Part shown: positions 1 to 64,000 of the stretch, one piece after another | Numbering within the stretch: the first letter of the stretch is position 1 | Layout: every line of letters begins with the position of its first letter | Assembly: GCA_963664705.1 (NCBI GenBank) | Contig: OY761556.1 | Location: forward strand, 2,880,001-2,944,000 | Origin: Acidobacteriota bacterium | Lineage (GTDB): Bacteria > Acidobacteriota > UBA6911 | Direction of reading: 5' to 3' | Length of the DNA: 64,000 nucleotides | Position numbers and translations under genes: made by a program | Notes under the pieces: model-generated | What the model saw: the letters and a program-made list of their open reading frames with translations, nothing else | What the model was told of the DNA's origin: nothing | Databases searched by the model: none

Positions 1-2138
1 CTGAGCTTCAGACCGGTCTTCTGATCATAGACAAATTCTTCCTGAAGCTGGCATCCGGCAGTGAAATCCATGGCCTGGTCGATCTGGCTCTCCAGCGATG
101 TCCGCCGCAGAATTTTCCCGGGATCCGCAACGACTCCAAACCGAAGGATTTCCACCTCACCCGTCTCCGGATCAACCGCAACCTCGCATGTGGCGACGTT
201 CATGGTGTCCAGAGCCTTGCCTCGTTGATTCCACAGTGCCAATGGGGGCCTTCCCGAGAATGTGGCGAACAAATTGGATCGAACCGCCTGAGCGAGCGGG
301 ACCGCCTTGCCGGGATCGCTCTTGGCGATAACCTTGCCACCCTGCAGGTCCAGGTCTTCCGGCTTCATTCCCCTGAACGGGCTGGGAGCCTGCTTGGCAC
401 CGCCTCCCATGCTGATTCCACCTGTTGCCGGCGGCGTGTTCGCTTCCTCGATCACAGTCTCAAGGATCACTTTCTTGAGCTTGTTCGCGCACTCCTTGAT
501 GGCCCAGGAAGACGCTGTCGATCCGTCGCTGCCGCCTCCATAAGGCCGGTATATTTCGTGGGAATCCAGATCAATGCGAATGTCTTTGTACTCGAGTCCC
601 AGTTCTTCGGCGATGACCATCGCGTTGCATTCCAATCCATAGTGACCAATGGTGGGGCCCTGGGTAGCCAGATGCACAACGCCGTTGCGAAGCTCAAGCT
701 TGGTGTTGTACATCATACCGGAATGGCGCGGGCACTGGTTATATCTGAAGCTGGCTCCGTGCAGACGACCGTCCGGCAATTTCCTGGCGCCGGCAGGATG
801 CCAGTTCCAGCGCATCATTTTCTTTACCGCTTCCACGCAGGCTTCGTAGCTGGGCACAGGCTTGGAGTCGGTCTGGGATTCCGGCCCATGGAGATTCAGC
901 GTTGCGATCTCTATCGGATCCTTGCCCAGCTTTTCCGCAATCAGATATATCCCCACCATCAGGGAATCCCATGTCATGGGATTATGCTGCCCACTGAGGT
1001 ACATCTTCCCGCGGTTGCTGTCCACGATATCCATATTCTGCCGGACGTTCTGGCACCTGGTGGTGAAATAGGGACCATACGTCTGATCCATGGTATTGCC
1101 GAAACGGGAGCTGCCCCGGACGCCGGAATCCGCAATGGTAAAGTCGTCGATAGCGGTAATCAGGCCATTGCGCTTGAACCCTATCTTCAAATGAACATAG
1201 CGCTGGTTCAGGTTGAAGTCATACATTTCGTAACGATTGTTGACGCAACGGACGGGGCGACCGGTTCTCTTGGCCAGCAACGGTGTGATCAGCTGCGTTT
1301 TGCGATTTCCCCAATCGCAATATCTGCCGCCCAGGAACATGCCTTGCCTGAAAATCTTTGCGGTGGGTATGTGGTACATGTCCGCAATCGAATCTTCCGT
1401 CCAGGCTGGAATGCCCTCGACGCGCAGATTCTTGCCTTCACCGTGATTTGCGTCATCAAACCACCAGGCGATGGAGCCGGTCGGATTGGGTATGTGGCCT
1501 GCAAAAGCGGCAGTGTTGACGTCATATTCGATGATATGGTCTGCCTCGCGGAATCCGACCTCAATATCCCCATCGAGGATATTGGAATAGGAGACATTTC
1601 CCTTCTTGGGGGGATTTCCGCCGCCGGTTTTAGGGCTGCCGCCCTTGCCAATGGTAACCGGACGGATCACCGGCGCATTCGACTCCCTCCCTTTGCGGAG
1701 GTCCACGACATGAGGCAGAACTTCCCACTCAATATCAAGCGCGCGCAGACCGGCTTCGCAGATATCTTCATTTTCGGCTACGACAATGACGCCGACTTCG
1801 GCCCCTTCCTGATCCGCGATATTGTCCAGAAACGCCTGCGGGGGACCTCCCATGAATCCAGCCCCCTCGCTCAGATTTTTCATATCTTCGTCTTCCCAGG
1901 TAATGATGTCGACGACTCCGGGAATTGCCTTGGCTTTCGTGGTGTTGACCGACTTGATGGAAGCGTTTGCATACGGACTTCTGAGGAACTTGGCCTCAAG
2001 CATGTTGGGCACGACATAGTCGATGCCGAATTTTGCAACACCTGTTGCCTGGGACCATGACAATACGCCTGGAAGATTTGGTTTCCCGACGACTCTGAAA
2101 TCTTTCCTGGTTCCGTTCACTCCTGCCAAATCTGCCAT
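1..2138 (-). CDS. Xanthine dehydrogenase-family molybdopterin-binding subunit (3' end runs off the window)
   Basis: Manual - strand translation from ATG 2138 (RBS GGGAG): MADLAGVNGTRKDFRVVGKP...ATGVAKFGIDYVVPNMLEAKFLRSPYANASIKSVNTTKAKAIPGVVDIITWED, the typical a/b-hammerhead start. Missing from the ORF track, presumably because its stop lies outside the window. Confidence 0.85.
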   Translation of the reverse strand, partial: MADLAGVNGTRKDFRVVGKPNLPGVLSWSQATGVAKFGIDYVVPNMLEAKFLRSPYANASIKSVNTTKAKAIPGVVDIITWEDEDMKNLSEGAGFMGGPPQAFLDNIADQEGAEVGVIVVAENEDICEAGLRALDIEWEVLPHVVDLRKGRESNAPVIRPVTIGKGGSPKTGGGNPPKKGNVSYSNILDGDIEVGFREADHIIEYDVNTAAFAGHIPNPTGSIAWWFDDANHGEGKNLRVEGIPAWTEDSIADMYHIPTAKIFRQGMFLGGRYCDWGNRKTQLITPLLAKRTGRPVRCVNNRYEMYDFNLNQRYVHLKIGFKRNGLITAIDDFTIADSGVRGSSRFGNTMDQTYGPYFTTRCQNVRQNMDIVDSNRGKMYLSGQHNPMTWDSLMVGIYLIAEKLGKDPIEIATLNLHGPESQTDSKPVPSYEACVEAVKKMMRWNWHPAGARKLPDGRLHGASFRYNQCPRHSGMMYNTKLELRNGVVHLATQGPTIGHYGLECNAMVIAEELGLEYKDIRIDLDSHEIYRPYGGGSDGSTASSWAIKECANKLKKVILETVIEEANTPPATGGISMGGGAKQAPSPFRGMKPEDLDLQGGKVIAKSDPGKAVPLAQAVRSNLFATFSGRPPLALWNQRGKALDTMNVATCEVAVDPETGEVEILRFGVVADPGKILRRTSLESQIDQAMDFTAGCQLQEEFVYDQKTGLKL

Positions 2139-2373
2139 AATATGCACTCCCTATCATTTTTCCTGGGAAGGTTTGCTGAGTTGTTACATTGCCGGATATC
2201 GAACTGTCATCCGGATTCATTTTAGAGCAGTTCCCCTCTGGAAAGAAAGCAATCAAGAGGCCACGAATTTTGACGATTACACGAAAGAGCCTGTTTGGGT
2301 TCACTGGGAGCGTCGGCATCTCGCCGACAACAGCGCAGCCGCCTCATCCTGGACCAAACCGAAGTCCGAGCTC

Positions 2374-3081
2374 TTAGGCTCGGCCGCAGCATTTTTTATA
2401 TTTTTTCCCACTGCCGCAGGGACAAGGGTCATTCCGGCCGACCTGAGGCTCTGCCCGGCGAAAAGTCTCTATTTTCTCGGGCATGAACCCCTGGCTCCCT
2501 TCCATCATTTCGGCAGGAGTCTTGCCGTCAAACGCATCCCTTGGGGTCGATTGCCATTCCTTCTGCAATTTCCGTACACGGGGATCGTTCATCATCCGCT
2601 CATCCGGCTGAATCCCTCGCTCCTGGCAGAAGAGAATAAAGTCGGCCATGGTTTTGCCCTGAGTCGATTCCATCAAATTCTGCAATTGCTTCATGTCCAG
2701 TCCGGGAGGAAGCTTGACACCAGGAGGCAGCATGCCGGCGATTTGCGACAGGTCCAGTTGAGACAGGTCCGACTGGTCAGCGAATGGTTCGACGGCTTCA
2801 GCCTCTCCGCCTGCAGCTGCTTCGGATTCGGCAACTGTCCCGGGGACAATGATCTGCCTGATACCCGTCAGGAGCGCCGTCGCTTCATCAACATTGACTG
2901 CCGGGCTGTTTCCTTTCAGTTGTTCGACAATCCAGTCAATACTTTCTCCCTCTTCGAGGAGTTGGAGAAGGTCGTCTCCTCCAAATTGGGTGATGGAAGA
3001 CTTTTCAATGAACTCATTCAGCCTTGATTTCAATGCATCCAGGTCGTTTTCTTTCGATACCGGCGATTCGTTCGGGCTCAT
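2374..3081 (-). CDS. SEC-C (zinc-binding) motif protein
   Basis: C-terminal [20 protein letters not shown]; probable start MSPNES at 3081 after GAGGG. Confidence 0.85.
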
Positions 3082-3244
3082 TCGCATTCCCTCAGTTCTA
3101 AAATAATTGTTCGGACAATCTGAATATTGTATCGGAATGGGAAGGCCCCGGGCTAAAATTTCGCATACAGGGTCACTTTCCATTTGCAGCGGCGACCTGC
3201 CTTAGAGGAGAACCAACAAAATTATACGAAAAGGAGACACTACC

Positions 3245-4714
3245 ATGTGCCAGTGGAATGATCGGGACTCTCATGTGGGCAGGCGCGATTTCATAAAAGC
3301 AACCGCCCTGGCAAGTGTGGCTGCGGGCATTCCGACAACGGGATTTGCCAATCAGGATAAAATAAATCCGGCCGCATCGAGGATTGAACGAAGCAGAAAA
3401 AAGCTGCTCTACATCAGCGACGGGCAATCGGTGCACCAGCCATTGATGGACTCGATCAAGTCTATTCCGGAAACCGATCTCGACTTTACCCACATCAAAG
3501 CCAATTTTCAAAAATCGCAAGAGGTTATCCAGGCCATCCACAGCCAAGATGCGGATATTCTGCTCCTCTGCCTGCCGCGCATGACTTTCAGTTTTGGAAG
3601 TCTCTATGATTCGATGGGCGACTTGAACATTCCCATCATTGTTCTTTCATCGAATCCTGAATTGATCTTGATTGATGCAAATCTGGTGGCATCGCTCCGA
3701 GCCAATGGCGCGAATGTTACCTTTGCCCTTTCCGACGCGCAGGCTCTGGAAACGGTCAAGATTGCGCTATCTCCGAGAATTCTCGAAGGCAAACGAGCGC
3801 TCCTTTTCGGCAGACCCTTCGATTCCACGACGGTTCCGGCTCGCAATCTTACCGAGGATTATGTTTACCGACATACCGGAGTTCGAATCGCTTATCGGTC
3901 AATGGAGGAATTGACCGAGCTTTTTAGGGCAACCGATGAAACCGGCGCCCGAAGCGAAATGGAGCGATGGAAAAAAGAAGCGGTCGAGGTCATTCGTGTT
4001 TCAGACAAAGCCATTCTCGACGCATCCAGGCTGTACATGCTGCTGCGCGCCATCATAGAAAAGGAAAAGCTTTCTGCCGTTGCGATTGATTGCCTGGGCT
4101 TCACCATGCTGCCGAATCCGGTACTGCCCTATCCATGCCTTGCCTTTGCAAGATTAAGAGATGAAGGCATTACCGCCGCCTGCGAGTCGGATTTGTGCGG
4201 CCTTCTATCTTCCATGTTTCTGCAGGAGATTAGCCGGCGGCCCTCGTTTATGTGCAATGTCATGGCGGTGGACATGAAAAAGTCCAGTCTTGTCCTGAGC
4301 CATTGCGTGGCACCGCTGAGGCTGAATGGCTCCAGCGCGCCGGCAATGAAGTACCGTCTTCATGACTATCACAATTTTGGCAAAGGGGTTGTGCCCGAGG
4401 TCGAGTTTCCGATAGGAGCGGAGGTAACCACCGGTGAGTTCAGCAAGGATTTGAAAAGCTTTTCGTTTTGGCCTGGACGTATTCAATCCCAGGTGAAAAA
4501 CACGGATCATGCCGCACCCAAAGGCACCTTGCTCAACGCCTGTGCCAACACGATGGACGTGAGGGTCCGAGATGTGGACCGGTTCCTTCAAAATATTGCA
4601 GGAATCCACCACGTCATGATCACCGGCAACCATACGAAGTCGATCGAAAAAGCCCTGACGCGAATGAATGTCCGCCTAGTCGGACCATCTGACTTTTCAG
4701 CGGTGGAGGTTTAG
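3245..4714 (+). CDS. Tat-signal L-fucose/L-arabinose isomerase-like protein
   Basis: GRRDFIK twin-arginine motif plus hydrophobic stretch; AVAIDCLG..PCLAFARLRDEGITAACESDL and SHCVAP motifs; RBS AAGGAG. Confidence 0.6.
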   Translation: MCQWNDRDSHVGRRDFIKATALASVAAGIPTTGFANQDKINPAASRIERSRKKLLYISDGQSVHQPLMDSIKSIPETDLDFTHIKANFQKSQEVIQAIHSQDADILLLCLPRMTFSFGSLYDSMGDLNIPIIVLSSNPELILIDANLVASLRANGANVTFALSDAQALETVKIALSPRILEGKRALLFGRPFDSTTVPARNLTEDYVYRHTGVRIAYRSMEELTELFRATDETGARSEMERWKKEAVEVIRVSDKAILDASRLYMLLRAIIEKEKLSAVAIDCLGFTMLPNPVLPYPCLAFARLRDEGITAACESDLCGLLSSMFLQEISRRPSFMCNVMAVDMKKSSLVLSHCVAPLRLNGSSAPAMKYRLHDYHNFGKGVVPEVEFPIGAEVTTGEFSKDLKSFSFWPGRIQSQVKNTDHAAPKGTLLNACANTMDVRVRDVDRFLQNIAGIHHVMITGNHTKSIEKALTRMNVRLVGPSDFSAVEV

Positions 4715-4772
4715 AAAAGCCACGGATTAGCATTGAACCGAACAACCGGCACCAAGGAAATCGGAGCTGGCC

Positions 4773-5984
4773 ATGAGAAAAGACCTGTGGCAGAGAGCCG
4801 AGTATGTCTTCCACGCCGCACTGGAGCGGCCACCCGAATCTCGCAAAGCATTTCTCGCTGAGGCCTGCGGCAAAGATCTTGAGTTACGGACAGAGGTCGG
4901 GATTCTCCTTACCCAGGACGAACAGGCTGGAAGTTTCCTCGAAAAGCCAGTGCTCGCAGATATGCCCGAAACTTCCATGGTCGGCCAGACGGTTTCGCAT
5001 TTCCGGATTGTCGAAAAATTGGGTAAGGGCGGGATGGGAATCGTCTATAAAGCCGAAGACGCCCGGCTCAACCGTACCGTTGCACTCAAATTTTTGCCTG
5101 AAGAGATTTGCAGAGACCCGCTTGTGCTGGAACGCTTCCGTCGCGAGGCGGAAGCGGCCTCTGCCCTGAATCACTCCAATATCTGCACTATTTACGATAT
5201 CGACGAGCATGATGGCCGGCTCTTCATGGCAATGGAATTTCTGGAAGGCCAGACGCTGAAGCAGCGCATCGCCGGAAAGCGGATTGAGACCGAACAAATC
5301 ATCAATCTTGCCATTCAGATCGCCGATGCGCTCGATGTTGCCCACTCGAGAGGCGTCATCCATCGCGACATCAAGCCTGCCAATATTTTCATTACCAGTC
5401 GCGGTCAGGCCAAGGTTCTCGACTTCGGTTTAGCCAAGCTGGTTCCTGCACGCGAAACAGCCTCAGGGCAACCGGGAGAATCGAAAATAACGACGGAAGC
5501 CAATGAGCAGGATTTGACAATTCTCGGATCGGCGGTGGGCACACCCGCCTATATGTCTCCCGAACAGGCCCTTGGCAAGGAACTGGATACCCGGACAGAC
5601 CTGTTTTCTTTTGGCGTGGTAATTTACGAGACCGCGACCGGTGTCACTCCTTTCCGCGGCGAATCCTCGACTGCAACGCTTGATGCCATTATTCACAGCG
5701 CACCCATGGCGCCCTCGAAGATCAATCCCGATTTGCCTGACAGACTGGAACTCATCATAAACAGGGCTTTGGAGAAAGACCGCAATTGCCGTTATCAAAA
5801 CGCTTCGGATATAGGCACCGATCTTCAGCAGCTGAAACAGGATTTGGTTTCGCACCGTTCTGCCGGGCGGGAGGCTGCAAAGTCAACGAAATGGATAAGG
5901 ACCCTATCATACTGCTTTAGGAATCGCATACGCAGGCCTCGGGCAAAAACAGGCTGCCATCCGGGAAGACAAGGCATGGGGTGA
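4773..5984 (+). CDS. Hanks-type Ser/Thr protein kinase (kinase domain only)
   Basis: [44 protein letters not shown](L)FSFG. Confidence 0.95.
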
Positions 5985-6091
5985 TTCAATATCGCTGGCG
6001 CGCATTTATACAATGGTGGGCGAGGATTACACATGGAATGCGTGACAAGCCGGGATTCCAGGCTTTCGTTCGCCAATATAGCCGCTGAAGT

Positions 6092-6130
6092 GCCACGAAT
6101 TTCACGAATTTGATTCGTGGAATTCGTGGC
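6092..6130. repeat. Palindromic hairpin between convergent genes (REP-like or terminator)
   Basis: GCCACGAATTTCACGAAT-ttg-ATTCGTGGAATTCGTGGC, 18-bp arms with one mismatch. Confidence 0.7.
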
Positions 6131-6140
6131 CGGAAATACC

Positions 6141-7058
6141 TCAATCCAAGGCTTGGGCTCCCTTGGGAAACGTCTTTTGCGACTGCCCAGTGATTATGGT
6201 CGGCAGGGCCACGCCATCGGCTCGGATATTTGCTGTAAAGATTTCCAAAATCTCATTTGCGTCATCGACAAGCACAAAATCCTGATAGGCGGTGTTAAGC
6301 AGATTCCCGGACAAATCGTAGGTTTTGGTGATTTTTGTGCCTGTGCAATCAGGATTTACAATATATCCTCCTTTAAACTTAACCGTGCTGACTGTACCGT
6401 TGACACCGCGGATCTGCGTCCCCTCATAATTGCCCTCCGAATCGTAGATGGCTTTGTTGACAGCGCCAAAAGGTATCGCACTGGTCGGAGAGGTCATTAT
6501 CATTCCCGTCATCGCGGTTCCCCACTCCCCCTCAAAATCGGCATTTGAACAGCCGAAGGCGTGGTTCCCATTACCATCCCTATCGAAATCCAGCAGGCCC
6601 TTGCGGCCGGGAAAAACCCTCTTTGCTTTGGTAATTGCGACCATCGGCGCTGCCGTAGCGGTTATGATTTTGTTAGCTTCTCTCCCCTTATTGACATACA
6701 AAAGGGCTTTGGTCGCCGTACCGATCAGGTTTCCGGATTCGTCGTAGAAGCTGAGATTTTCCGTGCCGGTGCAGTCGGAATTCACCGTAGCGATCCCAAC
6801 GATCTTGGCTCGGAGAGTGGTTCCCGCCATCGAGCCAGTACGTGCCCCAGACATATGGCCTTGTGCATCAAGCGTATAGATTCCGACCGACGCATATGGG
6901 TAGCTTATGCCGGCATTGATAATGGTGGCTGTTTCAATGTATCCCCAGGTTCCCGCCACATTTGCAGGCGAACAGATAAAATCATCCCCTGCCATCGCAG
7001 TCAGGCTTACCAGGAAAATACAGGCAAAAAACATCATTAAAACAAAACTTCGTTGCAT
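6141..7058 (-). CDS. Secreted protein with an internally duplicated beta-rich domain
   Basis: Signal peptide; two copies of CSxAxxxGxWG...VNxDCTGT...YDxSGNL. Confidence 0.8.
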   Translation of the reverse strand: MQRSFVLMMFFACIFLVSLTAMAGDDFICSPANVAGTWGYIETATIINAGISYPYASVGIYTLDAQGHMSGARTGSMAGTTLRAKIVGIATVNSDCTGTENLSFYDESGNLIGTATKALLYVNKGREANKIITATAAPMVAITKAKRVFPGRKGLLDFDRDGNGNHAFGCSNADFEGEWGTAMTGMIMTSPTSAIPFGAVNKAIYDSEGNYEGTQIRGVNGTVSTVKFKGGYIVNPDCTGTKITKTYDLSGNLLNTAYQDFVLVDDANEILEIFTANIRADGVALPTIITGQSQKTFPKGAQALD

Positions 7059-7173
7059 GGATGATCTCCTCTCTTAACGGATTTAGCCGAAATTTTTCCT
7101 AACCAGTATTCCGGGAATGGTTACAAAAAGGGTTAACGAAAAAAGCCGACGTGCGATAGGATTGTGGAAAAAA

Positions 7174-7761
7174 ATGTCGAATTGGGAGCAAAAGGACATA
7201 ACGTCACTGCTCGCTGCCTGGAAAAGCGGCGATGCGGATGCGCTCGATTGCCTGACGGATCTGGTATATCCGGAGCTGCGGCGAATTGCGCGCCGGACCA
7301 TCGCGGGCAAGCATATCGGCGACAGCCTGGATTCAGCAGCACTGGCTAACGAGGCATATATTAAATTGGTTCGCGCCGGGGGGATTGACTGCGAAAACCG
7401 AGCGCATTTCCTGGCGCTGTGCTCCCAGATTATGCGGCGCATACTTGTGGATCACGCACGTCAACGGGGCCTTGCCAAGCGCGGAGGCAATGCCACGCGC
7501 GTGCCTCTCGATGAAGTCCTGCTGATAGCGGAGGCTCGCGGTATCGATGTGCTCGCGCTGGACGAGGCACTCGATGCCCTCTCGCAGTTCGATAGCCGGA
7601 AAAGCCGTGTAGTAGAGTTGCGTTACTTCGGCGGCTTGAGTATCGATGAAACGGCTGAGGTCCTCGATATTTCTGTGGGCACTGTCAAACGTGACTTCAG
7701 GATGGCCCGAGCCTGGCTCCTCGCCGAGCTTGCCGGCAAACAAAACTCTGTCCGGTCATAA
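7174..7761 (+). CDS. ECF-type RNA polymerase sigma factor (kinase-associated type)
   Basis: ITSLLAAWKSGD, LVYPELRRIA, NEAYIKL, MRRILVDHAR...KRGG, VELRYFGGLSIDETAEVL. Confidence 0.9.
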   Translation: MSNWEQKDITSLLAAWKSGDADALDCLTDLVYPELRRIARRTIAGKHIGDSLDSAALANEAYIKLVRAGGIDCENRAHFLALCSQIMRRILVDHARQRGLAKRGGNATRVPLDEVLLIAEARGIDVLALDEALDALSQFDSRKSRVVELRYFGGLSIDETAEVLDISVGTVKRDFRMARAWLLAELAGKQNSVRS

Positions 7762-7966
7762 GGTATCGGGCCACTCCCGCTGTGCGGCTGGAAACTCCCT
7801 CAACTTTTGTGGATCTTTTTGCGGCATAAATGGCGGAGTCCGCACAGGTCTTGCCCGGTTTCTTTGAGATCCAGGATGAACCGGGCCGAGATCCATTCCA
7901 TCCAATAAGTCAGATTGTGTATGCCCTTTTCCATGGTTAAATGATTTCGGCAGGAAAGAGAGCGCA

Positions 7967-8980
7967 ATGGTGGGAGGTACGACGTTGGCGGTTATCTGCA
8001 GTGCACTTTGGTGGATGCTTCATGCTTCCCTCGCAATGCAGCCCGCCGTCGGCACAGAGACAGTGGCGCCGGCAGTCCATGAAACGGCAAATTCATCGAC
8101 GGAAGAATTCCTCCCTTACCAGAAGCCTCCGGAGCGTGCGGGAGAAGGGTTCAGTCTCAAGCTTAATGTGGATCTGGTCACCGTCGACGTAATCGTTCGG
8201 GACAAGCAAGGAGTTCTTGTCACTGGCCTGCGTGCGGAGGATTTTCTGGTCTATGACAACGGCACCGCCCAGCAGATAACCCATTTCTCTCGCGACGAGC
8301 TTCCACTCGCAGTTGCATTTCTGATTGACAGGAGCCCCAGCGTTGGCAACTACCTCTTTGAGTTGATCTCCACCGCTTGGAAGAAGTTCGAGCGTTTGAA
8401 GCCGTCCGACCAAGTCGTGCTGTTTGCCTTCGACAAATATCCCACACGGCTTACCGACCTTACCGTGGACCGGCAGCTGATGGCATCGCGGATTGCGGAT
8501 ATCGCCATGGGAGACAACACAAACATATATGATGCGCTGGTCGAATCCGCCCACTATCTGCGGACGGAAGCGCGGGAGCGGCGGCATGCGATCATTATGA
8601 TCTCCGACAATTACACCAACCTGATGCATTACGACGAAAAGGACGCTCTCCGAGCGCTCCTGGCGGCACCAGCCACACTATTCAGCGTCAAGGCTCCAAG
8701 CCAGTTTCATTGGGCTCCCCCCATAAAAGACCCCAAGCTTATAGAATTGCTCGCACGAGACACCGGAGGAAAGGTTGTGGATCTGGGTGCCGCAAAGACC
8801 ATTGGTGGGGCTCTGGACAGCGCCATTGAGGATCTGCGGCAGGGCTATACGATCGGATTTGCACCCTCGCGAACCGGCGATCCCGGCAGTTTCCACGCGC
8901 TGAAGGTGAGGCTCGCCAAGAGCAAACGCTGCCCAGGTTGCACGATTCAGGCGCGCAGCGGATACTATGCAGGGAAATAG
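7967..8980 (+). CDS. VWA-domain protein (acidobacterial type)
   Basis: LVTVDVIVRDKQG..VTGL.AEDF.VYDNG..Q.I..F; MIDAS-like DRSPS; C-terminal ARSGYYA. Confidence 0.85.
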   Translation: MVGGTTLAVICSALWWMLHASLAMQPAVGTETVAPAVHETANSSTEEFLPYQKPPERAGEGFSLKLNVDLVTVDVIVRDKQGVLVTGLRAEDFLVYDNGTAQQITHFSRDELPLAVAFLIDRSPSVGNYLFELISTAWKKFERLKPSDQVVLFAFDKYPTRLTDLTVDRQLMASRIADIAMGDNTNIYDALVESAHYLRTEARERRHAIIMISDNYTNLMHYDEKDALRALLAAPATLFSVKAPSQFHWAPPIKDPKLIELLARDTGGKVVDLGAAKTIGGALDSAIEDLRQGYTIGFAPSRTGDPGSFHALKVRLAKSKRCPGCTIQARSGYYAGK

Positions 8981-9097
8981 TGCCGTTCCATCTGTCATTT
9001 CAGCCAGGCTCATCCCTCTGTTCACGGATTCAACCGGCCTGCATTTCAAGATCGATTACAATGACAATTTGGAATTCGGATTGAGGAAGGAGCAGAG

Positions 9098-9727
9098 ATG
9101 GTGCAAGAACTGGGATCGAGATTACCCGACCTGTCACACATCGGGAGTCTCCATGTACTGAGACTGACGACACGGGAAGCATGCCTTGCTCATTTCGATC
9201 CGGCACGAGTCCAGGGTTATTGCGCCAGTTGTCCGAACTATGGATCCCGGTGGTCCTGTCCGCCCTTTCAAGATCTGTCCCTGGACCGTCTTGGGAACTG
9301 GTCGCATGCAGTGGTGGTAGGCCGCAAGGTCCCACTGCCACGCAAAGAAGCTCCTGCCGATCCCGAAGAGGCAAGATCATGGGCATTGGAGCGTTTCCAT
9401 ACCTCCAGGGCTGAATTTCGCGAGATTCTCCTGGAAGCGGAAAAAACCTTTCCTGGCTCCAGGGCCCTGGTAGCCGGTCACTGCGTTCAGTGCACCGCTT
9501 GTGCGCGGGAGACTGGCCATCCCTGCCGGTTTCCCGAGGACATGCGGTTTTCGTTGGAGGCGGTTGGTTTCGACGTTTCCAGTCTCGTAACGGTCGTTCT
9601 GGGGATATCGATTCACTGGCCGCGGCAGGGCTTGCCGGAATATTACCTGACAGTGGGGGCCCTTCTTTGTCGAGAAGGCGAAGCAGAGTCGATCCGGTGT
9701 GCTTTGGCTGCGCGATTCGGGAACTGA
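9098..9727 (+). CDS. DUF2284-like predicted metal-binding protein
   Basis: CASCPNYGSRWSCPP and GHCVQCTAC...CRFPEDMRFSLEAVGFDV. Confidence 0.8.
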   Translation: MVQELGSRLPDLSHIGSLHVLRLTTREACLAHFDPARVQGYCASCPNYGSRWSCPPFQDLSLDRLGNWSHAVVVGRKVPLPRKEAPADPEEARSWALERFHTSRAEFREILLEAEKTFPGSRALVAGHCVQCTACARETGHPCRFPEDMRFSLEAVGFDVSSLVTVVLGISIHWPRQGLPEYYLTVGALLCREGEAESIRCALAARFGN

Positions 9728-9907
9728 GGCAGCCGATCAAAGAAACTCGGCTCCGATTTACAAGGGCCGGAGGCCCGATAGAAAATAGCCAGGAGTGAAC
9801 GCAGCGAACCCCTGATTCGCGATCACAGAAGGAACAAGCCACGGCCAGGGGCGAAAGAGAGAGATTACCAAAGATACCTTTCGGCCTCTCTCGGCGGTTG
9901 CATATTG

Positions 9908-10537
9908 TTAGTCTGAGAGGGCAGATAGGGCAGCCATAAGGCTTTTTGCTCCATTGGGAGTCAGAATCCAGCCAAGCCCGGCACCATTGACCGCTACGGT
10001 TCCCCAGAACCTTATCTGAAATTCTGCTTTGGAGGATTTATGCCGGAACAGTTGCTGAGCCAGGAGAGCTCCTGGCCAGCCGCCAATCAGGCCACAAAGC
10101 AGTAAGGATCGCTCCCGCGTCCGCCAGCGCCGCTTTAGGGCGGCAGATTTGTCGCGCCAATACATGAAAAATGCAATAGTGCTTGCGGCAAAGTATAGAA
10201 TTACAATTTCCCCGGGAATGAGCCCCCTAAAGCCAAGAACCAATATTGATATCAGAAATGCAGGCGACACGAGCATGGCAATCCATAATCTCCGCTCGGA
10301 CTTTAGAGGCGCCGTTCCGCCTACCTTCTCACCACTATGGGAGACCGATACCGCCCGGAGCCTGCCATCCTCCAATTTCTCAGGATGGTAGAGAACCATA
10401 TCTCCAGCCCGGGGTCTTCTGGATCTGTCTTGAAATGCGGAGATGTGGGCAAAAACATCCGTACTTCCTGCAGAAGGAGAGATAAATCCAAAACCTTTTT
10501 CATCGTTCCACTCTCTCAGAACACCGTTGAGCTTCAC
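9908..10537 (-). CDS. Cold-shock plus DUF1294 domain protein
   Basis: WNDEKGFGFI..DVFAHISAF (CSD); YWRDKSAA...WRTRE..L....GGWPGALLAQQLFRHKSSK; GTG start after GGAGAG. Confidence 0.9.
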   Translation of the reverse strand: MKLNGVLREWNDEKGFGFISPSAGSTDVFAHISAFQDRSRRPRAGDMVLYHPEKLEDGRLRAVSVSHSGEKVGGTAPLKSERRLWIAMLVSPAFLISILVLGFRGLIPGEIVILYFAASTIAFFMYWRDKSAALKRRWRTRERSLLLCGLIGGWPGALLAQQLFRHKSSKAEFQIRFWGTVAVNGAGLGWILTPNGAKSLMAALSALSD

Positions 10538-10877
10538 TATTGCATCTCTCCAAGGCCAAATGGGATCAGACACTTCTGACTAATCTTATCGGCACTCAAC
10601 GCATTGTCGGCACAAATCATGAAAAATATCTGGGCGCTCTCGCGGTTTGGGGGCAAAGTCAAAAAAGCATGAACCAAAGTAGTCGGTTGGGGCCAAATTA
10701 CGTTCTTGAGAGAGAAGGCTCATTTTATCCAGATTGGAGCCAGAGGCCACCTGTTGGAAGCTCCATCCTGGCAATTGCGGCTTACGAGGAGTGCACGTCT
10801 GAGGTCAGGATCTGAGTGCCAGCGATTTCTCGACCGCTCAGGCCAATACATGCTCATCCAACAGCAAAGGTATATGA

Positions 10878-12539
10878 ATGAAGAAGAAACACCTTGAACC
10901 TGTTCATCCCCGGCGCTCCAGCGCAAATATGCTTCTCCCTGCCATCATGGTAATTGCGACCGGCATTCTTGTTTATGCTCGAACAGTGCCCTATGGTTTC
11001 GTTTTTGATGATATTGAAAACATCGTCAAAAATCCGGCAATTTCAGATTTCAGGCCATCACAGCTGGCACATGCATTCGCGCAGCCCTGGCGAGCACTGA
11101 CGCTTATCAGCTTCGGCCTTACCCGATACCTCTTCGGATTCAATCCCGCGGTGTTTCACCTGACAAATATCCTGATTCATTCGGCAAATGCCCTCCTGGT
11201 CTTTGGAATTGCTCATCTCGCCGCAAAACGATGGCTTGAGCCGGACAAATCGAAGTTCTTCCCGCTTGCCGCAGCGATGATTTTTGCGGTTCATCCGATT
11301 CAAAGCGAAGCGGTCGCCTATGTGTGGGGCCGATCCTCTTCCCTTTGTGCGCTTTTCTATTTTGCAGCTTTACTACTAATGATGATCGGCCTTTCCAAAC
11401 CTGACCGAAGGCAAATCCTTTGGTTCGGCTTGGCTGTTCTGGCCGCGTATGCGGCGTGGAAAACCAAGGAAGAGGCAATCACGCTTCCCCTGGCTGCAGC
11501 AGGGCTGATGGCCCTGATCGGTGCATGGCGGGCGGCCACGTGCGTTGCGTTTCTGCCTGTTCTGTATGTTGCGGTCAGATATCAATCACTGCTTCAGGTG
11601 CGCGCCTCGGTTGCAGAGAACCGGGAGCTTGCCGTAGCCGGCATGCGCGCTACGCTTGATCCCTTAATGTATTTCCTTACGAGTCTGAAGGGGATCGTTT
11701 GCTACTATCTCAGACTGTATATCATCCCCATCGGACAAAGCGCCGACGCCTATCTGAGCCCGGTTACCGGGTTTCAAGACCCCTATTTCTGGGCTGCAGT
11801 CACTGTTCTTGCAGCACTTGTCGCGCTGGGCTTTGTGATGCGCTCAGACCGAATATTTCTCCTGGGTTTGATAATGCTATTCGTATCACCCCTGGCATCC
11901 TATACCATCGTGCCTCTGCCTGACATTGTCGCCGAACACAGGGTATATATATCAAGCCTGGGCTTTGCGATTCTAGCAGCCTGGCTGCTAACTCGTATTC
12001 CTCATCACAGGTGGGCGATTCTCGCCGGCATTATCATCGTTCTTGGAGTTACTGCCCTGAATCGATCGGGAGTCTGGGCTGATAATCTTACACTGTGGAA
12101 AGATGCAGAAGCCAAATCGCCTGAACTTGAACGGCCGCATATCAATTTGGGAATGGCCTATCAGGTAACGGGCGCCGAAAATCTGGCGGTGATCGAGTAC
12201 CAACACGCACTCGCCTTGAATCCCCGGCTGGCCCCCGCCTACATAAACTTGGCCGGAGTGTTTTTCAATCACGGAGATTTAGCAAATTCGGAAAGATTGC
12301 TGCTAAAAGCAATGGAGATTGCGCCGGCATTGCCGGAGCCCTACGTCAATCTGGCCCAAATTGCGCTGAAAAGAGAACTACCGCGGGATGCGCTGCATAT
12401 TTTGAACAGCGCCGATACATCCGCGACATCCCATCTCATTCATATTGCAAAGGGAGATGTATATAAACAACTCGGTCAATATGCCGAGGCTGCGGCAGAG
12501 TATGACGCCGCAGCCCGCTTAAAGCCGAATCTTCGATAG
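10878..12539 (+). CDS. TMTC-like GT-C membrane glycosyltransferase with C-terminal TPRs
   Basis: FVFDD..I..N, HPIQSEAVAYVWGRSS, AEHRVY, W.DN..LW motifs; many transmembrane segments followed by TPRs. Confidence 0.75.
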   Translation: MKKKHLEPVHPRRSSANMLLPAIMVIATGILVYARTVPYGFVFDDIENIVKNPAISDFRPSQLAHAFAQPWRALTLISFGLTRYLFGFNPAVFHLTNILIHSANALLVFGIAHLAAKRWLEPDKSKFFPLAAAMIFAVHPIQSEAVAYVWGRSSSLCALFYFAALLLMMIGLSKPDRRQILWFGLAVLAAYAAWKTKEEAITLPLAAAGLMALIGAWRAATCVAFLPVLYVAVRYQSLLQVRASVAENRELAVAGMRATLDPLMYFLTSLKGIVCYYLRLYIIPIGQSADAYLSPVTGFQDPYFWAAVTVLAALVALGFVMRSDRIFLLGLIMLFVSPLASYTIVPLPDIVAEHRVYISSLGFAILAAWLLTRIPHHRWAILAGIIIVLGVTALNRSGVWADNLTLWKDAEAKSPELERPHINLGMAYQVTGAENLAVIEYQHALALNPRLAPAYINLAGVFFNHGDLANSERLLLKAMEIAPALPEPYVNLAQIALKRELPRDALHILNSADTSATSHLIHIAKGDVYKQLGQYAEAAAEYDAAARLKPNLR

Positions 12540-12627
12540 GAGGCTGCCCTCGGCCCTGCCGGGGGATGCGTATGGGAGTTTTTCGATATCCCGGTTCCTA
12601 AGCCTATAGCTCGCACAGGAGAGTTTT

Positions 12628-14766
12628 ATGCACTCGCTCACTTCATGCACACTATTTAGGGTTCCCTTATTGTCCGTCAGACGGTGGTTGCTTTTCATTG
12701 CATTGTCTTTGGCAGGACTTTGCAATGCATTCTGCGCAATGAACCCCCAACCTATTGGTATCAGTCCAATATCGACATATCCGGGAAACCCCGGCTTGGT
12801 GCTGACGGTAATCGCCAATACAATGCTATTTGGTGACCTTATCCCATTTACGGCCGATTCCGTGGTGCAATGGAATGGATCCAGCCGGCCTACAACCTTT
12901 GTGGATAACAGGCATCTGCGGGCGTTAATACCAGCCAGCGATCTGGCGTCCCCAGGCGTGGCAACCGTGACTGTATCTACTCCCGGAGTTGAGAGCATCC
13001 CTGCAATCTTCACCATCGCGCCAATTGCCCCAATGATTGGCGGAGTGGTTCCATATTCGGCACCCGCGGGAAGTCCAGGATTTGTCCTGATGGCACTTGG
13101 CACCAATGGCACCATCGATCAGTCCTCAGGATTTGCAGGTGATTCAGTAGTTCAGTGGAATGGTTCAAATCGAGCAACAACCTACGTTGATTCCAGGCAT
13201 CTGCTGGCCGCCATACTGCCAAGCGACTTAGCTTCGGCGGGAACGGCTAATGTTACCGTCTATACGCCTGGCGCAGGAGTATCATCCTCCATTTCTCATT
13301 TCAATATAACGGAGCCAGCCACCAAGCCGCCCCAAAGTCTCGGGCTGAGTGTTGGTGGAGGCGGGGCAGCGAACCACAGCGCAACGGAGAGGACAGAATT
13401 GCAGACCGGTTATGCCACCGCTTTGAATTCCGGGACTGTTCCATTTGGGACAGCCGTTATCTCTTCGAGAACCAATGGAATTACAATAAGCGAAACAGGC
13501 ATTTCTCCGTCGCCTCCAACCTACAGGGCCAAAATATTTATTGATTATCGCGCAGCTGCAACCGTGATCCCGGGGCGGATCAATTCAGGAGCGGTTGATA
13601 TCAACACTGGAATCGCGATTGTCAATTATGGGAGTTCAAAAGCCTACCTAAACCTTACGCTGCGGGATTTGGCCGGAGATTCTTTGGCGACTGGGAGTGG
13701 AACGATTGATCCGGGAAGCTGCACTGCAAAATTTGTGGATCAGTTGGACGAAATCGCCGCCGGTTTTCACCTTCCCGCTGATTTTCAATCCACCATTCAA
13801 TTCGGGTCTCTGGAAATTCAGAGCTGGCAGCCCATTTCTGTGATGGCATTGCGGGGCACGTTGAATCAAAGGGGCGAGTTTCTTTTCACAACTACTCCGG
13901 TAGCAGACCTGATGCAACCGGTCGGTAGCGCCCCCGCATATTTTCCGCAGTTCGCCGATGGCGGTGGATATACCACGTCGCTGGTTCTGCTCAACAAATC
14001 CGACAAGACACAGACCGGAAGCTTCGAATTTATTGATGACAATGGAGGTCCGCTATCCGTCTCGCAGGCCGGCGGCTCTGCGGGGGTCTCATTCAGCTAT
14101 TCCATTCCTCCCTATGGGGGATTCCGTTTCCAGACAGACGGGATGCCTGCTGCCTCTAAAACCGGATGGGTGCGGTTGACTCCGGACCCATCGACAACAA
14201 CACCAGCCGGTGCTGTGATTTTTGGCTATAATCCTGATACTGCCTTGATTTCGGAATCCGCAGTTCCCGCGACCAACGGTACAACCAGTGCTCGGGTTTA
14301 TGTGGATTTGTCAAACAACCATGACACGGGCATAGCGCTGGCTTCGCCGACATCAGTGCCCATAAATGTAAGCGTCAAAGCATATCAGACCGATGGAATC
14401 ACGCTTGCCGGCCAGCGTCAGGAATCTCTGACGCTGACCGGCCACGGACATACTGCAAGATTTGTCACCGAGCTAATTCCAATCCTGCCACTCAATTTCA
14501 AAGGAGTATTGGAAATCACTTCAAACGGTGACCCATTCGCGGCATTAGCGATGCGGTTTTATAAAAATGAGCGCAATGAATTCCTGATGACGAGTTCACT
14601 TATCGCTGAAGCGAGTCAGATCGCAATAGCACCGATTCTCTTTCCTCGATTTGCCACCGGCGGAGGCTATTCGACTGAATTCATCTTTCTTAGTCCAGGC
14701 GGATCTTCCACTCTTTCGCTTGGAATGTTTACCGACGCAGGAGTGCAGTTGGATACTACGAAATAG
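12628..14766 (+). CDS. Large secreted Ser/Thr/Gly-rich protein with two IPT/TIG-like repeats
   Basis: Repeated DSVVQWNGSxRxTTxVDxRHLxAxIxxSDLASxGxAxVTVxTPG; repeated FPxFAxGGGYxT and DTGIA motifs. Confidence 0.75.
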   Translation: MHSLTSCTLFRVPLLSVRRWLLFIALSLAGLCNAFCAMNPQPIGISPISTYPGNPGLVLTVIANTMLFGDLIPFTADSVVQWNGSSRPTTFVDNRHLRALIPASDLASPGVATVTVSTPGVESIPAIFTIAPIAPMIGGVVPYSAPAGSPGFVLMALGTNGTIDQSSGFAGDSVVQWNGSNRATTYVDSRHLLAAILPSDLASAGTANVTVYTPGAGVSSSISHFNITEPATKPPQSLGLSVGGGGAANHSATERTELQTGYATALNSGTVPFGTAVISSRTNGITISETGISPSPPTYRAKIFIDYRAAATVIPGRINSGAVDINTGIAIVNYGSSKAYLNLTLRDLAGDSLATGSGTIDPGSCTAKFVDQLDEIAAGFHLPADFQSTIQFGSLEIQSWQPISVMALRGTLNQRGEFLFTTTPVADLMQPVGSAPAYFPQFADGGGYTTSLVLLNKSDKTQTGSFEFIDDNGGPLSVSQAGGSAGVSFSYSIPPYGGFRFQTDGMPAASKTGWVRLTPDPSTTTPAGAVIFGYNPDTALISESAVPATNGTTSARVYVDLSNNHDTGIALASPTSVPINVSVKAYQTDGITLAGQRQESLTLTGHGHTARFVTELIPILPLNFKGVLEITSNGDPFAALAMRFYKNERNEFLMTSSLIAEASQIAIAPILFPRFATGGGYSTEFIFLSPGGSSTLSLGMFTDAGVQLDTTK

Positions 14767-14883
14767 CGAAATTTCCTTGGTTCAGAACAGAGCTTCATCC
14801 GACAGGAACTATCAATAGGAAAACAACCGGGTGAGTTTAAGACCCATTCCAGCACTTGCTGGTGAGCCGCAACGGAGTCGCCA

Positions 14884-15942
14884 ATGAATAGACAGCTTAC
14901 ACTTGCATTGTGTTGTTTCACTATATTAGGGCTGGCCCTTTCGCCTGCGGCCCAGCAACCGCCTCCTCCCATTATTCAGGAGGAGATTCCAGAAAATGCT
15001 CTCTTTTACATGTTCTTCCAGTCGATAGCGCCGCAACAGGAAGAACAGAAAGAGCGAAACCAATTTGCCACCGCAAGGCTCGGGCAGGTTGCCCGGGCTG
15101 CCCGCCTTCAAACGGATCACATCGACACCCTCCGACATTTTGCCGCGGAATGCGTCTCAAAAGTCGCCGTCGTCGATGAAAAAGCCCAAAAGTTCATTGC
15201 ATTCGCCCGTAACCAGCGCCTCAATCCGAACGGGCCGCCTGCGCAAGCCCCCTCCGAGCTAAAGCTCCTGCAACAGGAGCGCGATAAAATTGTCAGTGAA
15301 TCAGTTTCCGGTTTGCGGGCAGCCCTCGGAGAGGAGGCGTTTGCCGGTCTGCAGGCCGCCTTGAAACCGCAGCCAGGATCGGCGATCTCCGTACGGCTGC
15401 CCGATGAACTCGCTCAACCGGCCGCTCCAGACCGGCGACTTCAACGCGGTGACTTTCCCATACCCAGGGGATCAGTCTATGAATCCAGACTCCCTGTCAA
15501 AGCCATGATCTCGCCAGTGGGGGATGGAGGGCCGAACGAACGCATGCGATTCACAATGGATGAACCGGTAAGATTCAAAATTACATTGCTGAATACGACG
15601 AACCATATGGTGTCGATGAACACGGAATTTGCCATGAACCAGTGCTCCTTGCTTGCGATGAAACAGGGCGATGCAATGAGGCAGGTGTCTCTCCGGTTCG
15701 AGTTCGTACCCACAAAAGGTATGCCCCTGGAAGTTCCATTGCCTTCCAATGTTCCGGTTGTGGTCGGAATAGCGCGTCTGAACGCGAACAGCACCGACTT
15801 TGCGCCGGGACGGTATTCAGGCACGTTGCAGCGTCAATTGGCTCTTCCTCCGCCAGGAAACGATGAGGAAAACCGGCGCATTGTTGAAACATCTCTCCTG
15901 TCCCTGAATTCAAATACCATTGTCTTTGAGATAGTGCCCTAA
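14884..15942 (+). CDS. Secreted hypothetical protein
   Basis: 352-aa ORF with signal peptide and RBS GGAG. Confidence 0.7.
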   Translation: MNRQLTLALCCFTILGLALSPAAQQPPPPIIQEEIPENALFYMFFQSIAPQQEEQKERNQFATARLGQVARAARLQTDHIDTLRHFAAECVSKVAVVDEKAQKFIAFARNQRLNPNGPPAQAPSELKLLQQERDKIVSESVSGLRAALGEEAFAGLQAALKPQPGSAISVRLPDELAQPAAPDRRLQRGDFPIPRGSVYESRLPVKAMISPVGDGGPNERMRFTMDEPVRFKITLLNTTNHMVSMNTEFAMNQCSLLAMKQGDAMRQVSLRFEFVPTKGMPLEVPLPSNVPVVVGIARLNANSTDFAPGRYSGTLQRQLALPPPGNDEENRRIVETSLLSLNSNTIVFEIVP

Positions 15943-16129
15943 AAGGCCTGAGAGACCAGAAAATGTCTGTCGAGGCCGGCCATTCAACTGCGCGCCAACA
16001 GTCCCCGCATGCCCGGCACGCTTATTGCTTTCGTTTATAAGGCATTTCGGCGTGTATCGGGATATACCGACCATCGATACCGTCCGGCGGCTCGTTTTTT
16101 CGATGTAATCGGTTGAAAAGAGGGCAAAT

Positions 16130-17026
16130 ATGAAAAAGACAAACATGTTGTTGCTTGCGGCGGCTATCGTGTTTTTGACTATCTGCCAAATTTCTGACCT
16201 GCATGCGCAAAGTATCAGCCGGCGCCTGATAGTCCAAACCCTTGAGGAAGAACTGAGAAATCAGGAACAGCTTCAGGGCGAAATTGCGGCTCTCGTAAAG
16301 GAAATACGCACATCCGAAGAAGCACAACGGAAACTATTTGTTCATATGGCCATGAAACTGGACAAAGCCGATGTGTTAACGGCTACCGCCGAAGCAATAG
16401 ATGCTGCCTTGGAAACAACCCTGCACAACATTGCCAACGCCGACGCTCCCGGTTTTAAGCGAACAAGAGTCCATATCGAGGATGGGAAAATTGTGGCTAC
16501 ACCCCGCGTCTGGGATCAGGGCAGTTTTCTTGCGACAGGAAATCCGTTGGATCTCATTATTGACGGAGGAGGATTTTTCCAGATACTCCAGCCAAATGGT
16601 GATATCGCCTACACCCGTAATGGCTGCATGCATTTGAATCGCGAAGGCTATATCGTGACACTCGAAGGAAATATGCTGAATCCTCCAATTGTCATTCCCC
16701 AAGATCAAGTCAGCATTATCGTCGGCTTCGACGGGACAGTGTCTATTCGGCAAGAGGGCAGGCCGCAACCGGTCGGAAGAATTGAGCTGGCAGGATTTAA
16801 GGATCTTTCAGGCTTGAAGGCTTTAGGACGCAATCTTTTTATCGCGACGCCCGCCTCCGGTCAACCTGTTATGGCGCATCCAGGAGAAAATGGAGCAGGC
16901 ACAATCCTGGCGGGATATCTCGAAAACTCTAACGTGAAAATTCTGGAGGAAATCATTCAATTGCGGAAACTGCAGTCATGGAAAAATGGGATCCAACAAG
17001 CATTGACTACGCTTCAGGAGAGATAA
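16130..17026 (+). CDS. FlgG/FlgF-like flagellar rod-family protein with an N-terminal signal peptide
   Basis: HNIANADAPGFK, TGNPLDLIIDGGGFFQI..PNG.IAYTRNG, GYLENSNV. Confidence 0.8.
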   Translation: MKKTNMLLLAAAIVFLTICQISDLHAQSISRRLIVQTLEEELRNQEQLQGEIAALVKEIRTSEEAQRKLFVHMAMKLDKADVLTATAEAIDAALETTLHNIANADAPGFKRTRVHIEDGKIVATPRVWDQGSFLATGNPLDLIIDGGGFFQILQPNGDIAYTRNGCMHLNREGYIVTLEGNMLNPPIVIPQDQVSIIVGFDGTVSIRQEGRPQPVGRIELAGFKDLSGLKALGRNLFIATPASGQPVMAHPGENGAGTILAGYLENSNVKILEEIIQLRKLQSWKNGIQQALTTLQER

Positions 17027-17041
17027 TCCTATGGCAAGTTC

Positions 17042-17188
17042 CTACTGCCTGGTTGCTGTAACCCTGAATGTGCCATCGTCCCCAATTTCTTCCACACTCA
17101 TGACGAGGGCTTTCCCATCGTCAGACACGGTTGTGTAAGTCACAGCCACAATCTTGCCATCCCGCTTGTTGACTATATCGATCGACCG
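17042..17188 (-). pseudogene. Orphan 3' gene fragment
   Basis: RSIDIVNKRDGKIVAVTYTTVSDDGKALVMSVEEIGDDG...RQ*, loosely like the C-terminus of 46292..46765; no start seen. Confidence 0.35.
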
Positions 17189-17327
17189 ATCATTCATCCA
17201 CTGATTCCCGCCATAAAGCATTATGCCTCACAACGCGAAATATTGTGACCGGAGAGACTTTGTCTGGTAAGTTCGATGCAAATCTTAATTGCTCACGGGC
17301 GTGAGAGACCCTGGAGGGGATAAAGCG

Positions 17328-18602
17328 ATGCGCAAAACTGATTCTGCGCTGGGACGTCGTGGATTTCTGAAGGGTGCGGTTGTCGGTGGTATGGCTGGAG
17401 TCTTCGCTTCCGGTTTTTCGAAGGCAGAAAACCGGGCGATGAAAGTCACAAGCGTGGATATCTATCAGACAGCAACAGGTATTACCCAACCTATTGTTGT
17501 TCGGCTGAATACCGATTCGGGGATCAGCGGTTTTGGAGAGGTAGGACTCGCCTATGGAGCGGGACACAATGCCGGTTTCGGCATACTTAAAGATCTGGCG
17601 GGCTATGTAATCGGATCCGATCCACGGAATGTGGAAGCTTTGTGGGAAAAGCTGTTTCGATCAACATTTTGGGGAATGGGAGGCGGTCCGGTTGTATATG
17701 GCGGCATGAGCGCAATTGATACGGCCTGCTGGGACATTATGGGCAAAGAAATGGGTGTTCCCGTTTACCGGCTGCTGGGAGGCAAAACCAGGGAGAAACT
17801 GAGAACCTATGCCAGTCAGCTTCAATTGGGCTGGGACAAAAAATATACACTGCTGATAGAACCACCGGAATACGCGCAAGTGGCTTTAAAGGCAGTCTCG
17901 GAAGGGTATGACTGTTTGAAGGTAGACCCGGTATGCGTTAACAGAAAGGGTGAAGTCATAAATTATCGTGGCGGCATTTTAAATAGTCAGGAACTCAAGC
18001 TGGGTTATGACCGCGTAAAAGCAATGAGAGACGCGGTTGGTCCCAATGTGGATATTATGATCGAACTGCATTCCGGGTTTGGACTCAATTCTGCTATTCA
18101 GTTCGGGAATGCAATCGAGGATCTCAGGTGCATGTGCTACGAGGAACCCATCCATCCCATGAATGTGGATAATTTTGCACTGCTGGCAAGAAGCGTCAAA
18201 ATTCCACTCGCGGGAGGAGAGAGAATTTATACCCGCTGGGGCTATCGGCCGTTTTTCGAGAAGCAGGCCATTGCCCTGATTCAGCCGGATATCGGCCTCG
18301 TGGGCGGATTCACGGAATGCAAGAAAATCTGCGATATGGCTCATGTTTATGATGTCACGGTCCAATGCCATGTTGCCGGCGGACCGATAGCGACGGCGGC
18401 TGCTTTGCAGATGGAACGAGCAATCCCCAATTTCATCGTCCACGAATACCATGTGGCTGCGATGAATGAAGAAATTGTCTCCACGTGCAAATATAATTAT
18501 GTTCCCGAAAAAGGCGCCTTTGCGGTCCCCGAACTGCCTGGCATCGGCCAGGAGCTGACGGAGAAGACAATGGCGGAATGCAATCATGTACGCATTCAAT
18601 GA
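17328..18602 (+). CDS. Mandelate racemase/enolase superfamily enzyme with Tat signal
   Basis: GRRGFLK; SAIDTACWDIMGK..GVPVYRLLGG; KVD; IMIELH; YEEP; AGGER; QPD. Confidence 0.9.
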   Translation: MRKTDSALGRRGFLKGAVVGGMAGVFASGFSKAENRAMKVTSVDIYQTATGITQPIVVRLNTDSGISGFGEVGLAYGAGHNAGFGILKDLAGYVIGSDPRNVEALWEKLFRSTFWGMGGGPVVYGGMSAIDTACWDIMGKEMGVPVYRLLGGKTREKLRTYASQLQLGWDKKYTLLIEPPEYAQVALKAVSEGYDCLKVDPVCVNRKGEVINYRGGILNSQELKLGYDRVKAMRDAVGPNVDIMIELHSGFGLNSAIQFGNAIEDLRCMCYEEPIHPMNVDNFALLARSVKIPLAGGERIYTRWGYRPFFEKQAIALIQPDIGLVGGFTECKKICDMAHVYDVTVQCHVAGGPIATAAALQMERAIPNFIVHEYHVAAMNEEIVSTCKYNYVPEKGAFAVPELPGIGQELTEKTMAECNHVRIQ

Positions 18603-18709
18603 TTCAGATTGGGGGACCGATCGGCAAAACGCTGTTCTTCCCGAGTCGATGATGCAAATGCCTTGCGGAGTGTTGTATCCTGATAAAAATCATATACGGG
18701 AGATGTTGA

Positions 18710-19786
18710 TTGGAAAACACAGACCAAATTTACGTCGCGCTTCAGAAGCACCTGGACAAACAGGCAGTGGGGTTTCCTGCCACCAAAACGGGCGTGGAGC
18801 TCCGTATCCTTAAAGAGCTTTTCACGCCGGAACAGGTGGGAATAGCGCTCCACTTAAGCGTCGAGCCGAAATCAGCGATACAAGTGCATGCAGAGATGAA
18901 GGAGTCCGGCACGACCGTGGAAAAGGTCGCCCACCTGCTTATCGAGATGGTTAAGAATGGAGCTATCACGGCCAAAGAAGAAAAAGGCAACTATTATTTC
19001 TTTACTATGCCTCTGCTCGTAGGCATTGCGGAAATGCATGGCGGCCGTGCCACCCCTCAATTCTGGCAGGATTTTTCCAGCTATATGGCCAGCGAATACG
19101 GCAAGGCGTATAACAGCACCAAAACATCGCAGATGCGCACCATCCCGGTAGGAAAAAGTTTTACGGTCGAACATCATGTCACCACTTATGACAATATCCG
19201 GGACATAATCAATAATACTTGTGACCCTATTGTCATCAACCGATGCATGTGCCGGACGGGAGCCGCGGCGCGCGGCAATCCCTGCCAAAAAACCCACCGG
19301 GAGGAAACCTGCATGGCCTTTGGCGAGTGGGCAAAGCTGGCGGTAATAGGGGGTGCCCAGCCCATCTCTAAAGAAGAAGCACTGGGAATTATGCGGCAGA
19401 ATGAAGAGGACGGCCTCGTCCTGCAGCCGAACAACTACCAGAAAGTGGATTTCGTCTGCGCTTGCTGCGGATGCTGTTGCGGTATTCTGCGGCTGCAAAA
19501 AGCCTTGCCTGATCCGGCTATAGTCTGGGCGCACAACTATTATGCAGTGGTGGAGGCGGAGTCTTGCGTGAAATGCGGCACGTGCGTGGAACGCTGTCAG
19601 GTCAACGCCATCATGATTGAAGCAAACAACGGCGCTGCTGTGATCAATCTGGAGCGGTGCATCGGCTGCGGTAATTGTGTGGTCACCTGCCCCTCAGAAG
19701 CCATAAAGCTTGTAAAAAAGGCTGAAGAAACCATCCCTCCGGCGGACGCACCCGCGCTTTACAGGATGCTGGCCGAAAGAGTGTAG
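18710..19786 (+). CDS. 4Fe-4S dicluster protein
   Basis: CACCGCCC cluster plus two CxxCxxCxxxC motifs. Confidence 0.9.
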   Translation: MENTDQIYVALQKHLDKQAVGFPATKTGVELRILKELFTPEQVGIALHLSVEPKSAIQVHAEMKESGTTVEKVAHLLIEMVKNGAITAKEEKGNYYFFTMPLLVGIAEMHGGRATPQFWQDFSSYMASEYGKAYNSTKTSQMRTIPVGKSFTVEHHVTTYDNIRDIINNTCDPIVINRCMCRTGAAARGNPCQKTHREETCMAFGEWAKLAVIGGAQPISKEEALGIMRQNEEDGLVLQPNNYQKVDFVCACCGCCCGILRLQKALPDPAIVWAHNYYAVVEAESCVKCGTCVERCQVNAIMIEANNGAAVINLERCIGCGNCVVTCPSEAIKLVKKAEETIPPADAPALYRMLAERV

Positions 19787-20698
19787 CTAACGCGTCTTTT
19801 CCCGCAATCGATCAGTAATGCTGTCATCGCAGAACTCCGGATAGAGCGTCTTCATACAATCCGGGCAGATGCTATGACTGAACTCTGCTTCGGAGTGATC
19901 ATGAATGTAGGCTTCAATCTGATTCCAATAGCCCTTATCATCTCTGATCTTCTTACAGTTTGCGCAGATGGGAAACATCCCGCTCAGAAGTTTGACTTTG
20001 TGCATGGCCTGCCGAAGCTCGGCAATTACCAGCTCCTTCTGCATCTCGGCATCCTTCCGTGCAGTGATGTCCATAATACCGCCGATAATGCCTCCTAGCC
20101 GGCCATCAGCGTGCTCGAATGTCGCTTTATGAAACACCACATGACGTTTCGCCTGCTGTGATTTGCTCTGGACCTGGTATTCATAGACTTGAACTCCTGA
20201 ATGAGCTATGAGCTGCTTATCCTGCTCATCGTAGATGCTCGCAAGTTCCGCGGGAGCGATCTCGTAAACTGTTTTGCCGATAATCATGCTTCGTTCCAGA
20301 CCCATAAATTCCTCATAGCTCTTGTTGCAGCCGAGGTAGACACATTTTTCATTTTTGTAGAAGACAGGAATAGGAATGCTGTCAAGAAGCTTCTGTTGAA
20401 ACTGAAAAGCCAATTCCAGATTTTTCTGTGCCTGCCGATATCTTGTTGCCAAGCCCAAGCAAAAACCGCTGAGACCTACAACACAGATCAGCGAACCCAA
20501 GTAGGCAAAGGGCCCGCGATGCCATAGAAAAGTGTCGAGCAGTCCAACACTGAGCGAGATAACCACAACCGGAACCAGCCATCGTTCAATCCGCATGTGA
20601 GGCTTCCTTCTAAACGATTCATACAATAACGCGTAACTATCTCCTGACCTAAACATATTTCCTATATGGTCCCATATATAAAACGCGGACCGAATCAA
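19787..20698 (-). CDS. Membrane PAS-domain signalling protein with C-terminal Cys motif
   Basis: Two TM segments, PAS domain (LLDSIPIPVFYKN..YLGCN), tail PICANCKKIRDDKGYWNQIE..FSHSICPDC. Confidence 0.8.
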   Translation of the reverse strand: MIRSAFYIWDHIGNMFRSGDSYALLYESFRRKPHMRIERWLVPVVVISLSVGLLDTFLWHRGPFAYLGSLICVVGLSGFCLGLATRYRQAQKNLELAFQFQQKLLDSIPIPVFYKNEKCVYLGCNKSYEEFMGLERSMIIGKTVYEIAPAELASIYDEQDKQLIAHSGVQVYEYQVQSKSQQAKRHVVFHKATFEHADGRLGGIIGGIMDITARKDAEMQKELVIAELRQAMHKVKLLSGMFPICANCKKIRDDKGYWNQIEAYIHDHSEAEFSHSICPDCMKTLYPEFCDDSITDRLREKTR

Positions 20699-20752
20699 TC
20701 GCTCTTGGATCGACCAGTTCTTCTTTGATGTAGCGGTGGATAACGCTGTGAC

Positions 20753-21214
20753 TTAGCAGCTCGAGAAGGCAAGTATGAGGTTCAGTAGAGTCGCACAGGA
20801 AAGCAGAATCAAAACCATTGTTGAAGAAGTAAAAAGTGCAGATTTTTCGGATTTACGGCCCACAAATCCACCTATGCCGACAGCAAGGCAAGAAACAGAC
20901 AAAACCGGAACGATAAGCAAAAGGTCCAGTCGTATAGGAACGGTCACTGTGCGTGCCCAGACGAAGTCCATATAGAATTCATAGATAAATAACAGGAATG
21001 CAATGGTCGCAAATGTGACAAGCTTGCCGATCGGCCTTCCGGATTTTTTGAAAGGAACAATCATCAGCACCAAAGGAATCCACGCCAAATAGATCAGACC
21101 ATAATACCCTGCATATTTAAGCGTCTCCCGCACCGTGTCCTCCCCGGCCGCCAAAGGCCGATTTGGCATCATGTTCGCTCTTAGTTGTCCGACAGATAAT
21201 GATCGCGTTCCCAC
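20753..21214 (-). CDS. Hypothetical membrane protein
   Basis: About 4 hydrophobic segments; start uncertain. Confidence 0.55.
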   Translation of the reverse strand: MGTRSLSVGQLRANMMPNRPLAAGEDTVRETLKYAGYYGLIYLAWIPLVLMIVPFKKSGRPIGKLVTFATIAFLLFIYEFYMDFVWARTVTVPIRLDLLLIVPVLSVSCLAVGIGGFVGRKSEKSALFTSSTMVLILLSCATLLNLILAFSSC

Positions 21215-21312
21215 GCGCGCCGTGGCATAGCTTCGAAACCCGAGCCAAGGAAAATCGAGAAATTCGAAGAGCCGATGAATTCTGGTTTATGGAGCCACTC
21301 ATGCCCGTATTT

Positions 21313-22293
21313 TCATTCGATCCGCTCAAGCACCATCAGGGTCATGTCATCCATTAAGGAGAGTCCGGAACGAAACTCCGAGGCCTCCGCCAGGCAGGCT
21401 CGCATTATCGCATCAGCGCTCTGAGTTCCGCGATCGCGGACGATCTCGATGAGCGGATTTACTCCAAATTCCTGGCCCGCGCGATTTTGCGTTTCGGTAA
21501 GACCATCGGTAAAGAGAACGAGGCAGTCCCCCTTTTGCAGCTGTGCCTTGCTTATCGAGAATTCCGCATTGCAGAACATGCCCAGCGGTAAGCCCGTTGA
21601 ATCGATCGAGCGCACTGCGTCCGACCCTCCAATCAAGGGCGCCAGGTGCCCGGCATTGCAAAGCTCGACTTCGCCGCTTTTCTGTGCACGTCCGCAGACC
21701 AGCGTGGCGTAGTGATTGGAAAGCGTCGATTCGCAGAAAAGTCTGGAAGCGCGCTGCATCATATGGACAAGAGAGAGCTCTAAGCCGGCGAGCGTCCGGA
21801 ACATCGCCTGCAAGTGAGACATCAGCATCGAAGCCGCAACTCCCTTTCCCGATACGTCTCCAATAATAAAATACAAGCTTCCATCCTCGGCGGGGATCAG
21901 GTCGCAGTAGTCCCCGCTCACAGGGCCGGCCGCTTCGTAGTAAAAGGCCGTCCGCCAACCGCTGTGCACCAGTCCTGATTTCGGGAGCAATGCGGATTGG
22001 ATATTTGCGGCCAGTTCCAGATCCTGCTGCAGCGCCTGTTGCTGCGGCGCGGTCAGATGATCAACGCAAAACCGGACAAGGGGGTCCGCCTCGAGGCGAT
22101 CTCTTTCAATCGGGTCATGGCATACTTCGCAGAGGCCGAATGTCCCAATATCCATCCGCGCCAAGGCGCCATCTACTTCGCGCAGAAGCGAGGCCAGGTC
22201 CGACCGTCCGGGCAAAGAGGCAATCGCGTTTTCGAGTTTCTCACGCCGGTTTATCAACTGCGTCCGCAAAGCAGTGTCCGCATTGGTTGCCAT
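21313..22293 (-). CDS. SpoIIE/RsbU-type PP2C phosphatase with N-terminal DksA/TraR-like Zn finger
   Basis: FGLCEVCHDPIE.DRLEADP...CVDH; VSGDYCD, IGDVSGKG, NAGH, FTDGLTE, DDMT. Confidence 0.9.
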   Translation of the reverse strand: MATNADTALRTQLINRREKLENAIASLPGRSDLASLLREVDGALARMDIGTFGLCEVCHDPIERDRLEADPLVRFCVDHLTAPQQQALQQDLELAANIQSALLPKSGLVHSGWRTAFYYEAAGPVSGDYCDLIPAEDGSLYFIIGDVSGKGVAASMLMSHLQAMFRTLAGLELSLVHMMQRASRLFCESTLSNHYATLVCGRAQKSGEVELCNAGHLAPLIGGSDAVRSIDSTGLPLGMFCNAEFSISKAQLQKGDCLVLFTDGLTETQNRAGQEFGVNPLIEIVRDRGTQSADAIMRACLAEASEFRSGLSLMDDMTLMVLERIE

Positions 22294-22477
22294 GATTCCT
22301 CCTTTGATCAATACCGGCAGCGTCCGCCTCTTACCGGCAAAGCACTGCCTCGATCACAAATTCGGCATAGCGGATTCGTCGGATCACATTTTATAGTAAA
22401 ATCCGATAAAGGAGCGCGTTTCTTCTTTTGGCAGAGTTCCCGGTCCTCAAATAGATCGACAGTAAAGGAGACAGGTC

Positions 22478-23020
22478 ATGAATTCGTTATCTGTCATACA
22501 CGATCAATTTCGCCATATGGAATGGGCGGATGCGCTTGTATGGAAAAGCACGGCATCGTCTGAATCCACAAACAGGGACGAAAAGATTATTCTTTGGCTC
22601 CTGCATTTGCATATGACCCAGCAGGCATTTCTGGCTTTTTGGCAGCGTCAATTTGCAAATGCATCGCAGCAGGAAATCATGGAATGGTCTCAAAGGGGAA
22701 GCAAACTGAGAGGGGCGGAATTATTGGCTTGGGCAAAATCCTTTCATCATAATGCCATGGGTTATCTTTCGCGTATATCCGAAACCGCCCTTGCGGAACC
22801 GGCAGTGCTGCCCTGGATGGATATGGTCTCGGCACAATTGGGAAAAATATTGGTTATCCCGAACCTATCCGAAACCCTGCTGCAGGTACCGATGCATAGC
22901 ATGCATCATCGCGGACAAATTAATGCGCGACTACGTGAATTGGGTGTCGACCCGCCGCTTACCGATTTCATTGCATGGGTCTGGCTGGGCAAACCGCCTG
23001 CCGATTGGCCTGAGTTATAG
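22478..23020 (+). CDS. DinB-family protein
   Basis: HM.WAD, LLHL, HSMHHRGQI..LRELG..PP.TD. Confidence 0.85.
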   Translation: MNSLSVIHDQFRHMEWADALVWKSTASSESTNRDEKIILWLLHLHMTQQAFLAFWQRQFANASQQEIMEWSQRGSKLRGAELLAWAKSFHHNAMGYLSRISETALAEPAVLPWMDMVSAQLGKILVIPNLSETLLQVPMHSMHHRGQINARLRELGVDPPLTDFIAWVWLGKPPADWPEL

Positions 23021-23194
23021 TGGTTATTGGGCCCGCTTCCATTATGCAGAACTTCACTCGGGATCACGAAGTTCCTGTTGGCGCCATCCAGGAGCCGCGA
23101 TATCGGCGTAAAATCCATTTTATGGCGGACACTTTGACATTTCCTCTTTCAACCGGATTCATGGCCCGGAATTATGATTCACGCCGCTGTATCC

Positions 23195-25147
23195 TCAGGG
23201 TTTAGGCAGCGCCTCCTTTTCGTCAGGACTCATTGCCATTTTGTATTTGCCGGTTCCGGATTGGTCTACGAACTCGATTTGAATGTCGTCCCCGACTCCT
23301 TTGATATTGCGGTAATACCAATCCTCATAGGGATACATGCCATTAGTCCCACCAGGATGGGATTCAACCTTATCCGGTTTGCCAAACATGATATAGATAC
23401 GCCCTTGATCAGTCCTCCAGCCAGGTTCGCTTGAAGTGTAATGCAGGTTAGCATAAGCGATGCGGCGGTAATGCTCTTCCTTCAGGGAGTTCTCTGCAGA
23501 CGTCGGATCTGGATTCCGCCGGGCCCAGAAATGCTCGATAAAGGAATCTCGATTTGTGTCATCCTTGAGAGCAAGAAATGTGCTCCTTTCTTCCGGAGTG
23601 ATGATATAGACAACGTCTTCATCCAACCACTTCCGGTAGTATCCGGGAACAGTTTCCAGATCCTTCAAGTACTGCTGCACGATTGGAGCATAGTCGCTGT
23701 CAGGGAATTGCCGGAGAAAGTCCTGAGCGCCCTGATCAGCCTTAAAAGTGTATTTTGCATCCCGCAACAAACGATGATTCAAAGCAATCAGTTTCATTTG
23801 GGCATCGGCAATCTTGGGATTGGCAGGAAAAAGCGCGGCAAAAAGTTTGTATTGCTCCTCTGCCTGACGCAAATTTTCTGAGCCGCCTTCCTGGAAGAAG
23901 CTGTCACCTACCGATAACAGGGCATCGGCGGCCAACCGGCTATCGGGATACCTGTTGACTAGGGTCTGGAATGCCAGGCGCGCTTGTCCATAGTTAGCTG
24001 TATTTAAAAGCTGTTTTCCTCTTTCGTAGAGCGTTCGATCGGAATCGCTAGATGAATGATGCGTCGGAGCAGCAGCCGTAGAATATAATGGATTTAACTT
24101 GTTGCCGCCACCTTCTCTGTACTGCGATGCCATATTACTTTCCGCTAACGCGACGGGCGCAGGCAATAGAGTCGCCTGAGCGCGTGCCAAATTGCAAATA
24201 GATGGTATCAGGATCGAAATCGCGCATAGGAGCATCACAACGGACAATCGGACGGGTGAAATTGAGGGACTTCTCCCCGAAGTCAATATCCTGCGAATCC
24301 TTTGATTGAGCCTGCTGCCATGCAGCGATGAGCCCCGGACAGTAATCAAAGCTCCTTTTCTCTTAACGGAGCGGGCAAAATCCAGCAGGTATTCAGCATA
24401 TGTACTGCTGTCATAGCCCCTTGCCAGCACCGTTTCATCACATGTTTGTTCTGCCAATCCCGACAATTTACTGCAGAGCCACCAGGAGAGCGGGTTAAAC
24501 CAGTATAGGCTTCGATTCAGCAGGGCAAGCCATTCGATCAGCGGATCACGCCGACGCACATGTTCTTTTTCATGAATGAGAACGGCATCCAACTTGGCGG
24601 GATCCCAATCTTTCGAATCTACAGGCAGATAAATGCGTGCACCGAATAGTCCAACGGTTATCGGAACGATGCATCGGGTTGAATATGCGATTAGACCCTC
24701 TGCCGAGGTTCCTTCGTGAGTAAGCCGACGAGAAAGGAGTGTTCCCGCCAGCAACTTGAGAGCAAGGACACAAAAGCCTGCGAGGTAGAGAACACCGGCG
24801 ATCTGATAGACGTCCTGGTAAGGTCTTTGAGGATTTGCTGACGGCATCGAGGCTTTATATATGCTATGCACTTCCGGGATCCCAGTTCTTAGGACCGGCA
24901 GGCTGCTGCGATTTTCATTCAGCGGTGCGGCAGGGATTGAAGCCGATGGCAAAATTGGAATTTTGATCCTGGGAGCCCACAGAGACAAGAAAGGCATGCA
25001 CAGCATGGCCATCAATACCCCGGTCCAGGCTTGATGACAAACGCGCGGGGATTTTACTCGCAATATACGCAGCGTTAGAGCCGTCGCTAAAGCAATGATC
25101 ATTGCACGCAACGAGCTTTCGCCCAAAACTTCCAGGATGGCTTTCAT
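23195..25147 (-). CDS. BlaR1/M56 metallopeptidase fused to BamD-like TPR and GWxTD domains
   Basis: [19 protein letters not shown]; TPR region; [15 protein letters not shown]...[16 protein letters not shown]. Confidence 0.9.
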
Positions 25148-25555
25148 CTACTTGGTTCCTTTCCGGCGCTTGCGTGCCATATGTGCCAATTGCTCCAGTT
25201 CTTCATCGCTTAGGACTCTGGCATCAACCATACCCGCTACAAGTTCTTCTACGGAACCGCGGCAGAAACGATCAATTATTTGGCGTACGGCCCGTGCCGC
25301 AAGGCTGTGCGGCGTCTCTCCGGCGCTGTAGATGTATGCGCGGTCACGGGATTCGTGAGACAGATACCCTTTCTTCTCCAGTCTTCGCAGCATGGTGCGC
25401 ACGCTGGATTCCTTCAGTTTGCGTAGTGGAACGAGCGCCTCATGAACCTGCTCCACCGAGGAGGCTCCACGATTCCAGATAATCTGCATGATTTCATTTT
25501 CCAAATCCGTCAGAGGGGGGCGGACCCTGGCTTTTGCTTCGTTACGATATGTCAT
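25148..25555 (-). CDS. BlaI/MecI/CopY-family repressor
   Basis: LTDLENEIMQIIW, SVRTMLRRLEKKGYL, RAYIY, FCRGS; directly upstream of the M56 gene. Confidence 0.9.
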   Translation of the reverse strand: MTYRNEAKARVRPPLTDLENEIMQIIWNRGASSVEQVHEALVPLRKLKESSVRTMLRRLEKKGYLSHESRDRAYIYSAGETPHSLAARAVRQIIDRFCRGSVEELVAGMVDARVLSDEELEQLAHMARKRRKGTK

Positions 25556-25572
25556 GGTACACACTGTACCAT
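25554..25572. promoter_or_regulatory. Putative BlaI-family operator
   Basis: Palindrome ATGGTACA-cac-TGTACCAT (TACA..TGTA core) overlapping the repressor start codon. Confidence 0.65.
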
Positions 25573-25791
25573 ATAAACAATTTCAAATGCAAAAATATTT
25601 ACTATGGAGTTGATAGACCGATGGATTTGCCCTTAACGGAATACGGGAGTGAAGTCTAATAGCCAACAATGGAAGATAGGAAACAAGGAAACGGCAACCA
25701 TTAAGGCAGTGTTTTCAGGACAATCACAGCAGCATGTGCTAATCTGAAATAAAGAAATCCACAACCTGAAGATTGGCATGAGGAGGATGGC

Positions 25792-26301
25792 ATGACCAAG
25801 CATCAGCGTTTGGTATATATCAGGATCGCATTAATCTCATATTGCCCCATAAGCTGCCTTTTGGCAGGCCTATTGTCGCAGCATATCGCGCGCACTGGCC
25901 CGTCCTATGTTGCGGTACTCTTTCAAGGCGGCTTGCTGCGAAACACTATTCCATTCCCTGGCTATCCGGGTTTGATACAACTGCCGGGATTGGTTCTGGG
26001 TTTCTGCTCGTTTGCCCTTGCGGCACTATTTCTCAATTCGCAACGCCCGCTAATAGGCTTATTCCAAGTGCGCATTCTTCTCATACTTTTGATTTGGTTG
26101 GTCACTTTCCCAATCAACGCGGTAGTGATCTCCGAATCCCGAAACACCGGAACTGCGGCATGGTTGTGTTTGATTTTTGTAGCTGTTCATTTGATTATCG
26201 CATTCGCGGCAACCTTCCTTCCCTTTTTAAGGTCTCGCAAAGCCACAATGGGATGGATGGCGGCAAGATCAGCCAGGCGAGCAGGTTTCAGGATTTGTTG
26301 A
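25792..26301 (+). CDS. Hypothetical membrane protein
   Basis: RBS AGGAGG; 4 hydrophobic segments. Confidence 0.65.
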   Translation: MTKHQRLVYIRIALISYCPISCLLAGLLSQHIARTGPSYVAVLFQGGLLRNTIPFPGYPGLIQLPGLVLGFCSFALAALFLNSQRPLIGLFQVRILLILLIWLVTFPINAVVISESRNTGTAAWLCLIFVAVHLIIAFAATFLPFLRSRKATMGWMAARSARRAGFRIC

Positions 26302-26414
26302 ACCTATCCCCAATTATGTTGGATCCTGCGTTTCGGCATCCGGACATATGCATGAGGAATAAGGCCAAAGCAACAAGGCTATGATTTAAGCGAGTACGGG
26401 ATAGCCGTTCTTAA

Positions 26415-28169
26415 TCATGCGAAATCCAATTCGATATCCAACCACCGATGCCTGGCGTGCAGGAACAGTGCGGCGGACACGAGTACCAAGGCTATGTTCA
26501 GTGGCCATGAATGGAACCGGTAGGCAATAACGGTGATCGGGACCAGCAGCAGCGCGTTGCCCGCCAGCCAGGCGGGTCCCCCAGCATACGCTCTCCGTTT
26601 ACCCGTTAGGAGCGATGCCGCCACCTGTCCCAGCGCCAGTCCCAATCCCATTACAATCATCTGAACCAAACCATCCCAGGACCAATGGAATCGGGACGCG
26701 GCGTCGATCAATTCAAAAGAGCAGCTTTTTGCCTGCAAAATATTTTTACTAAACCATAGAATAAATAAATGCGATACAAATGCGGTTGCGACTATACGCA
26801 GCGACATCAATAAAACAGACCACTCATACGCCCGTAGCGACTGTTTAAGGAATGCCGCTCTCGATGGCAGAGCAGTTTGGAAATAGAGAAGAGGCAGCCG
26901 GTTCCTGTGCGCTTGAAAATCATTTGCCAGAATAGCTGCGCTGAAAAACAGAAGGCCAGGAAGAATAAAATTAATCGCATTTGTCGAATTTTCCGCCAGG
27001 CAGTATGCAAAAGCCATGCAGGTTCCCACATAGCAAAAGGCGGCAAATTTGAGCCAATCGCTTCCGGCCACGAAAACAGGACTTAAAATACCAAATCTCA
27101 GCAATGGCCCCAATCGACTGGACACCACTCCGGCCCTTAGCTTGGAACTCAATTGCATAATCCAGAGTTCCGCTTTTTTTACACCCCCAGGCTGAGTCTT
27201 ATCACGGTTCCAGAGACAAACAACGTAGTCTCGATGCCAGGATTCAGGTGAAAACATGTATGGCAGTTTCAACCCGTCATAACTAATGAAGGAGTAATAG
27301 CCCCAGTAAGGGTCGGCTGAATATGTATAAATTTCCCATTCGGAAATATATACGTACCGCAGGTAACGCCAGCAGATCAGAATAGCGGCGCAGAGGGATA
27401 GAAACAGGACAATAGTCAGGAAGATATTCAGCCGGAAATTTTCCAGGCTCCTAAATTGTATCCCGGCAGACCACCGTGACGTGTCCGCAAACTCGCTGAT
27501 CCCGCAAATGCCATAAATCACCCAAAGGATAAAAGCCCCTCCTGCCAGCGCACTCAAATTATTCAGGAAATACGCGCCAAACCACGAAGTCATGACCGCA
27601 ATGCAGGTAACAAAGGCAAGCAGAATAAAGAAGCTATATATGCCCATTATTGATTTAGCATGCTGCCCTATATTGCCGAGCGCGTTCAGAAATAAGCAGT
27701 AAATAATGAGAAAAGAGCGTGTGTCGTACGACATAAACCGAACGACCCGGCTGTTGTCGCGAAAAAGAAGCCCGTTCAGACAGTAAAGGCCGTACCACAA
27801 AGACAACACCGCCATGCTGAGAAAAGAAGACACCGTTAATAAAATCGGTCCATGGCTAAGTACCGTGAGCGCCAGTACCCATGAAATCAGAATTGCCGGA
27901 AGGGCAAACGCCGCCGCCATTTGATAGCCACGGTACGCGGGAACCAGATCCGTTTCCTCACCCTCTTTGAGTGCCTGCCCCATGCAATATCCGGATGCAA
28001 CGGAGATAAAAGCAATGGCACAGAGAAATAAACTCCAGGAGGTTTTGGGATAGGAGACTGCCAGGGCTATATGAGCCGCTATCACAAGGCAGCCTGCTGC
28101 CGGCAGCACCATTTGCGGCATGAGCCGGTGGTGGCCATAAATCCGCAAAACATGGGAGAGGACCATCAT
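26415..28169 (-). CDS. Polytopic membrane protein, probable ABC exporter permease
   Basis: Many TM segments; overlaps the ABC ATPase stop. Confidence 0.65.
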   Translation of the reverse strand: MMVLSHVLRIYGHHRLMPQMVLPAAGCLVIAAHIALAVSYPKTSWSLFLCAIAFISVASGYCMGQALKEGEETDLVPAYRGYQMAAAFALPAILISWVLALTVLSHGPILLTVSSFLSMAVLSLWYGLYCLNGLLFRDNSRVVRFMSYDTRSFLIIYCLFLNALGNIGQHAKSIMGIYSFFILLAFVTCIAVMTSWFGAYFLNNLSALAGGAFILWVIYGICGISEFADTSRWSAGIQFRSLENFRLNIFLTIVLFLSLCAAILICWRYLRYVYISEWEIYTYSADPYWGYYSFISYDGLKLPYMFSPESWHRDYVVCLWNRDKTQPGGVKKAELWIMQLSSKLRAGVVSSRLGPLLRFGILSPVFVAGSDWLKFAAFCYVGTCMAFAYCLAENSTNAINFILPGLLFFSAAILANDFQAHRNRLPLLYFQTALPSRAAFLKQSLRAYEWSVLLMSLRIVATAFVSHLFILWFSKNILQAKSCSFELIDAASRFHWSWDGLVQMIVMGLGLALGQVAASLLTGKRRAYAGGPAWLAGNALLLVPITVIAYRFHSWPLNIALVLVSAALFLHARHRWLDIELDFA

Positions 28170-29044
28170 CGGTTCACCTCCAGAAAAATGTCTTCCAGAT
28201 TAAGTGATTCTATCGTGATGCGAGCGGACAATCTTTCACTCAGGCGGAGGATCTCCTCATCCGGAACATTCTCCACCGTCACTTCGGCCGTTGCCCCTTC
28301 AACGACGCTGTGGAGGATATTGGGCGTCGGTATGGGCAGCAGCAAATTCCTGTCGGATTGAATGCGTATCCGGCGGATGCGTTCCTGTAGACTATCGAGC
28401 GCTCCGCGGCAGGCAACCACGCCGTTTTTTATTATCACGATGTCACTGGCAACCCGCTCCAGATCCGATGCAATATGAGAACAAAATATCATGGACCGAT
28501 TTTCGTCCATCCCGAGTTCCACGATCTGACGCAGAAAGTCGCGGCGGGCTAGAGGATCCAGGCTGGCCACCGGTTCATCAAATACAAGAAGGTCCGGCTC
28601 ATGCCCAAGCGCCCGGATAATTGAGAGTTTTTGGATTTCCCCTTCGGACATCCGGCTGATGCGCATTGCGGGACTGAGCCCCCATTCCTTCATCAGGGTG
28701 GAGACTTTTTCGCGATTCCAGCGCTGATAGAACGAACCGACATAATCCAGAAAAGTCCCTGCTTTCATCCAGCGGAATCCGGGCATTGTTTGCGGCACGA
28801 AGCCGATGCGCTGTTTGGCGGCCACGCTGAGGTTCCAGGCCTCCTCACCAAAAACGGTTGCCTTGCCTGCATCCGGCTTCAGAAGACCGAGCATGCATTT
28901 GATAAGCGTTGATTTGCCCGCACCATTGCGCCCCATCAATCCCAGCACTGTTCCGGGCGGCACATTGATATCCAGTCCCATAAGAACGCTCCGGGCATTG
29001 TATCTTTTGCGAATGTTGGTCAGCTCGACAATGTTATTGCTCAT
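28166..29044 (-). CDS. ABC transporter ATP-binding protein (YtrB-like)
   Basis: GRNGAGKST, MSEGE, LVFDEP, SH. Confidence 0.9.
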   Translation of the reverse strand: MSNNIVELTNIRKRYNARSVLMGLDINVPPGTVLGLMGRNGAGKSTLIKCMLGLLKPDAGKATVFGEEAWNLSVAAKQRIGFVPQTMPGFRWMKAGTFLDYVGSFYQRWNREKVSTLMKEWGLSPAMRISRMSEGEIQKLSIIRALGHEPDLLVFDEPVASLDPLARRDFLRQIVELGMDENRSMIFCSHIASDLERVASDIVIIKNGVVACRGALDSLQERIRRIRIQSDRNLLLPIPTPNILHSVVEGATAEVTVENVPDEEILRLSERLSARITIESLNLEDIFLEVNR

Positions 29045-29441
29045 CTCTTTCCTCCAGATACGCAGACAGCGCTTCAAGTACCTCTATCCTGGACAGACCC
29101 AGTTGCTTGGCCTGAGTCGCAACGTCAAGCAGGGCCGGTCGAAGCAGTTCCATGCGCTTTCGGGGAGTGCGGGAGGCGCTATTTAACGAGGCAACACGCA
29201 TCCCGCCGCCGCGAATATGCTCAACCACGCCATCCTTCTCGAGCAGGCTGTAAGCTTTGGAAATCGTCATTGGATTTATTTCGTAATGACTCGCCGCCTG
29301 CCTGATGGAGGGAAGTTCATCTCCAGCTTTGAGCACACCACTGGCGACAAATCGACGCACCTGGTCGATGATCTGCCTGTATATGGGGATCCCCGAGCCG
29401 GGTTTGATATCAAATAGCAGCGTCCGGATATCCTCTGTCAT
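29034..29441 (-). CDS. GntR (YtrA-subfamily) regulator
   Basis: PIYRQIIDQV...LPSIRQ.A....INPMTISKAY..LE..G; heads the ABC operon. Confidence 0.9.
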   Translation of the reverse strand: MTEDIRTLLFDIKPGSGIPIYRQIIDQVRRFVASGVLKAGDELPSIRQAASHYEINPMTISKAYSLLEKDGVVEHIRGGGMRVASLNSASRTPRKRMELLRPALLDVATQAKQLGLSRIEVLEALSAYLEERDEQ

Positions 29442-29467
29442 TCTGCATTCCTTTAACTTGGCCGAAT

Positions 29468-29510
29468 AATAGTGCATTACTGTAGTAATGCACTATTGCT
29501 GTTATGTCAA
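29468..29510 (-). promoter_or_regulatory. Promoter with YtrA-type operator palindrome
   Basis: Perfect 14-bp arms AATAGTGCATTACT-gt-AGTAATGCACTATT (29468-29497) just downstream of a - strand TTGACA (29505-29510). Confidence 0.8.
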
Positions 29511-29613
29511 TAGAAATTATTATGGCAGCCTGTGGTATTGCATTTTGGGTGTGGGTATAAACAGATCTTCGGCTGGCTTTTAGGCTGGTGGAACAGGGTA
29601 TGAATCGGCATTT

Positions 29614-29651
29614 TACATTTGGCGCTATCTCCCAGATCGGGGCTGCAAGAC
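29614..29651 (+). repeat. Class A recombination-like site (variant core)
   Basis: TACATTTGGCGCTATCTCCCAGA|TCGGGGC|TGCAAGAC. Confidence 0.6.
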
Positions 29652-29854
29652 AACATCGATTGCGAGTGAAACGATTTGCCGGTATAACTGAATCTTAAGT
29701 CGTCTTACCTCCTGTAGTGCTGACATTGGTCGCGCTTAAGGGATGGAATACATGAAGCCAAGGATTGGGTTCAGTTCTCGGTGAGCAAAACGGCGGAATT
29801 CGGCTCGCAAAAGATGAGCGTATTCGATTGCTACTAGCGCAAGAGTTTATATCT

Positions 29855-30664
29855 ATGCCAGAGATCACTCGCACTGAAGGACAACGAGCTTTTGGGCACG
29901 ATCCCGCGGGTTATGATCATGCCAGACTCGAATATCCGCCAAGTGTTTATGACATTTTGTGCGACCGTTGCGGTTTACGACCTGGAGCGCACACGTTCGA
30001 GGTTGGACCAGGGACAGGCATCGCAACCCGGCAACTGTTGCGGCTCGGAGCGGCTCCACTGATAGCAGTGGAGCCGGATGAGCGCCTTGCTGCATTTCTG
30101 GCAAATACAATAGGCCGGCACACCAGTAATCTCGAGATAAAGATAGTTACTTTTGAGGATGCGGAGCTGCCCTCCGGCTGGTTCGACCTGGGCACGGCTG
30201 CTTCAGTTCTTCACTGGCTCGATGAAGAGGCCGCCCTTCGCAAGGCAGCTAGCATTTTGCGCCCAGGCGGCTGGTGGGCCATGTGGTGGAATGTCTTTGG
30301 TGACCCCTCACAACCCAGTGAGTTTCACGAGGCCACTCAAAGCCTGTGGGCAAATCTGGACCGGAGCCCCGGAAATAGTTCCGACGGCCAGCCTCCATTT
30401 GCTTTAGACATAGATAGCCGCATTGATCGGCTACAGTCCACAGGTACATTCGAAAGTATCACCGGTGAAATAATGCGCTGGACGGAGACCTTAGATACGG
30501 ATCAAGTGATGAAACTGTACGCTACCTTCCCATCGATCAGTCGACTGAATCCTGCGGAGCGGCAGCAGTTCCTCGAGGGGCTCGCTCTTGTTGCTGACAA
30601 CAAATTCGGTGGCCGCGTCAAGCTATTCATGGTGACAGCGCTCTATACGGCGCAGCGGCGGTAG
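29855..30664 (+). CDS. Class I SAM-dependent methyltransferase
   Basis: YD.AR..YP, EVGPGTGIAT, AVEPD, LHW, LRPGGW. Confidence 0.9.
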   Translation: MPEITRTEGQRAFGHDPAGYDHARLEYPPSVYDILCDRCGLRPGAHTFEVGPGTGIATRQLLRLGAAPLIAVEPDERLAAFLANTIGRHTSNLEIKIVTFEDAELPSGWFDLGTAASVLHWLDEEAALRKAASILRPGGWWAMWWNVFGDPSQPSEFHEATQSLWANLDRSPGNSSDGQPPFALDIDSRIDRLQSTGTFESITGEIMRWTETLDTDQVMKLYATFPSISRLNPAERQQFLEGLALVADNKFGGRVKLFMVTALYTAQRR

Positions 30665-30834
30665 TGGGTACAAGGTGGATATCGAGTTTACCCCTGCCGT
30701 AAAAGGAAGTAGAACGGAAAACGCAAAAGATATCGTTAAGAATATTTCTAAACCATATCTCGACTTGCGACAAACATTTGATTAGGCCCTGCTGTTCCGA
30801 CTAGGCGGTTGCACCGTTTTCCTGGAGGCAGATA

Positions 30835-32232
30835 TTATGGCACCCTGAATTCCGCATTCGAAGGCGGCGTTACGGCCTTCTCCTCCGGTCGGGGAATCTG
30901 CGACAGCCACGCGTACGGCACCCGGTATGCCCGGTACACGGCACCCACGCCACGTGCTCCCGTCGGCAGAGGGCTCATATACTCCCACACGATCCGGCGA
31001 TCGCTGGTCACCTCGAACACACGTCCGCCGGCGCCTTCGGTGATAAGCGTGTTGCCGTTCGGCAGCCGCTGCATACCGCTGATGTTGGTGCTGAAGAACT
31101 GGTCCCCTGCCGTGTACGACCAGACGAGCTTCAGCGTTATCGGATCTATCTCGAGGACCCGCGAAGTGGACCGAGCATAAATGCCGATGCCGTTCGGCGC
31201 AATTCCGCTGGGCTCCCCGTAGCCGCTTGAGCCCCCGTTATCGAATACGAGCAGGTTGCCCGCGCCGGGAAGCCCCTTGGGGATGAGGTGGGCGTGATGC
31301 TGGCCGATGATCTGGCCTATCGCGCGCATCGCATCGGATTCGAGGAAGTTGGGCCCAAGCCGCCATACGATCGAACCGTCGCGCGCGATGATGGCAAGCA
31401 GGCTCGCTTCGCGGCAGCTGATGATAATGTTATTCGGTGCAAACCGCTTGTCGCCGGCATCGAACCATCGGTTCGGTCCAACATAGGTCGCGGAATTGAT
31501 GTGCAGCCAGTCGAATGCGGCCGGTGCGGCAGCGCCTCGGTTACCGGCGCGGGCGCCTCGGATCGAAGCACGTGCCCGCGCATCGAAACCCATCTCTCCA
31601 ATGTGGTCGCCCGCGATCCACTCCCAGATGATTTCGCCCGTCGGCGACAGCTCAAGGATGCGGTCGTCCTGCAGCAGCACATCGGCGATGTCGGGTACGC
31701 GGCGGTCGGTGTGCGTCAGAATCAGAGTGTTGGCGCCGGAGCGGGCGGGCGTCGCCTCTGGCGAGTAATAGCCCGCTGGAAAATCCTCGCGCTGCCAATC
31801 GTGGTGCTGGCGCGCCGACCAGATGTTCTGGCCATTTGCGGTCGGGATCTCCTGATTGCGATTAAAGCTCCAGATTTCCTTGCCGTTAAAATCACGCTGA
31901 ATGAGTGCCAGCGACTCCTGCCGTCCCTCCCGAGCGCCACTGGCTGCAATGACATCGCCGTTTGGCAATACCCGCGCCGGACCTCCAGCTGAGTTGTTGA
32001 ATCCATCCCATCGCTTGACGGTCCGGCCGTTCATGTCGATGACAACCACCGCCTGCGTGCCCAAGAGAGAGAGCACGGTGTAGCCGTTCCATGCACCCGC
32101 GGGCTCGTAAATCGTTGTACCGGTCGGAAACACCGAAGGGCCGGCTTGTCCCATCAGCGACAGCACCATCAGGGTAATTGCGGTGAGGCCAAGTGTCCTT
32201 TGACTGATTTCGGGCAAAAATAATCGAATCAT
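30835..32232 (-). CDS. Arylsulfotransferase (ASST)-family protein
   Basis: RQHHD, DWLHINS, GQHHAH, VFDNG, SGMQRLPNGNTLITEG, VYRAYR; signal peptide; RBS AAGGAG. Confidence 0.85.
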   Translation of the reverse strand: MIRLFLPEISQRTLGLTAITLMVLSLMGQAGPSVFPTGTTIYEPAGAWNGYTVLSLLGTQAVVVIDMNGRTVKRWDGFNNSAGGPARVLPNGDVIAASGAREGRQESLALIQRDFNGKEIWSFNRNQEIPTANGQNIWSARQHHDWQREDFPAGYYSPEATPARSGANTLILTHTDRRVPDIADVLLQDDRILELSPTGEIIWEWIAGDHIGEMGFDARARASIRGARAGNRGAAAPAAFDWLHINSATYVGPNRWFDAGDKRFAPNNIIISCREASLLAIIARDGSIVWRLGPNFLESDAMRAIGQIIGQHHAHLIPKGLPGAGNLLVFDNGGSSGYGEPSGIAPNGIGIYARSTSRVLEIDPITLKLVWSYTAGDQFFSTNISGMQRLPNGNTLITEGAGGRVFEVTSDRRIVWEYMSPLPTGARGVGAVYRAYRVPYAWLSQIPRPEEKAVTPPSNAEFRVP

Positions 32233-32770
32233 GTCCGTCTCCTTTGGCAATCCGTACCTGGTTATATTGTCCCTTGGCACTCTTCCCATGTTCCCGGTTA
32301 GGAATGGGCACCCAATGGCTCCACCACGCAGCCCTTGCCCGGTTTGACTACTGCTCCAGTGAATTGCAGGATCGTCCCGATTTCAAAATCAGTATGCCAA
32401 AGCGGTCCCAGGAGTGAGCCTGTTTTTGACGGCGTGGCGGCGTCCAGAATTGTCAATCGCCATCCCGACCACATAGCCTCGATTATCGTCTAAGGGAGAG
32501 TTTTTTGGCATCACATTAATGTCAAGACCTCGCTTTCTGACCCAGAGCCTTGGTTCGCAACCGCCCGAATTTGCGGGGCCAACAATTATTTGCCAACAAT
32601 TATTTGGCGCCGGCCTTGTACATGAATGATCCGGCTGTTGGGCTGTCTGCAGGCGAACAAACCAATGACGGCCAGCGCGGCATGCGCTTCAAGGCATTTA
32701 AAATCTCAATCCCGATGGCACTATCTTACATTGACGTATGACGCTCGATCCGAAGATGTGGCTTCCCTGG

Positions 32771-32798
32771 TTGTCCGGATGTCGCGTTCCAGGAAGTA
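32771..32798 (-). repeat. Class A site, inverted copy
   Basis: - strand TACTTCCTGGA|ACGCGAC|ATCCGGACAA. Confidence 0.6.
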
Positions 32799-32854
32799 TG
32801 AAATTTTAATTTCATGGGGGATTCAAGGACATTCCGGGTGGCAATAAATTCGCC

Positions 32855-33478
32855 TTATTCTCCGGGCTGCGCGGGGTAGGTCAGTATCGACAAGCCGGTT
32901 GCTATATCCGAGCGGTCTCGCCGCTTCGGGTGGGCGAGGTGAATCATATTTCTAAGTGGTTTTTCGCCTGTAGAAAAGGATCCGCTAATTGTTATCGAGA
33001 CGGAACTCCCGCAAGGATCATTGTCTTCGGTGCAGTATGTCCAGATTAAAACATCGATCTCCTGATTCGGCTTTGTTGTTATTGGCGTAACTGTATGTCC
33101 TAATTCACGCATCCAGAGAATAGATCGTTTTGGCTTTATCGAGAAAGAGAAGGTCTTTCGCGGACTCTCTATAATTCTGCCGGGCTCTGCACGACATACT
33201 GGGACCTTTGTTTTGAACGCCGTCACCCCGTCCAGCTGTGCTTCCAACACCATCGAAATTCCGGATCGTTCTGCACCCATTCCAGGGAGCCGCTCACAGA
33301 CAGCGGTAACAGCCCCCAAAAAAGTCAAGGCGGTGATCGGCAGTCGCGAGTTTAGAAGGGCTCTCAGCATGACGGCTTCCAGGGAGACAATTATTTCCAT
33401 ACTGTTAGACACACGAAAGTCACCGAAGGTTCCCACCATCTGAGTTGTCTTTGTCAAACGGCTCTGTCGAACCGTCAA
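32855..33478 (-). CDS. Hypothetical protein (start uncertain)
   Basis: 207-aa ORF filling the interval. Confidence 0.5.
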   Translation of the reverse strand: MTVRQSRLTKTTQMVGTFGDFRVSNSMEIIVSLEAVMLRALLNSRLPITALTFLGAVTAVCERLPGMGAERSGISMVLEAQLDGVTAFKTKVPVCRAEPGRIIESPRKTFSFSIKPKRSILWMRELGHTVTPITTKPNQEIDVLIWTYCTEDNDPCGSSVSITISGSFSTGEKPLRNMIHLAHPKRRDRSDIATGLSILTYPAQPGE

Positions 33479-33658
33479 ATATGTGCACGTATATCTTTAT
33501 GCTTATGGCTCGATGAATGAAGCAAAAGAACGCATGAAGGTGTATCCGGAGTTTTACAACAGCTTAATCACAGATCGTGTGATTCTCCGGGGCTTGCCCA
33601 AATCAACCTGTTTATGTTCGCGTTGGAATTGTGATATATAAGTTATTGAGGAATCCTG

Positions 33659-33670
33659 ATGCGGAACTAG
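33659..33670 (+). promoter_or_regulatory. Putative leader uORF (Met-Arg-Asn-stop) of the ABC-F gene
   Basis: GAGGA-6 nt-ATGCGGAACTAG, about 180 nt upstream of the ABC-F GTG. Confidence 0.45.
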
Positions 33671-33850
33671 CGACAAACTCTAGACAACGTTGTTGGGCAA
33701 CCAACCGCTTCTATTTCGGTCGGTATGGCAGCTGTTGTCTTGTTGCGTCGCGCGCATGAGGATGTTTTGCTTTCGCACTCCGGATCCCCGCCAACCCAAC
33801 AGACACGCAATGCACCATGCTCCTCCGACCGCGATTCAGAAGGAGGTAGC

Positions 33851-35365
33851 GTGACATCCCGATTTATTCTTTTCGACAATGTGTCATACCGTTATGAGTC
33901 TATGCCCGAGCCATTATTGCACGGCCTCAGTATAAGTTTTCCGACAGGCTGGACGGGCGTTGTTGGAGCAAACGGCACAGGAAAGACTACGGTGTTGAAA
34001 CTAGCCTGCGGTCTGCTGAGGCCAAGAGCCGGATTGATACAATCACCAGGAAGTGCTTCTTATTGCGCCCAGCGCACCGATGACCTTCCTGAGTTGTTTT
34101 TATCGCTCATTGAAGCCCTCGATGGTCCAGCTTGCGAGTTAAAAGGACGATTGGGCGTGCAAAGTGATTGGGGCCGGCGCTGGGACTCCCTCAGTCATGG
34201 CGAACGGAAGCGCGCACAGATAGCCGTCGCGCTCTGGCAGCAGCCGGCGGCGCTGGCGCTGGACGAACCCACCAACCATATCGATGTGGATGCGCGTGCA
34301 ATGCTCATCTCGGCTCTGCAAGACTATCGGGGGATCGGCCTGTTGGTAAGCCACGACCGTGATCTTCTTGACTCCTTGTGCCAACGCTGTCTCTTCCTTA
34401 ATCCGCCCGAGGCGGTCTTGCGCCAGGGCAACTACTCGTCCGGACGCCGCGAATTGACCCGGGAGGAGGAGCATGCACGGGACCTGAAGGAGCTTGCGAA
34501 GCAGCAGGTTGCGCGCTTGAAAACAGAAGTCGATAGGCGTGCTTCAAAAGCGCGGAACGCCGATCGCAGGCGTTCAAAAAGGGACTTGGATTTGAGAGAT
34601 CATGACGGGCGCAGGCGAATCGATTTCGCGCGATTGAGCGGAGTGGATGCTCATGCCGGCAAGTTGGCGAGGCAAATGCAATCCCGGCTGAACCGGGCTC
34701 GTCGTGTCGCAGAGGGAATCAATATCCGGAAACGATACGAACTTGGGATCTGGATTGAGGGAGAATGTTGCAGGCGTGACACACTATTCAGATTGGGCGC
34801 AGGCACTCTTCTGCTTGGAGGAGACCATAAACTCAGCCACCCTGACCTGACCATGCTGCCGTCAGATCGCATAGCCCTAACCGGCGCCAATGGGACGGGG
34901 AAAAGTACGCTCGTGTGCCGCATCCTGAACACAATCGATCTGCCGCCAGAGCGGCTGACCTACCTGCCCCAGGAGGTCGATGTAAAATCCTCCTGTAAAG
35001 TTTTGGCAGACATCCGGCGCCAACCGCCTGAAACGCTCGGGAAGATCATGAATGTGGTTAGCAGGCTCGGCTCGCGGCCGGATGCCTTACTGGACAGTGT
35101 CGAGCCTAGTCCGGGTGAACTTCGAAAGCTATTGCTGGCCATTGGTATCGCCTTGCGGCCCTATCTAATCATTATGGATGAACCGACCAATCACCTTGAT
35201 CTGCCTTCGATTGAGTGCCTGGAGGAAGCGCTAGCCGACTGTCCCTGTGGTCTGTTGCTGGTCAGTCATGACGGGCAGTTTCTGCGGCGACTTACGCAAA
35301 TACGCTGGCATATCACTCGAGTGGCATCCGATGAGCCTAATCAGATGCTGCTGAGCGTAACCTAA
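33851..35365 (+). CDS. ABC-F family ribosome-associated ATPase
   Basis: Two NBDs (GANGTGKT/LSHGE/LDEPTNHID; GANGTGKS/SPGE/MDEPTNHLD), no TM segments, long basic linker; AGGAGG then GTG. Confidence 0.9.
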   Translation: MTSRFILFDNVSYRYESMPEPLLHGLSISFPTGWTGVVGANGTGKTTVLKLACGLLRPRAGLIQSPGSASYCAQRTDDLPELFLSLIEALDGPACELKGRLGVQSDWGRRWDSLSHGERKRAQIAVALWQQPAALALDEPTNHIDVDARAMLISALQDYRGIGLLVSHDRDLLDSLCQRCLFLNPPEAVLRQGNYSSGRRELTREEEHARDLKELAKQQVARLKTEVDRRASKARNADRRRSKRDLDLRDHDGRRRIDFARLSGVDAHAGKLARQMQSRLNRARRVAEGINIRKRYELGIWIEGECCRRDTLFRLGAGTLLLGGDHKLSHPDLTMLPSDRIALTGANGTGKSTLVCRILNTIDLPPERLTYLPQEVDVKSSCKVLADIRRQPPETLGKIMNVVSRLGSRPDALLDSVEPSPGELRKLLLAIGIALRPYLIIMDEPTNHLDLPSIECLEEALADCPCGLLLVSHDGQFLRRLTQIRWHITRVASDEPNQMLLSVT

Positions 35366-35616
35366 CCCCATTTTCACAGCCTGTAAGAAGCGCCGGAGGA
35401 ATTTAAAATCTAAGACTTCGCGGGACTTGGCTCCGTCCTTTATGCCCTGAGGCTTCCAAAGAGTCGATCATGATTGTGCTGGCTACGAGAGATCGTCTCA
35501 TTGATAATTACTTGCAGCATACACCGCCGGCACGCGCGTGAAGATGTCGACTACTTTGCGGGCTGCAGACGAGTATTGGCCATTGTTGGTTAGCAGGAAC
35601 CTTAGCGAGGACGACC

Positions 35617-37098
35617 GTGAGAACGTTAGGATTGAGCGTGATCTTCCTGGTGTGGGGAGCATTTGTTCAGGCAGGGGACTTCGATCGAAAAGCGTGGTTG
35701 AGTGACTATGCGAGATTGAAGCAGGCCTTAGAGAAGAGCTATTCGAACCTCGCATGGTTTGCTTCGCCTGAGGGAGGAGTAGACTTGCCCGCTCTCGATA
35801 GACGCACCTTGGCAGCTTTGAAGGCTGCCGGCAGCGACGAAGACGCTCGAAGCGCCATTCTCACTTTTGTCCGGGGTTTTCACGACGGCCATTTCTCACA
35901 ACTTGCAATGCTTGCTCCTGCCTCCAGCGCTCATAACGCCATACCTGACGATCCAGTCTATGCGCGGCAGGATGCCGCCAGCGGTTGCGCCGCGCTGGGT
36001 TATGCACCCAATGGAAGCGTCGCCTTCTCACTAAAATTTGAATCACTGCCAGGCTTTTCCCTTTTAGAAGATGGAATCTCACAACCGTTTCGTGCAGGAA
36101 TCCTGACGTCCGGAACTCCGCCCGTCCGCCTCGGGATCGTGCGAATACCGCGTTTCGAGGCAACATCCCATCCAAGCGTTTGCATGGAAGCATGGCTGAG
36201 GAGCGACGTTTGGAACGAGCAAGGAAAATTCGTCGGCAGTGCGCTGGCCCAGGCGGCCGGACAGAATTGGTACCAGGCGTTAGCGACTATCCTGCATCGA
36301 TTTAAAACCCTGGGAGCAGCAGCAGTCATGGTGGACATCAGCAATAATTCAGGCGGCGATGATTCGGGGGATATCGCGGCCCGGCTTTTCACTGCCATCC
36401 CGCTCCATTCTGCGCCCTTATGGATGAGCCAAGACCCCAAGTCGTCCATGGAGTACTTCGACGAACAGATGCAGGCATTGAACCACATACTTGAGATCGA
36501 CTCGCAAAATGTCCAAGCGAAGGAATCTCTCTCCCGTTTCACTTCACAAAAAGCCAAGCTATCCAGGGCGAATTGTGCGATGGATTGGGTATGGCGGGAG
36601 CAGCGCTCGTGGAAAGCGCAAACGTGCCGGAGGCTCCTCGAAGCGGGATCGGCGGGTGGGCCGCTTTCCTATCTTCCGCTCAACAGTGGCACGGATCCGC
36701 GTGTTGCCTACGATCTCCACTGGCCGGCAATGGTGACATCGTACTGGGGATCCTGGAGCGGACCACTCTACGTGCTCACTAACTCCCGAACCTATTCTGC
36801 TGCCGAAATGTTCGCGGCCGTTCTGCAGAACAATCATGCCGCAAAAATCATTGGAGGCCGGACGGGCGGGGATGGCTGCGGTTTCATGAACAGTCCTGAA
36901 CCGGTCACGCTTCCGCACTCAGGGTTGCGCTTCCGCGTCCCAAACTGCGTTCGCATCCGAGTCGACGGAACCGATGAAGTCGCTGGGATCCAACCCGACA
37001 TTCCCGTCCTGCAGGCGGCAGGAGAAAATTCGCGCGCATTTGCCGCGCGAGTCCTGGACCAGTTGCTGGCCGACCTGCAACGGAACCAGGCAAAATGA
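35617..37098 (+). CDS. Secreted S41-family peptidase
   Basis: Signal peptide; DGH, VDISNNSGG, TYSAAEMFA, GIQPD. Confidence 0.85.
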   Translation: MRTLGLSVIFLVWGAFVQAGDFDRKAWLSDYARLKQALEKSYSNLAWFASPEGGVDLPALDRRTLAALKAAGSDEDARSAILTFVRGFHDGHFSQLAMLAPASSAHNAIPDDPVYARQDAASGCAALGYAPNGSVAFSLKFESLPGFSLLEDGISQPFRAGILTSGTPPVRLGIVRIPRFEATSHPSVCMEAWLRSDVWNEQGKFVGSALAQAAGQNWYQALATILHRFKTLGAAAVMVDISNNSGGDDSGDIAARLFTAIPLHSAPLWMSQDPKSSMEYFDEQMQALNHILEIDSQNVQAKESLSRFTSQKAKLSRANCAMDWVWREQRSWKAQTCRRLLEAGSAGGPLSYLPLNSGTDPRVAYDLHWPAMVTSYWGSWSGPLYVLTNSRTYSAAEMFAAVLQNNHAAKIIGGRTGGDGCGFMNSPEPVTLPHSGLRFRVPNCVRIRVDGTDEVAGIQPDIPVLQAAGENSRAFAARVLDQLLADLQRNQAK

Positions 37099-37222
37099 TC
37101 GGCTCAATGCGCGAGAAATTCGTGGGATTCGTCTTAAGAATGCTTCACCTAATCTTCCGTCCTGCGTTCCACTCGCAAACTCCAACGCAAGCGTAAAAAC
37201 CAGCGGTCGTTCTAGCGGCCAA

Positions 37223-37264
37223 CATTCTGGCGCAATTTTTCATATTGGGACTGCGGGACAATTG
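37223..37264 (+). repeat. Class A site
   Basis: CATTCTGGCGCAATTTTTCATA|TTGGGAC|TGCGGGACAATT. Confidence 0.6.
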
Positions 37265-37472
37265 CATTGTGATTCCGAGACATTTGCCCTCCAGGGAGGA
37301 TCTCCGGACCCGAAACGAGATTTTGTATCCTGCAGAAACTTGGCTATGGAGTAGATGCAATATTCGATTCTATTTGCTCTTGAATTTTTCAATCATATGA
37401 TGATAAGTCCCAATTTACGACCATCCTGGAAACGCAAACCGCAGTAGAATGCAGTGTGGTCGGCAGCAGATA

Positions 37473-37512
37473 TACATTTTGGCGTTATCTCCCACGAGGG
37501 GACTTTTTAGGA
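37473..37512 (+). repeat. Class A site
   Basis: TACATTTTGGCGTTATCTCCCACG|AGGGGAC|TTTTTAGGA. Confidence 0.8.
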
Positions 37513-37552
37513 TTTGCAGGCCCCCTTCATCTACATCGAGATCGGATAGGAG

Positions 37553-37945
37553 ATGAATATGAAAAAGGTAGCACTGCTGATACTGCTTGTTGCGCTGCCG
37601 TCCTACGCACAAGAAAAGAAGGGGCCGATAATGGAGAAGGCTCTTGTGCTATCGCAGCAATTAGGCGGCCTGCCTGGCTGGCTCACGCCACGGACTCCCT
37701 CGCCAGAGATGCTGGCACACGGCAACATGATGCCCCTGGGATCGAAGTCGCGCTTGGTCAATATTCTGCGGGTGCGGGTTGGGAACCTGGAAATGACATG
37801 GAGGGAAGAAGGAAAATTCGCGGTTCTCTGTCGGCCCAATGAGGCAATCCAGTTCTACCGCGATGGCGAGGTGATGGTTGTGACCGACAGCGCGAAGATA
37901 AAGCATAATTTCTGGGTGGTGGTTAGAAGGAAGCTGCCCCAATAA
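37553..37945 (+). CDS. Secreted hypothetical protein
   Basis: Signal peptide MKKVALLILLVALPSYA; RBS AGGAG. Confidence 0.7.
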   Translation: MNMKKVALLILLVALPSYAQEKKGPIMEKALVLSQQLGGLPGWLTPRTPSPEMLAHGNMMPLGSKSRLVNILRVRVGNLEMTWREEGKFAVLCRPNEAIQFYRDGEVMVVTDSAKIKHNFWVVVRRKLPQ

Positions 37946-37984
37946 AAAAAGGAGCGGATAGCTTAACATGAACTCCAATGAGTT

Positions 37985-39082
37985 TTATGGCAAATTGCCG
38001 ATAAAAGCCTTCATTTCCTTCAGCACTTCTGCTTCGTTTGAAATATAGATTCCATGTTCGGCATTGGGCCAAACTATAACCTTCGCAGACGGAATCTTTT
38101 TCTTGATTGCTTCGAGGATTTTTTCGTTGGCCACGACGGATTTTTGGGCATAAAGTGCCAGCAAAGGCACCTTAATATCTGTATATTTCCGCCATCCGAC
38201 ATACATCAATAAAACTGGGGTTGGCGCCTTAGCGGCTTTAAGATTCTCAATGCTGCGCTTTGTGATCTCAGTGAATTGATCCGAATAGGATTCATCATAA
38301 AAAGCATACATCCATGCCGCATCAAGATAAACCAGCCCGGCTAACTTTTTGGGGTGTCGGGATGCTACCGAGCTCAATTCCTCACCTGCCAAAGAGTGCC
38401 CCACAAGCACCGGGCGTTTAAGCCTGAGAGCTTTAATCACAGCAAACACATCGTCTCCCAATCGATCAGCGTCATATCCGGCTAGGGGAATGCTGGATTC
38501 TCCAAATCCACGCCTGGAAATTCCATAGACATGATACCCCGCACTGACAAGCTTGGGCGCAAACTTGTCGAATGTGTGGGCATCATTGCCTGCACCCGCC
38601 AACAGAATCAACGCCTTCCCGGAACCACCCCAATCCAATACCTCCAATCTTACATTTGTATCAACCTTGATGAACTGCACGCGGTGGTTGCCTTCATCTG
38701 TCTTCCATTCATTATCCTTGTTTGCACGCTGGAGGCTGATCGGGACAGATAATTGATTCCATTTGTATATCCCGTTAAAGACAGTCCCATCCAGGCTTAA
38801 CCTTCCCTCATAGGATCCTTTTCCATCATCCCAGATAAGTTTGATATTGGGATCCAGCCAATCTATCGAATCCATTATTAGCGACTGTGGTATCGGATCC
38901 AGGGAATATGCCTTGCCTGCCCAGGCGCCGGAGTAGCCCTTGTATATTTTCAACACAATGCGGGATTCCTGAGGACCAAATTTGAGCTTTGTTTGCCAAT
39001 TCCCAGAAATGTCCTGCCGGCTGAATGAAAGCTGCGTGATCAGCAATATTCCAAGGAGAGTGGCCAAACGAATTACTTTCAT
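37985..39082 (-). CDS. Secreted alpha/beta hydrolase
   Basis: Signal peptide; RRGFGES, GHSLAG nucleophile elbow, C-terminal His. Confidence 0.9.
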   Translation of the reverse strand: MKVIRLATLLGILLITQLSFSRQDISGNWQTKLKFGPQESRIVLKIYKGYSGAWAGKAYSLDPIPQSLIMDSIDWLDPNIKLIWDDGKGSYEGRLSLDGTVFNGIYKWNQLSVPISLQRANKDNEWKTDEGNHRVQFIKVDTNVRLEVLDWGGSGKALILLAGAGNDAHTFDKFAPKLVSAGYHVYGISRRGFGESSIPLAGYDADRLGDDVFAVIKALRLKRPVLVGHSLAGEELSSVASRHPKKLAGLVYLDAAWMYAFYDESYSDQFTEITKRSIENLKAAKAPTPVLLMYVGWRKYTDIKVPLLALYAQKSVVANEKILEAIKKKIPSAKVIVWPNAEHGIYISNEAEVLKEMKAFIGNLP

Positions 39083-39532
39083 GATAGCTCCTTTATCTAA
39101 GAATGCGGTCGTCCAACTGTTCCTGAGAATGTGATTGCCCTATTCCTATATCTTATGGAATTCACAGTCAAACATTAACATGAATGGGATCAGTTCATTC
39201 TGTTATGGTTTCGCTGGAATCCATGAATCCCTACTAGACCGCTTGAAACAGAGAGTGAAGCTGTTCAATCTGCGAAAGGTACCCTTGATTTTGACTACCA
39301 TGATTCCAAGGAGGATGTGGCAATCAGTCCTGACTGACCTTGGATAAGGGCTCTTGTGTGGGTTCCTGAGGAATGGCTGGAAGCGGAGAAATAAAAAATA
39401 TTCATTTCGGTCTAGCGAAAGCTGCCACTCAATGTAGCTTTAACTTTTGCAATCAAGTCCTTATCATGACGCAGACAAGGGACTGTCACGGCGCTACACC
39501 GAAAAGCGGGAAATCAAATCAGGGCATGAATT

Positions 39533-39949
39533 ATGAAATCAGATCTCCAGCAGAAAGAAATCGAATCAGCAATAGATCAGGCCCACGCAAACGCACAATC
39601 CACTTTTGATGAAAAAAATCTGGATCGCTACATGGCAGGATTCTCTCGGAATTTGGTTTACAAACAACTAAATGGAAAGATCATTAAGTGGGAGCAGCTA
39701 AGAAAGGATGTAGCCTCTCAGTTTGCCCGGCTTTCAAAGGTGGAATCCAAATTTATCCGCGAAAGAATTGAATACAAGGGATCGAATGTTGTCGAATACG
39801 TCACTCAGAATGCTACCGCTGAGGAGAGAGTATTTTTCGTATTCAAACGGATCTGGCGGATTCGCCGTCGCGGTATTTATACGTGGTCTAAGGTCAATTC
39901 CGAATGGGTGATTTCGAAAGTCGACGTTTTGGAAGAGAATATCCGATAA
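39533..39949 (+). CDS. NTF2/SnoaL-like hypothetical protein
   Basis: 138 aa, helix then beta strands ending W.I; fold call tentative. Confidence 0.55.
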   Translation: MKSDLQQKEIESAIDQAHANAQSTFDEKNLDRYMAGFSRNLVYKQLNGKIIKWEQLRKDVASQFARLSKVESKFIRERIEYKGSNVVEYVTQNATAEERVFFVFKRIWRIRRRGIYTWSKVNSEWVISKVDVLEENIR

Positions 39950-40062
39950 CCGTTGTGAATTTGAGAAAACTCAAACCAGAGCTGTACAGAGTGCCGCAGG
40001 AATGAATTTCACCTTCTTGAAGCAACATCCTGGCCGAGATGAGTGGATTGGTTGTCTTGTCT

Positions 40063-40488
40063 CTATTTGTCCGGTTGCTCGGTCATCAGTCCCCAACGAA
40101 ATCCAAACCTGTCGATAAAAGATACCGTACAGGAACTATAGGTCGTACTTCTCATTGGAACAAGTGTGGTACTACCTTCGGCAAGGATCCCATAGGCTCT
40201 CTGCACTTGTTCTTTCGTCTCGAACGTAATCGTCAGGAAAAATGAAGTGCCTTTGATCAGTTCAAATTCGATTATATCGGAAAACATCAATCGTTGGGAT
40301 CCGATCTTCATTTCCGCATGATAGACCATATCCTTCTGTTTCTCGGTCAACGGTCCGTCCCAATCTTGTTTTTTTGCGTCAGAATAATGAAGAATAAAAT
40401 CTGCTTTCGTTACAAATGCTTTTTCGTACAGGTGAATGGCTTCTTCACAATTCCCTTGAAGATTGATGACCGGAGTAACAATAGGCAT
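40063..40488 (-). CDS. VOC/PhnB-family protein
   Basis: GNCEEAI.LY..AF, VYHAEM.IG, DRFG.RW. Confidence 0.85.
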   Translation of the reverse strand: MPIVTPVINLQGNCEEAIHLYEKAFVTKADFILHYSDAKKQDWDGPLTEKQKDMVYHAEMKIGSQRLMFSDIIEFELIKGTSFFLTITFETKEQVQRAYGILAEGSTTLVPMRSTTYSSCTVSFIDRFGFRWGLMTEQPDK

Positions 40489-40579
40489 ATGGGTTATCTC
40501 CTGTAGCAATTTGGGGACATACTCAATCCTGTGTGAAGCCTATGTCAAGATCATTCAGTTTCGTTGATTATAACCATAC

Positions 40580-42541
40580 CTAATATCTCCCAATCAGCCT
40601 TGAAGCCGCATATGCGGTGCTGGTTGCATAAAGGATGTTTGCGGTTTTCCGGCATTCGCCGATCATGTGAAATTCCTTTGCGCAGCGGCTGAATTTCAAG
40701 GCTTCATCATGGAGCGGTTTCATACCAACGGCATATATCACCGCGTCGGCGGCATAAAATACCTCGCCATCCGGGCCCTGGCATTTTACGCCGTCATGGG
40801 TGATCTCAACAGCCTTCGTATTAAAGTAGATTGGTATATTTTTCTGAGCTACCCTATCGCAAATGGCCATCTTGTGCGTGCTGTTGCCACCGTCGCTGAT
40901 ATCACCGAGCATTTCAGCGATTTCGGCGTCGATTCCTAAGTCTTTGAGATAAATGGCCAGCTCTGTACCGGCAAAACCAGCCCCGAGAATAACAACTCTC
41001 CCTTTAACAAGCGACGGGTTTTTGTACACATCCATCGCCTGATACACGTTAGGGTTGTTGATCCCTGGGATGCTCGGCGTTACCGGGGCTGAACCGACAG
41101 CCGCAATAATGACGTCCGGGCTTTCCATCTGCGCGTATTCCAGCGTCACCTCCGTATTCAGCCTCAGATCAATATTCGATTTCGCTATCAGCGCTCGCTG
41201 CAGCAGTATGTAATGATGCAAATCCTGCTTAAACGACACTTCGGCTTCGCACAGGATTCCTCCGCCGAGTTCGCTGCTCTTTTCACACAAAACCACGTCA
41301 TGCCCGTTTTTACTCGCGGTTATAGCCGCCTGCATTCCGGCGATACCGCCGCCGATCACGAGCACACGCTGCTTTAATGGCGTGGGAAGGGCCCTGTACA
41401 CCTCGCGTTCTCGGCCTATTTCGGGGTTGATGGCGCAAATGAGCTCGCCGTGAAACACGCCATTGGCAAAACAGCTTAGGCAGCGCATACATCTGCGTAT
41501 TTCATCGACAAGACCGCGCCGCACCTTATTCGGGAACTCGGGGTCGCAGACAAGCGCACGGCCCATATAAATAATATCCGCTTTCCCCGTTGCCAGGATT
41601 TGCTCCATTTGATAAGGGTCGCTCAGGCCGCCGACAGTAGCGACGAGAGATTTTCTGACATGCTTTTTGACTTCCGCCGCGTATTCGACGTTGACGCCAT
41701 GTGGATAAAACATGCTGACGTGGGTGCGCGAGAATGTTTCGGCCCCGAATCTATTGATCGCGCCAACTGAGACATGGATGATATCCGCGTGCCCGTCGAG
41801 CTGCTCGGCGATTCGGCAGCCTTCGTCAATGCCGTAGCCGTCCTTGACTATTTCGCTGCCGCTGATTCGAATTTCCACGGGAAAATCCTGGCCGCAGCGC
41901 TGCTTGATTTGATCGATTGCCATGACTGCGAAGCGGCAGCGGTTTTCCGTACTGCCGCCCCATCGGTCAGTTCTGGTGTTTAAGGCCGGCGACATAAACT
42001 GCTGCAGGCCGAAGCCATGGGCGCCATGCAGGCATATCATTTCAAAACCGGCATTTTTCGCGGCAAATGCCGCATTTCCAAACTCGCCTATAATCTGGAG
42101 GATTTTCTCTTCAGGCATTGCGGCGATTTTTTTGCCGAATGGCTGGTCCATGTCGACCGGCCCCCAGGCGGGTTTATCGCCTCCCGTATACATACGGGCA
42201 TGGATGCCCGCAAAGCACAGCTCTAAGACAGGGACAGCACCCTGACGTTTTACCGCGCTTGCCAGTCGCGCGTAGTTATAATTGCTCATCCGGGTGATCT
42301 CACGGGGATACCGCCCTTCCCGATAATCTTCAGGGTCCACATCGGCTTCTCCGTACGTAACTGCCGCCGCACCGCCCATCGCCTTCCTTTCAAAATATGC
42401 GACCGCCTCAAGCGAAGGTTGACCATCGGGTATAATTTCAGCCGAGTTAACCGGTGCAGCGAACATCCTGTTACGGAATAGTACATTCCCTATTTTCAGT
42501 GGAGATATCAGGTGCGAAAACGATTCAAATGCATTTACCAT
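40580..42541 (-). CDS. NADH:flavin oxidoreductase (old-yellow-enzyme/2,4-dienoyl-CoA reductase type)
   Basis: LHGAHG..LQQF.SP..N.RTD.WGGS.ENR; CMRCLSC...CAINP; VIGGGIAG. Confidence 0.9.
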   Translation of the reverse strand: MVNAFESFSHLISPLKIGNVLFRNRMFAAPVNSAEIIPDGQPSLEAVAYFERKAMGGAAAVTYGEADVDPEDYREGRYPREITRMSNYNYARLASAVKRQGAVPVLELCFAGIHARMYTGGDKPAWGPVDMDQPFGKKIAAMPEEKILQIIGEFGNAAFAAKNAGFEMICLHGAHGFGLQQFMSPALNTRTDRWGGSTENRCRFAVMAIDQIKQRCGQDFPVEIRISGSEIVKDGYGIDEGCRIAEQLDGHADIIHVSVGAINRFGAETFSRTHVSMFYPHGVNVEYAAEVKKHVRKSLVATVGGLSDPYQMEQILATGKADIIYMGRALVCDPEFPNKVRRGLVDEIRRCMRCLSCFANGVFHGELICAINPEIGREREVYRALPTPLKQRVLVIGGGIAGMQAAITASKNGHDVVLCEKSSELGGGILCEAEVSFKQDLHHYILLQRALIAKSNIDLRLNTEVTLEYAQMESPDVIIAAVGSAPVTPSIPGINNPNVYQAMDVYKNPSLVKGRVVILGAGFAGTELAIYLKDLGIDAEIAEMLGDISDGGNSTHKMAICDRVAQKNIPIYFNTKAVEITHDGVKCQGPDGEVFYAADAVIYAVGMKPLHDEALKFSRCAKEFHMIGECRKTANILYATSTAYAASRLIGRY

Positions 42542-42569
42542 GGTAAATCACCCTCCCTTTTTTAAAAAT

Positions 42570-42695
42570 GAAGCTCCCCGCAACCTGCGGTGGGGTATCA
42601 AGCGGAATTCGTCAATAGCCAACCCTCCTTCCCTTTTCGAGTTACGGCGGGTTCACATTGCCATTCATCCCTGCGGCAAGCCACAGGGTATTCTG
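42570..42695. repeat. Possible dispersed REP/MITE-like repeat
   Basis: GC-rich hairpins at both ends (CCCCGCAACCTGCGGTGGGG; CCCTGCGGCAAGCCACAGGG), each followed by GTAT. Confidence 0.35.
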
Positions 42696-42915
42696 CAATG
42701 TAGGGGTGCCCGGACGCTCTCGAAATCCATTTCAAAAGCCTTCATTTCTGGTTAGGATACCAGCGAATTCGATCAATTGGGCAATTTATAACCCCGAAGC
42801 CTACATAAGGCATACATATCATGACTTCTGAGACTGTCATGGCATGCGGACCCGGAGGTAATTGGGCAGCCTATTTCGCCTATCCATGCGGAAAGCCTGC
42901 AAATTGCAATGGTCG

Positions 42916-42944
42916 ACAATTCCTCCAATGCGACTTCCATGGGA
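42916..42944 (+). repeat. Class A site
   Basis: ACAATTCCTCCA|ATGCGAC|TTCCATGGGA. Confidence 0.65.
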
Positions 42945-43110
42945 ATTGTCCGAATATCTGTCCATTAGCAAACGTAACGCATTACCTATGTTGATTTGAT
43001 GTTTATCTTTGCCGGTAAGCTGCGCATCTCGCGCACATATTTTCCAATGATATAATGGGCATTGACCCACAAATTAACTTAAGTTCGAGTTCCGAAATTC
43101 GGAGGAACGG

Positions 43111-44256
43111 ATGAAGGAAATCCTTAATATCAGCCTTATGCTTCTTTTCTATGCAGGCGGTCAGCCGTATACCGTCAGTGATTATATTATTTCGACAATC
43201 GCTGGAGGCATGAAATCTGTTGGAGACGAACGGGAAGGCGGACCCGCCGAGCAGGCATATTTTGGTTCAATGTTGGGTCTTACGGTAGCTCCTAATGGCG
43301 CGATCTACGTTGCAGATCCAGGAAGGCACAGAATTTGCAAAATCACCCCTGATGGGAAGATGTTTAAGGTTGCGGGTAGAGGCAGCCTCCCGGAACCATG
43401 CTGTATCGAGACATCAGCACGGAAGGGATATCAATTCAGGGTCGAGGGGAAAGCCGCCTTTATTGACGGTGAACCGGCGTCTACCGTTGATCTGGATTTT
43501 CCAATCGGGGTAGCGATCGATATGGATGGTAACACTTACATATCGGATGCATCCAATAACCGCATAAATAAGGTGGATAAAGCAGGACTCATTTACACGA
43601 TAGCCGGTGATGGACTCCCAGGTTATAGCGGAGACGGCGGCCCCGCTAAGCAGGCGCGCCTCCATTATCCAACAGGCATAGCGGTGGACAATTTGGGGAA
43701 TTTATATATTGCCGATAGCGCCAATAATCGCATTCGAATGATCGACTCAAAGGGAATGATTCAGACCATAGCCGGAAATGGAAAATCAAAAGATAGCAAA
43801 AATGGAGATCTTGCAATAAAAGCCAGCCTCAAAAAACCATCCGGAGTTGCAGTTAACGCCAACAACATTGTCTACATTGCAGATAGCGTTGATGCTAGGA
43901 TCAAACGGATTAATCGAGATGGCCGTATTGAATTTGTTGCGGGTACAGGAAGACATGAATTTGTGGGGGACGAAATCCCTGCTATCCAATCGGGACTGTT
44001 TGCGCCCTCTGGCATTGCAATAGACGCGGCCGATAACCTGTACATTGCCGAAACGGGGCGCGTTCGGAAGATTGATCGAAATGGCATCATACACACAATT
44101 GCAGGTGGCGTAACAGCAGCAAGATCACGTCACGACGGCGTTCTTGGCATTCGATCCTACATATTTCCGGATGGGATTGCAGTTGATGCTGCGGGTAAGG
44201 TTTATATTGCGGATCAAGGCACAATCCGCCGCCTCACTGCTGATCACTCCCAATAA
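43111..44256 (+). CDS. NHL-repeat beta-propeller protein
   Basis: Repeated PxGxAxDxxGNxYIADxxNNRIR and TIAG.G..G.SGDGGPA. Confidence 0.9.
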   Translation: MKEILNISLMLLFYAGGQPYTVSDYIISTIAGGMKSVGDEREGGPAEQAYFGSMLGLTVAPNGAIYVADPGRHRICKITPDGKMFKVAGRGSLPEPCCIETSARKGYQFRVEGKAAFIDGEPASTVDLDFPIGVAIDMDGNTYISDASNNRINKVDKAGLIYTIAGDGLPGYSGDGGPAKQARLHYPTGIAVDNLGNLYIADSANNRIRMIDSKGMIQTIAGNGKSKDSKNGDLAIKASLKKPSGVAVNANNIVYIADSVDARIKRINRDGRIEFVAGTGRHEFVGDEIPAIQSGLFAPSGIAIDAADNLYIAETGRVRKIDRNGIIHTIAGGVTAARSRHDGVLGIRSYIFPDGIAVDAAGKVYIADQGTIRRLTADHSQ

Positions 44257-44277
44257 ACGGCATCCTGGGAGATTGCC
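44247..44277 (-). repeat. Class B site, containing the NHL gene stop codon
   Basis: - strand GGCAATCTCCCAGG|ATGCCGT|TTATTGGGAG. Confidence 0.75.
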
Positions 44278-44307
44278 CCCTGGAAGGTTTCCGTCGGTCC
44301 TGATGCT

Positions 44308-44341
44308 CATTCGACGCTTCCCCGACCGAGACTGCGGGAAA
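44308..44341 (+). repeat. Class A site (degenerate)
   Basis: CATTCGACGCTTCCCCGA|CCGAGAC|TGCGGGAAA. Confidence 0.45.
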
Positions 44342-44592
44342 TTTTCGCTAGTGATTGTGTGCCCAAAATACTGTCCAAGATAGTGATGAGGCTTTTGATC
44401 CTTGATGCGAGTGGACGAATGTTCATTCCTCGCCTGACCAAGGGAGTCCTCCGTGAATTAGCCCTAGCAGTTCCCGAGTCTTCTTTTCGTTTTCGCTGCA
44501 GTCATGCAGCCAATAAAAGAGAACGTCAAATTGTCATTGCCAAGTGTCTGGCAACGACTGAATTGGTGTCTGTCCTCGATTTTCCCGAATAT

Positions 44593-45918
44593 CTATTGCC
44601 GGATTTCGATCGCGAGATGGCTCCCGACGACGGAGATCCAGTCGTTATAACTAATTTTCGACACGGACCTGATGTGGCGGAAGTTGCACTTGAGCCTTCC
44701 CAATTCAGTGCCGGAATGGTCCTTCATATCAAAAACGAGATATGCGGCGGGATACTCGGCCGTCTTGTCGACAGCATCCAGGTAATACATAACATCCGTG
44801 TCATCCTTGCTCACCAGAAGGCGCTCTGCCAGATTGGCATCCCCCGGACGCCACGAGCAATAGTCCGCCCCTTCCCGCAGCTTGGCTGCCGTGCTGCTCG
44901 ACATTTTCTGATCTGACAGGATCTGGGGAAAACCGATCTTGCCCATCCACGTTTGAGGATTGAAGCTGATTCTAAACTCGTCTTTCCTCACATTGACAAT
45001 CATTGACTGGGCATCCGGTGTCAGCCAGCCGCCTGCAGGCTTCCCCGTCTCGCCATCTGCCAAAGGACCGCGTACAGGTGCGATGACAGATGGTGTGGGT
45101 CCCGGGGAATTGTCGGTCGGAGGCAGCCCCTCATCGCCAAATGACAGATTTACGCTCGTTTGAGCTTCCATCCCATCCGACAGAATGAAATAGGCGGATG
45201 CGCCGAAGCCGAGTTCCTGCCTGCTCAGGACTCCGCGGCGATCCACAATCGACGTCCGGCAAATCAGGAATTGATAGGTCACGTCGTTTGATCTTACAGC
45301 CTTGCATTCCCAGCGATTCGCCACTTCCGGTGCATATTTGTCTTCCCGAGTTGGTGCCATGAGACTGTAAATACCTCCGGACTTTCGTCGACCCGTCAGG
45401 TACAAGTATGGAAGTTCGAAATCATATGTTTGTTTCCTCGAGTCAAAGAAGGCACTTACCGGCGCATTATTATTAACGTCTACCTGACTCAGGGGGATTA
45501 GTCCATCGTGGTAGGCATCCATGCTCGATCCTACGGGAAACTGAGTCGTCACTTGTATCGATCCTCGATCGCCTTTGCAGGACCCCTTGAAGATATACAC
45601 GGACAGATCTGCCTTCGTTTCTTCAAGGCTGTTGCGGCACCAAGCGCCCAGGGTGCGATCTTCATTGAAGAAAGCAACCGTTCTCCACTGTCCTTTGCTG
45701 GCCACGAGATCGGGGCAACGGATCGGTTTAGCCATTTCAAATACGCGCCGAAGATCCTCCTCGCGGAATATGCCGAAGATCTTGTGCAGCTGCTCAAAGA
45801 ATTTTGAGCTAAAGGCGCTTTCATCCGGCTGCGGCAGCTGAAGCTGGCTCTGCGCAAATAGAACCTGGCTTCCGGACATGACAAAGGTAAGTAAAGCTAT
45901 TGCGGTTATTTTCCTAAT
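44593..45918 (-). CDS. Secreted hypothetical protein, probable ATT start
   Basis: 428-aa ORF extended in frame by 13 codons to an ATT after GGAGGA, which completes a signal peptide. Confidence 0.7.
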   Translation of the reverse strand: MRKITAIALLTFVMSGSQVLFAQSQLQLPQPDESAFSSKFFEQLHKIFGIFREEDLRRVFEMAKPIRCPDLVASKGQWRTVAFFNEDRTLGAWCRNSLEETKADLSVYIFKGSCKGDRGSIQVTTQFPVGSSMDAYHDGLIPLSQVDVNNNAPVSAFFDSRKQTYDFELPYLYLTGRRKSGGIYSLMAPTREDKYAPEVANRWECKAVRSNDVTYQFLICRTSIVDRRGVLSRQELGFGASAYFILSDGMEAQTSVNLSFGDEGLPPTDNSPGPTPSVIAPVRGPLADGETGKPAGGWLTPDAQSMIVNVRKDEFRISFNPQTWMGKIGFPQILSDQKMSSSTAAKLREGADYCSWRPGDANLAERLLVSKDDTDVMYYLDAVDKTAEYPAAYLVFDMKDHSGTELGRLKCNFRHIRSVSKISYNDWISVVGSHLAIEIRQ

Positions 45919-46291
45919 GGCGGTCCTCCACTACTTTTCCGGTTCAACCAGATCCTTTGCCGAGATCGATCGGACCGACAATGCTATCACCCTTTGACGA
46001 GTGCAGAAAGACCTTCCGCCCGGGGATGCTATTTGTCGAGGGGGATGCTCGAGTAAGATCGCGCTCCGGAAAGGAGCGGAACTAAAATCTTCGATAGGCG
46101 CGTTAACCGTCCGCTGACAAACCGATTCCAGTCATTGCAGCCTATCCAGCACACGCGCGGATCTCATTAATCCAATGGCTCATATCGTAACTCACACCGG
46201 CGGACTGCATGTCCATAGGAAATCGACTTTGGATGATTTAACTATCGCAAATTGCTAGAATGCTGCGCAAGAGCACTTCGGAGGATCAAAT

Positions 46292-46765
46292 ATGAAAACG
46301 GCATTAATCGCAGCATTTTTCATATGGCTATCTTGTTCTGCCTACGCGGCCGATCCAATAATCGGAGCGAGGAAGCTTGATACCGCCAAATCTCGCTTAT
46401 CCAATTCTCCAACTACTCCCAAGGAGCTTACGGATACATACGTTGAAACGGCTCAGGGCACAATCGAATTGGAGCGAAATGGAATTCAAAATGATGGAGC
46501 TGCAATTTCTTCAAAATGGTCCTGGCCAAAGCAGGGAGGCGTCGCCCAGCGCATCCTGCCGGAACCACTTCCCAAGGATATGTCGTATGTTGCAGTATTG
46601 GTGGCGCCCGGCAAATGGTATGTGTCAATCATGAATGCTGGGAAGCAGAGATCATTTTATGGGAAGGACATCAGTAAAAATGGCAAAAAGTTGCGCATCA
46701 CGCTCAAGGGCATGGATGAGAAAGGAAATCCATACGCTGAGCGATTTATCTTTAGACGGCAGTGA
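46292..46765 (+). CDS. Secreted hypothetical protein
   Basis: RBS GGAGG; signal peptide ending AYA. Confidence 0.75.
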   Translation: MKTALIAAFFIWLSCSAYAADPIIGARKLDTAKSRLSNSPTTPKELTDTYVETAQGTIELERNGIQNDGAAISSKWSWPKQGGVAQRILPEPLPKDMSYVAVLVAPGKWYVSIMNAGKQRSFYGKDISKNGKKLRITLKGMDEKGNPYAERFIFRRQ

Positions 46766-46865
46766 GGTCGGTGCCGGTCCCATTTAACTACGCGGAGCGG
46801 CGCAGGCTTTGCGTTATGGCGTTATCTCCGCGAACGCGACATAACCGGCCAATCTCTGCCCGTTT

Positions 46866-48002
46866 TTAGGCTCTGCGGAGTTTGCCCGCCTCTATGATTA
46901 TTTTGGTAAGGCGATTGGAGAGCCGGTTGAGGCATTTGCGTTCAGCACTAATCGGCAGCCCTCGCCGAAACATCTCCATTGCACGTTGAGTTGCGTGCAA
47001 TGAATCGATTACCCCATCTAAACCAGTTCGAATCGGATCCGACGTTCTCGGCTGAGGGACTAAATGTCGAGGTTTTGAATGAGCCAGTTGAAACTCTCTC
47101 TGAAGATCCTTCAAGGCCACTTCGATATAGAGCATTGTCATATTCGGAGAAGTGTGGCCGAGTAATTTCATCAGCACAGGAAAACTGACGCCGGAGCGAA
47201 GCATCTCCGTGGCATAGGTATGGCGAAACTGGTGTGGAACGATGCGAGTGGAGATTTCGAGAGAATAACAAACTTCATGCAGATAATCGCGAAGGCCACG
47301 AACGAGCGCGTACTTGGTGCTGGGCCGCGCCAGAAGTCGACCATCAGGAGGACACGGATCTAGGAAACGAAAGAATCGCAAGCGTTGGATAATCGCGACT
47401 ATCGACGAATCCACCGGGACCATCCGTTCCGTTTTGAGTTTGCCAAGTGGTACGTGAATGGCCCACTGGCGGAGACCAGTCGAGCGGAGGCAATCGACGG
47501 GCAAATCGGCGCACTCGCCAATACGCATGCCGGTATGGCGGAGGAGCAGAAAGACATTCGATCCTAGATCGTTGCGCTTGACGAACTCCTTCTGCAGAAG
47601 CTGATCCTGTTCGGCGGTGAGCGGACGTGCAAGTCTATGCGGGCGGCGCGGAATATCTTCACGACGAATCAGGTGGGCAACTTGAGGAAGCTGTTTGGTC
47701 CACGCCAGTTCTATGAACAGAGGGCGCAAAGCAATGAGCTTACCAATATAGGTAGATGTGGCGAGCGGAGGCGTCTGGGCGCGCAAGTGGGACATCCAGC
47801 CGAGGAGGTGTGGCTCCCGCCGCAGTTGATCTAGGGCGTTTACCTCCGGGTAGTTGGTGCCGAGATAACTAAGGAAGTTACGTACGGTCCCGCGATATTG
47901 GACATGGCTTGCAGAGCCGAGTGCAGTGCAGAGCGAATCGACCGCGCGATCAAAGAGATCCACCAGTGGATGTGAGAGGGGAGGACGCCAGGAGCGTTTC
48001 AT
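46866..48002 (-). CDS. Tyrosine recombinase 2
   Basis: TGMRIGE, KLKTER, HQFRHTYAT, LLGH...MTMLY; ATGA overlap with the upstream recombinase. Confidence 0.95.
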   Translation of the reverse strand: MKRSWRPPLSHPLVDLFDRAVDSLCTALGSASHVQYRGTVRNFLSYLGTNYPEVNALDQLRREPHLLGWMSHLRAQTPPLATSTYIGKLIALRPLFIELAWTKQLPQVAHLIRREDIPRRPHRLARPLTAEQDQLLQKEFVKRNDLGSNVFLLLRHTGMRIGECADLPVDCLRSTGLRQWAIHVPLGKLKTERMVPVDSSIVAIIQRLRFFRFLDPCPPDGRLLARPSTKYALVRGLRDYLHEVCYSLEISTRIVPHQFRHTYATEMLRSGVSFPVLMKLLGHTSPNMTMLYIEVALKDLQREFQLAHSKPRHLVPQPRTSDPIRTGLDGVIDSLHATQRAMEMFRRGLPISAERKCLNRLSNRLTKIIIEAGKLRRA

Positions 48003-49045
48003 GAAGGAAGCCTCGGAAGGGGGCGGACTTGCAGCGCTACTGCGCGCGTATACTGCTGGTAAACGTCTTGTGGTGTGATCTGCACATAATGCAGGGTCGT
48101 CTGGATATCGGAATGCCCCATCAACTGCATAAGTGCCGGCAGGCTGATTCCGGCGCGTATCATATCGGAAGCGAATGTGTGCCGGAAGCGATGTGGGTGA
48201 GCAAGCGGAATGCCAGTGTGCTTGCGATGGTAACGGAACAATGACCGCAGTCCGGCCAGAGTCATACGGAACCCGCGGGCCGGTCCCTTGAGCGAGACGA
48301 AAAGCGCAGCGGTGGCAACCTGGGGTCGTTCCCTCCGCCGATAGTGGTCGAGGAGTTGCACTGTCTCCGGCGCCAGTGGCAGTAAGCGTATTTTGTTACC
48401 CTTGCCGCGTACGCGCAGCTGCGCTTCGGAGAGCAACAAGTCGTCCTCATTCAGCCCCAACACTTCGGCCGAGCGAAGCCCTTGAAGAAGCATTACTCCT
48501 ACGAGAGCCAAATCGCGAGCCGTACGGAAACTGGACCAAAAACGCGCCACCTCGTCCACCGAAAGCGGAACAAGTTGGCGTTTGGGCACTTTCACTCGCA
48601 GCCGGCTTATGGCTAGGCGCCGACGGCCTAGGCCCAGCGGTCCACGCCGCAAATAAACATGTTGGAAGCCCTGTGCCATGGACGATGGGGAGTCGGGGAA
48701 CTGGTTGCGAAGAGCACGATCGGCAACGCCAACACGGTGATTGATTGTGTAACTGGAAATCGGGGGTTGGTGGTTACACTGGAACTTCAGATAATCCTGG
48801 AGAGTCGATTCGGTCAGGTCGGCTGTGCAAACCTCAGCGGTGTGATGAAGACTCTCCCACCAGCGAACAAAATGTAGCAGGTAGTAAGCCCATGCTCGCA
48901 GAGTAGTATCCGCCAACCGACGGACATACTCGTGATCAAGGTAGCGATTGATCCAGCCAACCTCCTGACCGGTTTCTTGCTCGACCACACGAACCGGGCT
49001 TTGTGCTGTGTTGCGAATCTGCGGGCGAATCACACAAAATTTCAT
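47999..49045 (-). CDS. Tyrosine recombinase 1
   Basis: GLRSAE, GKGNK, HRFRHTFAS, MGHSDIQTTLHY; probable start MKFCVIR. Confidence 0.95.
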   Translation of the reverse strand: MKFCVIRPQIRNTAQSPVRVVEQETGQEVGWINRYLDHEYVRRLADTTLRAWAYYLLHFVRWWESLHHTAEVCTADLTESTLQDYLKFQCNHQPPISSYTINHRVGVADRALRNQFPDSPSSMAQGFQHVYLRRGPLGLGRRRLAISRLRVKVPKRQLVPLSVDEVARFWSSFRTARDLALVGVMLLQGLRSAEVLGLNEDDLLLSEAQLRVRGKGNKIRLLPLAPETVQLLDHYRRRERPQVATAALFVSLKGPARGFRMTLAGLRSLFRYHRKHTGIPLAHPHRFRHTFASDMIRAGISLPALMQLMGHSDIQTTLHYVQITPQDVYQQYTRAVALQVRPLPRLPS

Positions 49046-49082
49046 AGCTGAGCCAAGCTCCAGAAAAGAATGTGTATCAGAG

Positions 49083-49400
49083 TCAGGCAGCAGGAAGTTC
49101 AAGTACCTGGTAGACTCCATCTTTGAATGCGATCAGATCTCGCGTCAGGAGTTCATCACGGGCGCCGGTAAGTTCGTGGCGGTGATGAATCTCGAGGAGT
49201 TCCGCCATACGTTCGTCGGAATAAAAACTCACACCATCCCGATTAGCAACAGCGACCAAGATTAAGTAGAGAAGCTTTTCCAATCGGGTTAGTCCCTGAT
49301 CGAAACCCTGCCGAAAAAAACGATGGTCAATCCAACTGAAAGAACCGCGGATGGTGCGGATTCGATCCGGCTGTAGTGGTTGAGGTCGTTTGTTCATCAT
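49083..49400 (-). CDS. Small element-encoded protein, possible winged-helix DNA-binding protein
   Basis: 105 aa, FSWIDHRF...LLYLILVAVA.RDGVSFYSD....LL...YQVL.LP; co-oriented upstream of the recombinases. Confidence 0.7.
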   Translation of the reverse strand: MMNKRPQPLQPDRIRTIRGSFSWIDHRFFRQGFDQGLTRLEKLLYLILVAVANRDGVSFYSDERMAELLEIHHRHELTGARDELLTRDLIAFKDGVYQVLELPAA

Positions 49401-49479
49401 GCTTTCCCCATTTTGTACATGCCGAAATTAACGAAGCTATATGGAATGAATCAATATGTCGGGACTAAATCTAAAAAGC

Positions 49480-49983
49480 TCATGGGCGGCTGGGGCAACG
49501 ATCCGACCAACGTCTCTCTCGTTCCAGAACTCGTTCGAGAGCGCGGCGACATGCATAGGAACAGAAGCGTTGCAGGGGCGACCGCCGGCTGCGGTGGAAT
49601 TCTTGGTATCAACCAGGGCGATCGCAGGAACACGAAAATAAATTTCTTATAATGACCCTCGCGTCGCCGGCCGGGCCCTTGTTTTGTTGCGTGCGCTCCT
49701 TTTGCCGCACTCTGTATCTGTGGCTTTGAACGCGGCGAACCTGCTTTCCACCATCAGTTTTGCGGTACTTTTGCCGGGCTTTCCACTCTCTCCATTTTCC
49801 CGCCTCATTGCGGCAATGCTCGCTACAATAGCGTGCTCGGGGGTGTTCCGGCCGGAATATGCGACCGCAGCCTTTCAGCAAACACGCACGGGCGCGCGGC
49901 CATCTGGCTTTTCGCTTGGTATGGGGTCTTGTTCCTTTTGCTTGATTTTGAAGGAGAATTATCGGATGTTCACGAGGGCCCAT
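49480..49983 (-). CDS. Basic protein with two Cys4 zinc-finger-like motifs, interrupted by an in-frame TGA at 49609-49611
   Basis: CLLKGC..F......YCSEHCR, then CDRPG*YQEF......RFCSYACRR continuing in frame for 42 codons. Confidence 0.65.
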
Positions 49984-50348
49984 GGGAGTTGCCTCTCCCA
50001 GAAGCTCAAGCCTCGAGGGGGACCCATTCCCCTTCGGGGCGCACTGAGCACAATTGGATGCAATATCCTTAACCCTGCTCTTAGATTAGGATCGGAATTA
50101 AAACTGGCGGGATTACTCGTAAATCAAATTCAATTTTCCGAGCAGTCATAGTCCTTTGGGGTTGTAATTGCGGAGCACCCGAAAAAAGGCGGAGAAGAAT
50201 AAGGGAAAAGCTATTTATCTCACTTCATAATTTGAAGATTCACGGAAATTCTTTATAGACCATTTTTGATTATTGGCCGGTTATTTTGGACTTCGTGGGA
50301 GTAAGCCGAAAAAATCAAATACTTACACTTGATGGTACAATGATGTCG

Positions 50349-50876
50349 ATGCGGAAAAACTCTCTAATTGTATCCATAATCTGCTGGTTGTGCTTAGGCA
50401 TGAGTTCCAGCACTGCGTCGCCGAAGAACAAAAGATACTGTATTTCATCAGTAAACCAAGTTTCAGCAGCCCTGGCTGCAAGAGATTATCCAGCACTCGC
50501 AAAATTGTCTGCGCGAGTAATCGAGCAATGTGTTGAAACTCTTGATGGGGAGACTGTTGCTGGACTTTATGCCAATCTTGCCATCGCACACAATGAAATG
50601 GAAATGCCTCAACTTGCTCTCAAGGATTGTGAATTGTGCATTGATAAATTCAACGGGGATCCATTGTGCCATAGAGAGAAAGTAAGGGCTTTGATTGCGC
50701 TGCATCGCGAGAAAGAAGCTTTATCGCATTGCACAATTGCTGAAAAAATGACATCAGATCTTATGGAGCAATATAAGAAAAAACTTGATAGCGGCCAAAA
50801 CGAACTGACCAAGTCTCGTCTAAGTCTGGTTAATGCTGTGCGGATGTATTTGTTCCGAGTCTGTCCGCCAAAATAG
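50349..50876 (+). CDS. Secreted helical (TPR-like) hypothetical protein, cassette gene
   Basis: Signal-like N-terminus; TPR-like YANLAIAH..ALKD; lies between two class A sites. Confidence 0.6.
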   Translation: MRKNSLIVSIICWLCLGMSSSTASPKNKRYCISSVNQVSAALAARDYPALAKLSARVIEQCVETLDGETVAGLYANLAIAHNEMEMPQLALKDCELCIDKFNGDPLCHREKVRALIALHREKEALSHCTIAEKMTSDLMEQYKKKLDSGQNELTKSRLSLVNAVRMYLFRVCPPK

Positions 50877-50905
50877 CCAAGATTTATCTGACCATGATGC
50901 TAATT

Positions 50906-50944
50906 TACATTTTGGCGTCATCTCCCGCAATCGGACTTCTGGAC
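50906..50944 (+). repeat. Class A site
   Basis: TACATTTTGGCGTCATCTCCCGCA|ATCGGAC|TTCTGGAC; 23 bp identical to 55534-55556. Confidence 0.85.
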
Positions 50945-50995
50945 CGGAATACTTTGGGATTTCGCAAATGGCGGATCAGCATCGGTTCAGGTAGA

Positions 50996-51400
50996 ATGAT
51001 TTTGTTAGATTATTTACTCCCACCCATTGCTTATGTCAAAAAGAGCGCAGCAAAAGTCAAAGGGTCTATTGAAGACTTTATTGATCTGCAGGAACACCGA
51101 TTAGATCCCGGTTATTGGACAACTGAGGTCTATGGTAAAGGGCGTAGATTTCCCATCTCGAAGGATGTTTTGCGGCAGCACCTTTCCAGTTTCCAACGGG
51201 CGCTTATGATTTTCGTTTTACTCTGCCCCATCGTTATTGGTTTGTTTCTGAAATTCGGAAATCAGCTTCAGCATCTCTGGTTCTGGGGTTCGATATCGCT
51301 TGTCGGCTTGTTTCTCGGACTCTGGCTCTTTATGCACAGATCAATGATCCGTAACGGATGCATACCAACCGCAAGGGGCGACAAAATAGACCGCACATGA
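50996..51400 (+). CDS. Hypothetical two-TM protein, cassette gene
   Basis: ORF 50894..51400, restarted at the first ATG after the site. Confidence 0.5.
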   Translation: MILLDYLLPPIAYVKKSAAKVKGSIEDFIDLQEHRLDPGYWTTEVYGKGRRFPISKDVLRQHLSSFQRALMIFVLLCPIVIGLFLKFGNQLQHLWFWGSISLVGLFLGLWLFMHRSMIRNGCIPTARGDKIDRT

Positions 51401-51435
51401 CGGGTCCAGCTAAAAGATGTGATAACGGCCGGATG

Positions 51436-51468
51436 GGTTACTTCCTCGAATCCGACTTCAGGACAATT
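51436..51468 (+). repeat. Class A site
   Basis: GGTTACTTCCTCGA|ATCCGAC|TTCAGGACAATT. Confidence 0.8.
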
Positions 51469-51543
51469 GCACCGGGCCTTATAGATAATGACGCCGATTT
51501 GTGAAATCATATAAGTGATTCCCTGTATCGTGAGCAAACACTT

Positions 51544-52173
51544 ATGTCCAAGTGGAACACACCTTCCGGTCTTCTGGTACTGTGTTTGTTTGTGTGCTCG
51601 AATTGCCAGCATTCCACCAAAAACGAGGAACTCGGTGTCTACTCTAGCTACTCTGACAAATATCTGATGGAGGACCTCGTTTACCATCTTCCCTACGATA
51701 TTGTGGTCCTTAGCGATCACACAGTGGAGTTGCCTTGCTTCATCATAGAGGATTTCAGCCGATTGTCACCTCATCCCAACCCGAGCACAATATCAAACTT
51801 TTTGATTCGTAACGGAGCACAGCACTTGGCTCATCTGACTTCAAGTGATTGCAATGGTAGCATTCACGGCACCGCATATCCCATCAAGAATAAGATCGTC
51901 TCGCGAGCCAATTTGGTGTTCATTCCAGCATCTGCAATTAATGAAGAATACAACCGAATACCGTGGCCTGAGATTTGTAAGCGACACGGAATACCGAACC
52001 CGCAACTTAACCATGGTCCGGTCATCCTGTCACGTATCGGATTCAACGAGCAGCGCACGGAGGCACTATTATACGTGGAGGATCATGCTGCTGGCGTCGG
52101 CGCATTATTCTTATTCATGGCAACATCGACGGGGTGGACTGAAAGGGCATCGGTAGGGTGCTGGGTTTCATGA
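51544..52173 (+). CDS. Hypothetical secreted protein or lipoprotein, cassette gene
   Basis: Hydrophobic N-terminus with Cys; C-terminal LSRIGFN...EALLYV...W......WVS. Confidence 0.7.
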   Translation: MSKWNTPSGLLVLCLFVCSNCQHSTKNEELGVYSSYSDKYLMEDLVYHLPYDIVVLSDHTVELPCFIIEDFSRLSPHPNPSTISNFLIRNGAQHLAHLTSSDCNGSIHGTAYPIKNKIVSRANLVFIPASAINEEYNRIPWPEICKRHGIPNPQLNHGPVILSRIGFNEQRTEALLYVEDHAAGVGALFLFMATSTGWTERASVGCWVS

Positions 52174-52257
52174 ATTTCCCAATAAACAAAACAGAAAACA
52201 GGATCTGCTACCAAAGTGACTCCTCATACTTTCGAGGAGATCTGACGTGTGCGTACC

Positions 52258-52285
52258 GATTTCCCACAATCGGACTTATGGGGAC
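52258..52285 (+). repeat. Class A site
   Basis: GATTTCCCACA|ATCGGAC|TTATGGGGAC. Confidence 0.8.
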
Positions 52286-52395
52286 CGTTATCCGGCGGAT
52301 GTGATAACATCGCCATCCTAACCGATGCGGATGTCGCCGCGTTGCAGAAGAAAGGCACATAAATCAGTACTGTCACTTACCCGACCGAGGCGCTC

Positions 52396-52911
52396 ATGCG
52401 GAATATATGCTATATCCTAATCGTCTTTGTGTTCTGCTTATTGCCTGTCCATTTCATACTGGCTCAAGAAAACACTATGGCTGTAAACAATAATATTTAC
52501 GCCGTTTCCTTGAAGGTTGGGATAGAAGAGATGAAAAAGCAATGGGACCAAATCGATGATAGTATGGGTGGCGAACGCGTAAGAACTGATTACAAAGATG
52601 TCATAGTACAACAGGATACTTTTATTACCGGTCACCTCCCATCGATGCTCGGAGACAGCCGAATTCAGTATTTAGATCACGATCAGTTGATTGCAAGATT
52701 CAAGAAACTGAAAAAATGTTTTTCGAGTTTGGTGATTCAGCCAGCCGAAATTGACAACGATCGGATTAAGGTTACTGTTACCGTTTATTGGATCAGCTAC
52801 AAAAAGCGAATGCTGCAATGTGCTCTTTCAGATTGGAGCACTGCCTATTTTCGTTTCGATTGTAATGAACGCAAGTATGTTTTCGACAAGGTTGAATTGG
52901 GCGGTATCTGA
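52396..52911 (+). CDS. Secreted hypothetical protein, cassette gene
   Basis: RBS GAGG; signal peptide; stop 4 nt before the next site. Confidence 0.7.
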   Translation: MRNICYILIVFVFCLLPVHFILAQENTMAVNNNIYAVSLKVGIEEMKKQWDQIDDSMGGERVRTDYKDVIVQQDTFITGHLPSMLGDSRIQYLDHDQLIARFKKLKKCFSSLVIQPAEIDNDRIKVTVTVYWISYKKRMLQCALSDWSTAYFRFDCNERKYVFDKVELGGI

Positions 52912-52914
52912 ATC

Positions 52915-52946
52915 GGATTCTTTCCCATAACGCGACTTCTCAGGAG
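52915..52946 (+). repeat. Class A site
   Basis: GGATTCTTTCCCATA|ACGCGAC|TTCTCAGGAG. Confidence 0.7.
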
Positions 52947-53041
52947 CCAGCGAGAAAATTGTGGATTTCCAGAACTCTTTGCGACCACCAAAGCATTTAT
53001 TTGATAGGTGACTGTGGCTTCTATTGTCGATACGGATTTGC

Positions 53042-53998
53042 TCAGGGGTGAATTACTGCGTATCGGAAGTCCATCTGCTCTCTTTCAATGCCCTGCGAAA
53101 CAATCTGGATCGCGTAGATGGTTTGAGTATCTTCGAGAGTCCGGGCCAAGATCGTTTGGCCGACTTCTACCTGAATGGATTGCTCTCCAGCCCAATTTAT
53201 GCGGGTCTCGTCACCATGGGGATCGAATAGACCATAGAACTTTGCCTTCAGCATCGTGCCCTTCAGTTTTGTGATCGGTACGTCACAATGAGCAAATGCC
53301 CAAAAGGGAGACCAGCGCGAACGCTCCATTTTTTCGAAATAAAAATAGCCTGTCTTACCTGGATTGCCCTGGCTCCATTGAAGCTTATTACCATTCAGGT
53401 CAAGCCAAACTGCCTGATTCCTACCGCCCTCTGTGCTAGCTTGACGTATTTCACCCAGCGTGATCGGACCTTTGGATTTGAACCACACGGATGTTCGATC
53501 GTCGACCGCTTTCTCCAGAAGCCGCTTTTCTGTGAGAATCCGCCGATATTCCTTATCGACTTCAAAGAGGTAGCGCGAGAAAACGATTTGGACTTGTTCC
53601 TTCAACACTTTGCTGTCCAGGTCGGAAAATCTGAAATTGGACGGCAATGGCACAACCGAGAGCTCGGGAACCGCCAGAAAATCGCTGCCCATTCTACTTC
53701 CGCCCAAGCTGGACAACATGTATATGCGGCCCTTTTGAATCGGGTATAGCGAAGCGATCCGCAGTTCACCAGGCTTTCGGTTGCCCTTGAGCACCTTCAC
53801 AACTTTGACCTTTGCCGCTTGGAGTCCATCGGTGTCGACGTCGACCTTCTCTGCCTCAATTGAGATGCATTCCGCTATGATGATATCCTGGGCCCGCGCG
53901 ATGTAGCTGTCAGTGTCTTCGAATAAGGTGACTTTGATTGCGAATAGGGAGGACGCGCTCAGGCACAGCATCAATGTCGAAATAAGCCCTTTTTGCAT
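53042..53998 (-). CDS. Secreted hypothetical protein, cassette gene
   Basis: 318 aa with signal peptide ending LFA. Confidence 0.7.
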   Translation of the reverse strand: MQKGLISTLMLCLSASSLFAIKVTLFEDTDSYIARAQDIIIAECISIEAEKVDVDTDGLQAAKVKVVKVLKGNRKPGELRIASLYPIQKGRIYMLSSLGGSRMGSDFLAVPELSVVPLPSNFRFSDLDSKVLKEQVQIVFSRYLFEVDKEYRRILTEKRLLEKAVDDRTSVWFKSKGPITLGEIRQASTEGGRNQAVWLDLNGNKLQWSQGNPGKTGYFYFEKMERSRWSPFWAFAHCDVPITKLKGTMLKAKFYGLFDPHGDETRINWAGEQSIQVEVGQTILARTLEDTQTIYAIQIVSQGIEREQMDFRYAVIHP

Positions 53999-54194
53999 AG
54001 CCTTACCCCAATAAATCCACTCGCTTGAGACGAGTGCGAATTCCGTGTATCAGCATGGTTATGTTGTTAACGGACGTCTTGCCAATTTGATGCAAACACC
54101 CAGCAATTGTTCCGTTAAGAATAGCCCTGCTGTAATACTTTTGTTAGAAAAATTCGATTCCGCATGGAACGCTCAATTATCGGTGTGGCGGCGA

Positions 54195-54225
54195 GGCAAC
54201 TTCCTCGATTCCGACTTCCTGGGAC
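54195..54225 (+). repeat. Class A site
   Basis: GGCAACTTCCTCGA|TTCCGAC|TTCCTGGGAC. Confidence 0.8.
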
Positions 54226-54291
54226 TAATCCGGCCGCAGTGCTAAAATGCTTTGTAAAAAGGCGGCTGCAATCTTGTTACCATAACGGATC

Positions 54292-55461
54292 ATGCTGATA
54301 CCTATGGCTGAAGAGCAATGCAATTATGAAAGACTCTCAGTGGCACAGCGAGCGGCTTTGCGCATCGTATCCGATCGCGCGTCCCTCCTGGAATCCCAGG
54401 CTTACTCCAAATTGCCATCGCTTTTGAGGAACTGCGGTTGTGTCGAGGGCATGTTTGATGAAGCCATGCAGAGCATCCGCGCGAATGCAAGAGTAGCCGT
54501 GCATTTTCATCCTGACCGATTCGGTTCAAAGCCGTTAACCGTTGCTGAATCTCTTCTGAATGAGGGGCTCTACCTGAATCAATTTGAGACAGGCCTGTCG
54601 AGTGGTGGACGATCCGCGTTTCCCGGCGGTGATCGAGATCGATGGGAGAGAGACCTTTTTGGCGGCGCCTATCATGCTCCGGGTGTAACGGCAGCTGAGC
54701 GACCAAAGTATGGAGCGCTGATGCTGGTGCGCCATCCGGACGGGCCAACACCGCGTTTTGGTTCCTGCTATTTCATTCTTCGGCAATCCGTCTCCAATCG
54801 TTGCACGTTCACATTTTCAGGGAGTGAGCAAGCACTTGCGATTAAGCGTCTTGGGACCATGGAAAAGATGCTTAGCGTGATGGTGGCGTTACTGAGCGAA
54901 GTGGCGAGTGGTGAGGGCACAAAAGTTCCCTGGCCGCCATACGTAACCTCGACATTGGGCATTGAAAGCGTGACCATCGCTCAACTCCTCAATGTTTTTT
55001 GTCGGGATTTGTCCCTTCCCCCGACGGATCCTTCTACGGGAAAACCGGGACGCGTGCTGGATTCATGCGTTGAAGCGCAGGTTCATGGACCGATCGATTT
55101 GCGCTGTGACATTGAACAGCTTGTCGTTGACCCATCATTTGATGGAACTCCGATCGGAGAGACACTGATCGAAATCTCTCGAAAATACGATATTCCGATC
55201 CAGTATCATTGCGGATTTCAGCTTTCCATTCATGATGTCCCTGACAATTTTCGAGGCCCTGAAATGCCACGGCTTGCACGACGAATTGCGCTGAAGGGAC
55301 TAATGAATGCAGCCGTAATCGGTGCTGCCGAGGCCACTCTATGCTGGAAGCCTGAAACCTGGCAAGACTGGGGATCCTATGAGGAATCATTGCAACATCT
55401 AAAACAGCTCTGGCATGTGGTGGTGCACTATGGGAGCCCGCAACAGCAAGACAGTGCCTGA
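54292..55461 (+). CDS. DUF3626-like protein, cassette gene
   Basis: HFHPDR, NQFETGLSSG, RPKYGAL, RFGSCYF.L, EAQVHG, LKQLWH. Confidence 0.75.
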   Translation: MLIPMAEEQCNYERLSVAQRAALRIVSDRASLLESQAYSKLPSLLRNCGCVEGMFDEAMQSIRANARVAVHFHPDRFGSKPLTVAESLLNEGLYLNQFETGLSSGGRSAFPGGDRDRWERDLFGGAYHAPGVTAAERPKYGALMLVRHPDGPTPRFGSCYFILRQSVSNRCTFTFSGSEQALAIKRLGTMEKMLSVMVALLSEVASGEGTKVPWPPYVTSTLGIESVTIAQLLNVFCRDLSLPPTDPSTGKPGRVLDSCVEAQVHGPIDLRCDIEQLVVDPSFDGTPIGETLIEISRKYDIPIQYHCGFQLSIHDVPDNFRGPEMPRLARRIALKGLMNAAVIGAAEATLCWKPETWQDWGSYEESLQHLKQLWHVVVHYGSPQQQDSA

Positions 55462-55489
55462 CATCACCTAGTGGGTAAACCGATTTGAA

Positions 55490-55518
55490 TTTCTAATAAA
55501 CGGCAATCGCAGAGACGG
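55490..55518 (-). repeat. Class B site (degenerate)
   Basis: - strand CCGTCTCTGCGA|TTGCCGT|TTATTAGAAA. Confidence 0.55.
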
Positions 55519-55535
55519 CACAATCAAGGCTTCTT

Positions 55536-55576
55536 TACATTTTGGCGTCATCTCCCACAATGCGACTTCCTGGGAC
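55536..55576 (+). repeat. Class A site (best match to consensus)
   Basis: TACATTTTGGCGTCATCTCCCACA|ATGCGAC|TTCCTGGGAC. Confidence 0.9.
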
Positions 55577-55647
55577 TTTCGAACATTTTTCCAATTTGGG
55601 TAGGCATTATTGGGCCTTTTACGTTCTTGTCATCAGGAACCCGTGAT

Positions 55648-55676
55648 GTAATCCCAGATCCGGACTCTATTGGGAC
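55648..55676 (+). repeat. Class A site
   Basis: GTAATCCCAGA|TCCGGAC|TCTATTGGGAC. Confidence 0.6.
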
Positions 55677-55734
55677 TGTTTGAAATTAACACGTTTGATC
55701 CCGTGAGAAGCCGTTCTTATTTGCAGGAGCACAA

Positions 55735-56361
55735 ATGAACCGAATTCACCCTGTCGTGATTGCTTTTGCAGCCTTAATGTTTGCATATTGTCTTTGTGCA
55801 TTTGCGGGGGCTCCATTTCCAATGATTAGAGCAAGTAGTTCAAGCAATGGAAAGTTCCTCGTAATTGCGGAATACCAATATGAGAATCCCGCTGAAACAA
55901 TAAGACGGATCAACAAAATCATTTATCACGTGGATCAAAGGGAAGACTTCATTAATGATCAGTTCACAACCCTAGCTGCATACTGGTCGGATTCAGGGTC
56001 TTGGAATGTCCACCTCGATTGGCCTAAAGGAGTAATGGGAGGGCTATTGCCTTACATTTCCGATGATGGAGAGATTTTAGTTTTTATATCAGTTACGCCG
56101 CCCTTTTCGGGTATAGAGATTTTAAAAATTTATCGAAAAGACGGAAATCAAGGTGCGATGCTTAAGGCTTATCAGCTGAAGGATATTTGGACACCAGCGG
56201 AGATGAACTCACACGCTGATCTTATTTCCAATGGCCGACCATTATGGTTTACAGGGGGAAGTTTCAGTTTTTCGTCAGACAATCAGCAATTTATTCATAA
56301 GACTCCGTGGGGAAAAATAATTCGCATCAATTTGCAGGACGGTTCTGTTTCTAGAGAATAA
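55735..56361 (+). CDS. Secreted hypothetical protein, cassette gene
   Basis: RBS AGGAG; signal peptide ending AFA. Confidence 0.75.
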   Translation: MNRIHPVVIAFAALMFAYCLCAFAGAPFPMIRASSSSNGKFLVIAEYQYENPAETIRRINKIIYHVDQREDFINDQFTTLAAYWSDSGSWNVHLDWPKGVMGGLLPYISDDGEILVFISVTPPFSGIEILKIYRKDGNQGAMLKAYQLKDIWTPAEMNSHADLISNGRPLWFTGGSFSFSSDNQQFIHKTPWGKIIRINLQDGSVSRE

Positions 56362-56393
56362 ATCTGAGTAGCCATTTGAGGGCAGTGATTAAC

Positions 56394-56429
56394 CATTTGG
56401 CGTTATCTCCCACAACGCGACTTCAGGAT
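56394..56429 (+). repeat. Class A site
   Basis: CATTTGGCGTTATCTCCCACA|ACGCGAC|TTCAGGAT. Confidence 0.9.
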
Positions 56430-56509
56430 AAGAGCTTTCTTCCCAATCACTATTATGTTAGGCCAGGCAAGTTATATAATGACTGCACTCGGAGCAGACA
56501 GGAGTTGTT

Positions 56510-56677
56510 ATGAATACTGCACTTCTTTTTGTCGCAATGATAGGAAGTTCGGTTGCGACTGCTTGCGTTGCCGCAGCAAAACATAGGAGTGTCATTTTGT
56601 GGACGATTATAAGTTTAACTATTCCAATCCTGCCCTTGATCGTAGTACTCATCTTGCCAAGCAAGACTTCCGGATAA
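56510..56677 (+). CDS. 55-aa two-TM microprotein, cassette gene (not in the ORF track)
   Basis: TATAAT at 56475, RBS AGGAG, MNTALLFVAMIGSSVATACVAAAKHRSVILWTIISLTIPILPLIVVLILPSKTSG*. Confidence 0.65.
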   Translation: MNTALLFVAMIGSSVATACVAAAKHRSVILWTIISLTIPILPLIVVLILPSKTSG

Positions 56678-56710
56678 ACGGCCAGAACCGACGCAAGGAG
56701 GAGGAATTTG

Positions 56711-56751
56711 CATTGTGGCGTTATGTCCTCGAATCGGACTACAGGACAATT
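56711..56751 (+). repeat. Class A site
   Basis: CATTGTGGCGTTATGTCCTCGA|ATCGGAC|TACAGGACAATT. Confidence 0.85.
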
Positions 56752-56781
56752 ACATCCGGATTTCGGGACAGTTTAATTGAC

Positions 56782-57270
56782 TTATTTATCACTACGTATA
56801 TTTCTTCTGAAATAATATAGGTGAGGTTCTTTCGGATTGCGACCAAACTCAAATCCATCCTGGAAACGTGTTATCGGGCCGTATGATGAAAATGTGTTCA
56901 TGAAATAAATTCCTTCTTCAATGCCATCCCGGAGATTTAACACAATAGCTACATTTAACCGATGATTGTAGACTCGCACCGGCTTTAGTTCCTTTATGGC
57001 ATCAGACCAGCAAACGGATGGAATCTCGAATTCGCCCTTGTCAAAGAATTCTGGAGGAGACCATGCTTTTCCTGTCGACGGGAGCAAGTTTTCACACTTA
57101 CTGTTGCTTTCGAAAGCGGCTGCCCTTATTTCGTTAATGCTTCGATTCGATTTCAGAATTATGTGGCTGAAGCCAACTGCGCTTGTTATCAGTTCCTGAG
57201 AAAAGACGGCCATGCCAACAATGAGAATAATTAAAAGCAACGACGCCACGCATATTAGATAATTTTTCAT
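56782..57270 (-). CDS. Secreted or membrane-anchored hypothetical protein, cassette gene
   Basis: RBS GGAGG then MKNYLICVASLLLIILIVGMAVFS. Confidence 0.7.
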   Translation of the reverse strand: MKNYLICVASLLLIILIVGMAVFSQELITSAVGFSHIILKSNRSINEIRAAAFESNSKCENLLPSTGKAWSPPEFFDKGEFEIPSVCWSDAIKELKPVRVYNHRLNVAIVLNLRDGIEEGIYFMNTFSSYGPITRFQDGFEFGRNPKEPHLYYFRRNIRSDK

Positions 57271-57479
57271 AGAATGCCTCCATTGGCATGGAGCATTTTC
57301 AGCAGTCAATGGAATTTTCCATTGTGTTTATGCATCCCAGCAATTGTGTCCATTATATACAAAGTTAGAGGTTATCCCGATCAATATATTCGACAACTCC
57401 TCGCCGAGGAGCATTTGCTATCATATGTATTAAGAACGATTTGTGGCATTTTATGGCGCTTACTGGCCTGAAACGGGAA

Positions 57480-57729
57480 TTAACCGGCCAATATTGCACG
57501 TATTATGGAATTTCCCCATGAGATTTGGATAGGAAATCAGCTAAATAGCTTGTCCCATATTCTTCTTTTTTCTTCTTCAGATTTGATGCGAGCGGCTTAT
57601 TTACAGGGTGCTGCGACCAGCAAAAATGCGGGCCTACTTATCCACACATATTGGTTCTTGATCGTGTTATAGTCAAAGAAGCAATAGACTTCGCATACCC
57701 TGAAAAACTGGCAGAGATTGGCCGGTTAA
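57480..57729 (+). mobile_element. 250-bp non-autonomous relative of the dual-recombinase element, inserted in a class B site
   Basis: TIRs TTAACCGGCCAAT and ATTGGCCGGTTAA; 57710-57728 is the exact reverse complement of 46842-46860; 57539-57566 matches the reverse complement of 50193-50220 at 25/28. Confidence 0.85.
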
Positions 57730-57758
57730 ACGGCAATGTGGGAAACTGTAAATTTCTG

Positions 57759-58022
57759 TTAATTAATCAGGTCTTTTACTTTTTGCCATTCGGATATTGC
57801 TGCCGCACAGACGTCATCAACGGGCCACATTTGCCCCCAGAGACGATCATGCCTTGTTGCGGCTTCCATAACCAATTCTATGTTGGCTCCCGTATTTACC
57901 AAAGCCAGTAAGACTGCCGAATCGGCAAGAAGTATCCGAAAAATTTGCCTGTCTTCAGCTTGGTGAGTCTTGTTTGCGGCTTGATCGAGGCTGATGATGT
58001 ACTGCGCAATCTTTCGTCTCAT
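57759..58022 (-). CDS. Hypothetical protein, cassette gene
   Basis: 87-aa ORF filling the space between two class B sites. Confidence 0.55.
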   Translation of the reverse strand: MRRKIAQYIISLDQAANKTHQAEDRQIFRILLADSAVLLALVNTGANIELVMEAATRHDRLWGQMWPVDDVCAAAISEWQKVKDLIN

Positions 58023-58142
58023 ATTCTTTGCTTTCTAGCAGTAACCTCGCCGTTTTTATGTCAATTGGCTGCAAATAATGTCCTCGATTCAGAGGCATGA
58101 ATCAATGCGAAAACAAACAATTGGAATCATTCAAAGGGCATA

Positions 58143-58174
58143 GATCCCAAGAAACGGCAATGTGGGAAGTAACC
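58143..58174 (-). repeat. Class B site
   Basis: - strand GGTTACTTCCCACA|TTGCCGT|TTCTTGGGATC. Confidence 0.85.
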
Positions 58175-58223
58175 GGCTCCGGCGGGCATTGTGGAGTTAA
58201 TTGTGATTCCGGGACGGTAGTTT

Positions 58224-58538
58224 TCAAGCAGCGTCAATATTCACTCTCATCTTCAGACCTGCTTCATCAATAAGTTCCTGGAGTGAAAGGCGCACGAATT
58301 GCTCCGGACTGCGGCCCAGAATCTTGGCGAAGCGCGCGGCCCGTTCTGCGCCTACAACCTTGCGGCCTTTTTCGATGTCGCAAAGGTGCGAAGGGGAAAC
58401 GCCGAGTTTGCGAGCAAAGGCAGTTTGAGACATTTCCTCACCCAGGCGGATCGACTCTATAAGCCCCCCTAGGGTTAGCGGCCTACCGGCAACCCGTTCC
58501 AAATATTTCATTGTGTTGCTTTTTGTTTTAGTACGCAT
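58224..58538 (-). CDS. XRE-family HTH antitoxin (HigA-like)
   Basis: MSQTAFARKLGVSPSHLCDIEKGRK; start overlaps the toxin 3' end. Confidence 0.85.
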   Translation of the reverse strand: MRTKTKSNTMKYLERVAGRPLTLGGLIESIRLGEEMSQTAFARKLGVSPSHLCDIEKGRKVVGAERAARFAKILGRSPEQFVRLSLQELIDEAGLKMRVNIDAA

Positions 58539-58771
58539 GCTTTGAAATCTCCTCCACCGAAACAAATTCGATAGAACCGTTGTCATACACTCGATAAATA
58601 GCCCTGTATGCTCGGCTCAATCGGATAGATCGCTGCCCCATTCGGTTGCCATGCAGGGGCTCGTCATGATAGACATAATGGAGTGATCGGTCTCTAGCAT
58701 GTAATATCGTGGGTTACAGCTGAAGTCGTGGTGACGAAGCTGCAGAGCCATAAAACATGAGGAGACCGATC

Positions 58772-59866
58772 ATGGCAGATTGTATCACTTGGGTAGGGAT
58801 GGATGATTCAGCAAAAAAGATAAACGTCGCAATTTTTCGCGGGCAGGAAAGTAACCCTCGAGAAGAACTTGTTGTATCAAACGACAGTACGGGGCTGGGT
58901 CGGTTAGCGAAAAAGCTAAGGGCATTTGAAGATGATGTACGGTGCGTCTACGAAGCGGGCGTTAATGGATACTATTTGCAGCGCTATTTGGCCAAACATG
59001 GGATTTCTTGTGAGGTTGCGGCCCCTTCGTTGACTCCGAGACGAGCGGGGAAAAAAGTAAAAACGGATAAGCTGGATGCGAAAGCCTTGGGCAAATTGTA
59101 CCGAGCGGGAGAACTAACATGTATTGTGATCCCGCAAAAAGAACAGGAAAGTCTGCGAGATCTGGTGCGTGCGCGAGAAGACGCATTGGAAGACCAGCAG
59201 CGAGCACGGCATCGATTAGCACGGTTTCTGATGCGACGTGGATTGAAATATCCGCAGGGCAAGAACTGGTCGCTTGGGCACCTAAAGTGGATTAAGAGCC
59301 TTGTGTTTGAGGATGATGGGGATCAAACAGTACTGGAGGAATATCGACAGGCGCTTGAGCAACAGACGGAGCGGTTGAAAACATTCCAGGGAAAAATCGA
59401 GGAAGTTGCAAAACAGCCGAACTATCAAAAGCGAGTCAGCTATTTGATGGCGCTAAAAGGCGTTCAGGTTCTGACGGCGATGACGATTATCGCAGAAGCG
59501 CTCGATTTAAGACGGTTCGTTGATGCGCCTTCGTTTATGGCCGCTATTGGGGTGGTGCCTTCGGAAAGCAGCTCAGGTGAACTTGAAAGACGGGGAAGGA
59601 TAACCAAAACGGGAAACAGCCACCTACGTAGGGTGCTGATCGAAAGCGCCTGGCACTACCGTCATTCTTCAGTAGCTGGCAAAACTCTCAAGAAACGACG
59701 AGAGTGTTTGCCGGCAGAAGTTATCGAGATTGCACAACGTTGCGATAAGCGATTGAATCAAAAATTCCGACGCATGCTCAACCGAGGGAAAGAAAGACAA
59801 AAGATCGCGGTTGCGGTAAGTCGAGAATTGGCAGGATTTATCTGGGCTATCGGTCGTGTTGCATGA
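58772..59866 (+). CDS. IS110-family transposase/recombinase
   Basis: VGMD, YEAG, KTDKLDA (DEDD), GVVPSESSSG, ITKTGNSHLRRVLIESAW, VAVSREL. Confidence 0.95.
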   Translation: MADCITWVGMDDSAKKINVAIFRGQESNPREELVVSNDSTGLGRLAKKLRAFEDDVRCVYEAGVNGYYLQRYLAKHGISCEVAAPSLTPRRAGKKVKTDKLDAKALGKLYRAGELTCIVIPQKEQESLRDLVRAREDALEDQQRARHRLARFLMRRGLKYPQGKNWSLGHLKWIKSLVFEDDGDQTVLEEYRQALEQQTERLKTFQGKIEEVAKQPNYQKRVSYLMALKGVQVLTAMTIIAEALDLRRFVDAPSFMAAIGVVPSESSSGELERRGRITKTGNSHLRRVLIESAWHYRHSSVAGKTLKKRRECLPAEVIEIAQRCDKRLNQKFRRMLNRGKERQKIAVAVSRELAGFIWAIGRVA

Positions 59867-59939
59867 CATAAGGCACCAGCTCTTGCAGCTATTTTGTTCT
59901 TCAATGGATTAATAACGGAAACATTCGGTTAGTGAACGG

Positions 59940-60125
59940 AACAGGAGATCGAGTTCCAGGCTTCGAAAGGAGAAACCTCGACCTGGCTATGTTGGTATGG
60001 GAAACCAGAATCCACGGAAGTAGAGTGAGGCCGCTCCCGATGAATCAGTTGTCATGCGTGCTTATCGACCCGCGAATATCAGATTGATTATCGTCGCTGT
60101 TGCCAACTCGATCCCCTGTTCTTTT
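59940..60125 (+). ncRNA. Putative bridge/seek RNA in the IS right non-coding end (boundaries approximate)
   Basis: Enclosing stem AACAGGAGATCGAGTT...AACTCGATCCCCTGTT; contains target match ACCTGGCTAT (59981-59990) and donor match ATATCAGA (60076-60083). Confidence 0.65.
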
Positions 60126-60361
60126 TACTGGCTGATTTATTTATGAACCGAAGAAAACCAAAATGAACGAACAAGGAACGGATTGATTGTACTTGACCGA
60201 TCACTCCATATCAGCCAGGTATTTTTCTCACCTCTTCGAGTCCACGCTCCTCAACATCTTCCACCCAGGCGGCGAGGTTTTCCACGATGTGACGTGGTAC
60301 CGTTTGCAGCTGCTTACGCGCTCGCTTGCTTAGCTCCACCTGCAATATCATATCGATTCTA

Positions 60362-60390
60362 GTTATACACCTGTCAGGTGAATGTGTCTA
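60362..60390 (-). promoter_or_regulatory. Toxin-antitoxin promoter with operator palindrome
   Basis: - strand TAGACA-17 nt-TATAAC enclosing CACCTG-a-CAGGTG. Confidence 0.6.
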
Positions 60391-60433
60391 TCAAGTATTT
60401 GAATGCTTGCTTTTTCAAGTGGGAAATGAGGAT

Positions 60434-60463
60434 GACCCTAAGAAACGGCATTCGGAGAAACTA
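60434..60463 (-). repeat. Class B site (last copy before the tRNA)
   Basis: - strand TAGTTTCTCCGA|ATGCCGT|TTCTTAGGGTC. Confidence 0.65.
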
Positions 60464-61014
60464 CTCTTGCCATCCAAAATCGCAATAAGGAGAGTCTTTT
60501 CTTTTGTGTGTGAATAGGAATTTGCACTTTGTTCTATTCAAACGAATCCGACTGATTGTTCATTTCTTTCACATTGTTTCACTGTTATTCAAATTACCTT
60601 GAATATGGCCCCTTCGACAGGCTCATGAATCGCCATCCACAAAAATTCATCAATACGCCACGGACAAAAAATACCTCTGAACTTGCCAGGTAGATGAAAG
60701 CAAGGGAGGTAGAGCAATAATGAATGTTGCCCACAGGTGATTGCTCTAAAGAGAACCACTTCCCTGCCCTGGCCGGAAATAGCAACCGACGCGTTCTATG
60801 GATTGCCTGGAAACCGGAAAACTGGAAAGGGCCCTGGCTTTCGGGATTAGCGCTGGTGAGATCGGCCGGGATCCGGAAGCAAACAGAATGTGGGAGGAAG
60901 TTTATGCCTCTCGCTGAGGGATGGCCTCTCCCTCCCTGCCCCCAAGGAGGATTTGAGCAATGAAAGGTCAGAGGGGTTCCAAGCTAAAGGCAAGCAAAAT
61001 AATCACTTGTAGAG

Positions 61015-61088
61015 TGCGCCTGGGGTGACTCGAACACCCGGCCCACGGTTTAGGAAACCGTTGCTCTATCCACCTGAGCTACAGGCGC
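61015..61088 (-). tRNA. tRNA-Arg(CCT), CCA not encoded
   Basis: GCGCCTGTAGCTCAGGTGGATAGAGCAACGGTTTCCTAAACCGTGGGCCGGGTGTTCGAGTCACCCCAGGCGCA folds as a cloverleaf; anticodon CCT. Confidence 0.97.
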
Positions 61089-61432
61089 ATATGGGGTAAG
61101 ATGCTTTTCTGCTCCTACGTCCTGACTCTCCGCTAACCGCCTCAGATCGGCAACTGCGGTTAAAGGCGCAGAGAGTGTACCACAGCATCCTTTGATAGTT
61201 GAAGCTGTCTTCTTCAAACGGCCCTATGAATTGCGCCTGCCTCCAGGGAACCGAGGGCAGGCAGGTTCCGTATTCTATTTATGGATACTGAAACGACTCC
61301 AAGACTGGATGGAGCGGATTAAACCTCTTGAGCGAGCTACTCCAATGATCTCTGCTTTGCTGGAACTGCTGATCGAAATTATTTTTGCGCTTGCAGAAAT
61401 GTTTCTGAGCGGAGAGAAGCGCGTCGCAGTCC

Positions 61433-61879
61433 CTATGTGATAACCAGACTCCGGGCAGGTGCCGCCACGGACCGCACTCCGAGCCACTCCAATGCGGCCT
61501 CCGGATCATCATTGAATATCTTTGAATGAACCCCTCGCCTTTGCGCAATACTCTCCGCAAACCTATCCGGATCAAAATGGGCAGACCGGATAACAAAGAC
61601 CAATCTGAGATCGGGGCTCAACTTGCCCTCGGCCGTTGCTTCTCTTATGGCCTTTGCGGAAGAGTCAATATGCTCATAACGGTCGATCACACTCATCTTC
61701 CACACGGATTCCCGGGCATCGATGAATACCTTCTCCGTTTTGTTCCGGATAGCATGGTTGATCACCTCGCCGGCAAGCCAGTTCGCCGCCGTTAGAGTCA
61801 ACTCACCCTTCAGGGTCAAGTGCAGATACTCCGGTTCATTCTTAAGGGTGTATTCCATCATCGGCTCCGAGTATTGCAA
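61433..61879 (-). CDS. STAS/SpoIIAA-like hypothetical protein
   Basis: YLHLTLKGEL..KVFIDAR..FAESIA..RG...KIF..D.EAALEWL. Confidence 0.65.
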   Translation of the reverse strand: MQYSEPMMEYTLKNEPEYLHLTLKGELTLTAANWLAGEVINHAIRNKTEKVFIDARESVWKMSVIDRYEHIDSSAKAIREATAEGKLSPDLRLVFVIRSAHFDPDRFAESIAQRRGVHSKIFNDDPEAALEWLGVRSVAAPARSLVIT

Positions 61880-62173
61880 ATTTCCGCAAGACAGACTTTT
61901 CCACGCGCTTCAAACACAAGAACGCAAAAGAAAGGTAATCGCCTACCGGAATTTTTCCGGAGCCGATCATGCCGAGCAGAAGCCACCCGGAATGAAATCG
62001 GGACCCACCGGGAGCGCTGCTGTCCCAGCGGCAACGGCTGTGGTGGAGGCAGATTTGCTCTTGCCGGCGAGACGCTGAGGCTCTCAGCGATAAACACACC
62101 CAGGAATATTAAAATTTTTTGATCTTTTTCTGACTGGCCGACATCCAATAACTATGGTGATGCGGAGGGTACT

Positions 62174-62365
62174 ATGATGATTTCACCAGATATCAGACAC
62201 ATGCTCGGTGTGGTTCCTGCCTATGTCCTCATGATCCTGCTCTCTCCCATTTTTCTTGTGCTTGCCCTGCTCTACATGGTCATCCACTCGGAGCGGGCTT
62301 GCGAAACGGAGGAAGAATCGCCGCTTCCCGCTATCGGGAATATAGGTCCAGGACTCGCTCAATAG
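62174..62365 (+). CDS. Possible small membrane protein
   Basis: RBS GAGGG; one long hydrophobic segment; overlaps the M64 gene end by 35 bp. Confidence 0.35.
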   Translation: MMISPDIRHMLGVVPAYVLMILLSPIFLVLALLYMVIHSERACETEEESPLPAIGNIGPGLAQ

Positions 62366-63728
62366 CCGCTCGACAGACCTGACAGAAGTAATCCGTTCTG
62401 GTAAACATGATGCAATTTACCTGTGGGCGGTAATATCCCTTGGCCTCGTAGTTGGCCCCTTCAAAAGCGCCGACTTTCCCGGCATACTTCTCTTCCGCAA
62501 ACGTCTTCTCCTCCCGGCTCTTCTGTTCCGAAAAGAGAGCATCAATTTCGGCTTCCGGCCGGTTCTGCTTTCTGAGCTGCTGCCTCTTGCCCTGCATATC
62601 CCGGGCATAGGCCTCAAAGGACTCCTTATTCCATGGCGTCGGAATCGGCGTGCCGGGAGAGGCCAGGTTCGCCCATTTCAGCGGCGAGCCGGGCAGTAAT
62701 GCCGTCGCATTCGGCTCCCAGGGTTCCACCTTTTCTGCCGGCGAATTGTAGGCGACATCGGAGGTGTAATACTCATCCGCAAGACCGGCCAGATGATGCC
62801 CAAACTCATGAACAAAAATGTAGGGAGCCCACAGGCTATCGGCCGCCACCGTTCCATAGAGGTTGAAGATGCCGCCGCCACCATAGGTATTGTTGTTCAC
62901 CAGTATTTCCACCAGTTCGTAGGGCGCCCAGGCTGCCGCATTTCTGAACGCTTTATTGTCAAATGTCAGAACGTACCTTTCGGACCCGAACGCGTCATAG
63001 GCGGATCCAAGTGCCGTCCGATGATGAATCCCCGCGGAAGGCCTGGAAATACCGGACTCGGGCGAGGCCGGGCAGATGCCCCAGACATTAAAATCGCTCC
63101 GGCGCGATTTGAATGGCTCCGTCTGGAAAAGGATCTCGATCATTCGACGCGCGTCCTTCTCAAACTTCCCCATTTCGCTCGCGGTATAGCCGTCTCCAAG
63201 AATCAGGAAATCCAGTTTTCGGGAGGGATCACCGTGCTTCTCAATTTCGAGGACAGGCAGGACAGGCAGTGGCCGGGCGGTGCTGATGCGCGTATCTTTT
63301 GGGTCGAGCGTAAATGTCCAGATTTCGCGGAAGGCATTCATGGAATCCCGCTTCTTTAAGACAACCTGGATTGGTTGGGACGGAGCTGGGAAACGCAGCG
63401 ACTCGCTGAACGTCCGGCTCATTGTTTTGGCTTCGTCCGTGGTCTCCCATTCCCCATATACCGATGCAAATCCACGCGAATATAGGATCCGATTCGTCGC
63501 CCGGTCCCGGACTTCGAACAGATACTTCCCAAGGTTTGTTTCGTCAATCGCCCGATCCGGATTTCCGGGCCACGGCAAAGGCTCCAGCATTACCTCATCC
63601 AGGCCGAAAATCTCGCGGGAGATATCGCCCGTGTGGTAGTAGTCCACGCGCATCGTTTTTGGGATATCCGCTGCCACCGCAATCTCCATCATCAGACTCA
63701 AAAGGAATGAAAGGATTGTTATTTTCAT
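62331..63728 (-). CDS. Peptidase M64 (IgA peptidase family)
   Basis: Signal peptide; ILGDGYT, YGGGG, HEFGH..AGLADEY, EGA.Y...GYYRP...CIM...FC.VC. Confidence 0.9.
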   Translation of the reverse strand: MKITILSFLLSLMMEIAVAADIPKTMRVDYYHTGDISREIFGLDEVMLEPLPWPGNPDRAIDETNLGKYLFEVRDRATNRILYSRGFASVYGEWETTDEAKTMSRTFSESLRFPAPSQPIQVVLKKRDSMNAFREIWTFTLDPKDTRISTARPLPVLPVLEIEKHGDPSRKLDFLILGDGYTASEMGKFEKDARRMIEILFQTEPFKSRRSDFNVWGICPASPESGISRPSAGIHHRTALGSAYDAFGSERYVLTFDNKAFRNAAAWAPYELVEILVNNNTYGGGGIFNLYGTVAADSLWAPYIFVHEFGHHLAGLADEYYTSDVAYNSPAEKVEPWEPNATALLPGSPLKWANLASPGTPIPTPWNKESFEAYARDMQGKRQQLRKQNRPEAEIDALFSEQKSREEKTFAEEKYAGKVGAFEGANYEAKGYYRPQVNCIMFTRTDYFCQVCRAAIERVLDLYSR

Positions 63729-63868
63729 GATGTCAGGCCTGCAGAAAAAATGGGGGAAACTGCACGGAGGGATCCCACCAATCCTTCGGGAATCCGCGGC
63801 GGTTTTTGCGGAAGTCCAGCGCTTCCCCGCCGCGAGTTTCGCGAAAGATATGGATGAACGACAAGCTT

Positions 63869-64000
63869 TTAGTATTTCAGCACCGTGTGCAGATCGTACT
63901 TTGCCAGCTTGTCCCTGCCGTGCAGGAATCCGAGTTCCACCACAAAAGCCATACCCACCACAGTGGCGCCCATCGCCTCCACCATCTCGGCGACCGCCTT
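63869..64000 (-). CDS. apt: Adenine phosphoribosyltransferase, C-terminal part
   Basis: KAVAEMVEAMGATVVGMAFVVELGFLHGRDKLAKYDLHTVLKY*. Confidence 0.8.
   Translation of the reverse strand, partial: KAVAEMVEAMGATVVGMAFVVELGFLHGRDKLAKYDLHTVLKY

What the first reader, a model, noticed from the sequence alone, without database searches (positions are those of the whole stretch)
29614..60463. Candidate new gene-cassette system: about 20 short recombination-like sites punctuating an array of single unrelated genes
Seen in sequence: a 30-40-bp imperfect palindrome, (CATTT)TGGCGTTATCTCCCACA|7-bp core|TTC(C)TGGGAC, recurs between genes or at gene ends. Class A copies start at 29614, 32771(-), 37223, 37473, 42916, 44308, 46813/50285 (split), 50906, 51436, 52258, 52915, 54195, 55536, 55648, 56394 and 56711. 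Class B copies start at 44247, 55490, 56668 (partial), 57451/57730 (split), 58143 and 60434. From 50.3 to 60.5 kb almost every inter-site interval holds one gene or one TA pair, mostly small secreted or membrane unknowns plus a DUF3626-like gene. Established: two inverted arms around a 6-8-bp spacer is the tyrosine-recombinase core-site architecture, and single-gene units with TA modules are typical of integron arrays and Acinetobacter pdif modules. These sites match neither attC (RYYYAAC...GTTRRRY) nor dif. Inference: an integron-like gene capture and shuffling platform using a different site family.
Basis: partly seen in the sequence, partly recalled or inferred. Interest (0 to 1): 0.92.

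Follow-up and report, generated by a model that had tools for sequence, protein, structure and literature searches.

The report
Non-integron gene-cassette array, two site classes
About twenty short palindromic DNA sites separate single accessory genes that turn up with different neighbours in related bacteria, so this is likely a gene-swapping system that works like an integron but uses other sites and probably a different recombinase, whose gene sits among such sites in relatives but was not found in this genome.

Summary
Confirmed: 20 of the 22 listed sites are real 11-6-11 palindromic sites. The two classes are one design with different spacer ends (GAC versus CGT) and lie on opposite strands. 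The genome holds about 60 in six clusters and no integron integrase; the array has no attC pattern, and the true dif site lies elsewhere. The motif recurs in 21 of 30 genomes of this Acidobacteriota genus. Shared genes sit in different neighbourhoods and homology often stops at the spacer, so the modules have moved. A 3.4-kb Tn554-like two-recombinase element (4 of 4 copies) and its 257-bp miniature insert into the spacers; in relatives an IS91-type element does too. Relatives carry a lone Xer-like recombinase gene ('IntX') with sites pointing outward on both sides (8 of 8 genus loci have a site). It was not found here, so this array is probably an orphan, like a CALIN. Which enzyme moves the cassettes is inferred, not shown. 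Ten literature searches found no description. The scan had already noted this kind of system on other DNA (e1-6400047, e1-9511296, e1-6689759).

The parts
29627..29654 (+). class A site (spacer slightly decayed)
   Evidence: 21.2 bits
32770..32797 (-). class A site pointing left; with 37235 it bounds a 4.5-kb segment from which sites diverge, the position where relatives carry the IntX gene (none here)
   Evidence: 26.9 bits; layout in relatives; absence
37235..37262 (+). class A site
   Evidence: 21.6 bits
37406..37433 (-). weak class B site, paired with the A site 80 bp to its right
   Evidence: 11.7 bits
37487..37514 (+). class A site
   Evidence: 23.5 bits
42918..42945 (+). class A site
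   Evidence: 16.6 bits
43111..44256 (+). NHL-repeat protein gene filling an A-to-B module
   Evidence: Pfam; interval table
44246..44273 (-). class B site (B/A linker, 69 bp)
   Evidence: 29.8 bits
44316..44343 (+). class A site
   Evidence: 16.1 bits
44593..45879 (-). secreted unknown; found as an A-to-B module in three other neighbourhoods (G014 twice, G002)
46824..46840 (+). left half of a class A site split by the two-recombinase element
46841..50291 (-). 3.45-kb Tn554-like element with inverted ends and its own fixed spacer; 4 copies in the genome, all in class A spacers
46866..48002 (-). tyrosine recombinase TR2, 378 aa
   Evidence: PF00589
47999..49120 (-). tyrosine recombinase TR1, 373 aa
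   Evidence: PF00589
49083..49400 (-). 105-aa small protein, possibly winged helix
   Evidence: no Pfam hit; Atlas look-alike cluster with HTH_36 on 12% of members
49480..49983 (-). Cys-rich ORF of the element with an in-frame TGA at 49609-49611
50292..50302 (+). right arm of the split class A site
50340..50876 (+). secreted unknown; its 3' half and following left arm recur at genome 5,876,103-5,876,409, diverging at the spacer
50920..50947 (+). class A site
   Evidence: 26.9 bits
51440..51467 (+). class A site
   Evidence: 32.3 bits
51544..52173 (+). single cargo gene, lipoprotein-like unknown
   Evidence: no Pfam or NCBIfam hit
52259..52286 (+). class A site
   Evidence: 30.4 bits
52396..52911 (+). 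single cargo gene, secreted unknown
52920..52947 (+). class A site
   Evidence: 28.7 bits
53042..53998 (-). single cargo gene, secreted unknown, opposite strand
54199..54226 (+). class A site
   Evidence: 29.8 bits
54292..55461 (+). DUF3626 gene in an A-to-B module
   Evidence: PF12294 E 2.6e-107
55489..55516 (-). class B site (B/A linker, 60 bp)
   Evidence: 21.4 bits
55550..55577 (+). class A site
   Evidence: 30.8 bits
55648..55680 (+). degenerate class A-like site
   Evidence: 4.0 bits
55735..56361 (+). single cargo gene, secreted unknown
56405..56432 (+). class A site
   Evidence: 33.2 bits
56667..56684 (-). class B half site
56723..56750 (+). class A site
   Evidence: 26.5 bits
56782..57270 (-). 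cargo gene in an A-to-B module; a homologue lies in a B-to-A module in G017
57462..57746 (-). class B site split by a 257-bp miniature of the element (57473-57729) whose spacer ends like class B; unoccupied in G007
57759..58022 (-). 87-aa gene between two class B sites
58143..58170 (-). class B site
   Evidence: 34.0 bits
58224..60350 (-). toxin-antitoxin pair (HigA-like antitoxin 58224-58586; partner gene split by IS110 at 58670-60219); contiguous and site-bounded in G006 and G024
60434..60461 (-). last class B site
   Evidence: 26.4 bits
61014..61088 (-). tRNA-Arg(CCT) next to the array's right end; no repeat of its 3' end in the window

Best explanation
The sites bound gene modules that have changed neighbours between and within genomes, and they are likely the substrates of a dedicated Xer-like tyrosine recombinase (IntX) whose gene lies between outward-pointing sites in relatives but was not found in this genome. 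Inferred mechanism: four IntX subunits bind the two symmetric 11-bp arms of two double-stranded sites. Strand exchange needs identity only in the last three spacer bases, so A recombines with A and B with B but not A with B. A-to-A recombination would excise or insert a cassette; an A exchange plus a B exchange would swap a module bounded by one of each. Arrays would thus grow outward on both sides of the integrase gene and end in inward-facing B sites. The 43-81-bp B/A linkers look like integrase-free miniature platforms. Junctions keep the left partner's spacer, which suggests one strand exchange resolved by replication; this is shown as a pattern only for the inserted elements and a few cassettes. 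This window is read as an orphan array. The Tn554-like element, its miniature and the IS91-type element of relatives are read as parasites that use the sites as safe landing pads.
For: Shown: sites are clustered and avoid genes (12 of 130 deep inside ORFs where 72% is coding). 47 of 84 intervals hold one ORF and 20 hold two; in single-ORF direct intervals 25 genes face with the site and 6 against; adjacent A and B sites lie on opposite strands in 34 of 36 cases. 15 of 81 homology ends lie within 15 nt of a spacer against 3.5% expected; base-level junctions are, including 98-99% identical modules duplicated spacer to spacer within G014 and G017. Window modules recur with other neighbours. For the two-recombinase element in metagenomes, left and right junction spacers agree at 4, 2, 8, 18, 20, 21, 21 of 22 across the seven positions. 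Left and right arms do not co-vary (5.41 against 5.46 +/- 0.07 for shuffled partners), as expected for arms read as double-stranded DNA and reshuffled. IntX link: a site of 16 bits or more lies within 1.5 kb at 14 of 21 family loci and 8 of 8 genus loci, against 0 of 6 loci from other families and 5 of 26 other recombinase loci of the genus. The nearest site points away from intX in 20 of 21 cases (my tally, five of them at 10.5-13.6 or 16-17 bits or occupied). The layout B, A, intX, A, B recurs in G014 and G119, and nine sites run outward from intX in G017. IntX has the catalytic motifs.
Against: No recombination was observed: no circle or empty site in the laid runs (contigs drop rare forms, and the one raw-read run barely covered the stretch). 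IntX was not found in this genome, in array-rich G042 or in five genomes of another class that carry exact site matches. Only about 8 of 29 other genus genomes have it, while 20 of 29 have sites; many assemblies are fragmented. 62 of 81 homology ends lie more than 60 nt from a spacer; many are internal breaks or unrelated repeats, which I did not curate out. The DUF3626 and 50.9-51.4-kb genes also occur without sites in relatives. intX could itself be cargo that happens to sit between sites. Kin are not independent, so the P values overstate. Two other recombinase families demonstrably reach the same sites.
Confidence: 0.6

Rival explanations
1. The two recombinases of the Tn554-like element do the work. 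One subunit recognises the site arms as its target and can also recombine site with site, so the arrays are by-products of this element family.
For: It is the only candidate intact in this genome, with four copies, two pairs 99.7% identical. It follows the same junction rule as the cassettes and has A- and B-matched miniatures. Flanks of soil relatives are enriched in target-like sites (13 against 1.7 expected at 14 bits, with some double counting).
Against: Intact pairs were found in only 2 of 29 other genus genomes, one with different targets. It sits inside spacers at scattered array positions, not at a fixed platform position. Its own ends are unlike the site arms.
Confidence: 0.14
2. The host's XerC (with or without XerD) recombines the sites, as with Acinetobacter dif modules, and intX is a passenger.
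For: The 11-6-11 size equals dif. The left arm shares 6.1 of 11 bases with the XerC-side arm of the host dif and resembles a plasmid XerC arm printed in PMC12907356. XerC and XerD are the recombinases common to the site-bearing genomes checked, including two with only four recombinase genes.
Against: Neither arm matches the XerD arm (4.8-5.3 of 11), which is conserved in this host's dif. Both arms are alike, which fits a single protein. It does not explain the oriented link to intX.
Confidence: 0.12
3. The integron-integrase-like recombinase of the IS91-type element moves the cassettes as well as itself.
For: It occurs in 12 of 29 other genus genomes. 10 of 16 distinct left ends follow a left arm plus spacer. 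Its joined ends are predicted to fold into a copy of the site with a 4-nt bulge. It scores 180.7 bits on the IntI model, below the 265 cut-off.
Against: Only remnants remain in this genome. Cassette ends lack the second arm copy needed for that fold. Earlier scan notes report the same element type at attC sites of true integrons, which points to a general parasite (unchecked).
Confidence: 0.06
4. The sites are landing pads and scars of mobile elements. Cargo reached these hot spots by other routes, and there is no cassette shuffling as such.
For: Clusters lie in island-like regions, five of six within about 30 kb of a tRNA. Most homology ends are not at spacers.
Against: Modules without any element end are duplicated spacer to spacer at 98-99% identity. 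The strict A/B polarity and gene-sized spacing are unexplained by scars.
Confidence: 0.07
5. The motif is a transcription-factor site or a REP-like repeat.
For: It is palindromic and intergenic. One site overlaps a promoter-like match.
Against: It is confined to accessory clusters, lies at both gene ends, has class-specific spacer ends and is split at the spacer by recombinase elements. Promoter matches are at chance level (16 against 13.5). Rfam finds only the tRNA.
Confidence: 0.01

Closest known systems
Integrons and CALINs (IntI, attI, attC; PMC4889954, PMC4792948, passages read)
   Same: Arrays of single, mostly unknown genes and toxin-antitoxin pairs between recombination sites; integrase gene beside the first site in relatives; integrase-less arrays; three-base homology at the crossover.
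   Different: No IntI over cut-off and no attC pattern. Sites are 28-bp symmetric with no arm co-variation. Arrays run both ways from the integrase, there are two non-matching site classes, and genes start a median 121 nt from the site.
dif/pdif modules of Acinetobacter (host XerC/XerD; PMC12907356, passages read)
   Same: 11-6-11 sites, modules bounded by inversely oriented sites with different spacers, chromosomal module islands, toxin-antitoxin cargo, insertion sequences that home to the sites.
   Different: No XerD arm; both arms are alike; 58 of 97 intervals are direct repeats; a separate recombinase gene is linked to the sites.
Tn554-related tandems, SE, GInt, GMT and RIT elements (PMC3414803 section 10, PMC10214605, bioRxiv 2023.03.28.534373, passages read) - for the inserted 3.45-kb element
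   Same: Two tandem tyrosine recombinases, closest annotated hits are actinobacterial Tn554-like tandems (30-36% identity); inverted-repeat target; target spacer left at one junction and element spacer at the other.
   Different: Perfectly inverted ends, a fixed own spacer rather than a footprint of the last donor site, two small upstream genes instead of a downstream TnpC, two recombinases rather than three.
CTXphi/VGJphi-type Xer exploiters (PMC3442271, passages read) - mechanistic analogue
   Same: One pair of strand exchanges with homology on one side of the spacer, resolved by replication; folded single-stranded attachment site (predicted here for the IS91-type element).
   Different: Those use host XerCD at the single dif site; here the targets are many non-dif sites.
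Bacteroidales rAID-1 arrays (recalled; the paper was not held)
   Same: Recalled as gene arrays with repeated intergenic sequences beside a XerD-like recombinase, likened to integrons.
   Different: Not compared here; site sequence, classes and enzyme relationship untested.

Membership tests
Integron / CALIN | IntI integrase with its specific insertion domain | tested here: not met
   TIGR02249: best genome hit 87.6 bits against cut-off 265; IntX 52.9 bits
Integron / CALIN | attC sites (RYYYAAC ...
   0 pattern matches in 42801-60500, shuffled mean 2.0; arms do not co-vary. IntegronFinder's covariance model was not available.
Integron / CALIN | Array of single co-oriented genes, one per site | tested here: met
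   47 of 84 intervals hold one ORF; 25 of 31 face with the site; orientation is looser than in integrons
Integron / CALIN | Cassette promoter Pc and attI next to the integrase | tested here: inconclusive
   Sites flank intX in relatives; promoter scan at chance level
dif/pdif modules | 28-bp site of two 11-bp arms and a 6-bp spacer | tested here: met
   Column profile of 176 sites
dif/pdif modules | One XerC arm and one conserved XerD arm | tested here: not met
   4.8-5.3 of 11 identity to the host XerD arm; both arms share one consensus
dif/pdif modules | Modules bounded by inversely oriented sites | tested here: inconclusive
   39 of 97 intervals are inverted, 58 direct
dif/pdif modules | Dependence on host XerC/XerD | not testable with these tools
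   Needs a recombination assay
Tn554-related elements (for the inserted element) | Tandem TnpA/TnpB-like tyrosine recombinases | tested here: met
   Best plasmid hits are tandems of the kind listed as Tn554-like in PMC3414803, for example on pBD2; identity only 30-36%
Tn554-related elements (for the inserted element) | TnpC gene downstream | tested here: not met
   TR2 ends 25 bp from the element end; its two C-terminal helices (low-confidence model) could stand in, untested
Tn554 / SE elements | Spacer footprint carried over from the previous site | tested here: not met
   All four copies carry the same spacer at the right junction with three different target spacers on the left; spacer composition differs from target composition
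RIT elements | Three overlapping recombinases RitA, RitB, RitC | tested here: not met
   Two recombinases only; weak similarity to RIT-like proteins from relatives, named by my own reading

The most novel reading that the evidence does not exclude
A third major class of bacterial gene-cassette system beside integrons and dif modules. It is a two-directional platform centred on a very large, unnamed Xer-like integrase family (at least 7,782 proteins at E <= 1e-60) and uses two orthogonal symmetric sites for natural cassette exchange. It builds much of the accessory secretome of Acidobacteriota, leaves orphan arrays like this one, and has its own guild of site-mimicking parasites.
Probability: 0.5. 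Interest if true: 0.92.

Novelty: new variant of a known kind. Interest (0 to 1): 0.8.

Why it matters
Integrons and dif modules are the two well-described ways bacteria shuffle single genes by site-specific recombination. A third, built from a one-protein recombinase and two non-cross-reacting 28-bp sites, would help explain the hypervariable islands of unknown secreted proteins in Acidobacteriota, a dominant and mostly uncultured soil and sediment phylum. It would give a rule for finding adaptive cargo that IntegronFinder cannot see, and a simple model for how integron-like platforms arise from Xer-like ancestors acting on double-stranded sites, the ancestral activity discussed in PMC4792948. 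Orthogonal A and B sites with one enzyme are also what cassette-exchange tools need. Enzyme, sites and predicted specificities are all named, so the claim can be tested directly with plasmid assays.

Tried and rejected
Integron: no IntI and no attC pattern. dif: the host's dif lies at genome 2,036,985 beside xerD and is a different sequence. RNA family or REP: Rfam gives only the tRNA. Promoter in the TGGCG extension: one match at 55534, overall chance level. attC-like folding of single sites: no arm co-variation. Folding of B/A linkers into a paired site: the two spacers would mismatch (inspection). A and B as two halves of one 7-bp core: ACG starts 19 class A cores, about what base frequencies give, so dropped. 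A tRNA-integrated island with a repeated att: no repeat of the tRNA 3' end in the window. Circles or empty sites in reads: the listed joints fit other genomic copies of the element; no RNA holder listed; run X5 covers only patches. AlphaFold model of TR2 was low confidence (pLDDT 57.5) and no fold search was run. The bulge-removal script matched only 3 ends and mis-registered two, so the fold claim rests mainly. A recombinase tree did not return and was not repeated. Viral contigs gave four IntX-like loci, not examined. The HTH-nucleotidyltransferase-like gene beside intX in four genomes occurs here without sites or intX, so it is not treated as a core part. Literature searches found no description of these sites or this platform; most subscription journals are not covered, and I read no supplements, which for PMC8138268 may already class IntX in a named subgroup.
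Full report
Observation. The listed sites exist. A profile from 12 window sites found 36 genome hits at 20 bits or more, 24 outside the window, against 0 in a shuffled genome. With the final profile 20 of the 22 sites are confirmed, one is degenerate and one is a half site, and none occurs in window 1-29000. Short-read contigs reproduce the non-repeated parts of the array exactly.

Anatomy of the site. Over 176 distinct sites from this genome and relatives, the symmetric register is 11-6-11: left arm A(T/C)TTCCC(A/C)(G/C)A(A/T), a right arm that is its looser inverse, and a spacer ending GAC (class A, 125) or CGT/TGT (class B, 51). Class B is the same design on the other strand. Left and right arms of a site match each other no better than shuffled partners (5.41 against 5.46 of 11). 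The arms are moderately like the left arm of the host's own dif (6.1 and 5.1 of 11) and less like its right arm; calling these the XerC and XerD arms rests on established dif anatomy. The dif itself lies beside xerD, about 0.87 Mb away.

Distribution. The genome (6.89 Mb, one contig; neighbours are titled Acidobacteriota) has six clusters: 65 hits in 157 kb against 25 in the remaining 6.74 Mb at 16 bits (a site can be counted under both classes). The long motif is in 21 of 30 genus genomes with 1 control hit in all and 33 of 125 class genomes, mostly this family. A strict core pattern hit 13 of 401 phylum genomes, eight of them in one family of another class.

Grammar. In 97 intervals of up to 6 kb, 58 are direct, 25 have right arms inward (modules) and 14 have left arms inward, nine of these only 43-81 bp. 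Adjacent A and B sites are on opposite strands in 34 of 36 cases. 47 of 84 intervals hold one ORF and 20 hold two; 25 of 31 single genes face with the site. Cargo is mostly secreted or membrane unknowns, small enzymes, regulators and toxin-antitoxin pairs.

The modules have moved. After masking known mobile elements, 15 of 81 homology ends lie within 15 nt of a spacer against 3.5% expected; 4 lie at 16-60 nt, 24 at 61-300 and 38 further away, many being internal breaks or unrelated repeats. Clear cases: a 1.27-kb cassette duplicated spacer to spacer in G014, a 1.0-kb cassette on two G014 contigs, an A-to-B module at 98.9% identity on two G014 contigs, and a B-to-A module on two G017 contigs. 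From this window, the 44.6-45.9-kb gene occurs in four neighbourhoods, the toxin-antitoxin pair is site-bounded beside other genes in G006, G024 and G043, the 56.8-57.3-kb gene lies in a module in G017, and the B site holding the miniature element is empty in G007. The end of the 50.3-50.9-kb gene recurs elsewhere in this genome and diverges at the spacer. Against: two cargo genes also occur without sites in relatives, and a MarR gene pair duplicated in this genome does not extend to its sites.

Elements that insert in the sites. The 3.45-kb unit at 46841-50291 has two tyrosine recombinases and inverted ends. All four genome copies sit in class A spacers in one orientation, and the 257-bp miniature sits in a class B spacer. 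The family is large (4,010 hits among 7,999 scored), its closest annotated relatives are Tn554-like tandems, and its left and right junction spacers agree only in the last four of seven positions. In relatives an IS91-type element with an IntI-like recombinase also follows left arm plus spacer at 10 of 16 distinct left ends, in A and B versions, and the joined ends of one copy fold into a copy of the site with a 4-nt bulge. Three independent users of one junction rule argue that the sites are functional.

The probable cognate enzyme. No IntI is present. Prompted by earlier scan notes, I looked for a lone recombinase near sites and found a 313-315-aa Xer-like family, IntX. It was hit in 20 of 50 family genomes and 9 of 29 genus genomes, one of the nine being a 32%-identity hit to another recombinase. 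Sites lie within 1.5 kb at 14 of 21 family loci, 8 of 8 genus loci, 0 of 6 loci from other families and 5 of 26 other recombinase loci, four of those five being the IS91-type element. By my tally, 12 of 14 copies at 71% identity or more to the query have a 16-bit site, against 2 of the 12 more distant ones, and the nearest site points away from the gene in 20 of 21 cases. G014 and G119 show B, A, intX, A, B. In this window the sites diverge from 32781-37245 in the same way, but IntX was not found there or anywhere in the genome, nor in G042 or five site-bearing genomes of another class. The family is very large (7,782 of 8,000 candidates at E <= 1e-60).

Mechanism, by status. Shown: site structure, two classes, polarity, module movement, spacer-precise insertion of two element families, oriented association with intX in relatives. 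Inferred: that IntX binds and recombines the sites; that three-base identity makes A and B orthogonal; that one exchange is resolved by replication, by analogy with CTXphi, VGJphi and IntI (PMC3442271, PMC4792948, passages) and SE elements (PMC10214605, passages); that this array lost or never had its integrase, like a CALIN (PMC4889954, passages). Not addressed: how new genes first acquire sites.

Comparison. It works like an integron and is built like dif modules but fails a defining test of each. rAID-1 arrays are a recalled precedent for a Xer-like enzyme beside a cassette array; the paper was not held. Papers seen: passages of PMC8138268, PMC10214605, PMC3442271, PMC12907356, PMC4792948, PMC4889954 and bioRxiv 2023.03.28.534373; passages and section 10 of PMC3414803; only the listing and abstract start of bioRxiv 2022.12.17.520857 on insertion sequences that target Xer sites. 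Ten searches found no description. The scan's own note e1-6400047, on a related recombinase in another genome, reached a similar reading; it is not independent proof.

Verdict. A real, mobile gene-cassette array of an apparently undescribed type; about 0.9 that the sites are recombination sites bounding mobile modules, 0.6 that IntX is the enzyme. Interest 0.8.

Noticed in passing
window 49480-49983 (-), TGA at 49609-49611: The element's Cys-rich ORF has an in-frame TGA where a Cys would be expected, kept in all 4 distinct copies found (this genome's two subtypes, G018, one metagenome), with a conserved frame after it. Selenocysteine or read-through in a mobile element is possible; the host has tRNA-Sec. 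The downstream hairpin was not consistently predicted.
   Followed up: partly
L041, L162-L169, L200, L215, L085; remnants at genome 5,017,958-5,018,340 and 5,121,735-5,122,277: IS91-type element with an IntI-like recombinase whose ends are predicted to fold into a mimic of the A or B site.
   Followed up: partly
L038 10780-10870 (G014): A near-perfect long inverted repeat of the IS91-type right end with a site right arm on both sides, possibly a hairpin-derived remnant.
   Followed up: no
window 58670-60219: IS110-family element, 11 copies in the genome at 98.9-100% identity, inserted in the toxin gene of the toxin-antitoxin module.
   Followed up: partly
window 61014-61088; genome clusters at 1.35, 5.02, 5.61 and 6.71 Mb: Five of six site clusters lie within about 30 kb of a tRNA; two are inside tRNA-Arg satellite-like islands with their own integrases, a possible vehicle for spread.
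   Followed up: partly
L205 13165-13899 and genome 6,405,696-6,406,340: A 244-aa protein with weak winged-helix and nucleotidyltransferase matches lies divergent from intX in several genomes and alone between outward-pointing A sites in G002; here it has no sites.
   Followed up: partly
L045, L046 (G043): A distant relative of the two-recombinase element (38-46% identity, similar ends) inserts at sequences unlike these sites, so target choice varies within the family.
   Followed up: partly
L288-L295: Genomes of another class carry one to three near-perfect sites each, sparse and without IntX detected.
   Followed up: partly
window 33447-33563: IS3-family end remnant inside the segment from which the sites diverge.
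   Followed up: no
genome 5,895,444-5,896,601 (L004): A tyrosyl-tRNA synthetase-like gene sits as cargo directly after a class A site.
   Followed up: no
L361-L364: IntX-like genes on four viral contigs; flanks not examined.
   Followed up: no

Follow-up and report, generated by a model that had tools for sequence, protein, structure and literature searches.

A Tn554-related transposon with two tyrosine recombinases, a fixed 7-base spacer and a candidate selenocysteine codon at the cores of dif-like array sites

Introduction

The accessory-gene cassettes of this acidobacterial host are separated by arrays of repeated sites, and at one of these sites the core is split by a compact element with two tyrosine recombinase genes. 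The locus raises the question of whether the element is the array's own recombinase module or a parasite specialised on its sites, and of how it enters them. We analysed the window, that is, the whole stretch of 64,000 nucleotides, together with the 6.9-Mb genome and its relatives. We assign a probability of about 0.68 to the reading that the element is a Tn554-related, two-recombinase, multi-copy transposon at dif-like site cores, with a fixed 7-base spacer and a likely circular form, and that it is a probable parasite of an array whose likely recombinases are XerC/XerD.

Element boundaries, copies and target sites

The initial annotation placed the element at 46813..50307. The mobile element is real, and its bounds were corrected to 46841-50284 plus a 7-mer carried at the right. 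The junction strings given earlier matched exactly at 46817-46853 and 50272-50307, and removal of the element restores an array site, as claimed, whose two arms and core are built like those of unoccupied sites. The features outside the genes are as follows.

46824..46834, + strand: left arm of the occupied array site (7/11 match to the XerC-side arm of the host dif)
46834..46840, + strand: the target's own 7-mer, ACGCGAC (6-bp central region at 46835-46840)
46841..46853, + strand: 13-bp terminal inverted repeat, gene-downstream end (comparison of ends)
50272..50284, - strand: 13-bp terminal inverted repeat, gene-upstream end (comparison of ends)
50285..50291, + strand: carried spacer TTTGGAC, identical in all 4 copies
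50292..50302, + strand: right arm of the occupied array site
50920..56750, + strand: eight unoccupied array sites in the same orientation, mostly between single genes (28-bp sites starting at 50920, 51440, 52259, 52920, 54199, 55550, 56405 and 56723)
57480..57729, - strand: 250-bp non-autonomous derivative with the same ends, in a site with a core ending in CGT

The inverted ends form a perfect 13-bp pair (46841-46853 and 50272-50284), with no similarity past 13 bp. The gene-downstream end and about 9 further bases are conserved family-wide. The exact 13-mer occurs 8 times in the genome, every occurrence being an end of one of four copies of the ~3.4-kb element (93-99.7% identity). All four copies lie at array-site cores (approximately 46-60 such sites in the genome) in a single orientation, three of them in site clusters beyond the window. 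Since the 13-mer is confined to copy ends and 4/4 copies are at array sites, the element structure is not a product of chance. Short non-coding derivatives were also found at array sites across the genus, 14 of them with both ends. The four copies and these 14 mini-derivatives bear out the proposal that the array sites are real recombination targets, here for the element.

Spacer and insertion rule

The two flanking cores share GAC alone (ACGCGAC at 46834-46840, TTTGGAC at 50285-50291), as had been noted, and there is no 7-bp target duplication at the junctions; a target-site duplication was ruled out by the 7-mers being alike only in GAC. The left 7-mer is target-derived and varies across the four copies. 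The right 7-mer, TTTGGAC, belongs to the element, and it is the same in L001 and in four mini-derivatives of relatives. Its last 3 bases equal those of the target core in all 4 copies, and the last 3 bases are likewise common to both 7-mers in 14/14 two-ended minis. The 250-bp derivative carries the spacer TTCCCGT, matching its CGT-ending core. Sister copies within each of G491, G471 and G279 have one carried 7-mer in common, with left cores that vary in G491 and in G471.

Among 32 two-ended relatives, the 7-mers agreed at positions 5, 6 and 7 in 29, 30 and 30 cases (20.9, 10.2 and 23.1 after shuffling), and at positions 1 and 2 in just 3 and 4 (shuffled, 9.3 and 6.3). Exceptions to the 3-base match amounted to 2-3 of the 32, partly through mis-registered ends, in addition to a decayed copy in G459. 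The rule of a fixed spacer matching the target in its last 3 bases holds family-wide with few exceptions.

Family-wide, the targets are loose palindromes similar to array-site arms, and more distant homologs are inserted at loose or unrelated sequences. The targets of relatives in other genera of the family match the arms at random level (3.3/11, n=12), so that specialisation on array sites looks derived. The suggestion that the element is specialised on these sites thus applies to the genus-level lineage and not to its distant homologs.

Genes of the element

The four genes are co-oriented, all on the minus strand, in agreement with the initial annotation.

46866..48002, - strand: tyrosine recombinase 2 (YR2), 378 aa (catalytic residues, tree)
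47999..49120, - strand: tyrosine recombinase 1 (YR1), 373 aa as called (catalytic residues, tree)
49083..49400, - strand: 105-aa predicted winged-helix protein (structure prediction from alignment)
49480..49983, - strand: double C4 zinc-finger gene, 167 codons with TGA readthrough, 124 aa without
49572..49592, - strand: candidate SECIS hairpin, with a GGTC loop beginning 25 nt past the TGA
49609..49611, - strand: candidate selenocysteine codon, a TGA in frame that aligns with an invariant Cys column

Both recombinases retain the full catalytic set, as reported earlier (R216/K243/H310/R313/H336/Y345 and R160/K190/H257/R260/H283/Y292), the second of which is invariant across 26 homologs. Their genes overlap by 4 nt, and the gene-downstream element end lies 12 bp past the recombinase stop. 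Homologs of YR1 align only from residue 23-25, which suggests that translation probably begins at the Met at 49045 (348 aa). The best plasmid matches and tree sisters of the two proteins were the pair of the Rhodococcus plasmid pBD2, which stood for the Tn554-related lineage in this comparison. In a quick tree, YR1 was sister to the short (TnpA-like) pBD2 member (SH-aLRT 97) and YR2 to the long (TnpB-like) one (SH-aLRT 99), the pairs occupying the same two clades at 35% and 30% identity. The recombinases thus appear to group with actinobacterial Tn554-related pairs. YR2 has no long N-terminal extension; its alignment with the pBD2 protein (564 aa) spans residues 169-478 of the latter.

The 105-aa protein has 891 homologs. 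Its fold was predicted with a pLDDT of 50 from the single sequence and 71 from an alignment; the alignment-based model resembles many winged-helix proteins, none at E <=0.001, and we regard the protein as a predicted winged-helix protein. Most relatives carry a DnaG-type primase in place of this gene, their accessory genes being mostly DUF6431 and primase. Our literature search found no published element combining tyrosine recombinases with DUF6431 and a CHC2 primase.

No TnpC-type gene was present downstream, where blastp with the pBD2 DUF6262 protein gave no match, and no inactive recombinase-fold gene was found in the element. An Rfam search returned nothing credible. In phylum samples, with 4-8 candidates scored per genome, YR2 and the zinc-finger gene were each found in 2/400 genomes; viral contigs yielded one element (L095) and no zinc-finger gene, and a single-protein scan of genome contigs gave 2 loci.

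Proposed mechanism of movement

The junctions suggest an exchange of one strand. The circle joint would hold the carried spacer TTTGGAC between the element ends, and the recombinases would cut one strand only, at the core edge beside GAC, in both the circle joint and the target. The three matching bases would permit re-ligation, the remaining four would never be exchanged, and replication would resolve the resulting junction. One-strand exchange followed by replication would leave the target core at the left and the element core at the right. The same exchange between the element ends would copy out a circle again carrying TTTGGAC, and since the circle would regain it, the spacer would perpetuate itself. 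In the contig data examined, which carry no weight for or against a circular form, neither a circle joint nor an empty site appeared, and the joints that did turn up are accounted for by sister copies and other sites. The primase of most relatives may suit a single-stranded circle in need of priming. Exchange of one strand pair with one-sided homology has a precedent in CTXphi, as described in part of PMC3442271.

A two-strand cut-out and paste-in with a 3-bp crossover core, the 4 heterologous bases being later repaired or segregated, seems rather improbable. Two catalytically intact recombinases could in principle cut both strands, and an unoccupied site with the core TTGGAC (G000, 5876385) may be an excision scar, but this is one case. 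The base swaps that such a crossover should leave in some cases, with target bases at the right or element bases at the left, occur in 0/4 copies here, and they are also absent in 6 sister copies elsewhere and in 14 minis.

Array sites and their likely recombinase

The left arms of the array sites match the XerC-side arm of dif at 6.6/11 positions (n=34), and at 7.1/11 in relatives (n=58), against 2.9 at random. The right arms are variable in length and match the XerD arm weakly (4.8/11; random, 2.9); they match a mirrored XerC arm equally well or better (5.2-5.9/11). The cores are fixed for GAC or CGT triplets, the same as those of the carried spacers. Site orientation has no replichore bias (22 vs 24), and most sites are distant from the terminus. 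G220 carries 12 additional near-canonical dif sites amid accessory genes, and in G496 an array-type core adjoins a canonical XerD arm. XerC and XerD, both orthologous, are the closest recombinases common to the four array-bearing genomes under comparison, which share a tRNA-island-type integrase as well (46-56% identity). Inspection of the genome's PF00589 matches, the best of which were XerD and XerC, revealed no integron integrase. The element recombinases scored 39-42 bits on TIGR02249 (IntI), with a cut-off of 265, and membership in the integrons was rejected for want of an IntI.

These comparisons point to XerC/XerD as the likeliest engine of the cassette array. Because the right arms match XerD weakly and the mirrored XerC arm as well, Xer action on the sites is not established. 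The poor conservation of the XerD-side arm and the distance of most sites from the terminus would also fit a dedicated recombinase, neither Xer nor the element's own, with the element still a parasite; it might be a tyrosine recombinase too divergent for PF00589 to recognise, the island integrase common to the four genomes, or an enzyme of another class. We consider such an enzyme somewhat unlikely, given that the array regions of G000 and seven relatives, when compared, have no adjoining recombinase gene in common, that the PF00589 matches are led by XerD and XerC without an integron integrase, and that the near-canonical dif copies of G220 and the hybrid site of G496 form a continuum with dif.

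The distribution among relatives bears on the remaining alternative, in which the element is also the engine: one of its recombinases would bind the arms and move cassettes in trans, and arrays would outlast its loss. The family targets are loose palindromes resembling the arms, array cores and carried spacers share their triplets, element ends occur in 17/50 family genomes, and three of the four copies here sit in site clusters, all of which would fit such a role. Nevertheless, site arrays occur in 34/50 family genomes and recombinase homologs in only 8/50. Neither a recombinase nor an element end was found in G490 (99% complete, ~10 contigs, 24 sites) or in G220 with its dif-like sites. The G492 copy lies at a lone site outside any array, relatives in other genera insert at random-level arm matches, and no cargo gene was present in the minis among the cases read. 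Minis in G488, G489 and others mark former visits to genomes now without recombinases; because they persist there, and because MAGs are incomplete, G490 may have held the element earlier. On balance, an engine role is quite unlikely. The occurrence of arrays in close relatives where recombinases and ends were not found argues that the element is probably a parasite of the cassette system and not its engine. Of the two roles first suggested, the array's own recombinase module is therefore not supported, and the parasite is favoured.

Relation to known systems

The actinobacterial Tn554-related tnpAB(C) elements, as presented in part of PMC3414803 (Van Houdt et al. 2012), similarly have an adjacent, co-oriented recombinase pair, multiple copies and no transfer genes. 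Their second recombinase is longer (564 aa in pBD2 and 611-828 aa in that report, vs 378 aa here), and a TnpC/DUF6262 gene lies downstream, which the element lacks; TnpC is missing in some members (PMC3414803). The element further differs in its two upstream accessory genes (zinc finger and winged helix) and in its fixed spacer.

SE elements, in the portions of PMC10214605 and PMC9345347 consulted, resemble the element in their four genes with two active recombinases, in inverted ends of 13-19 bp and in junctions with 6-7 heterologous bp. They also share with it a circle that is probably copied out from one strand and takes its spacer from the gene-upstream end. In SE and Tn554, the 6 bp at the donor's left flank become the new right flank and the footprint changes with each hop, whereas the spacer of the element comes back on the same side each time and stays unaltered; the carried 7-mer is constant in four copies and in the sisters of three genomes, unlike the left-flank footprint rule. 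The earlier analogy with Tn916/Tn554 coupling sequences consequently stands for the heterologous junction bases, but these are fixed here and acquired from the previous flank there. The SE gene set is intA-tfp-intB-srap, the element has no Tfp or Srap gene, SE targets are described there without inverted-repeat structure, and SE hosts differ from that of the element. SE membership was rejected on the gene content (zinc finger, winged helix, two active recombinases) and the constant spacer.

ISAba32/ISAjo2 (IS1202 family; bioRxiv 10.1101/2022.12.17.520857, PMC10132070, in part) likewise insert in a fixed orientation at many dif-like sites, including those of gene modules. They use DDE transposases and enter 5 bp away from the site, which stays intact while a target duplication is formed; the present element, by contrast, enters the central region by recombination and breaks the site in two. 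IMEX (CTXphi, VGJphi; PMC3442271, in part) share a dif-type target, one-sided overlap homology and the one strand-pair exchange resolved by replication that we propose for the element. They employ host XerC/D and a dif-like attP; IMEX membership was rejected since the element has two recombinases of its own with intact catalytic residues and ends unlike dif, although host Xer may play a helper role. RIT elements (PMC3414803, PMC10214605, PMC5737581, in part) are similar in size (~3.5 kb), copy number, overlapping recombinase genes and terminal inverted repeats; with three recombinases and 28-34-bp repeats against two and 13 bp here, RIT membership was rejected. The array itself resembles the Acinetobacter pdif/dif modules and chromosomal dif module islands, for which part of PMC12907356 describes numerous dif-like sites around one or a few accessory genes off the terminus; it differs in having mostly direct repeats, degenerate arms and a core ending in a fixed triplet. 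The section of PMC3469429 listing 27 phage-integrase genes in Solibacter describes no such element.

The element provides natural evidence that recombination can act on the dif-like sites of the array as live substrates, and its junctions indicate the probable position and strand of cleavage. A fixed spacer matched at 3 bases makes for a simple rule that departs from the footprint documented for SE/Tn554 and suggests an integration tool that could be retargeted. How multi-recombinase transposons move has long been an open question, and a 3.4-kb unit together with 185-bp minis makes it testable.

Candidate selenocysteine in the zinc-finger gene

The zinc-finger gene reported in the initial annotation is present, and the second of its two fingers is whole only upon readthrough of the TGA at 49609-49611. 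A new observation at the level of sequence is that this TGA is conserved and stands where homologs have an invariant cysteine; downstream of it lies a hairpin motif that also occurs in host selenoprotein genes. Among 120 homologs, this column holds Cys in 68, a stop in 2 and a TGA, as deduced, in 40 more; the TGA is deduced for 40/43 of the off-frame homolog clusters. The SECIS-type motif of the host, which was picked after data inspection, occurs in 6/6 TGA copies, 0/3 Cys homologs, 6/30 host Sec genes and 2/1415 TGA ORF ends. The candidate SECIS has a 3-bp apical stem over an internal loop with 4 bp below (MFE -9.6) and is weaker than most host SECIS. The host encodes Sec machinery (two selA, two selD, tRNA-Sec calls) and 31 UGSC genes with TGA, and selA was present in 5/5 relatives tested, including the two Cys-bearing ones. 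Variants past the TGA favour the wobble position (26 vs 14, against 77 vs 131 available), as do 11 of 15 post-TGA differences between G000 and G459.

We conclude that the gene likely encodes selenocysteine at the TGA. Its weak hairpin stem, the additional need in many homologs for a +1 frameshift at a T run shortly before the TGA, and pairs with 5-6 non-synonymous differences would also fit a true stop or a near-cognate tRNA leak, with residual conservation downstream. This explanation is unlikely in view of the TGA deduced for 40/43 off-frame clusters, the wobble-biased variation in both comparisons and the distribution of the motif over TGA copies, Cys homologs, host Sec genes and ORF ends.

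Selenocysteine recoding would tie the second zinc finger to selenium supply. A transposon zinc finger that contains selenocysteine would, if true, be a new kind of selenoprotein: the main text of a 2026 review mentions no transposon, mobile or DNA-binding selenoprotein, and further literature searching found no transposon zinc-finger selenoprotein. More tentatively, and with odds clearly below even, we propose a transposon lineage specialised on Xer-driven, integron-like cassettes, with a 3-base core code, a self-perpetuating spacer and mobility gated by a Sec-containing zinc finger; it would represent a transposon-encoded selenoprotein that couples movement to selenium supply. In element copy 2 the zinc-finger gene is frameshifted, although this copy is 99.7% identical to copy 1.

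Structure and Copies of the Element

On re-inspection, the junctions were as described in the initial annotation, with the element interrupting a dif-like array site (arm, core, arm) at its core. Both recombinases (YR1 and YR2) were confirmed to retain the R/K/HxxR/H/Y residues, and both scored above the cut-off for PF00589.

46841-50284: element, 3,444 bp between perfect 13-bp inverted ends; four genes, all on the minus strand

We identified four copies in the host genome (G000); the other three share 99.7%, 93.4%, and 93.1% identity with the one in the window. Within this genome, the exact 13-mer of the ends was confined to the eight ends of these copies, all of which lie at an array-site core in one orientation. 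Their left 7-mers (ACGCGAC, ATGGGAC, ACGCGAC, and ATCGGAC) resemble unoccupied cores, and the right 7-mer is TTTGGAC in 4/4 copies. The element L001, from an Acidobacteriota MAG (on a contig of G492, in the host's genus), is 82% identical and again showed TTTGGAC on its right. Additionally, an unoccupied site at G000:C1:5876385 has the core TTGGAC, the element's own spacer, and is possibly an excision scar; the 300 bp preceding it match window 50637-50944 at 86%.

The Spacer Rule among Relatives

Among 7,999 candidates scored, we found 4,069 YR2 homologs, and most of 87 loci examined carried the same terminal repeat directly after YR2. Both ends were visible in 41 of the 87, with flank sufficient for comparison in 32. 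Across these 32 relatives, including three rows of doubtful register, the two 7-mers were identical at positions 5, 6, and 7 in 29, 30, and 30 of the loci, where shuffling gave 20.9, 10.2, and 23.1, and at positions 1 and 2 in only 3 and 4 (shuffled: 9.3 and 6.3). Sister copies kept one carried 7-mer within each of G491, G471, and G279, and their left cores differed in G491 and G471. The agreement at positions 5–7, together with the constant 7-mer in sister copies, indicates that the spacer is a property of the element and that a match to the target is needed at the last three bases only. The initial annotation had taken the element for either the array's own recombinase module or a parasite specialised on its sites. 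When the homologs' flanks were aligned, the last-three-base match held family-wide (32 two-ended loci), but among the ends scored against the XerC arm, array-like arms appeared only in the host genus.

A distant 3.3-kb member with a winged-helix gene (L355, G458:C46) is flanked by the 7-mer CGGTGAC at either end, a 7/7 match. The accessory genes of the 50 loci typed were DUF6431 plus a CHC2-Toprim primase in 41 (two truncated), primase only in 4, a weak zinc finger plus primase in 2, the window's combination of zinc finger and winged helix in 2, and winged helix only in 1. A literature search, with most subscription journals and supplements outside its reach, found no papers on this element family.

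Proposed Movement and Known Systems

In the proposed movement, a circle closed through TTTGGAC would meet a target with the core NNNNGAC, and the circle joint and target would each receive a bottom-strand cut where the core ends on the right. The strands would be swapped across the three matching bases, and replication of the recombinant strand would leave the target core on the left and the element core on the right. This arrangement, predicted by a one-strand exchange, agrees with the cores seen. The same exchange between the element's two ends would copy out a circle with the spacer unchanged. In the contigs, the only data at hand, no circle joint was observed. A precedent is CTXphi, whose integration involves a single strand-pair exchange that has homology on one side only and is resolved through replication (PMC3442271). 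A primase, as encoded by most relatives, would be suited to a circle that is single-stranded, and the winged-helix protein, whose fold match is generic, may fill the primase slot in the window element.

The best plasmid matches of YR1 and YR2 alike were actinobacterial recombinase pairs, such as that of pBD2, listed as Tn554-related in PMC3414803. In a quick tree, YR1 grouped with the short pBD2 protein (SH-aLRT 97) and YR2 with the long one (99). We infer that the element works like a Tn554/SE-type copy-out element, although it falls outside Tn554 and SE by footprint, TnpC, and gene set. In SE/Tn554, the donor's left 6 bp are relocated to the new right flank (PMC10214605 and PMC9345347), unlike the constant right-side spacer of the window element. 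RIT, IMEX, and integron identities were rejected. Ecologically, the element most resembles the IS1202 subgroup targeting Xer sites.

Array Sites and Their Probable Recombinase

A profile built from 34 sites detected 46 array sites in G000, in five clusters plus one solo. Besides the GAC class (core ending GAC), there is a second class with identical arm build whose core ends in CGT and which mostly faces the opposite way. In the window, these sites are inverted relative to the GAC class and roughly bracket the array:

44246, minus strand: CGT-class site
58143, minus strand: CGT-class site
60437, minus strand: probable CGT-class site

The model matched 34 of 50 host-family genomes and, outside the family, gave single weak matches in 6 of 86 other genomes of the class; site counts per genome are lower bounds because 38 candidates were scored in each. 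Cassette genes are common to arrays of different genomes, with homology stopping near the sites (window 44535-46058, for example, has an 86% match in G490).

The likely chromosomal dif (2,036,985-2,037,012) lies close to the GC-skew maximum and xerD, and its pattern is present in 46 of 51 family genomes. In an 11+6+11 register, array sites matched its XerC-side arm at 6.6/11 (n = 34; 7.1 in relatives, n = 58), its XerD-side arm at 4.8/11, and the mirrored XerC arm at 5.2-5.9, compared with 2.9 at random. The arm names follow the usual dif convention. In G496, an array-type core adjoins a canonical XerD arm. Further sites were found in G220, of the host genus:

G220 contigs C18, C23, C44, C47, C59, C63 (L311-L316): 12 extra near-canonical dif sites

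These sites have conserved flanks and CGGCCA/T or CGCCCT-type cores, and lie among accessory genes (seven regions examined), pointing to a chromosomal dif-module system in the host genus; G220 contained no recombinase homolog of the element and no element end.

Of the 50 host-family genomes, 8 have a YR1 homolog, and G490 (99% complete, ~10 contigs) has 24 array sites with no YR1/YR2 homolog and no element end. The closest recombinases common to G000, G490, G489, and G488 are XerC and XerD; these genomes also have in common a tRNA-island-type integrase, at 46-56% identity. From these comparisons Xer appears the likeliest array engine, but the weak right-arm match of the array sites counts against settling on it.

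The element's end pattern was matched 33 times among 137 genomes of the class; the 18 genomes with a match all belong to the host family. In arm scoring (27 loci outside G000; two matches lacked a locus), arms adjoining 16 ends from the host genus matched the XerC arm at 7.4/11, compared with 3.3/11 for 12 ends from other genera, and array-site targeting is thus a lineage-level trait, as would be expected of a parasite. Fourteen of these host-genus cases are two-ended, non-autonomous minis of 183-435 bp, whose last three core bases are those of the spacer in 14/14; the spacer is TTTGGAC in four. Nine further genomes of the genus hold minis similar to the one in the window.

57480-57729, minus strand: 250-bp mini with the element's ends, inserted in a CGT-class site

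These derivatives trace past visits of the element to genomes now without the recombinases, which weighs against a clean parasite verdict.

About half of the array sites have an upstream extension (e.g., window 50899-50919, 55529-55549, and 56384-56404) reading AATT-x-x-CA then TTTTGGCG. It resembles a −35 box ~16 bp before a CACAAT-like −10 within the left arm, and is possibly a cassette promoter. At the array region's end are a multi-copy IS110-family element (58670-60219), whose depth is ~seven times that of single-copy sequence, and, at 61014-61088, a tRNA-Arg gene.

Probable Recoding of the Zinc-Finger Gene

The zinc-finger frame stops at a TGA (49609-49611) within the motif CDRPG-x-Y, beyond which it is open for 42 more codons and completes a second C4 finger. 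At this otherwise invariant column, 120 homologs showed Cys in 68 and a stop in 2, the motif being absent in 50. Forty-three of these 50 are annotated in another frame past a T run; the shifted frame has TGA in 40, Cys in 2, and nothing in 1. Downstream variants (27 sequences) were concentrated at wobble positions of the finger frame, with 26 there versus 14 at other positions, against 77 versus 131 available. By gene content, the host genome G000 is unusually rich in selenoproteins: 31 of its 35 UGSC-family genes have TGA, and it also has two selA, two selD, and three tRNA-Sec calls. A hairpin motif of the host UGSC TGA genes, picked after inspection, was found 25 nt past the zinc-finger TGA in 6/6 TGA copies (four from G000 itself), compared with 0/3 Cys homologs, 6/30 host Sec genes, and 2/1,415 TGA ORF ends. 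The candidate hairpin fits the bSECIS model (PMC13188914) in loop, spacing, and energy, but its stem is short. selA was present in 5/5 hosts checked and did not separate TGA from Cys hosts. Taken together, the TGA quite probably encodes selenocysteine.

The gene requires both a +1 shift and readthrough in G459, and a shift in G463 and G063, which have Cys at the TGA position; in G463, the Cys form sits before ParB-like and IS21-type transposase genes. The T run directly before the second finger is conserved, a +1 shift being required in many homologs (L162/G459, L164/G463, L165/G063), and probably represents programmed frameshifting or transcriptional slippage. Copy 2 (G000:C1:5027145-5027441) has a zinc-finger gene frameshifted upstream of the TGA, despite 99.7% identity between the two copies, this one and that in the window. 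In G490 (L167/L168), a 3.3-kb IS21-like element is present ~15 times and has, ahead of istA, a zinc-finger segment that is weakly related; one copy lies inside a site array, though away from any core.

Follow-up and report, generated by a model that had tools for sequence, protein, structure and literature searches.

The window, the whole 64,000-nucleotide stretch analysed here, comes from the 6.9-Mb genome of an Acidobacteriota bacterium (G000) and contains a short, gene-less element inserted into a split dif-like site. A 250-bp relative of a larger recombinase element had originally been predicted here; the letters quoted for it are present, and its exact span is 57480-57729. The element and the site it occupies comprise the following features:

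57480..57729, minus strand (the large element's orientation): miniature non-autonomous element, from inverted repeat to inverted repeat, 250 bp, 42% G+C, delimited by family alignment
57717..57729, minus strand: left terminal inverted repeat, TTAACCGGCCAAT; likeness to the large element's left end runs to about 57669
57480..57492, plus strand: right terminal inverted repeat
57539..57566, minus strand: conserved right-subterminal block, 25/28 identical to 50193-50220, a predicted protein-binding site or part of a promoter
57473..57479, minus strand: element-borne 7-bp tag TTCCCGT, its last three bases CGT, the putative spacer of a circular form
57730..57736, minus strand: target-derived 7-mer TTGCCGT, consisting of the left arm's last base and the 6-bp class B centre
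57737..57746, minus strand: left arm of the split class B site, XerC-arm-like
57462..57472, minus strand: right arm of the split class B site

The ends of the miniature form a perfect 13-bp inverted pair, of a kind that occurred in 12 of 5000 shuffled 400-mers. Counted from its second base, the left end is identical over 19/19 bases to that of the large element beginning at 46841. This match and the 25/28 block, both claimed beforehand, hold on alignment, and the real likeness extends further: on the left it covers about 61 bp (79% identity), on the right 93 bp (70%). Between these stretches, ~100 bp in the middle have no counterpart in any of the 68 large-element sequences that we collected. 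Element and target site are both inverted with respect to the large element and its site, so their polarity is the same, as predicted. No recognisable gene lies within the 250 bp, bearing out the claim that a recombinase gene is absent; a single 55-aa ORF overlaps the element. Contigs built from short reads of the same sample place the miniature on a single 7,442-bp contig, with zero differences and at single-copy depth; they exclude an assembly error and do not amount to independent support.

Other readings of the 250 bp were considered and rejected. As a structured RNA, the element gave a z-score of -2.6, for which the inverted ends act as the closing stem, a covariation term of -0.16 over 10 sequences and no Rfam match. 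The 55-aa ORF has no Pfam match, and its frame looks broken in several relatives by inspection, which spoke against a small protein. A promoter was dismissed on 4 matches compared with 2.1 +/- 1.6 in shuffles.

The larger relative in the window comprises these features:

46841..50284, plus strand: autonomous relative of 3,444 bp, with three further copies in the genome
50285-50291: its tag TTTGGAC, the same in all four copies
47999..49120, minus strand: recombinase 1 (IntA), a TnpA-like short tyrosine recombinase of 373 aa
46866..48002, minus strand: recombinase 2 (IntB), 378 aa, whose homologue in Tn554-like pairs is the C-terminal half of the long partner
49083..49400, minus strand: small ORF with a weak helix-turn-helix match (HTH_36, E 0.014, below cut-off)
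49609..49983, minus strand: cysteine-rich small ORF of the primase-less subfamily

All four large copies occupy class A (GAC) sites, with a constant right 7-mer and a variable left one, and each has two PF00589 matches. Tyrosine recombinases are encoded by every one of the 68 large-element sequences. The six catalytic residues of IntA (R216, K240, H310, R313, H336 and Y345) are invariant in 65/65 family sequences, as are the six of IntB in 60/60. A DnaG-type primase replaces the two small ORFs in 63/68 large-element sequences. By inspection, cysteine-rich and helix-turn-helix ORFs resembling those of the local element are also found ahead of an IS21-like element and of a distant two-recombinase element (L268:1142-1576 and L262:3901-4786). 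A class A site at genome position 5876395 (L115:12395) has a centre that reads as the large element's tag and then A; it may have been left by an excision or may be where the tag came from.

IntA is 37% identical (E 4e-55) to the short recombinase of a Tn554-like pair from Rhodococcus, and IntB is 29% identical (E 6e-30) to that pair's long recombinase, over its C-terminal half; comparison with the host XerD gave 31%, for the catalytic part alone. A near-identical terminal repeat is found in 6/6 Rhodococcus modules. Judged by their homologous recombinases and by the ends that they have in common with actinobacterial tnpAB modules, the large elements are Tn554-like. Such modules have been called Tn554-like before, and plasmid pBD2, which was matched here, is named among them in the accessible part of that source (PMC3414803). 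The closest named relatives of the large element come from Acidobacteriota, and the family is large: 4,069 of 7,999 scored candidates, more distant recombinases included, passed E 0.001 for IntB. The Rhodococcus plasmid modules that we inspected (L269-L274) are tnpABC modules with a fixed TGCCTG upstream, and their insertions apparently fall at a single motif within transposase genes of the IS3 family, two of which are annotated and the others assigned by inspection. A 59-bp element elsewhere (L282, G014:C1:603287-603345) has its two terminal repeats separated by just 33 bp, and its flanks lack a 3-base match.

The site split by the miniature belongs to a family of 28-bp sites with two spacer classes, A and B, and its neighbours in the window are these:

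58143..58170, minus strand: unoccupied class B site, the next along
56723..56750, plus strand: unoccupied class A site, bounding the module on the other side
56782..57309, minus strand: single-gene module downstream of the split site
57759..58022, minus strand: lone small ORF between two class B sites

With the element removed, the miniature's site scores 22.8 on a profile built without it. Scores of at least 20 were reached at 41 places in the genome, compared with 1 in a reversed-genome control. The sites fall in six clusters, in which 44 score at least 16 on a profile trained on these same clusters; 41 of the 44 centres lie outside ORFs, although ORFs cover 71% of those regions. Of the 44 sites, 42 end in GAC (33) or CGT (9), while 13 variants occur among the opening three bases of the centre. 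Conservation is confined to the 28-bp core and a weaker upstream motif. The site pattern has at least 10 matches in 23/51 family genomes, compared with 0-4 in controls; one of the site-rich genomes, G066 (81% complete), yielded neither the end motif nor IntA. A homologue of the 56782..57309 module in G017 also lies between two inverted sites, in different flanking DNA.

Several observations concern the surroundings of these sites. Window positions 29600-60470 form an array of mostly single-gene modules bounded by the 28-bp sites, and comparable clusters lie near genome 1.35, 5.02, 5.62, 5.88 and 6.71 Mb, and three clusters are close to tRNA-Arg genes. Back-to-back A/B pairs 50-70 bp apart occur at window 44263/44326 and 55506/55560, and in relatives too, and a TTTACATTTTGGCGTT-like motif lies upstream of many A sites. 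A toxin-antitoxin-like module lies between two class B sites at window 58224-60351, and its upstream gene is apparently interrupted by an IS110-family element (58670-60219) whose depth is about seven times that of single-copy DNA. At window 56552-56730, a contig of low depth from another study's RNA library matches the small module and then runs into a different class A site variant, a weak hint of shuffling at the site.

The 22 genus-level targets, aligned in an 11-6-11 register, match the family's XerC arm at 7.1/11 on the left, a score that peaks in this register, and, inverted, at 6.2 on the right, over a background of 2.9 +/- 1.5. The match of the right arm to XerD is 4.5/11, and the XerD arm is not conserved. 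Orientation does not alternate: among 19 pairs of neighbouring sites in the window, 12 share a direction. Membership of the host dif in this site family was rejected, as the host dif scores -11.9 on the site profile. The candidate host dif lies at genome 2036985-2037012 (L120), 2.5 kb from xerD and near the skew maximum, and its pattern has matches in 92/101 class genomes. The attC site of integrons is a 60-140 bp hairpin with RYYYAAC/GTTRRRY ends. The best match to the integron integrase model TIGR02249 in G000 reached 87.6 bits, compared with a cut-off of 265. Recombinase candidates from searches with XerD in six genomes and with PF00589 in G000 were XerC, XerD, the element's own pair and weaker matches. 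The sites thus have the geometry of dif modules and a layout resembling that of integron cassettes, yet appear to belong to neither. In another genome, G013 (L250-L255), about 12 near-canonical Xer sites with conserved 25-bp flanks lie between small genes and grade into degenerate forms; these sites possibly link dif with the A and B sites.

To place the miniature in its family, we searched related genomes, of which 12 of 61 matched, the present genome among them, and scanned metagenomes, which gave at least 120 stretches. From the matches listed in genomes and metagenomes we assembled 100 distinct complete insertions (67 large, 33 miniature), leaving out elements without an end or 20 bp of flank, duplicates and spurious loose pairings. 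No further copy of the miniature was found in G000 by BLAST or with the family profile, nor any plasmid copy; in viral contigs, the end motif occurred in 2 stretches. At least 10 of the 32 other miniatures collected are full-length colinear relatives, 66-78% identical (5 in G024, 1 in G007, 1 in G029 and at least 3 on metagenome contigs), and one additional relative is in another genus. Each of the 10 sits in its own copy of the site, judged from the flanks. The claim of an independent insertion at the same position and polarity of the site family is thus upheld, and the relatives found by the wider search share the site position and have non-random flanks. In G007 (contig C410), DNA 71% identical to the 205 bp past the right arm begins at an intact, empty class B site, which pins down the insertion point.

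Other miniatures collected fall into size classes of 183-196, 252-276 and 435 bp. A 24-bp block at the right end is found in 11/12 elements of 239-255 bp and in 4/67 large elements (0/2000 shuffles), and all four of those large elements belong to the local primase-less subfamily, indicating that the miniature descends from it. The same block is found in 0/9 miniatures of 263-276 bp, and relatives of 183-185 bp share only ~26 bp of the left end, so the suggestion that the miniature outlines the minimal cis sequence failed. The local miniature has the longest branch (0.27) in the tree of the 250-bp family, and by this measure the copy is old.

Across the 100 insertions, the left and right flanking 7-mers agree at positions 1 to 7 in 37, 10, 23, 87, 98, 98 and 100 cases. 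Their last three bases are equal in 96/100, with 4/100 breaking the rule. Among the 74 insertions that were not selected on CGT, the last three bases are equal in 71, compared with a mean of 23 and a maximum of 36 in shuffles, a test that overstates the effect because related copies are not independent. A scan for CGT elements left the right tag unconstrained, and it ended in CGT in 25/26. The recurring triads are GAC (37), CGT (29), GCC (13), GGC (7), TGT (6) and CTG (4). At the local locus, the flanking pair ACGGGAA/ACGGCAA was rejected as a target-site duplication, given that just the last 3-4 of the 7 bases match over the 100 insertions. Across these insertions, the base that opens the left end goes with the triad, being A after GAC and GCC and T after CGT, TGT, CTG and most GGC triads.

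The two flanks also differ in constancy. Within subfamilies, the right 7-mer is the same in 89/119 pairs and the left in 11/119, and one element (L062) keeps its family's tag on the right side despite a different target, arguing that the tag is not a duplication. In the tree of the 250-bp family, at weak support (72/88), the tag follows the tree with 2 changes, a number as low in 1/200 shuffles; in the 184-bp family it is not clustered (3 changes, as low in 54/200 shuffles). Distant clades at other targets keep the 3-base rule in 7/7 elements. The Rhodococcus modules have a fixed upstream 6-mer and no 3-base match, indicating that the superfamily as a whole does not share this match. The 7-bp tag is inherited by the element, and just its last 3-4 bases match the target; the edge triplet that matches the site likely helps to decide which sites the miniature can enter. 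Locally, the miniature belongs to the CGT class and all four large copies to the GAC class. No autonomous CGT-type element was found in G000; such elements exist in other genomes, and one of them (L153) bears the miniature's exact tag.

We favour the interpretation, with a probability of roughly 0.7, that the 250-bp element is a gene-less miniature of a Tn554-like family, likely moved in trans by the two tyrosine recombinases of that family, which splits a dif-like site at the position used by its relatives and whose tag would be an address inherited by way of a copy-out circle and one-strand exchange. Bound to the 13-bp inverted ends, the recombinases would copy out a circle, the joint of which would consist of one end, the 7-bp tag and the other end; the tag would come from the flank on the upstream side of the genes. 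This circle would pair with a site in which the same triplet, here CGT, closes the 6-bp centre; one strand pair would be exchanged within the 3-bp match and the junction resolved by replication, a step that fits with the primase of most large elements. Four mismatched bases would block the ordinary second exchange by tyrosine recombinases. The target's own 7-mer would stay on one side and the tag return to its original side, such that the inherited tag would direct GAC elements to class A and CGT elements to class B, and a rare capture of the opposite flank would change the address. The contigs of seven sequencing runs, from assemblies that drop rare forms, contained no joint of a circle or of an empty allele at the miniature; one run, X5, is fragmentary, and its loose ends look chimeric.

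Host XerC and XerD could instead integrate the circle, as they do for IMEX elements, or could occupy the site and recruit the element's recombinases. The dif geometry and XerC-like arms of the targets would suit such a route, as would miniatures in assemblies where IntA was not found and the near-canonical Xer sites between small genes in G013; IS1202-family elements are described, in the accessible parts of two sources, as targeting Xer sites (10.1101/2022.12.17.520857; PMC10132070). However, the element's ends are not dif-like and are common to Rhodococcus modules within IS3-type transposase genes, distant clades with the same ends use other targets, and the host dif fails on the site profile. 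The right arm matches XerD at only 4.5/11, and the inner ATAA/TTAT motif, said to be needed for Xer cutting (10.1101/2024.04.09.588662), is not conserved. We consider this route unlikely.

Ordinary two-strand excision and integration by the same enzymes, through a mismatched overlap as in Tn916-type elements, should scatter the tag and target 7-mers over both sides. The observed constancy of the right 7-mer but not the left, and the identical tag on all four local large copies, make it quite improbable, even though a 7-bp overlap with partial homology would fit and tags differ between subfamilies. The miniature could also be an immobile deletion remnant of a large element once inserted at this site, as its single copy, diverged ends and longest branch might suggest; its middle, absent from 68 large elements, is nevertheless colinear in 10 relatives at other sites, a pattern that independent deletions should not produce and that largely refutes a remnant, leaving it very improbable. 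If the miniature were a classical MITE that a DDE transposase mobilises and that duplicates 7 bp of its target, this would account for the inverted ends and the 6/7 flank match at the local locus but not for the poor agreement at positions 1-3 or for the tyrosine recombinases of all large elements; the flank counts refute this reading, and its chance is negligible.

As to what moves the miniature, we infer mobilisation in trans. The 24-bp block common to the miniatures and to the local large element's subfamily makes that element a plausible helper. A simple local helper is disfavoured by the miniature's single diverged copy, by its different tag class and by eight miniature-bearing assemblies of the genus (G005, G006, G007, G017, G021, G022, G024 and G029; 84-100% complete, in about 20-800 contigs) in which IntA was not found at E<=1e-60. 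IntA was found in 3/30 genus genomes. The miniature may have arrived already inside its module, or may have been moved by a helper that has since been lost.

MITEs, Tn554-like transposons and elements that hunt Xer sites are already known. In the openly accessible literature that was covered, no tyrosine-recombinase transposon turned up with a family of miniatures that inherit a target tag, and a prior description may exist; in the accessible text of a 2024 MITE review, the words 'tyrosine', 'recombinase' and 'Tn554' are absent (PMC10969869). The interpretation we favour would extend the MITE concept to bacterial tyrosine-recombinase transposons and would add a third pattern, a fixed tag with a 3-bp match, to how Tn554, SE, GInt and RIT elements move. 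The miniatures also offer a natural substrate of 183-250 bp with GAC, CGT and TGT variants, on which strand choice and the target code are directly testable, and they point to site-bounded single-gene arrays that are common in the family. More tentatively, the A and B sites could be an undescribed, integron-like cassette platform in Acidobacteriota without an integron integrase, in which the centre triplet (GAC or CGT) would sort cassettes, transposons and miniatures into compatibility classes and all would recombine by one-strand exchange. If so, the miniature's ends and the two recombinases would make a compact integrase whose target class could be reset by three tag bases.

The comparisons with known systems that follow draw on the accessible portions of the sources cited. 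Like prokaryotic MITEs (TIMEs), the miniatures are short and gene-less, have inverted ends in common with an autonomous partner and occur in several independent copies; unlike them, they have a tyrosine-recombinase pair as partner, no true duplication and a strict target (PMC10969869). With the 'pdif hunters' IS1202 and ISAjo2 and with Acinetobacter dif modules they share a parasite aimed at 11-6-11 sites, which delimit small accessory modules, toxin-antitoxin ones included (10.1101/2022.12.17.520857, PMC10132070, PMC13141974). IS1202 and ISAjo2, however, are DDE elements that insert 5 bp outside the site with a 5-bp duplication, whereas the miniature splits the site centre; and, unlike in the Acinetobacter modules, the XerD arm here is not conserved and the sites do not alternate. 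RIT elements resemble the large element in size (~3.5 kb), overlapping recombinase genes and inverted ends, but have three recombinases rather than two (PMC8138268, PMC3414803).

SE elements come closer in flank behaviour, with the target's 6-7-mer next to one end and a carried 6-7-mer next to the opposite end, and in a copy-out, copy-in model that uses tyrosine recombinases only. They differ in having four genes (intA, tfp, intB and srap), one large recombinase, Gammaproteobacterial hosts and a median length of 15.7 kb; moreover, their donor's left flank moves to the new right end, whereas the tag here is constant. SE elements act like Tn554 in this spacer relay, and the same source, from 2023, lists the route of Tn554 as unresolved (PMC10214605). 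For a staphylococcal element of the Tn554 family, circles are reported whose 7-bp spacer usually derives from one flank and only rarely from the opposite one, and the spacer is relayed to the element's other end on jumping (PMC12486829).

The Tn554 family and tnpAB(C) modules are alike to the elements described here in having two adjacent, co-directional tyrosine recombinases and no target duplication, in carrying along a 6-7-bp spacer and in using one orientation per site (PMC3414803, PMC12486829, PMC7843796). The differences lie in gene content, ends and tag. The second recombinase has 378 aa here compared with 611-828 there; no TnpC gene is present (it is optional in actinobacterial modules), IntB stops 25 bp from the element end, and a primase or two small ORFs lie upstream of the recombinases. 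The ends here are perfect 13-bp inverted repeats and the targets intergenic and dif-like. Finally, the elements here have a 3-4-bp target match and miniatures of at least three size classes, and their 7-mer is fixed rather than relayed from the last target, as seen in 89/119 subfamily pairs and 4/4 local copies.
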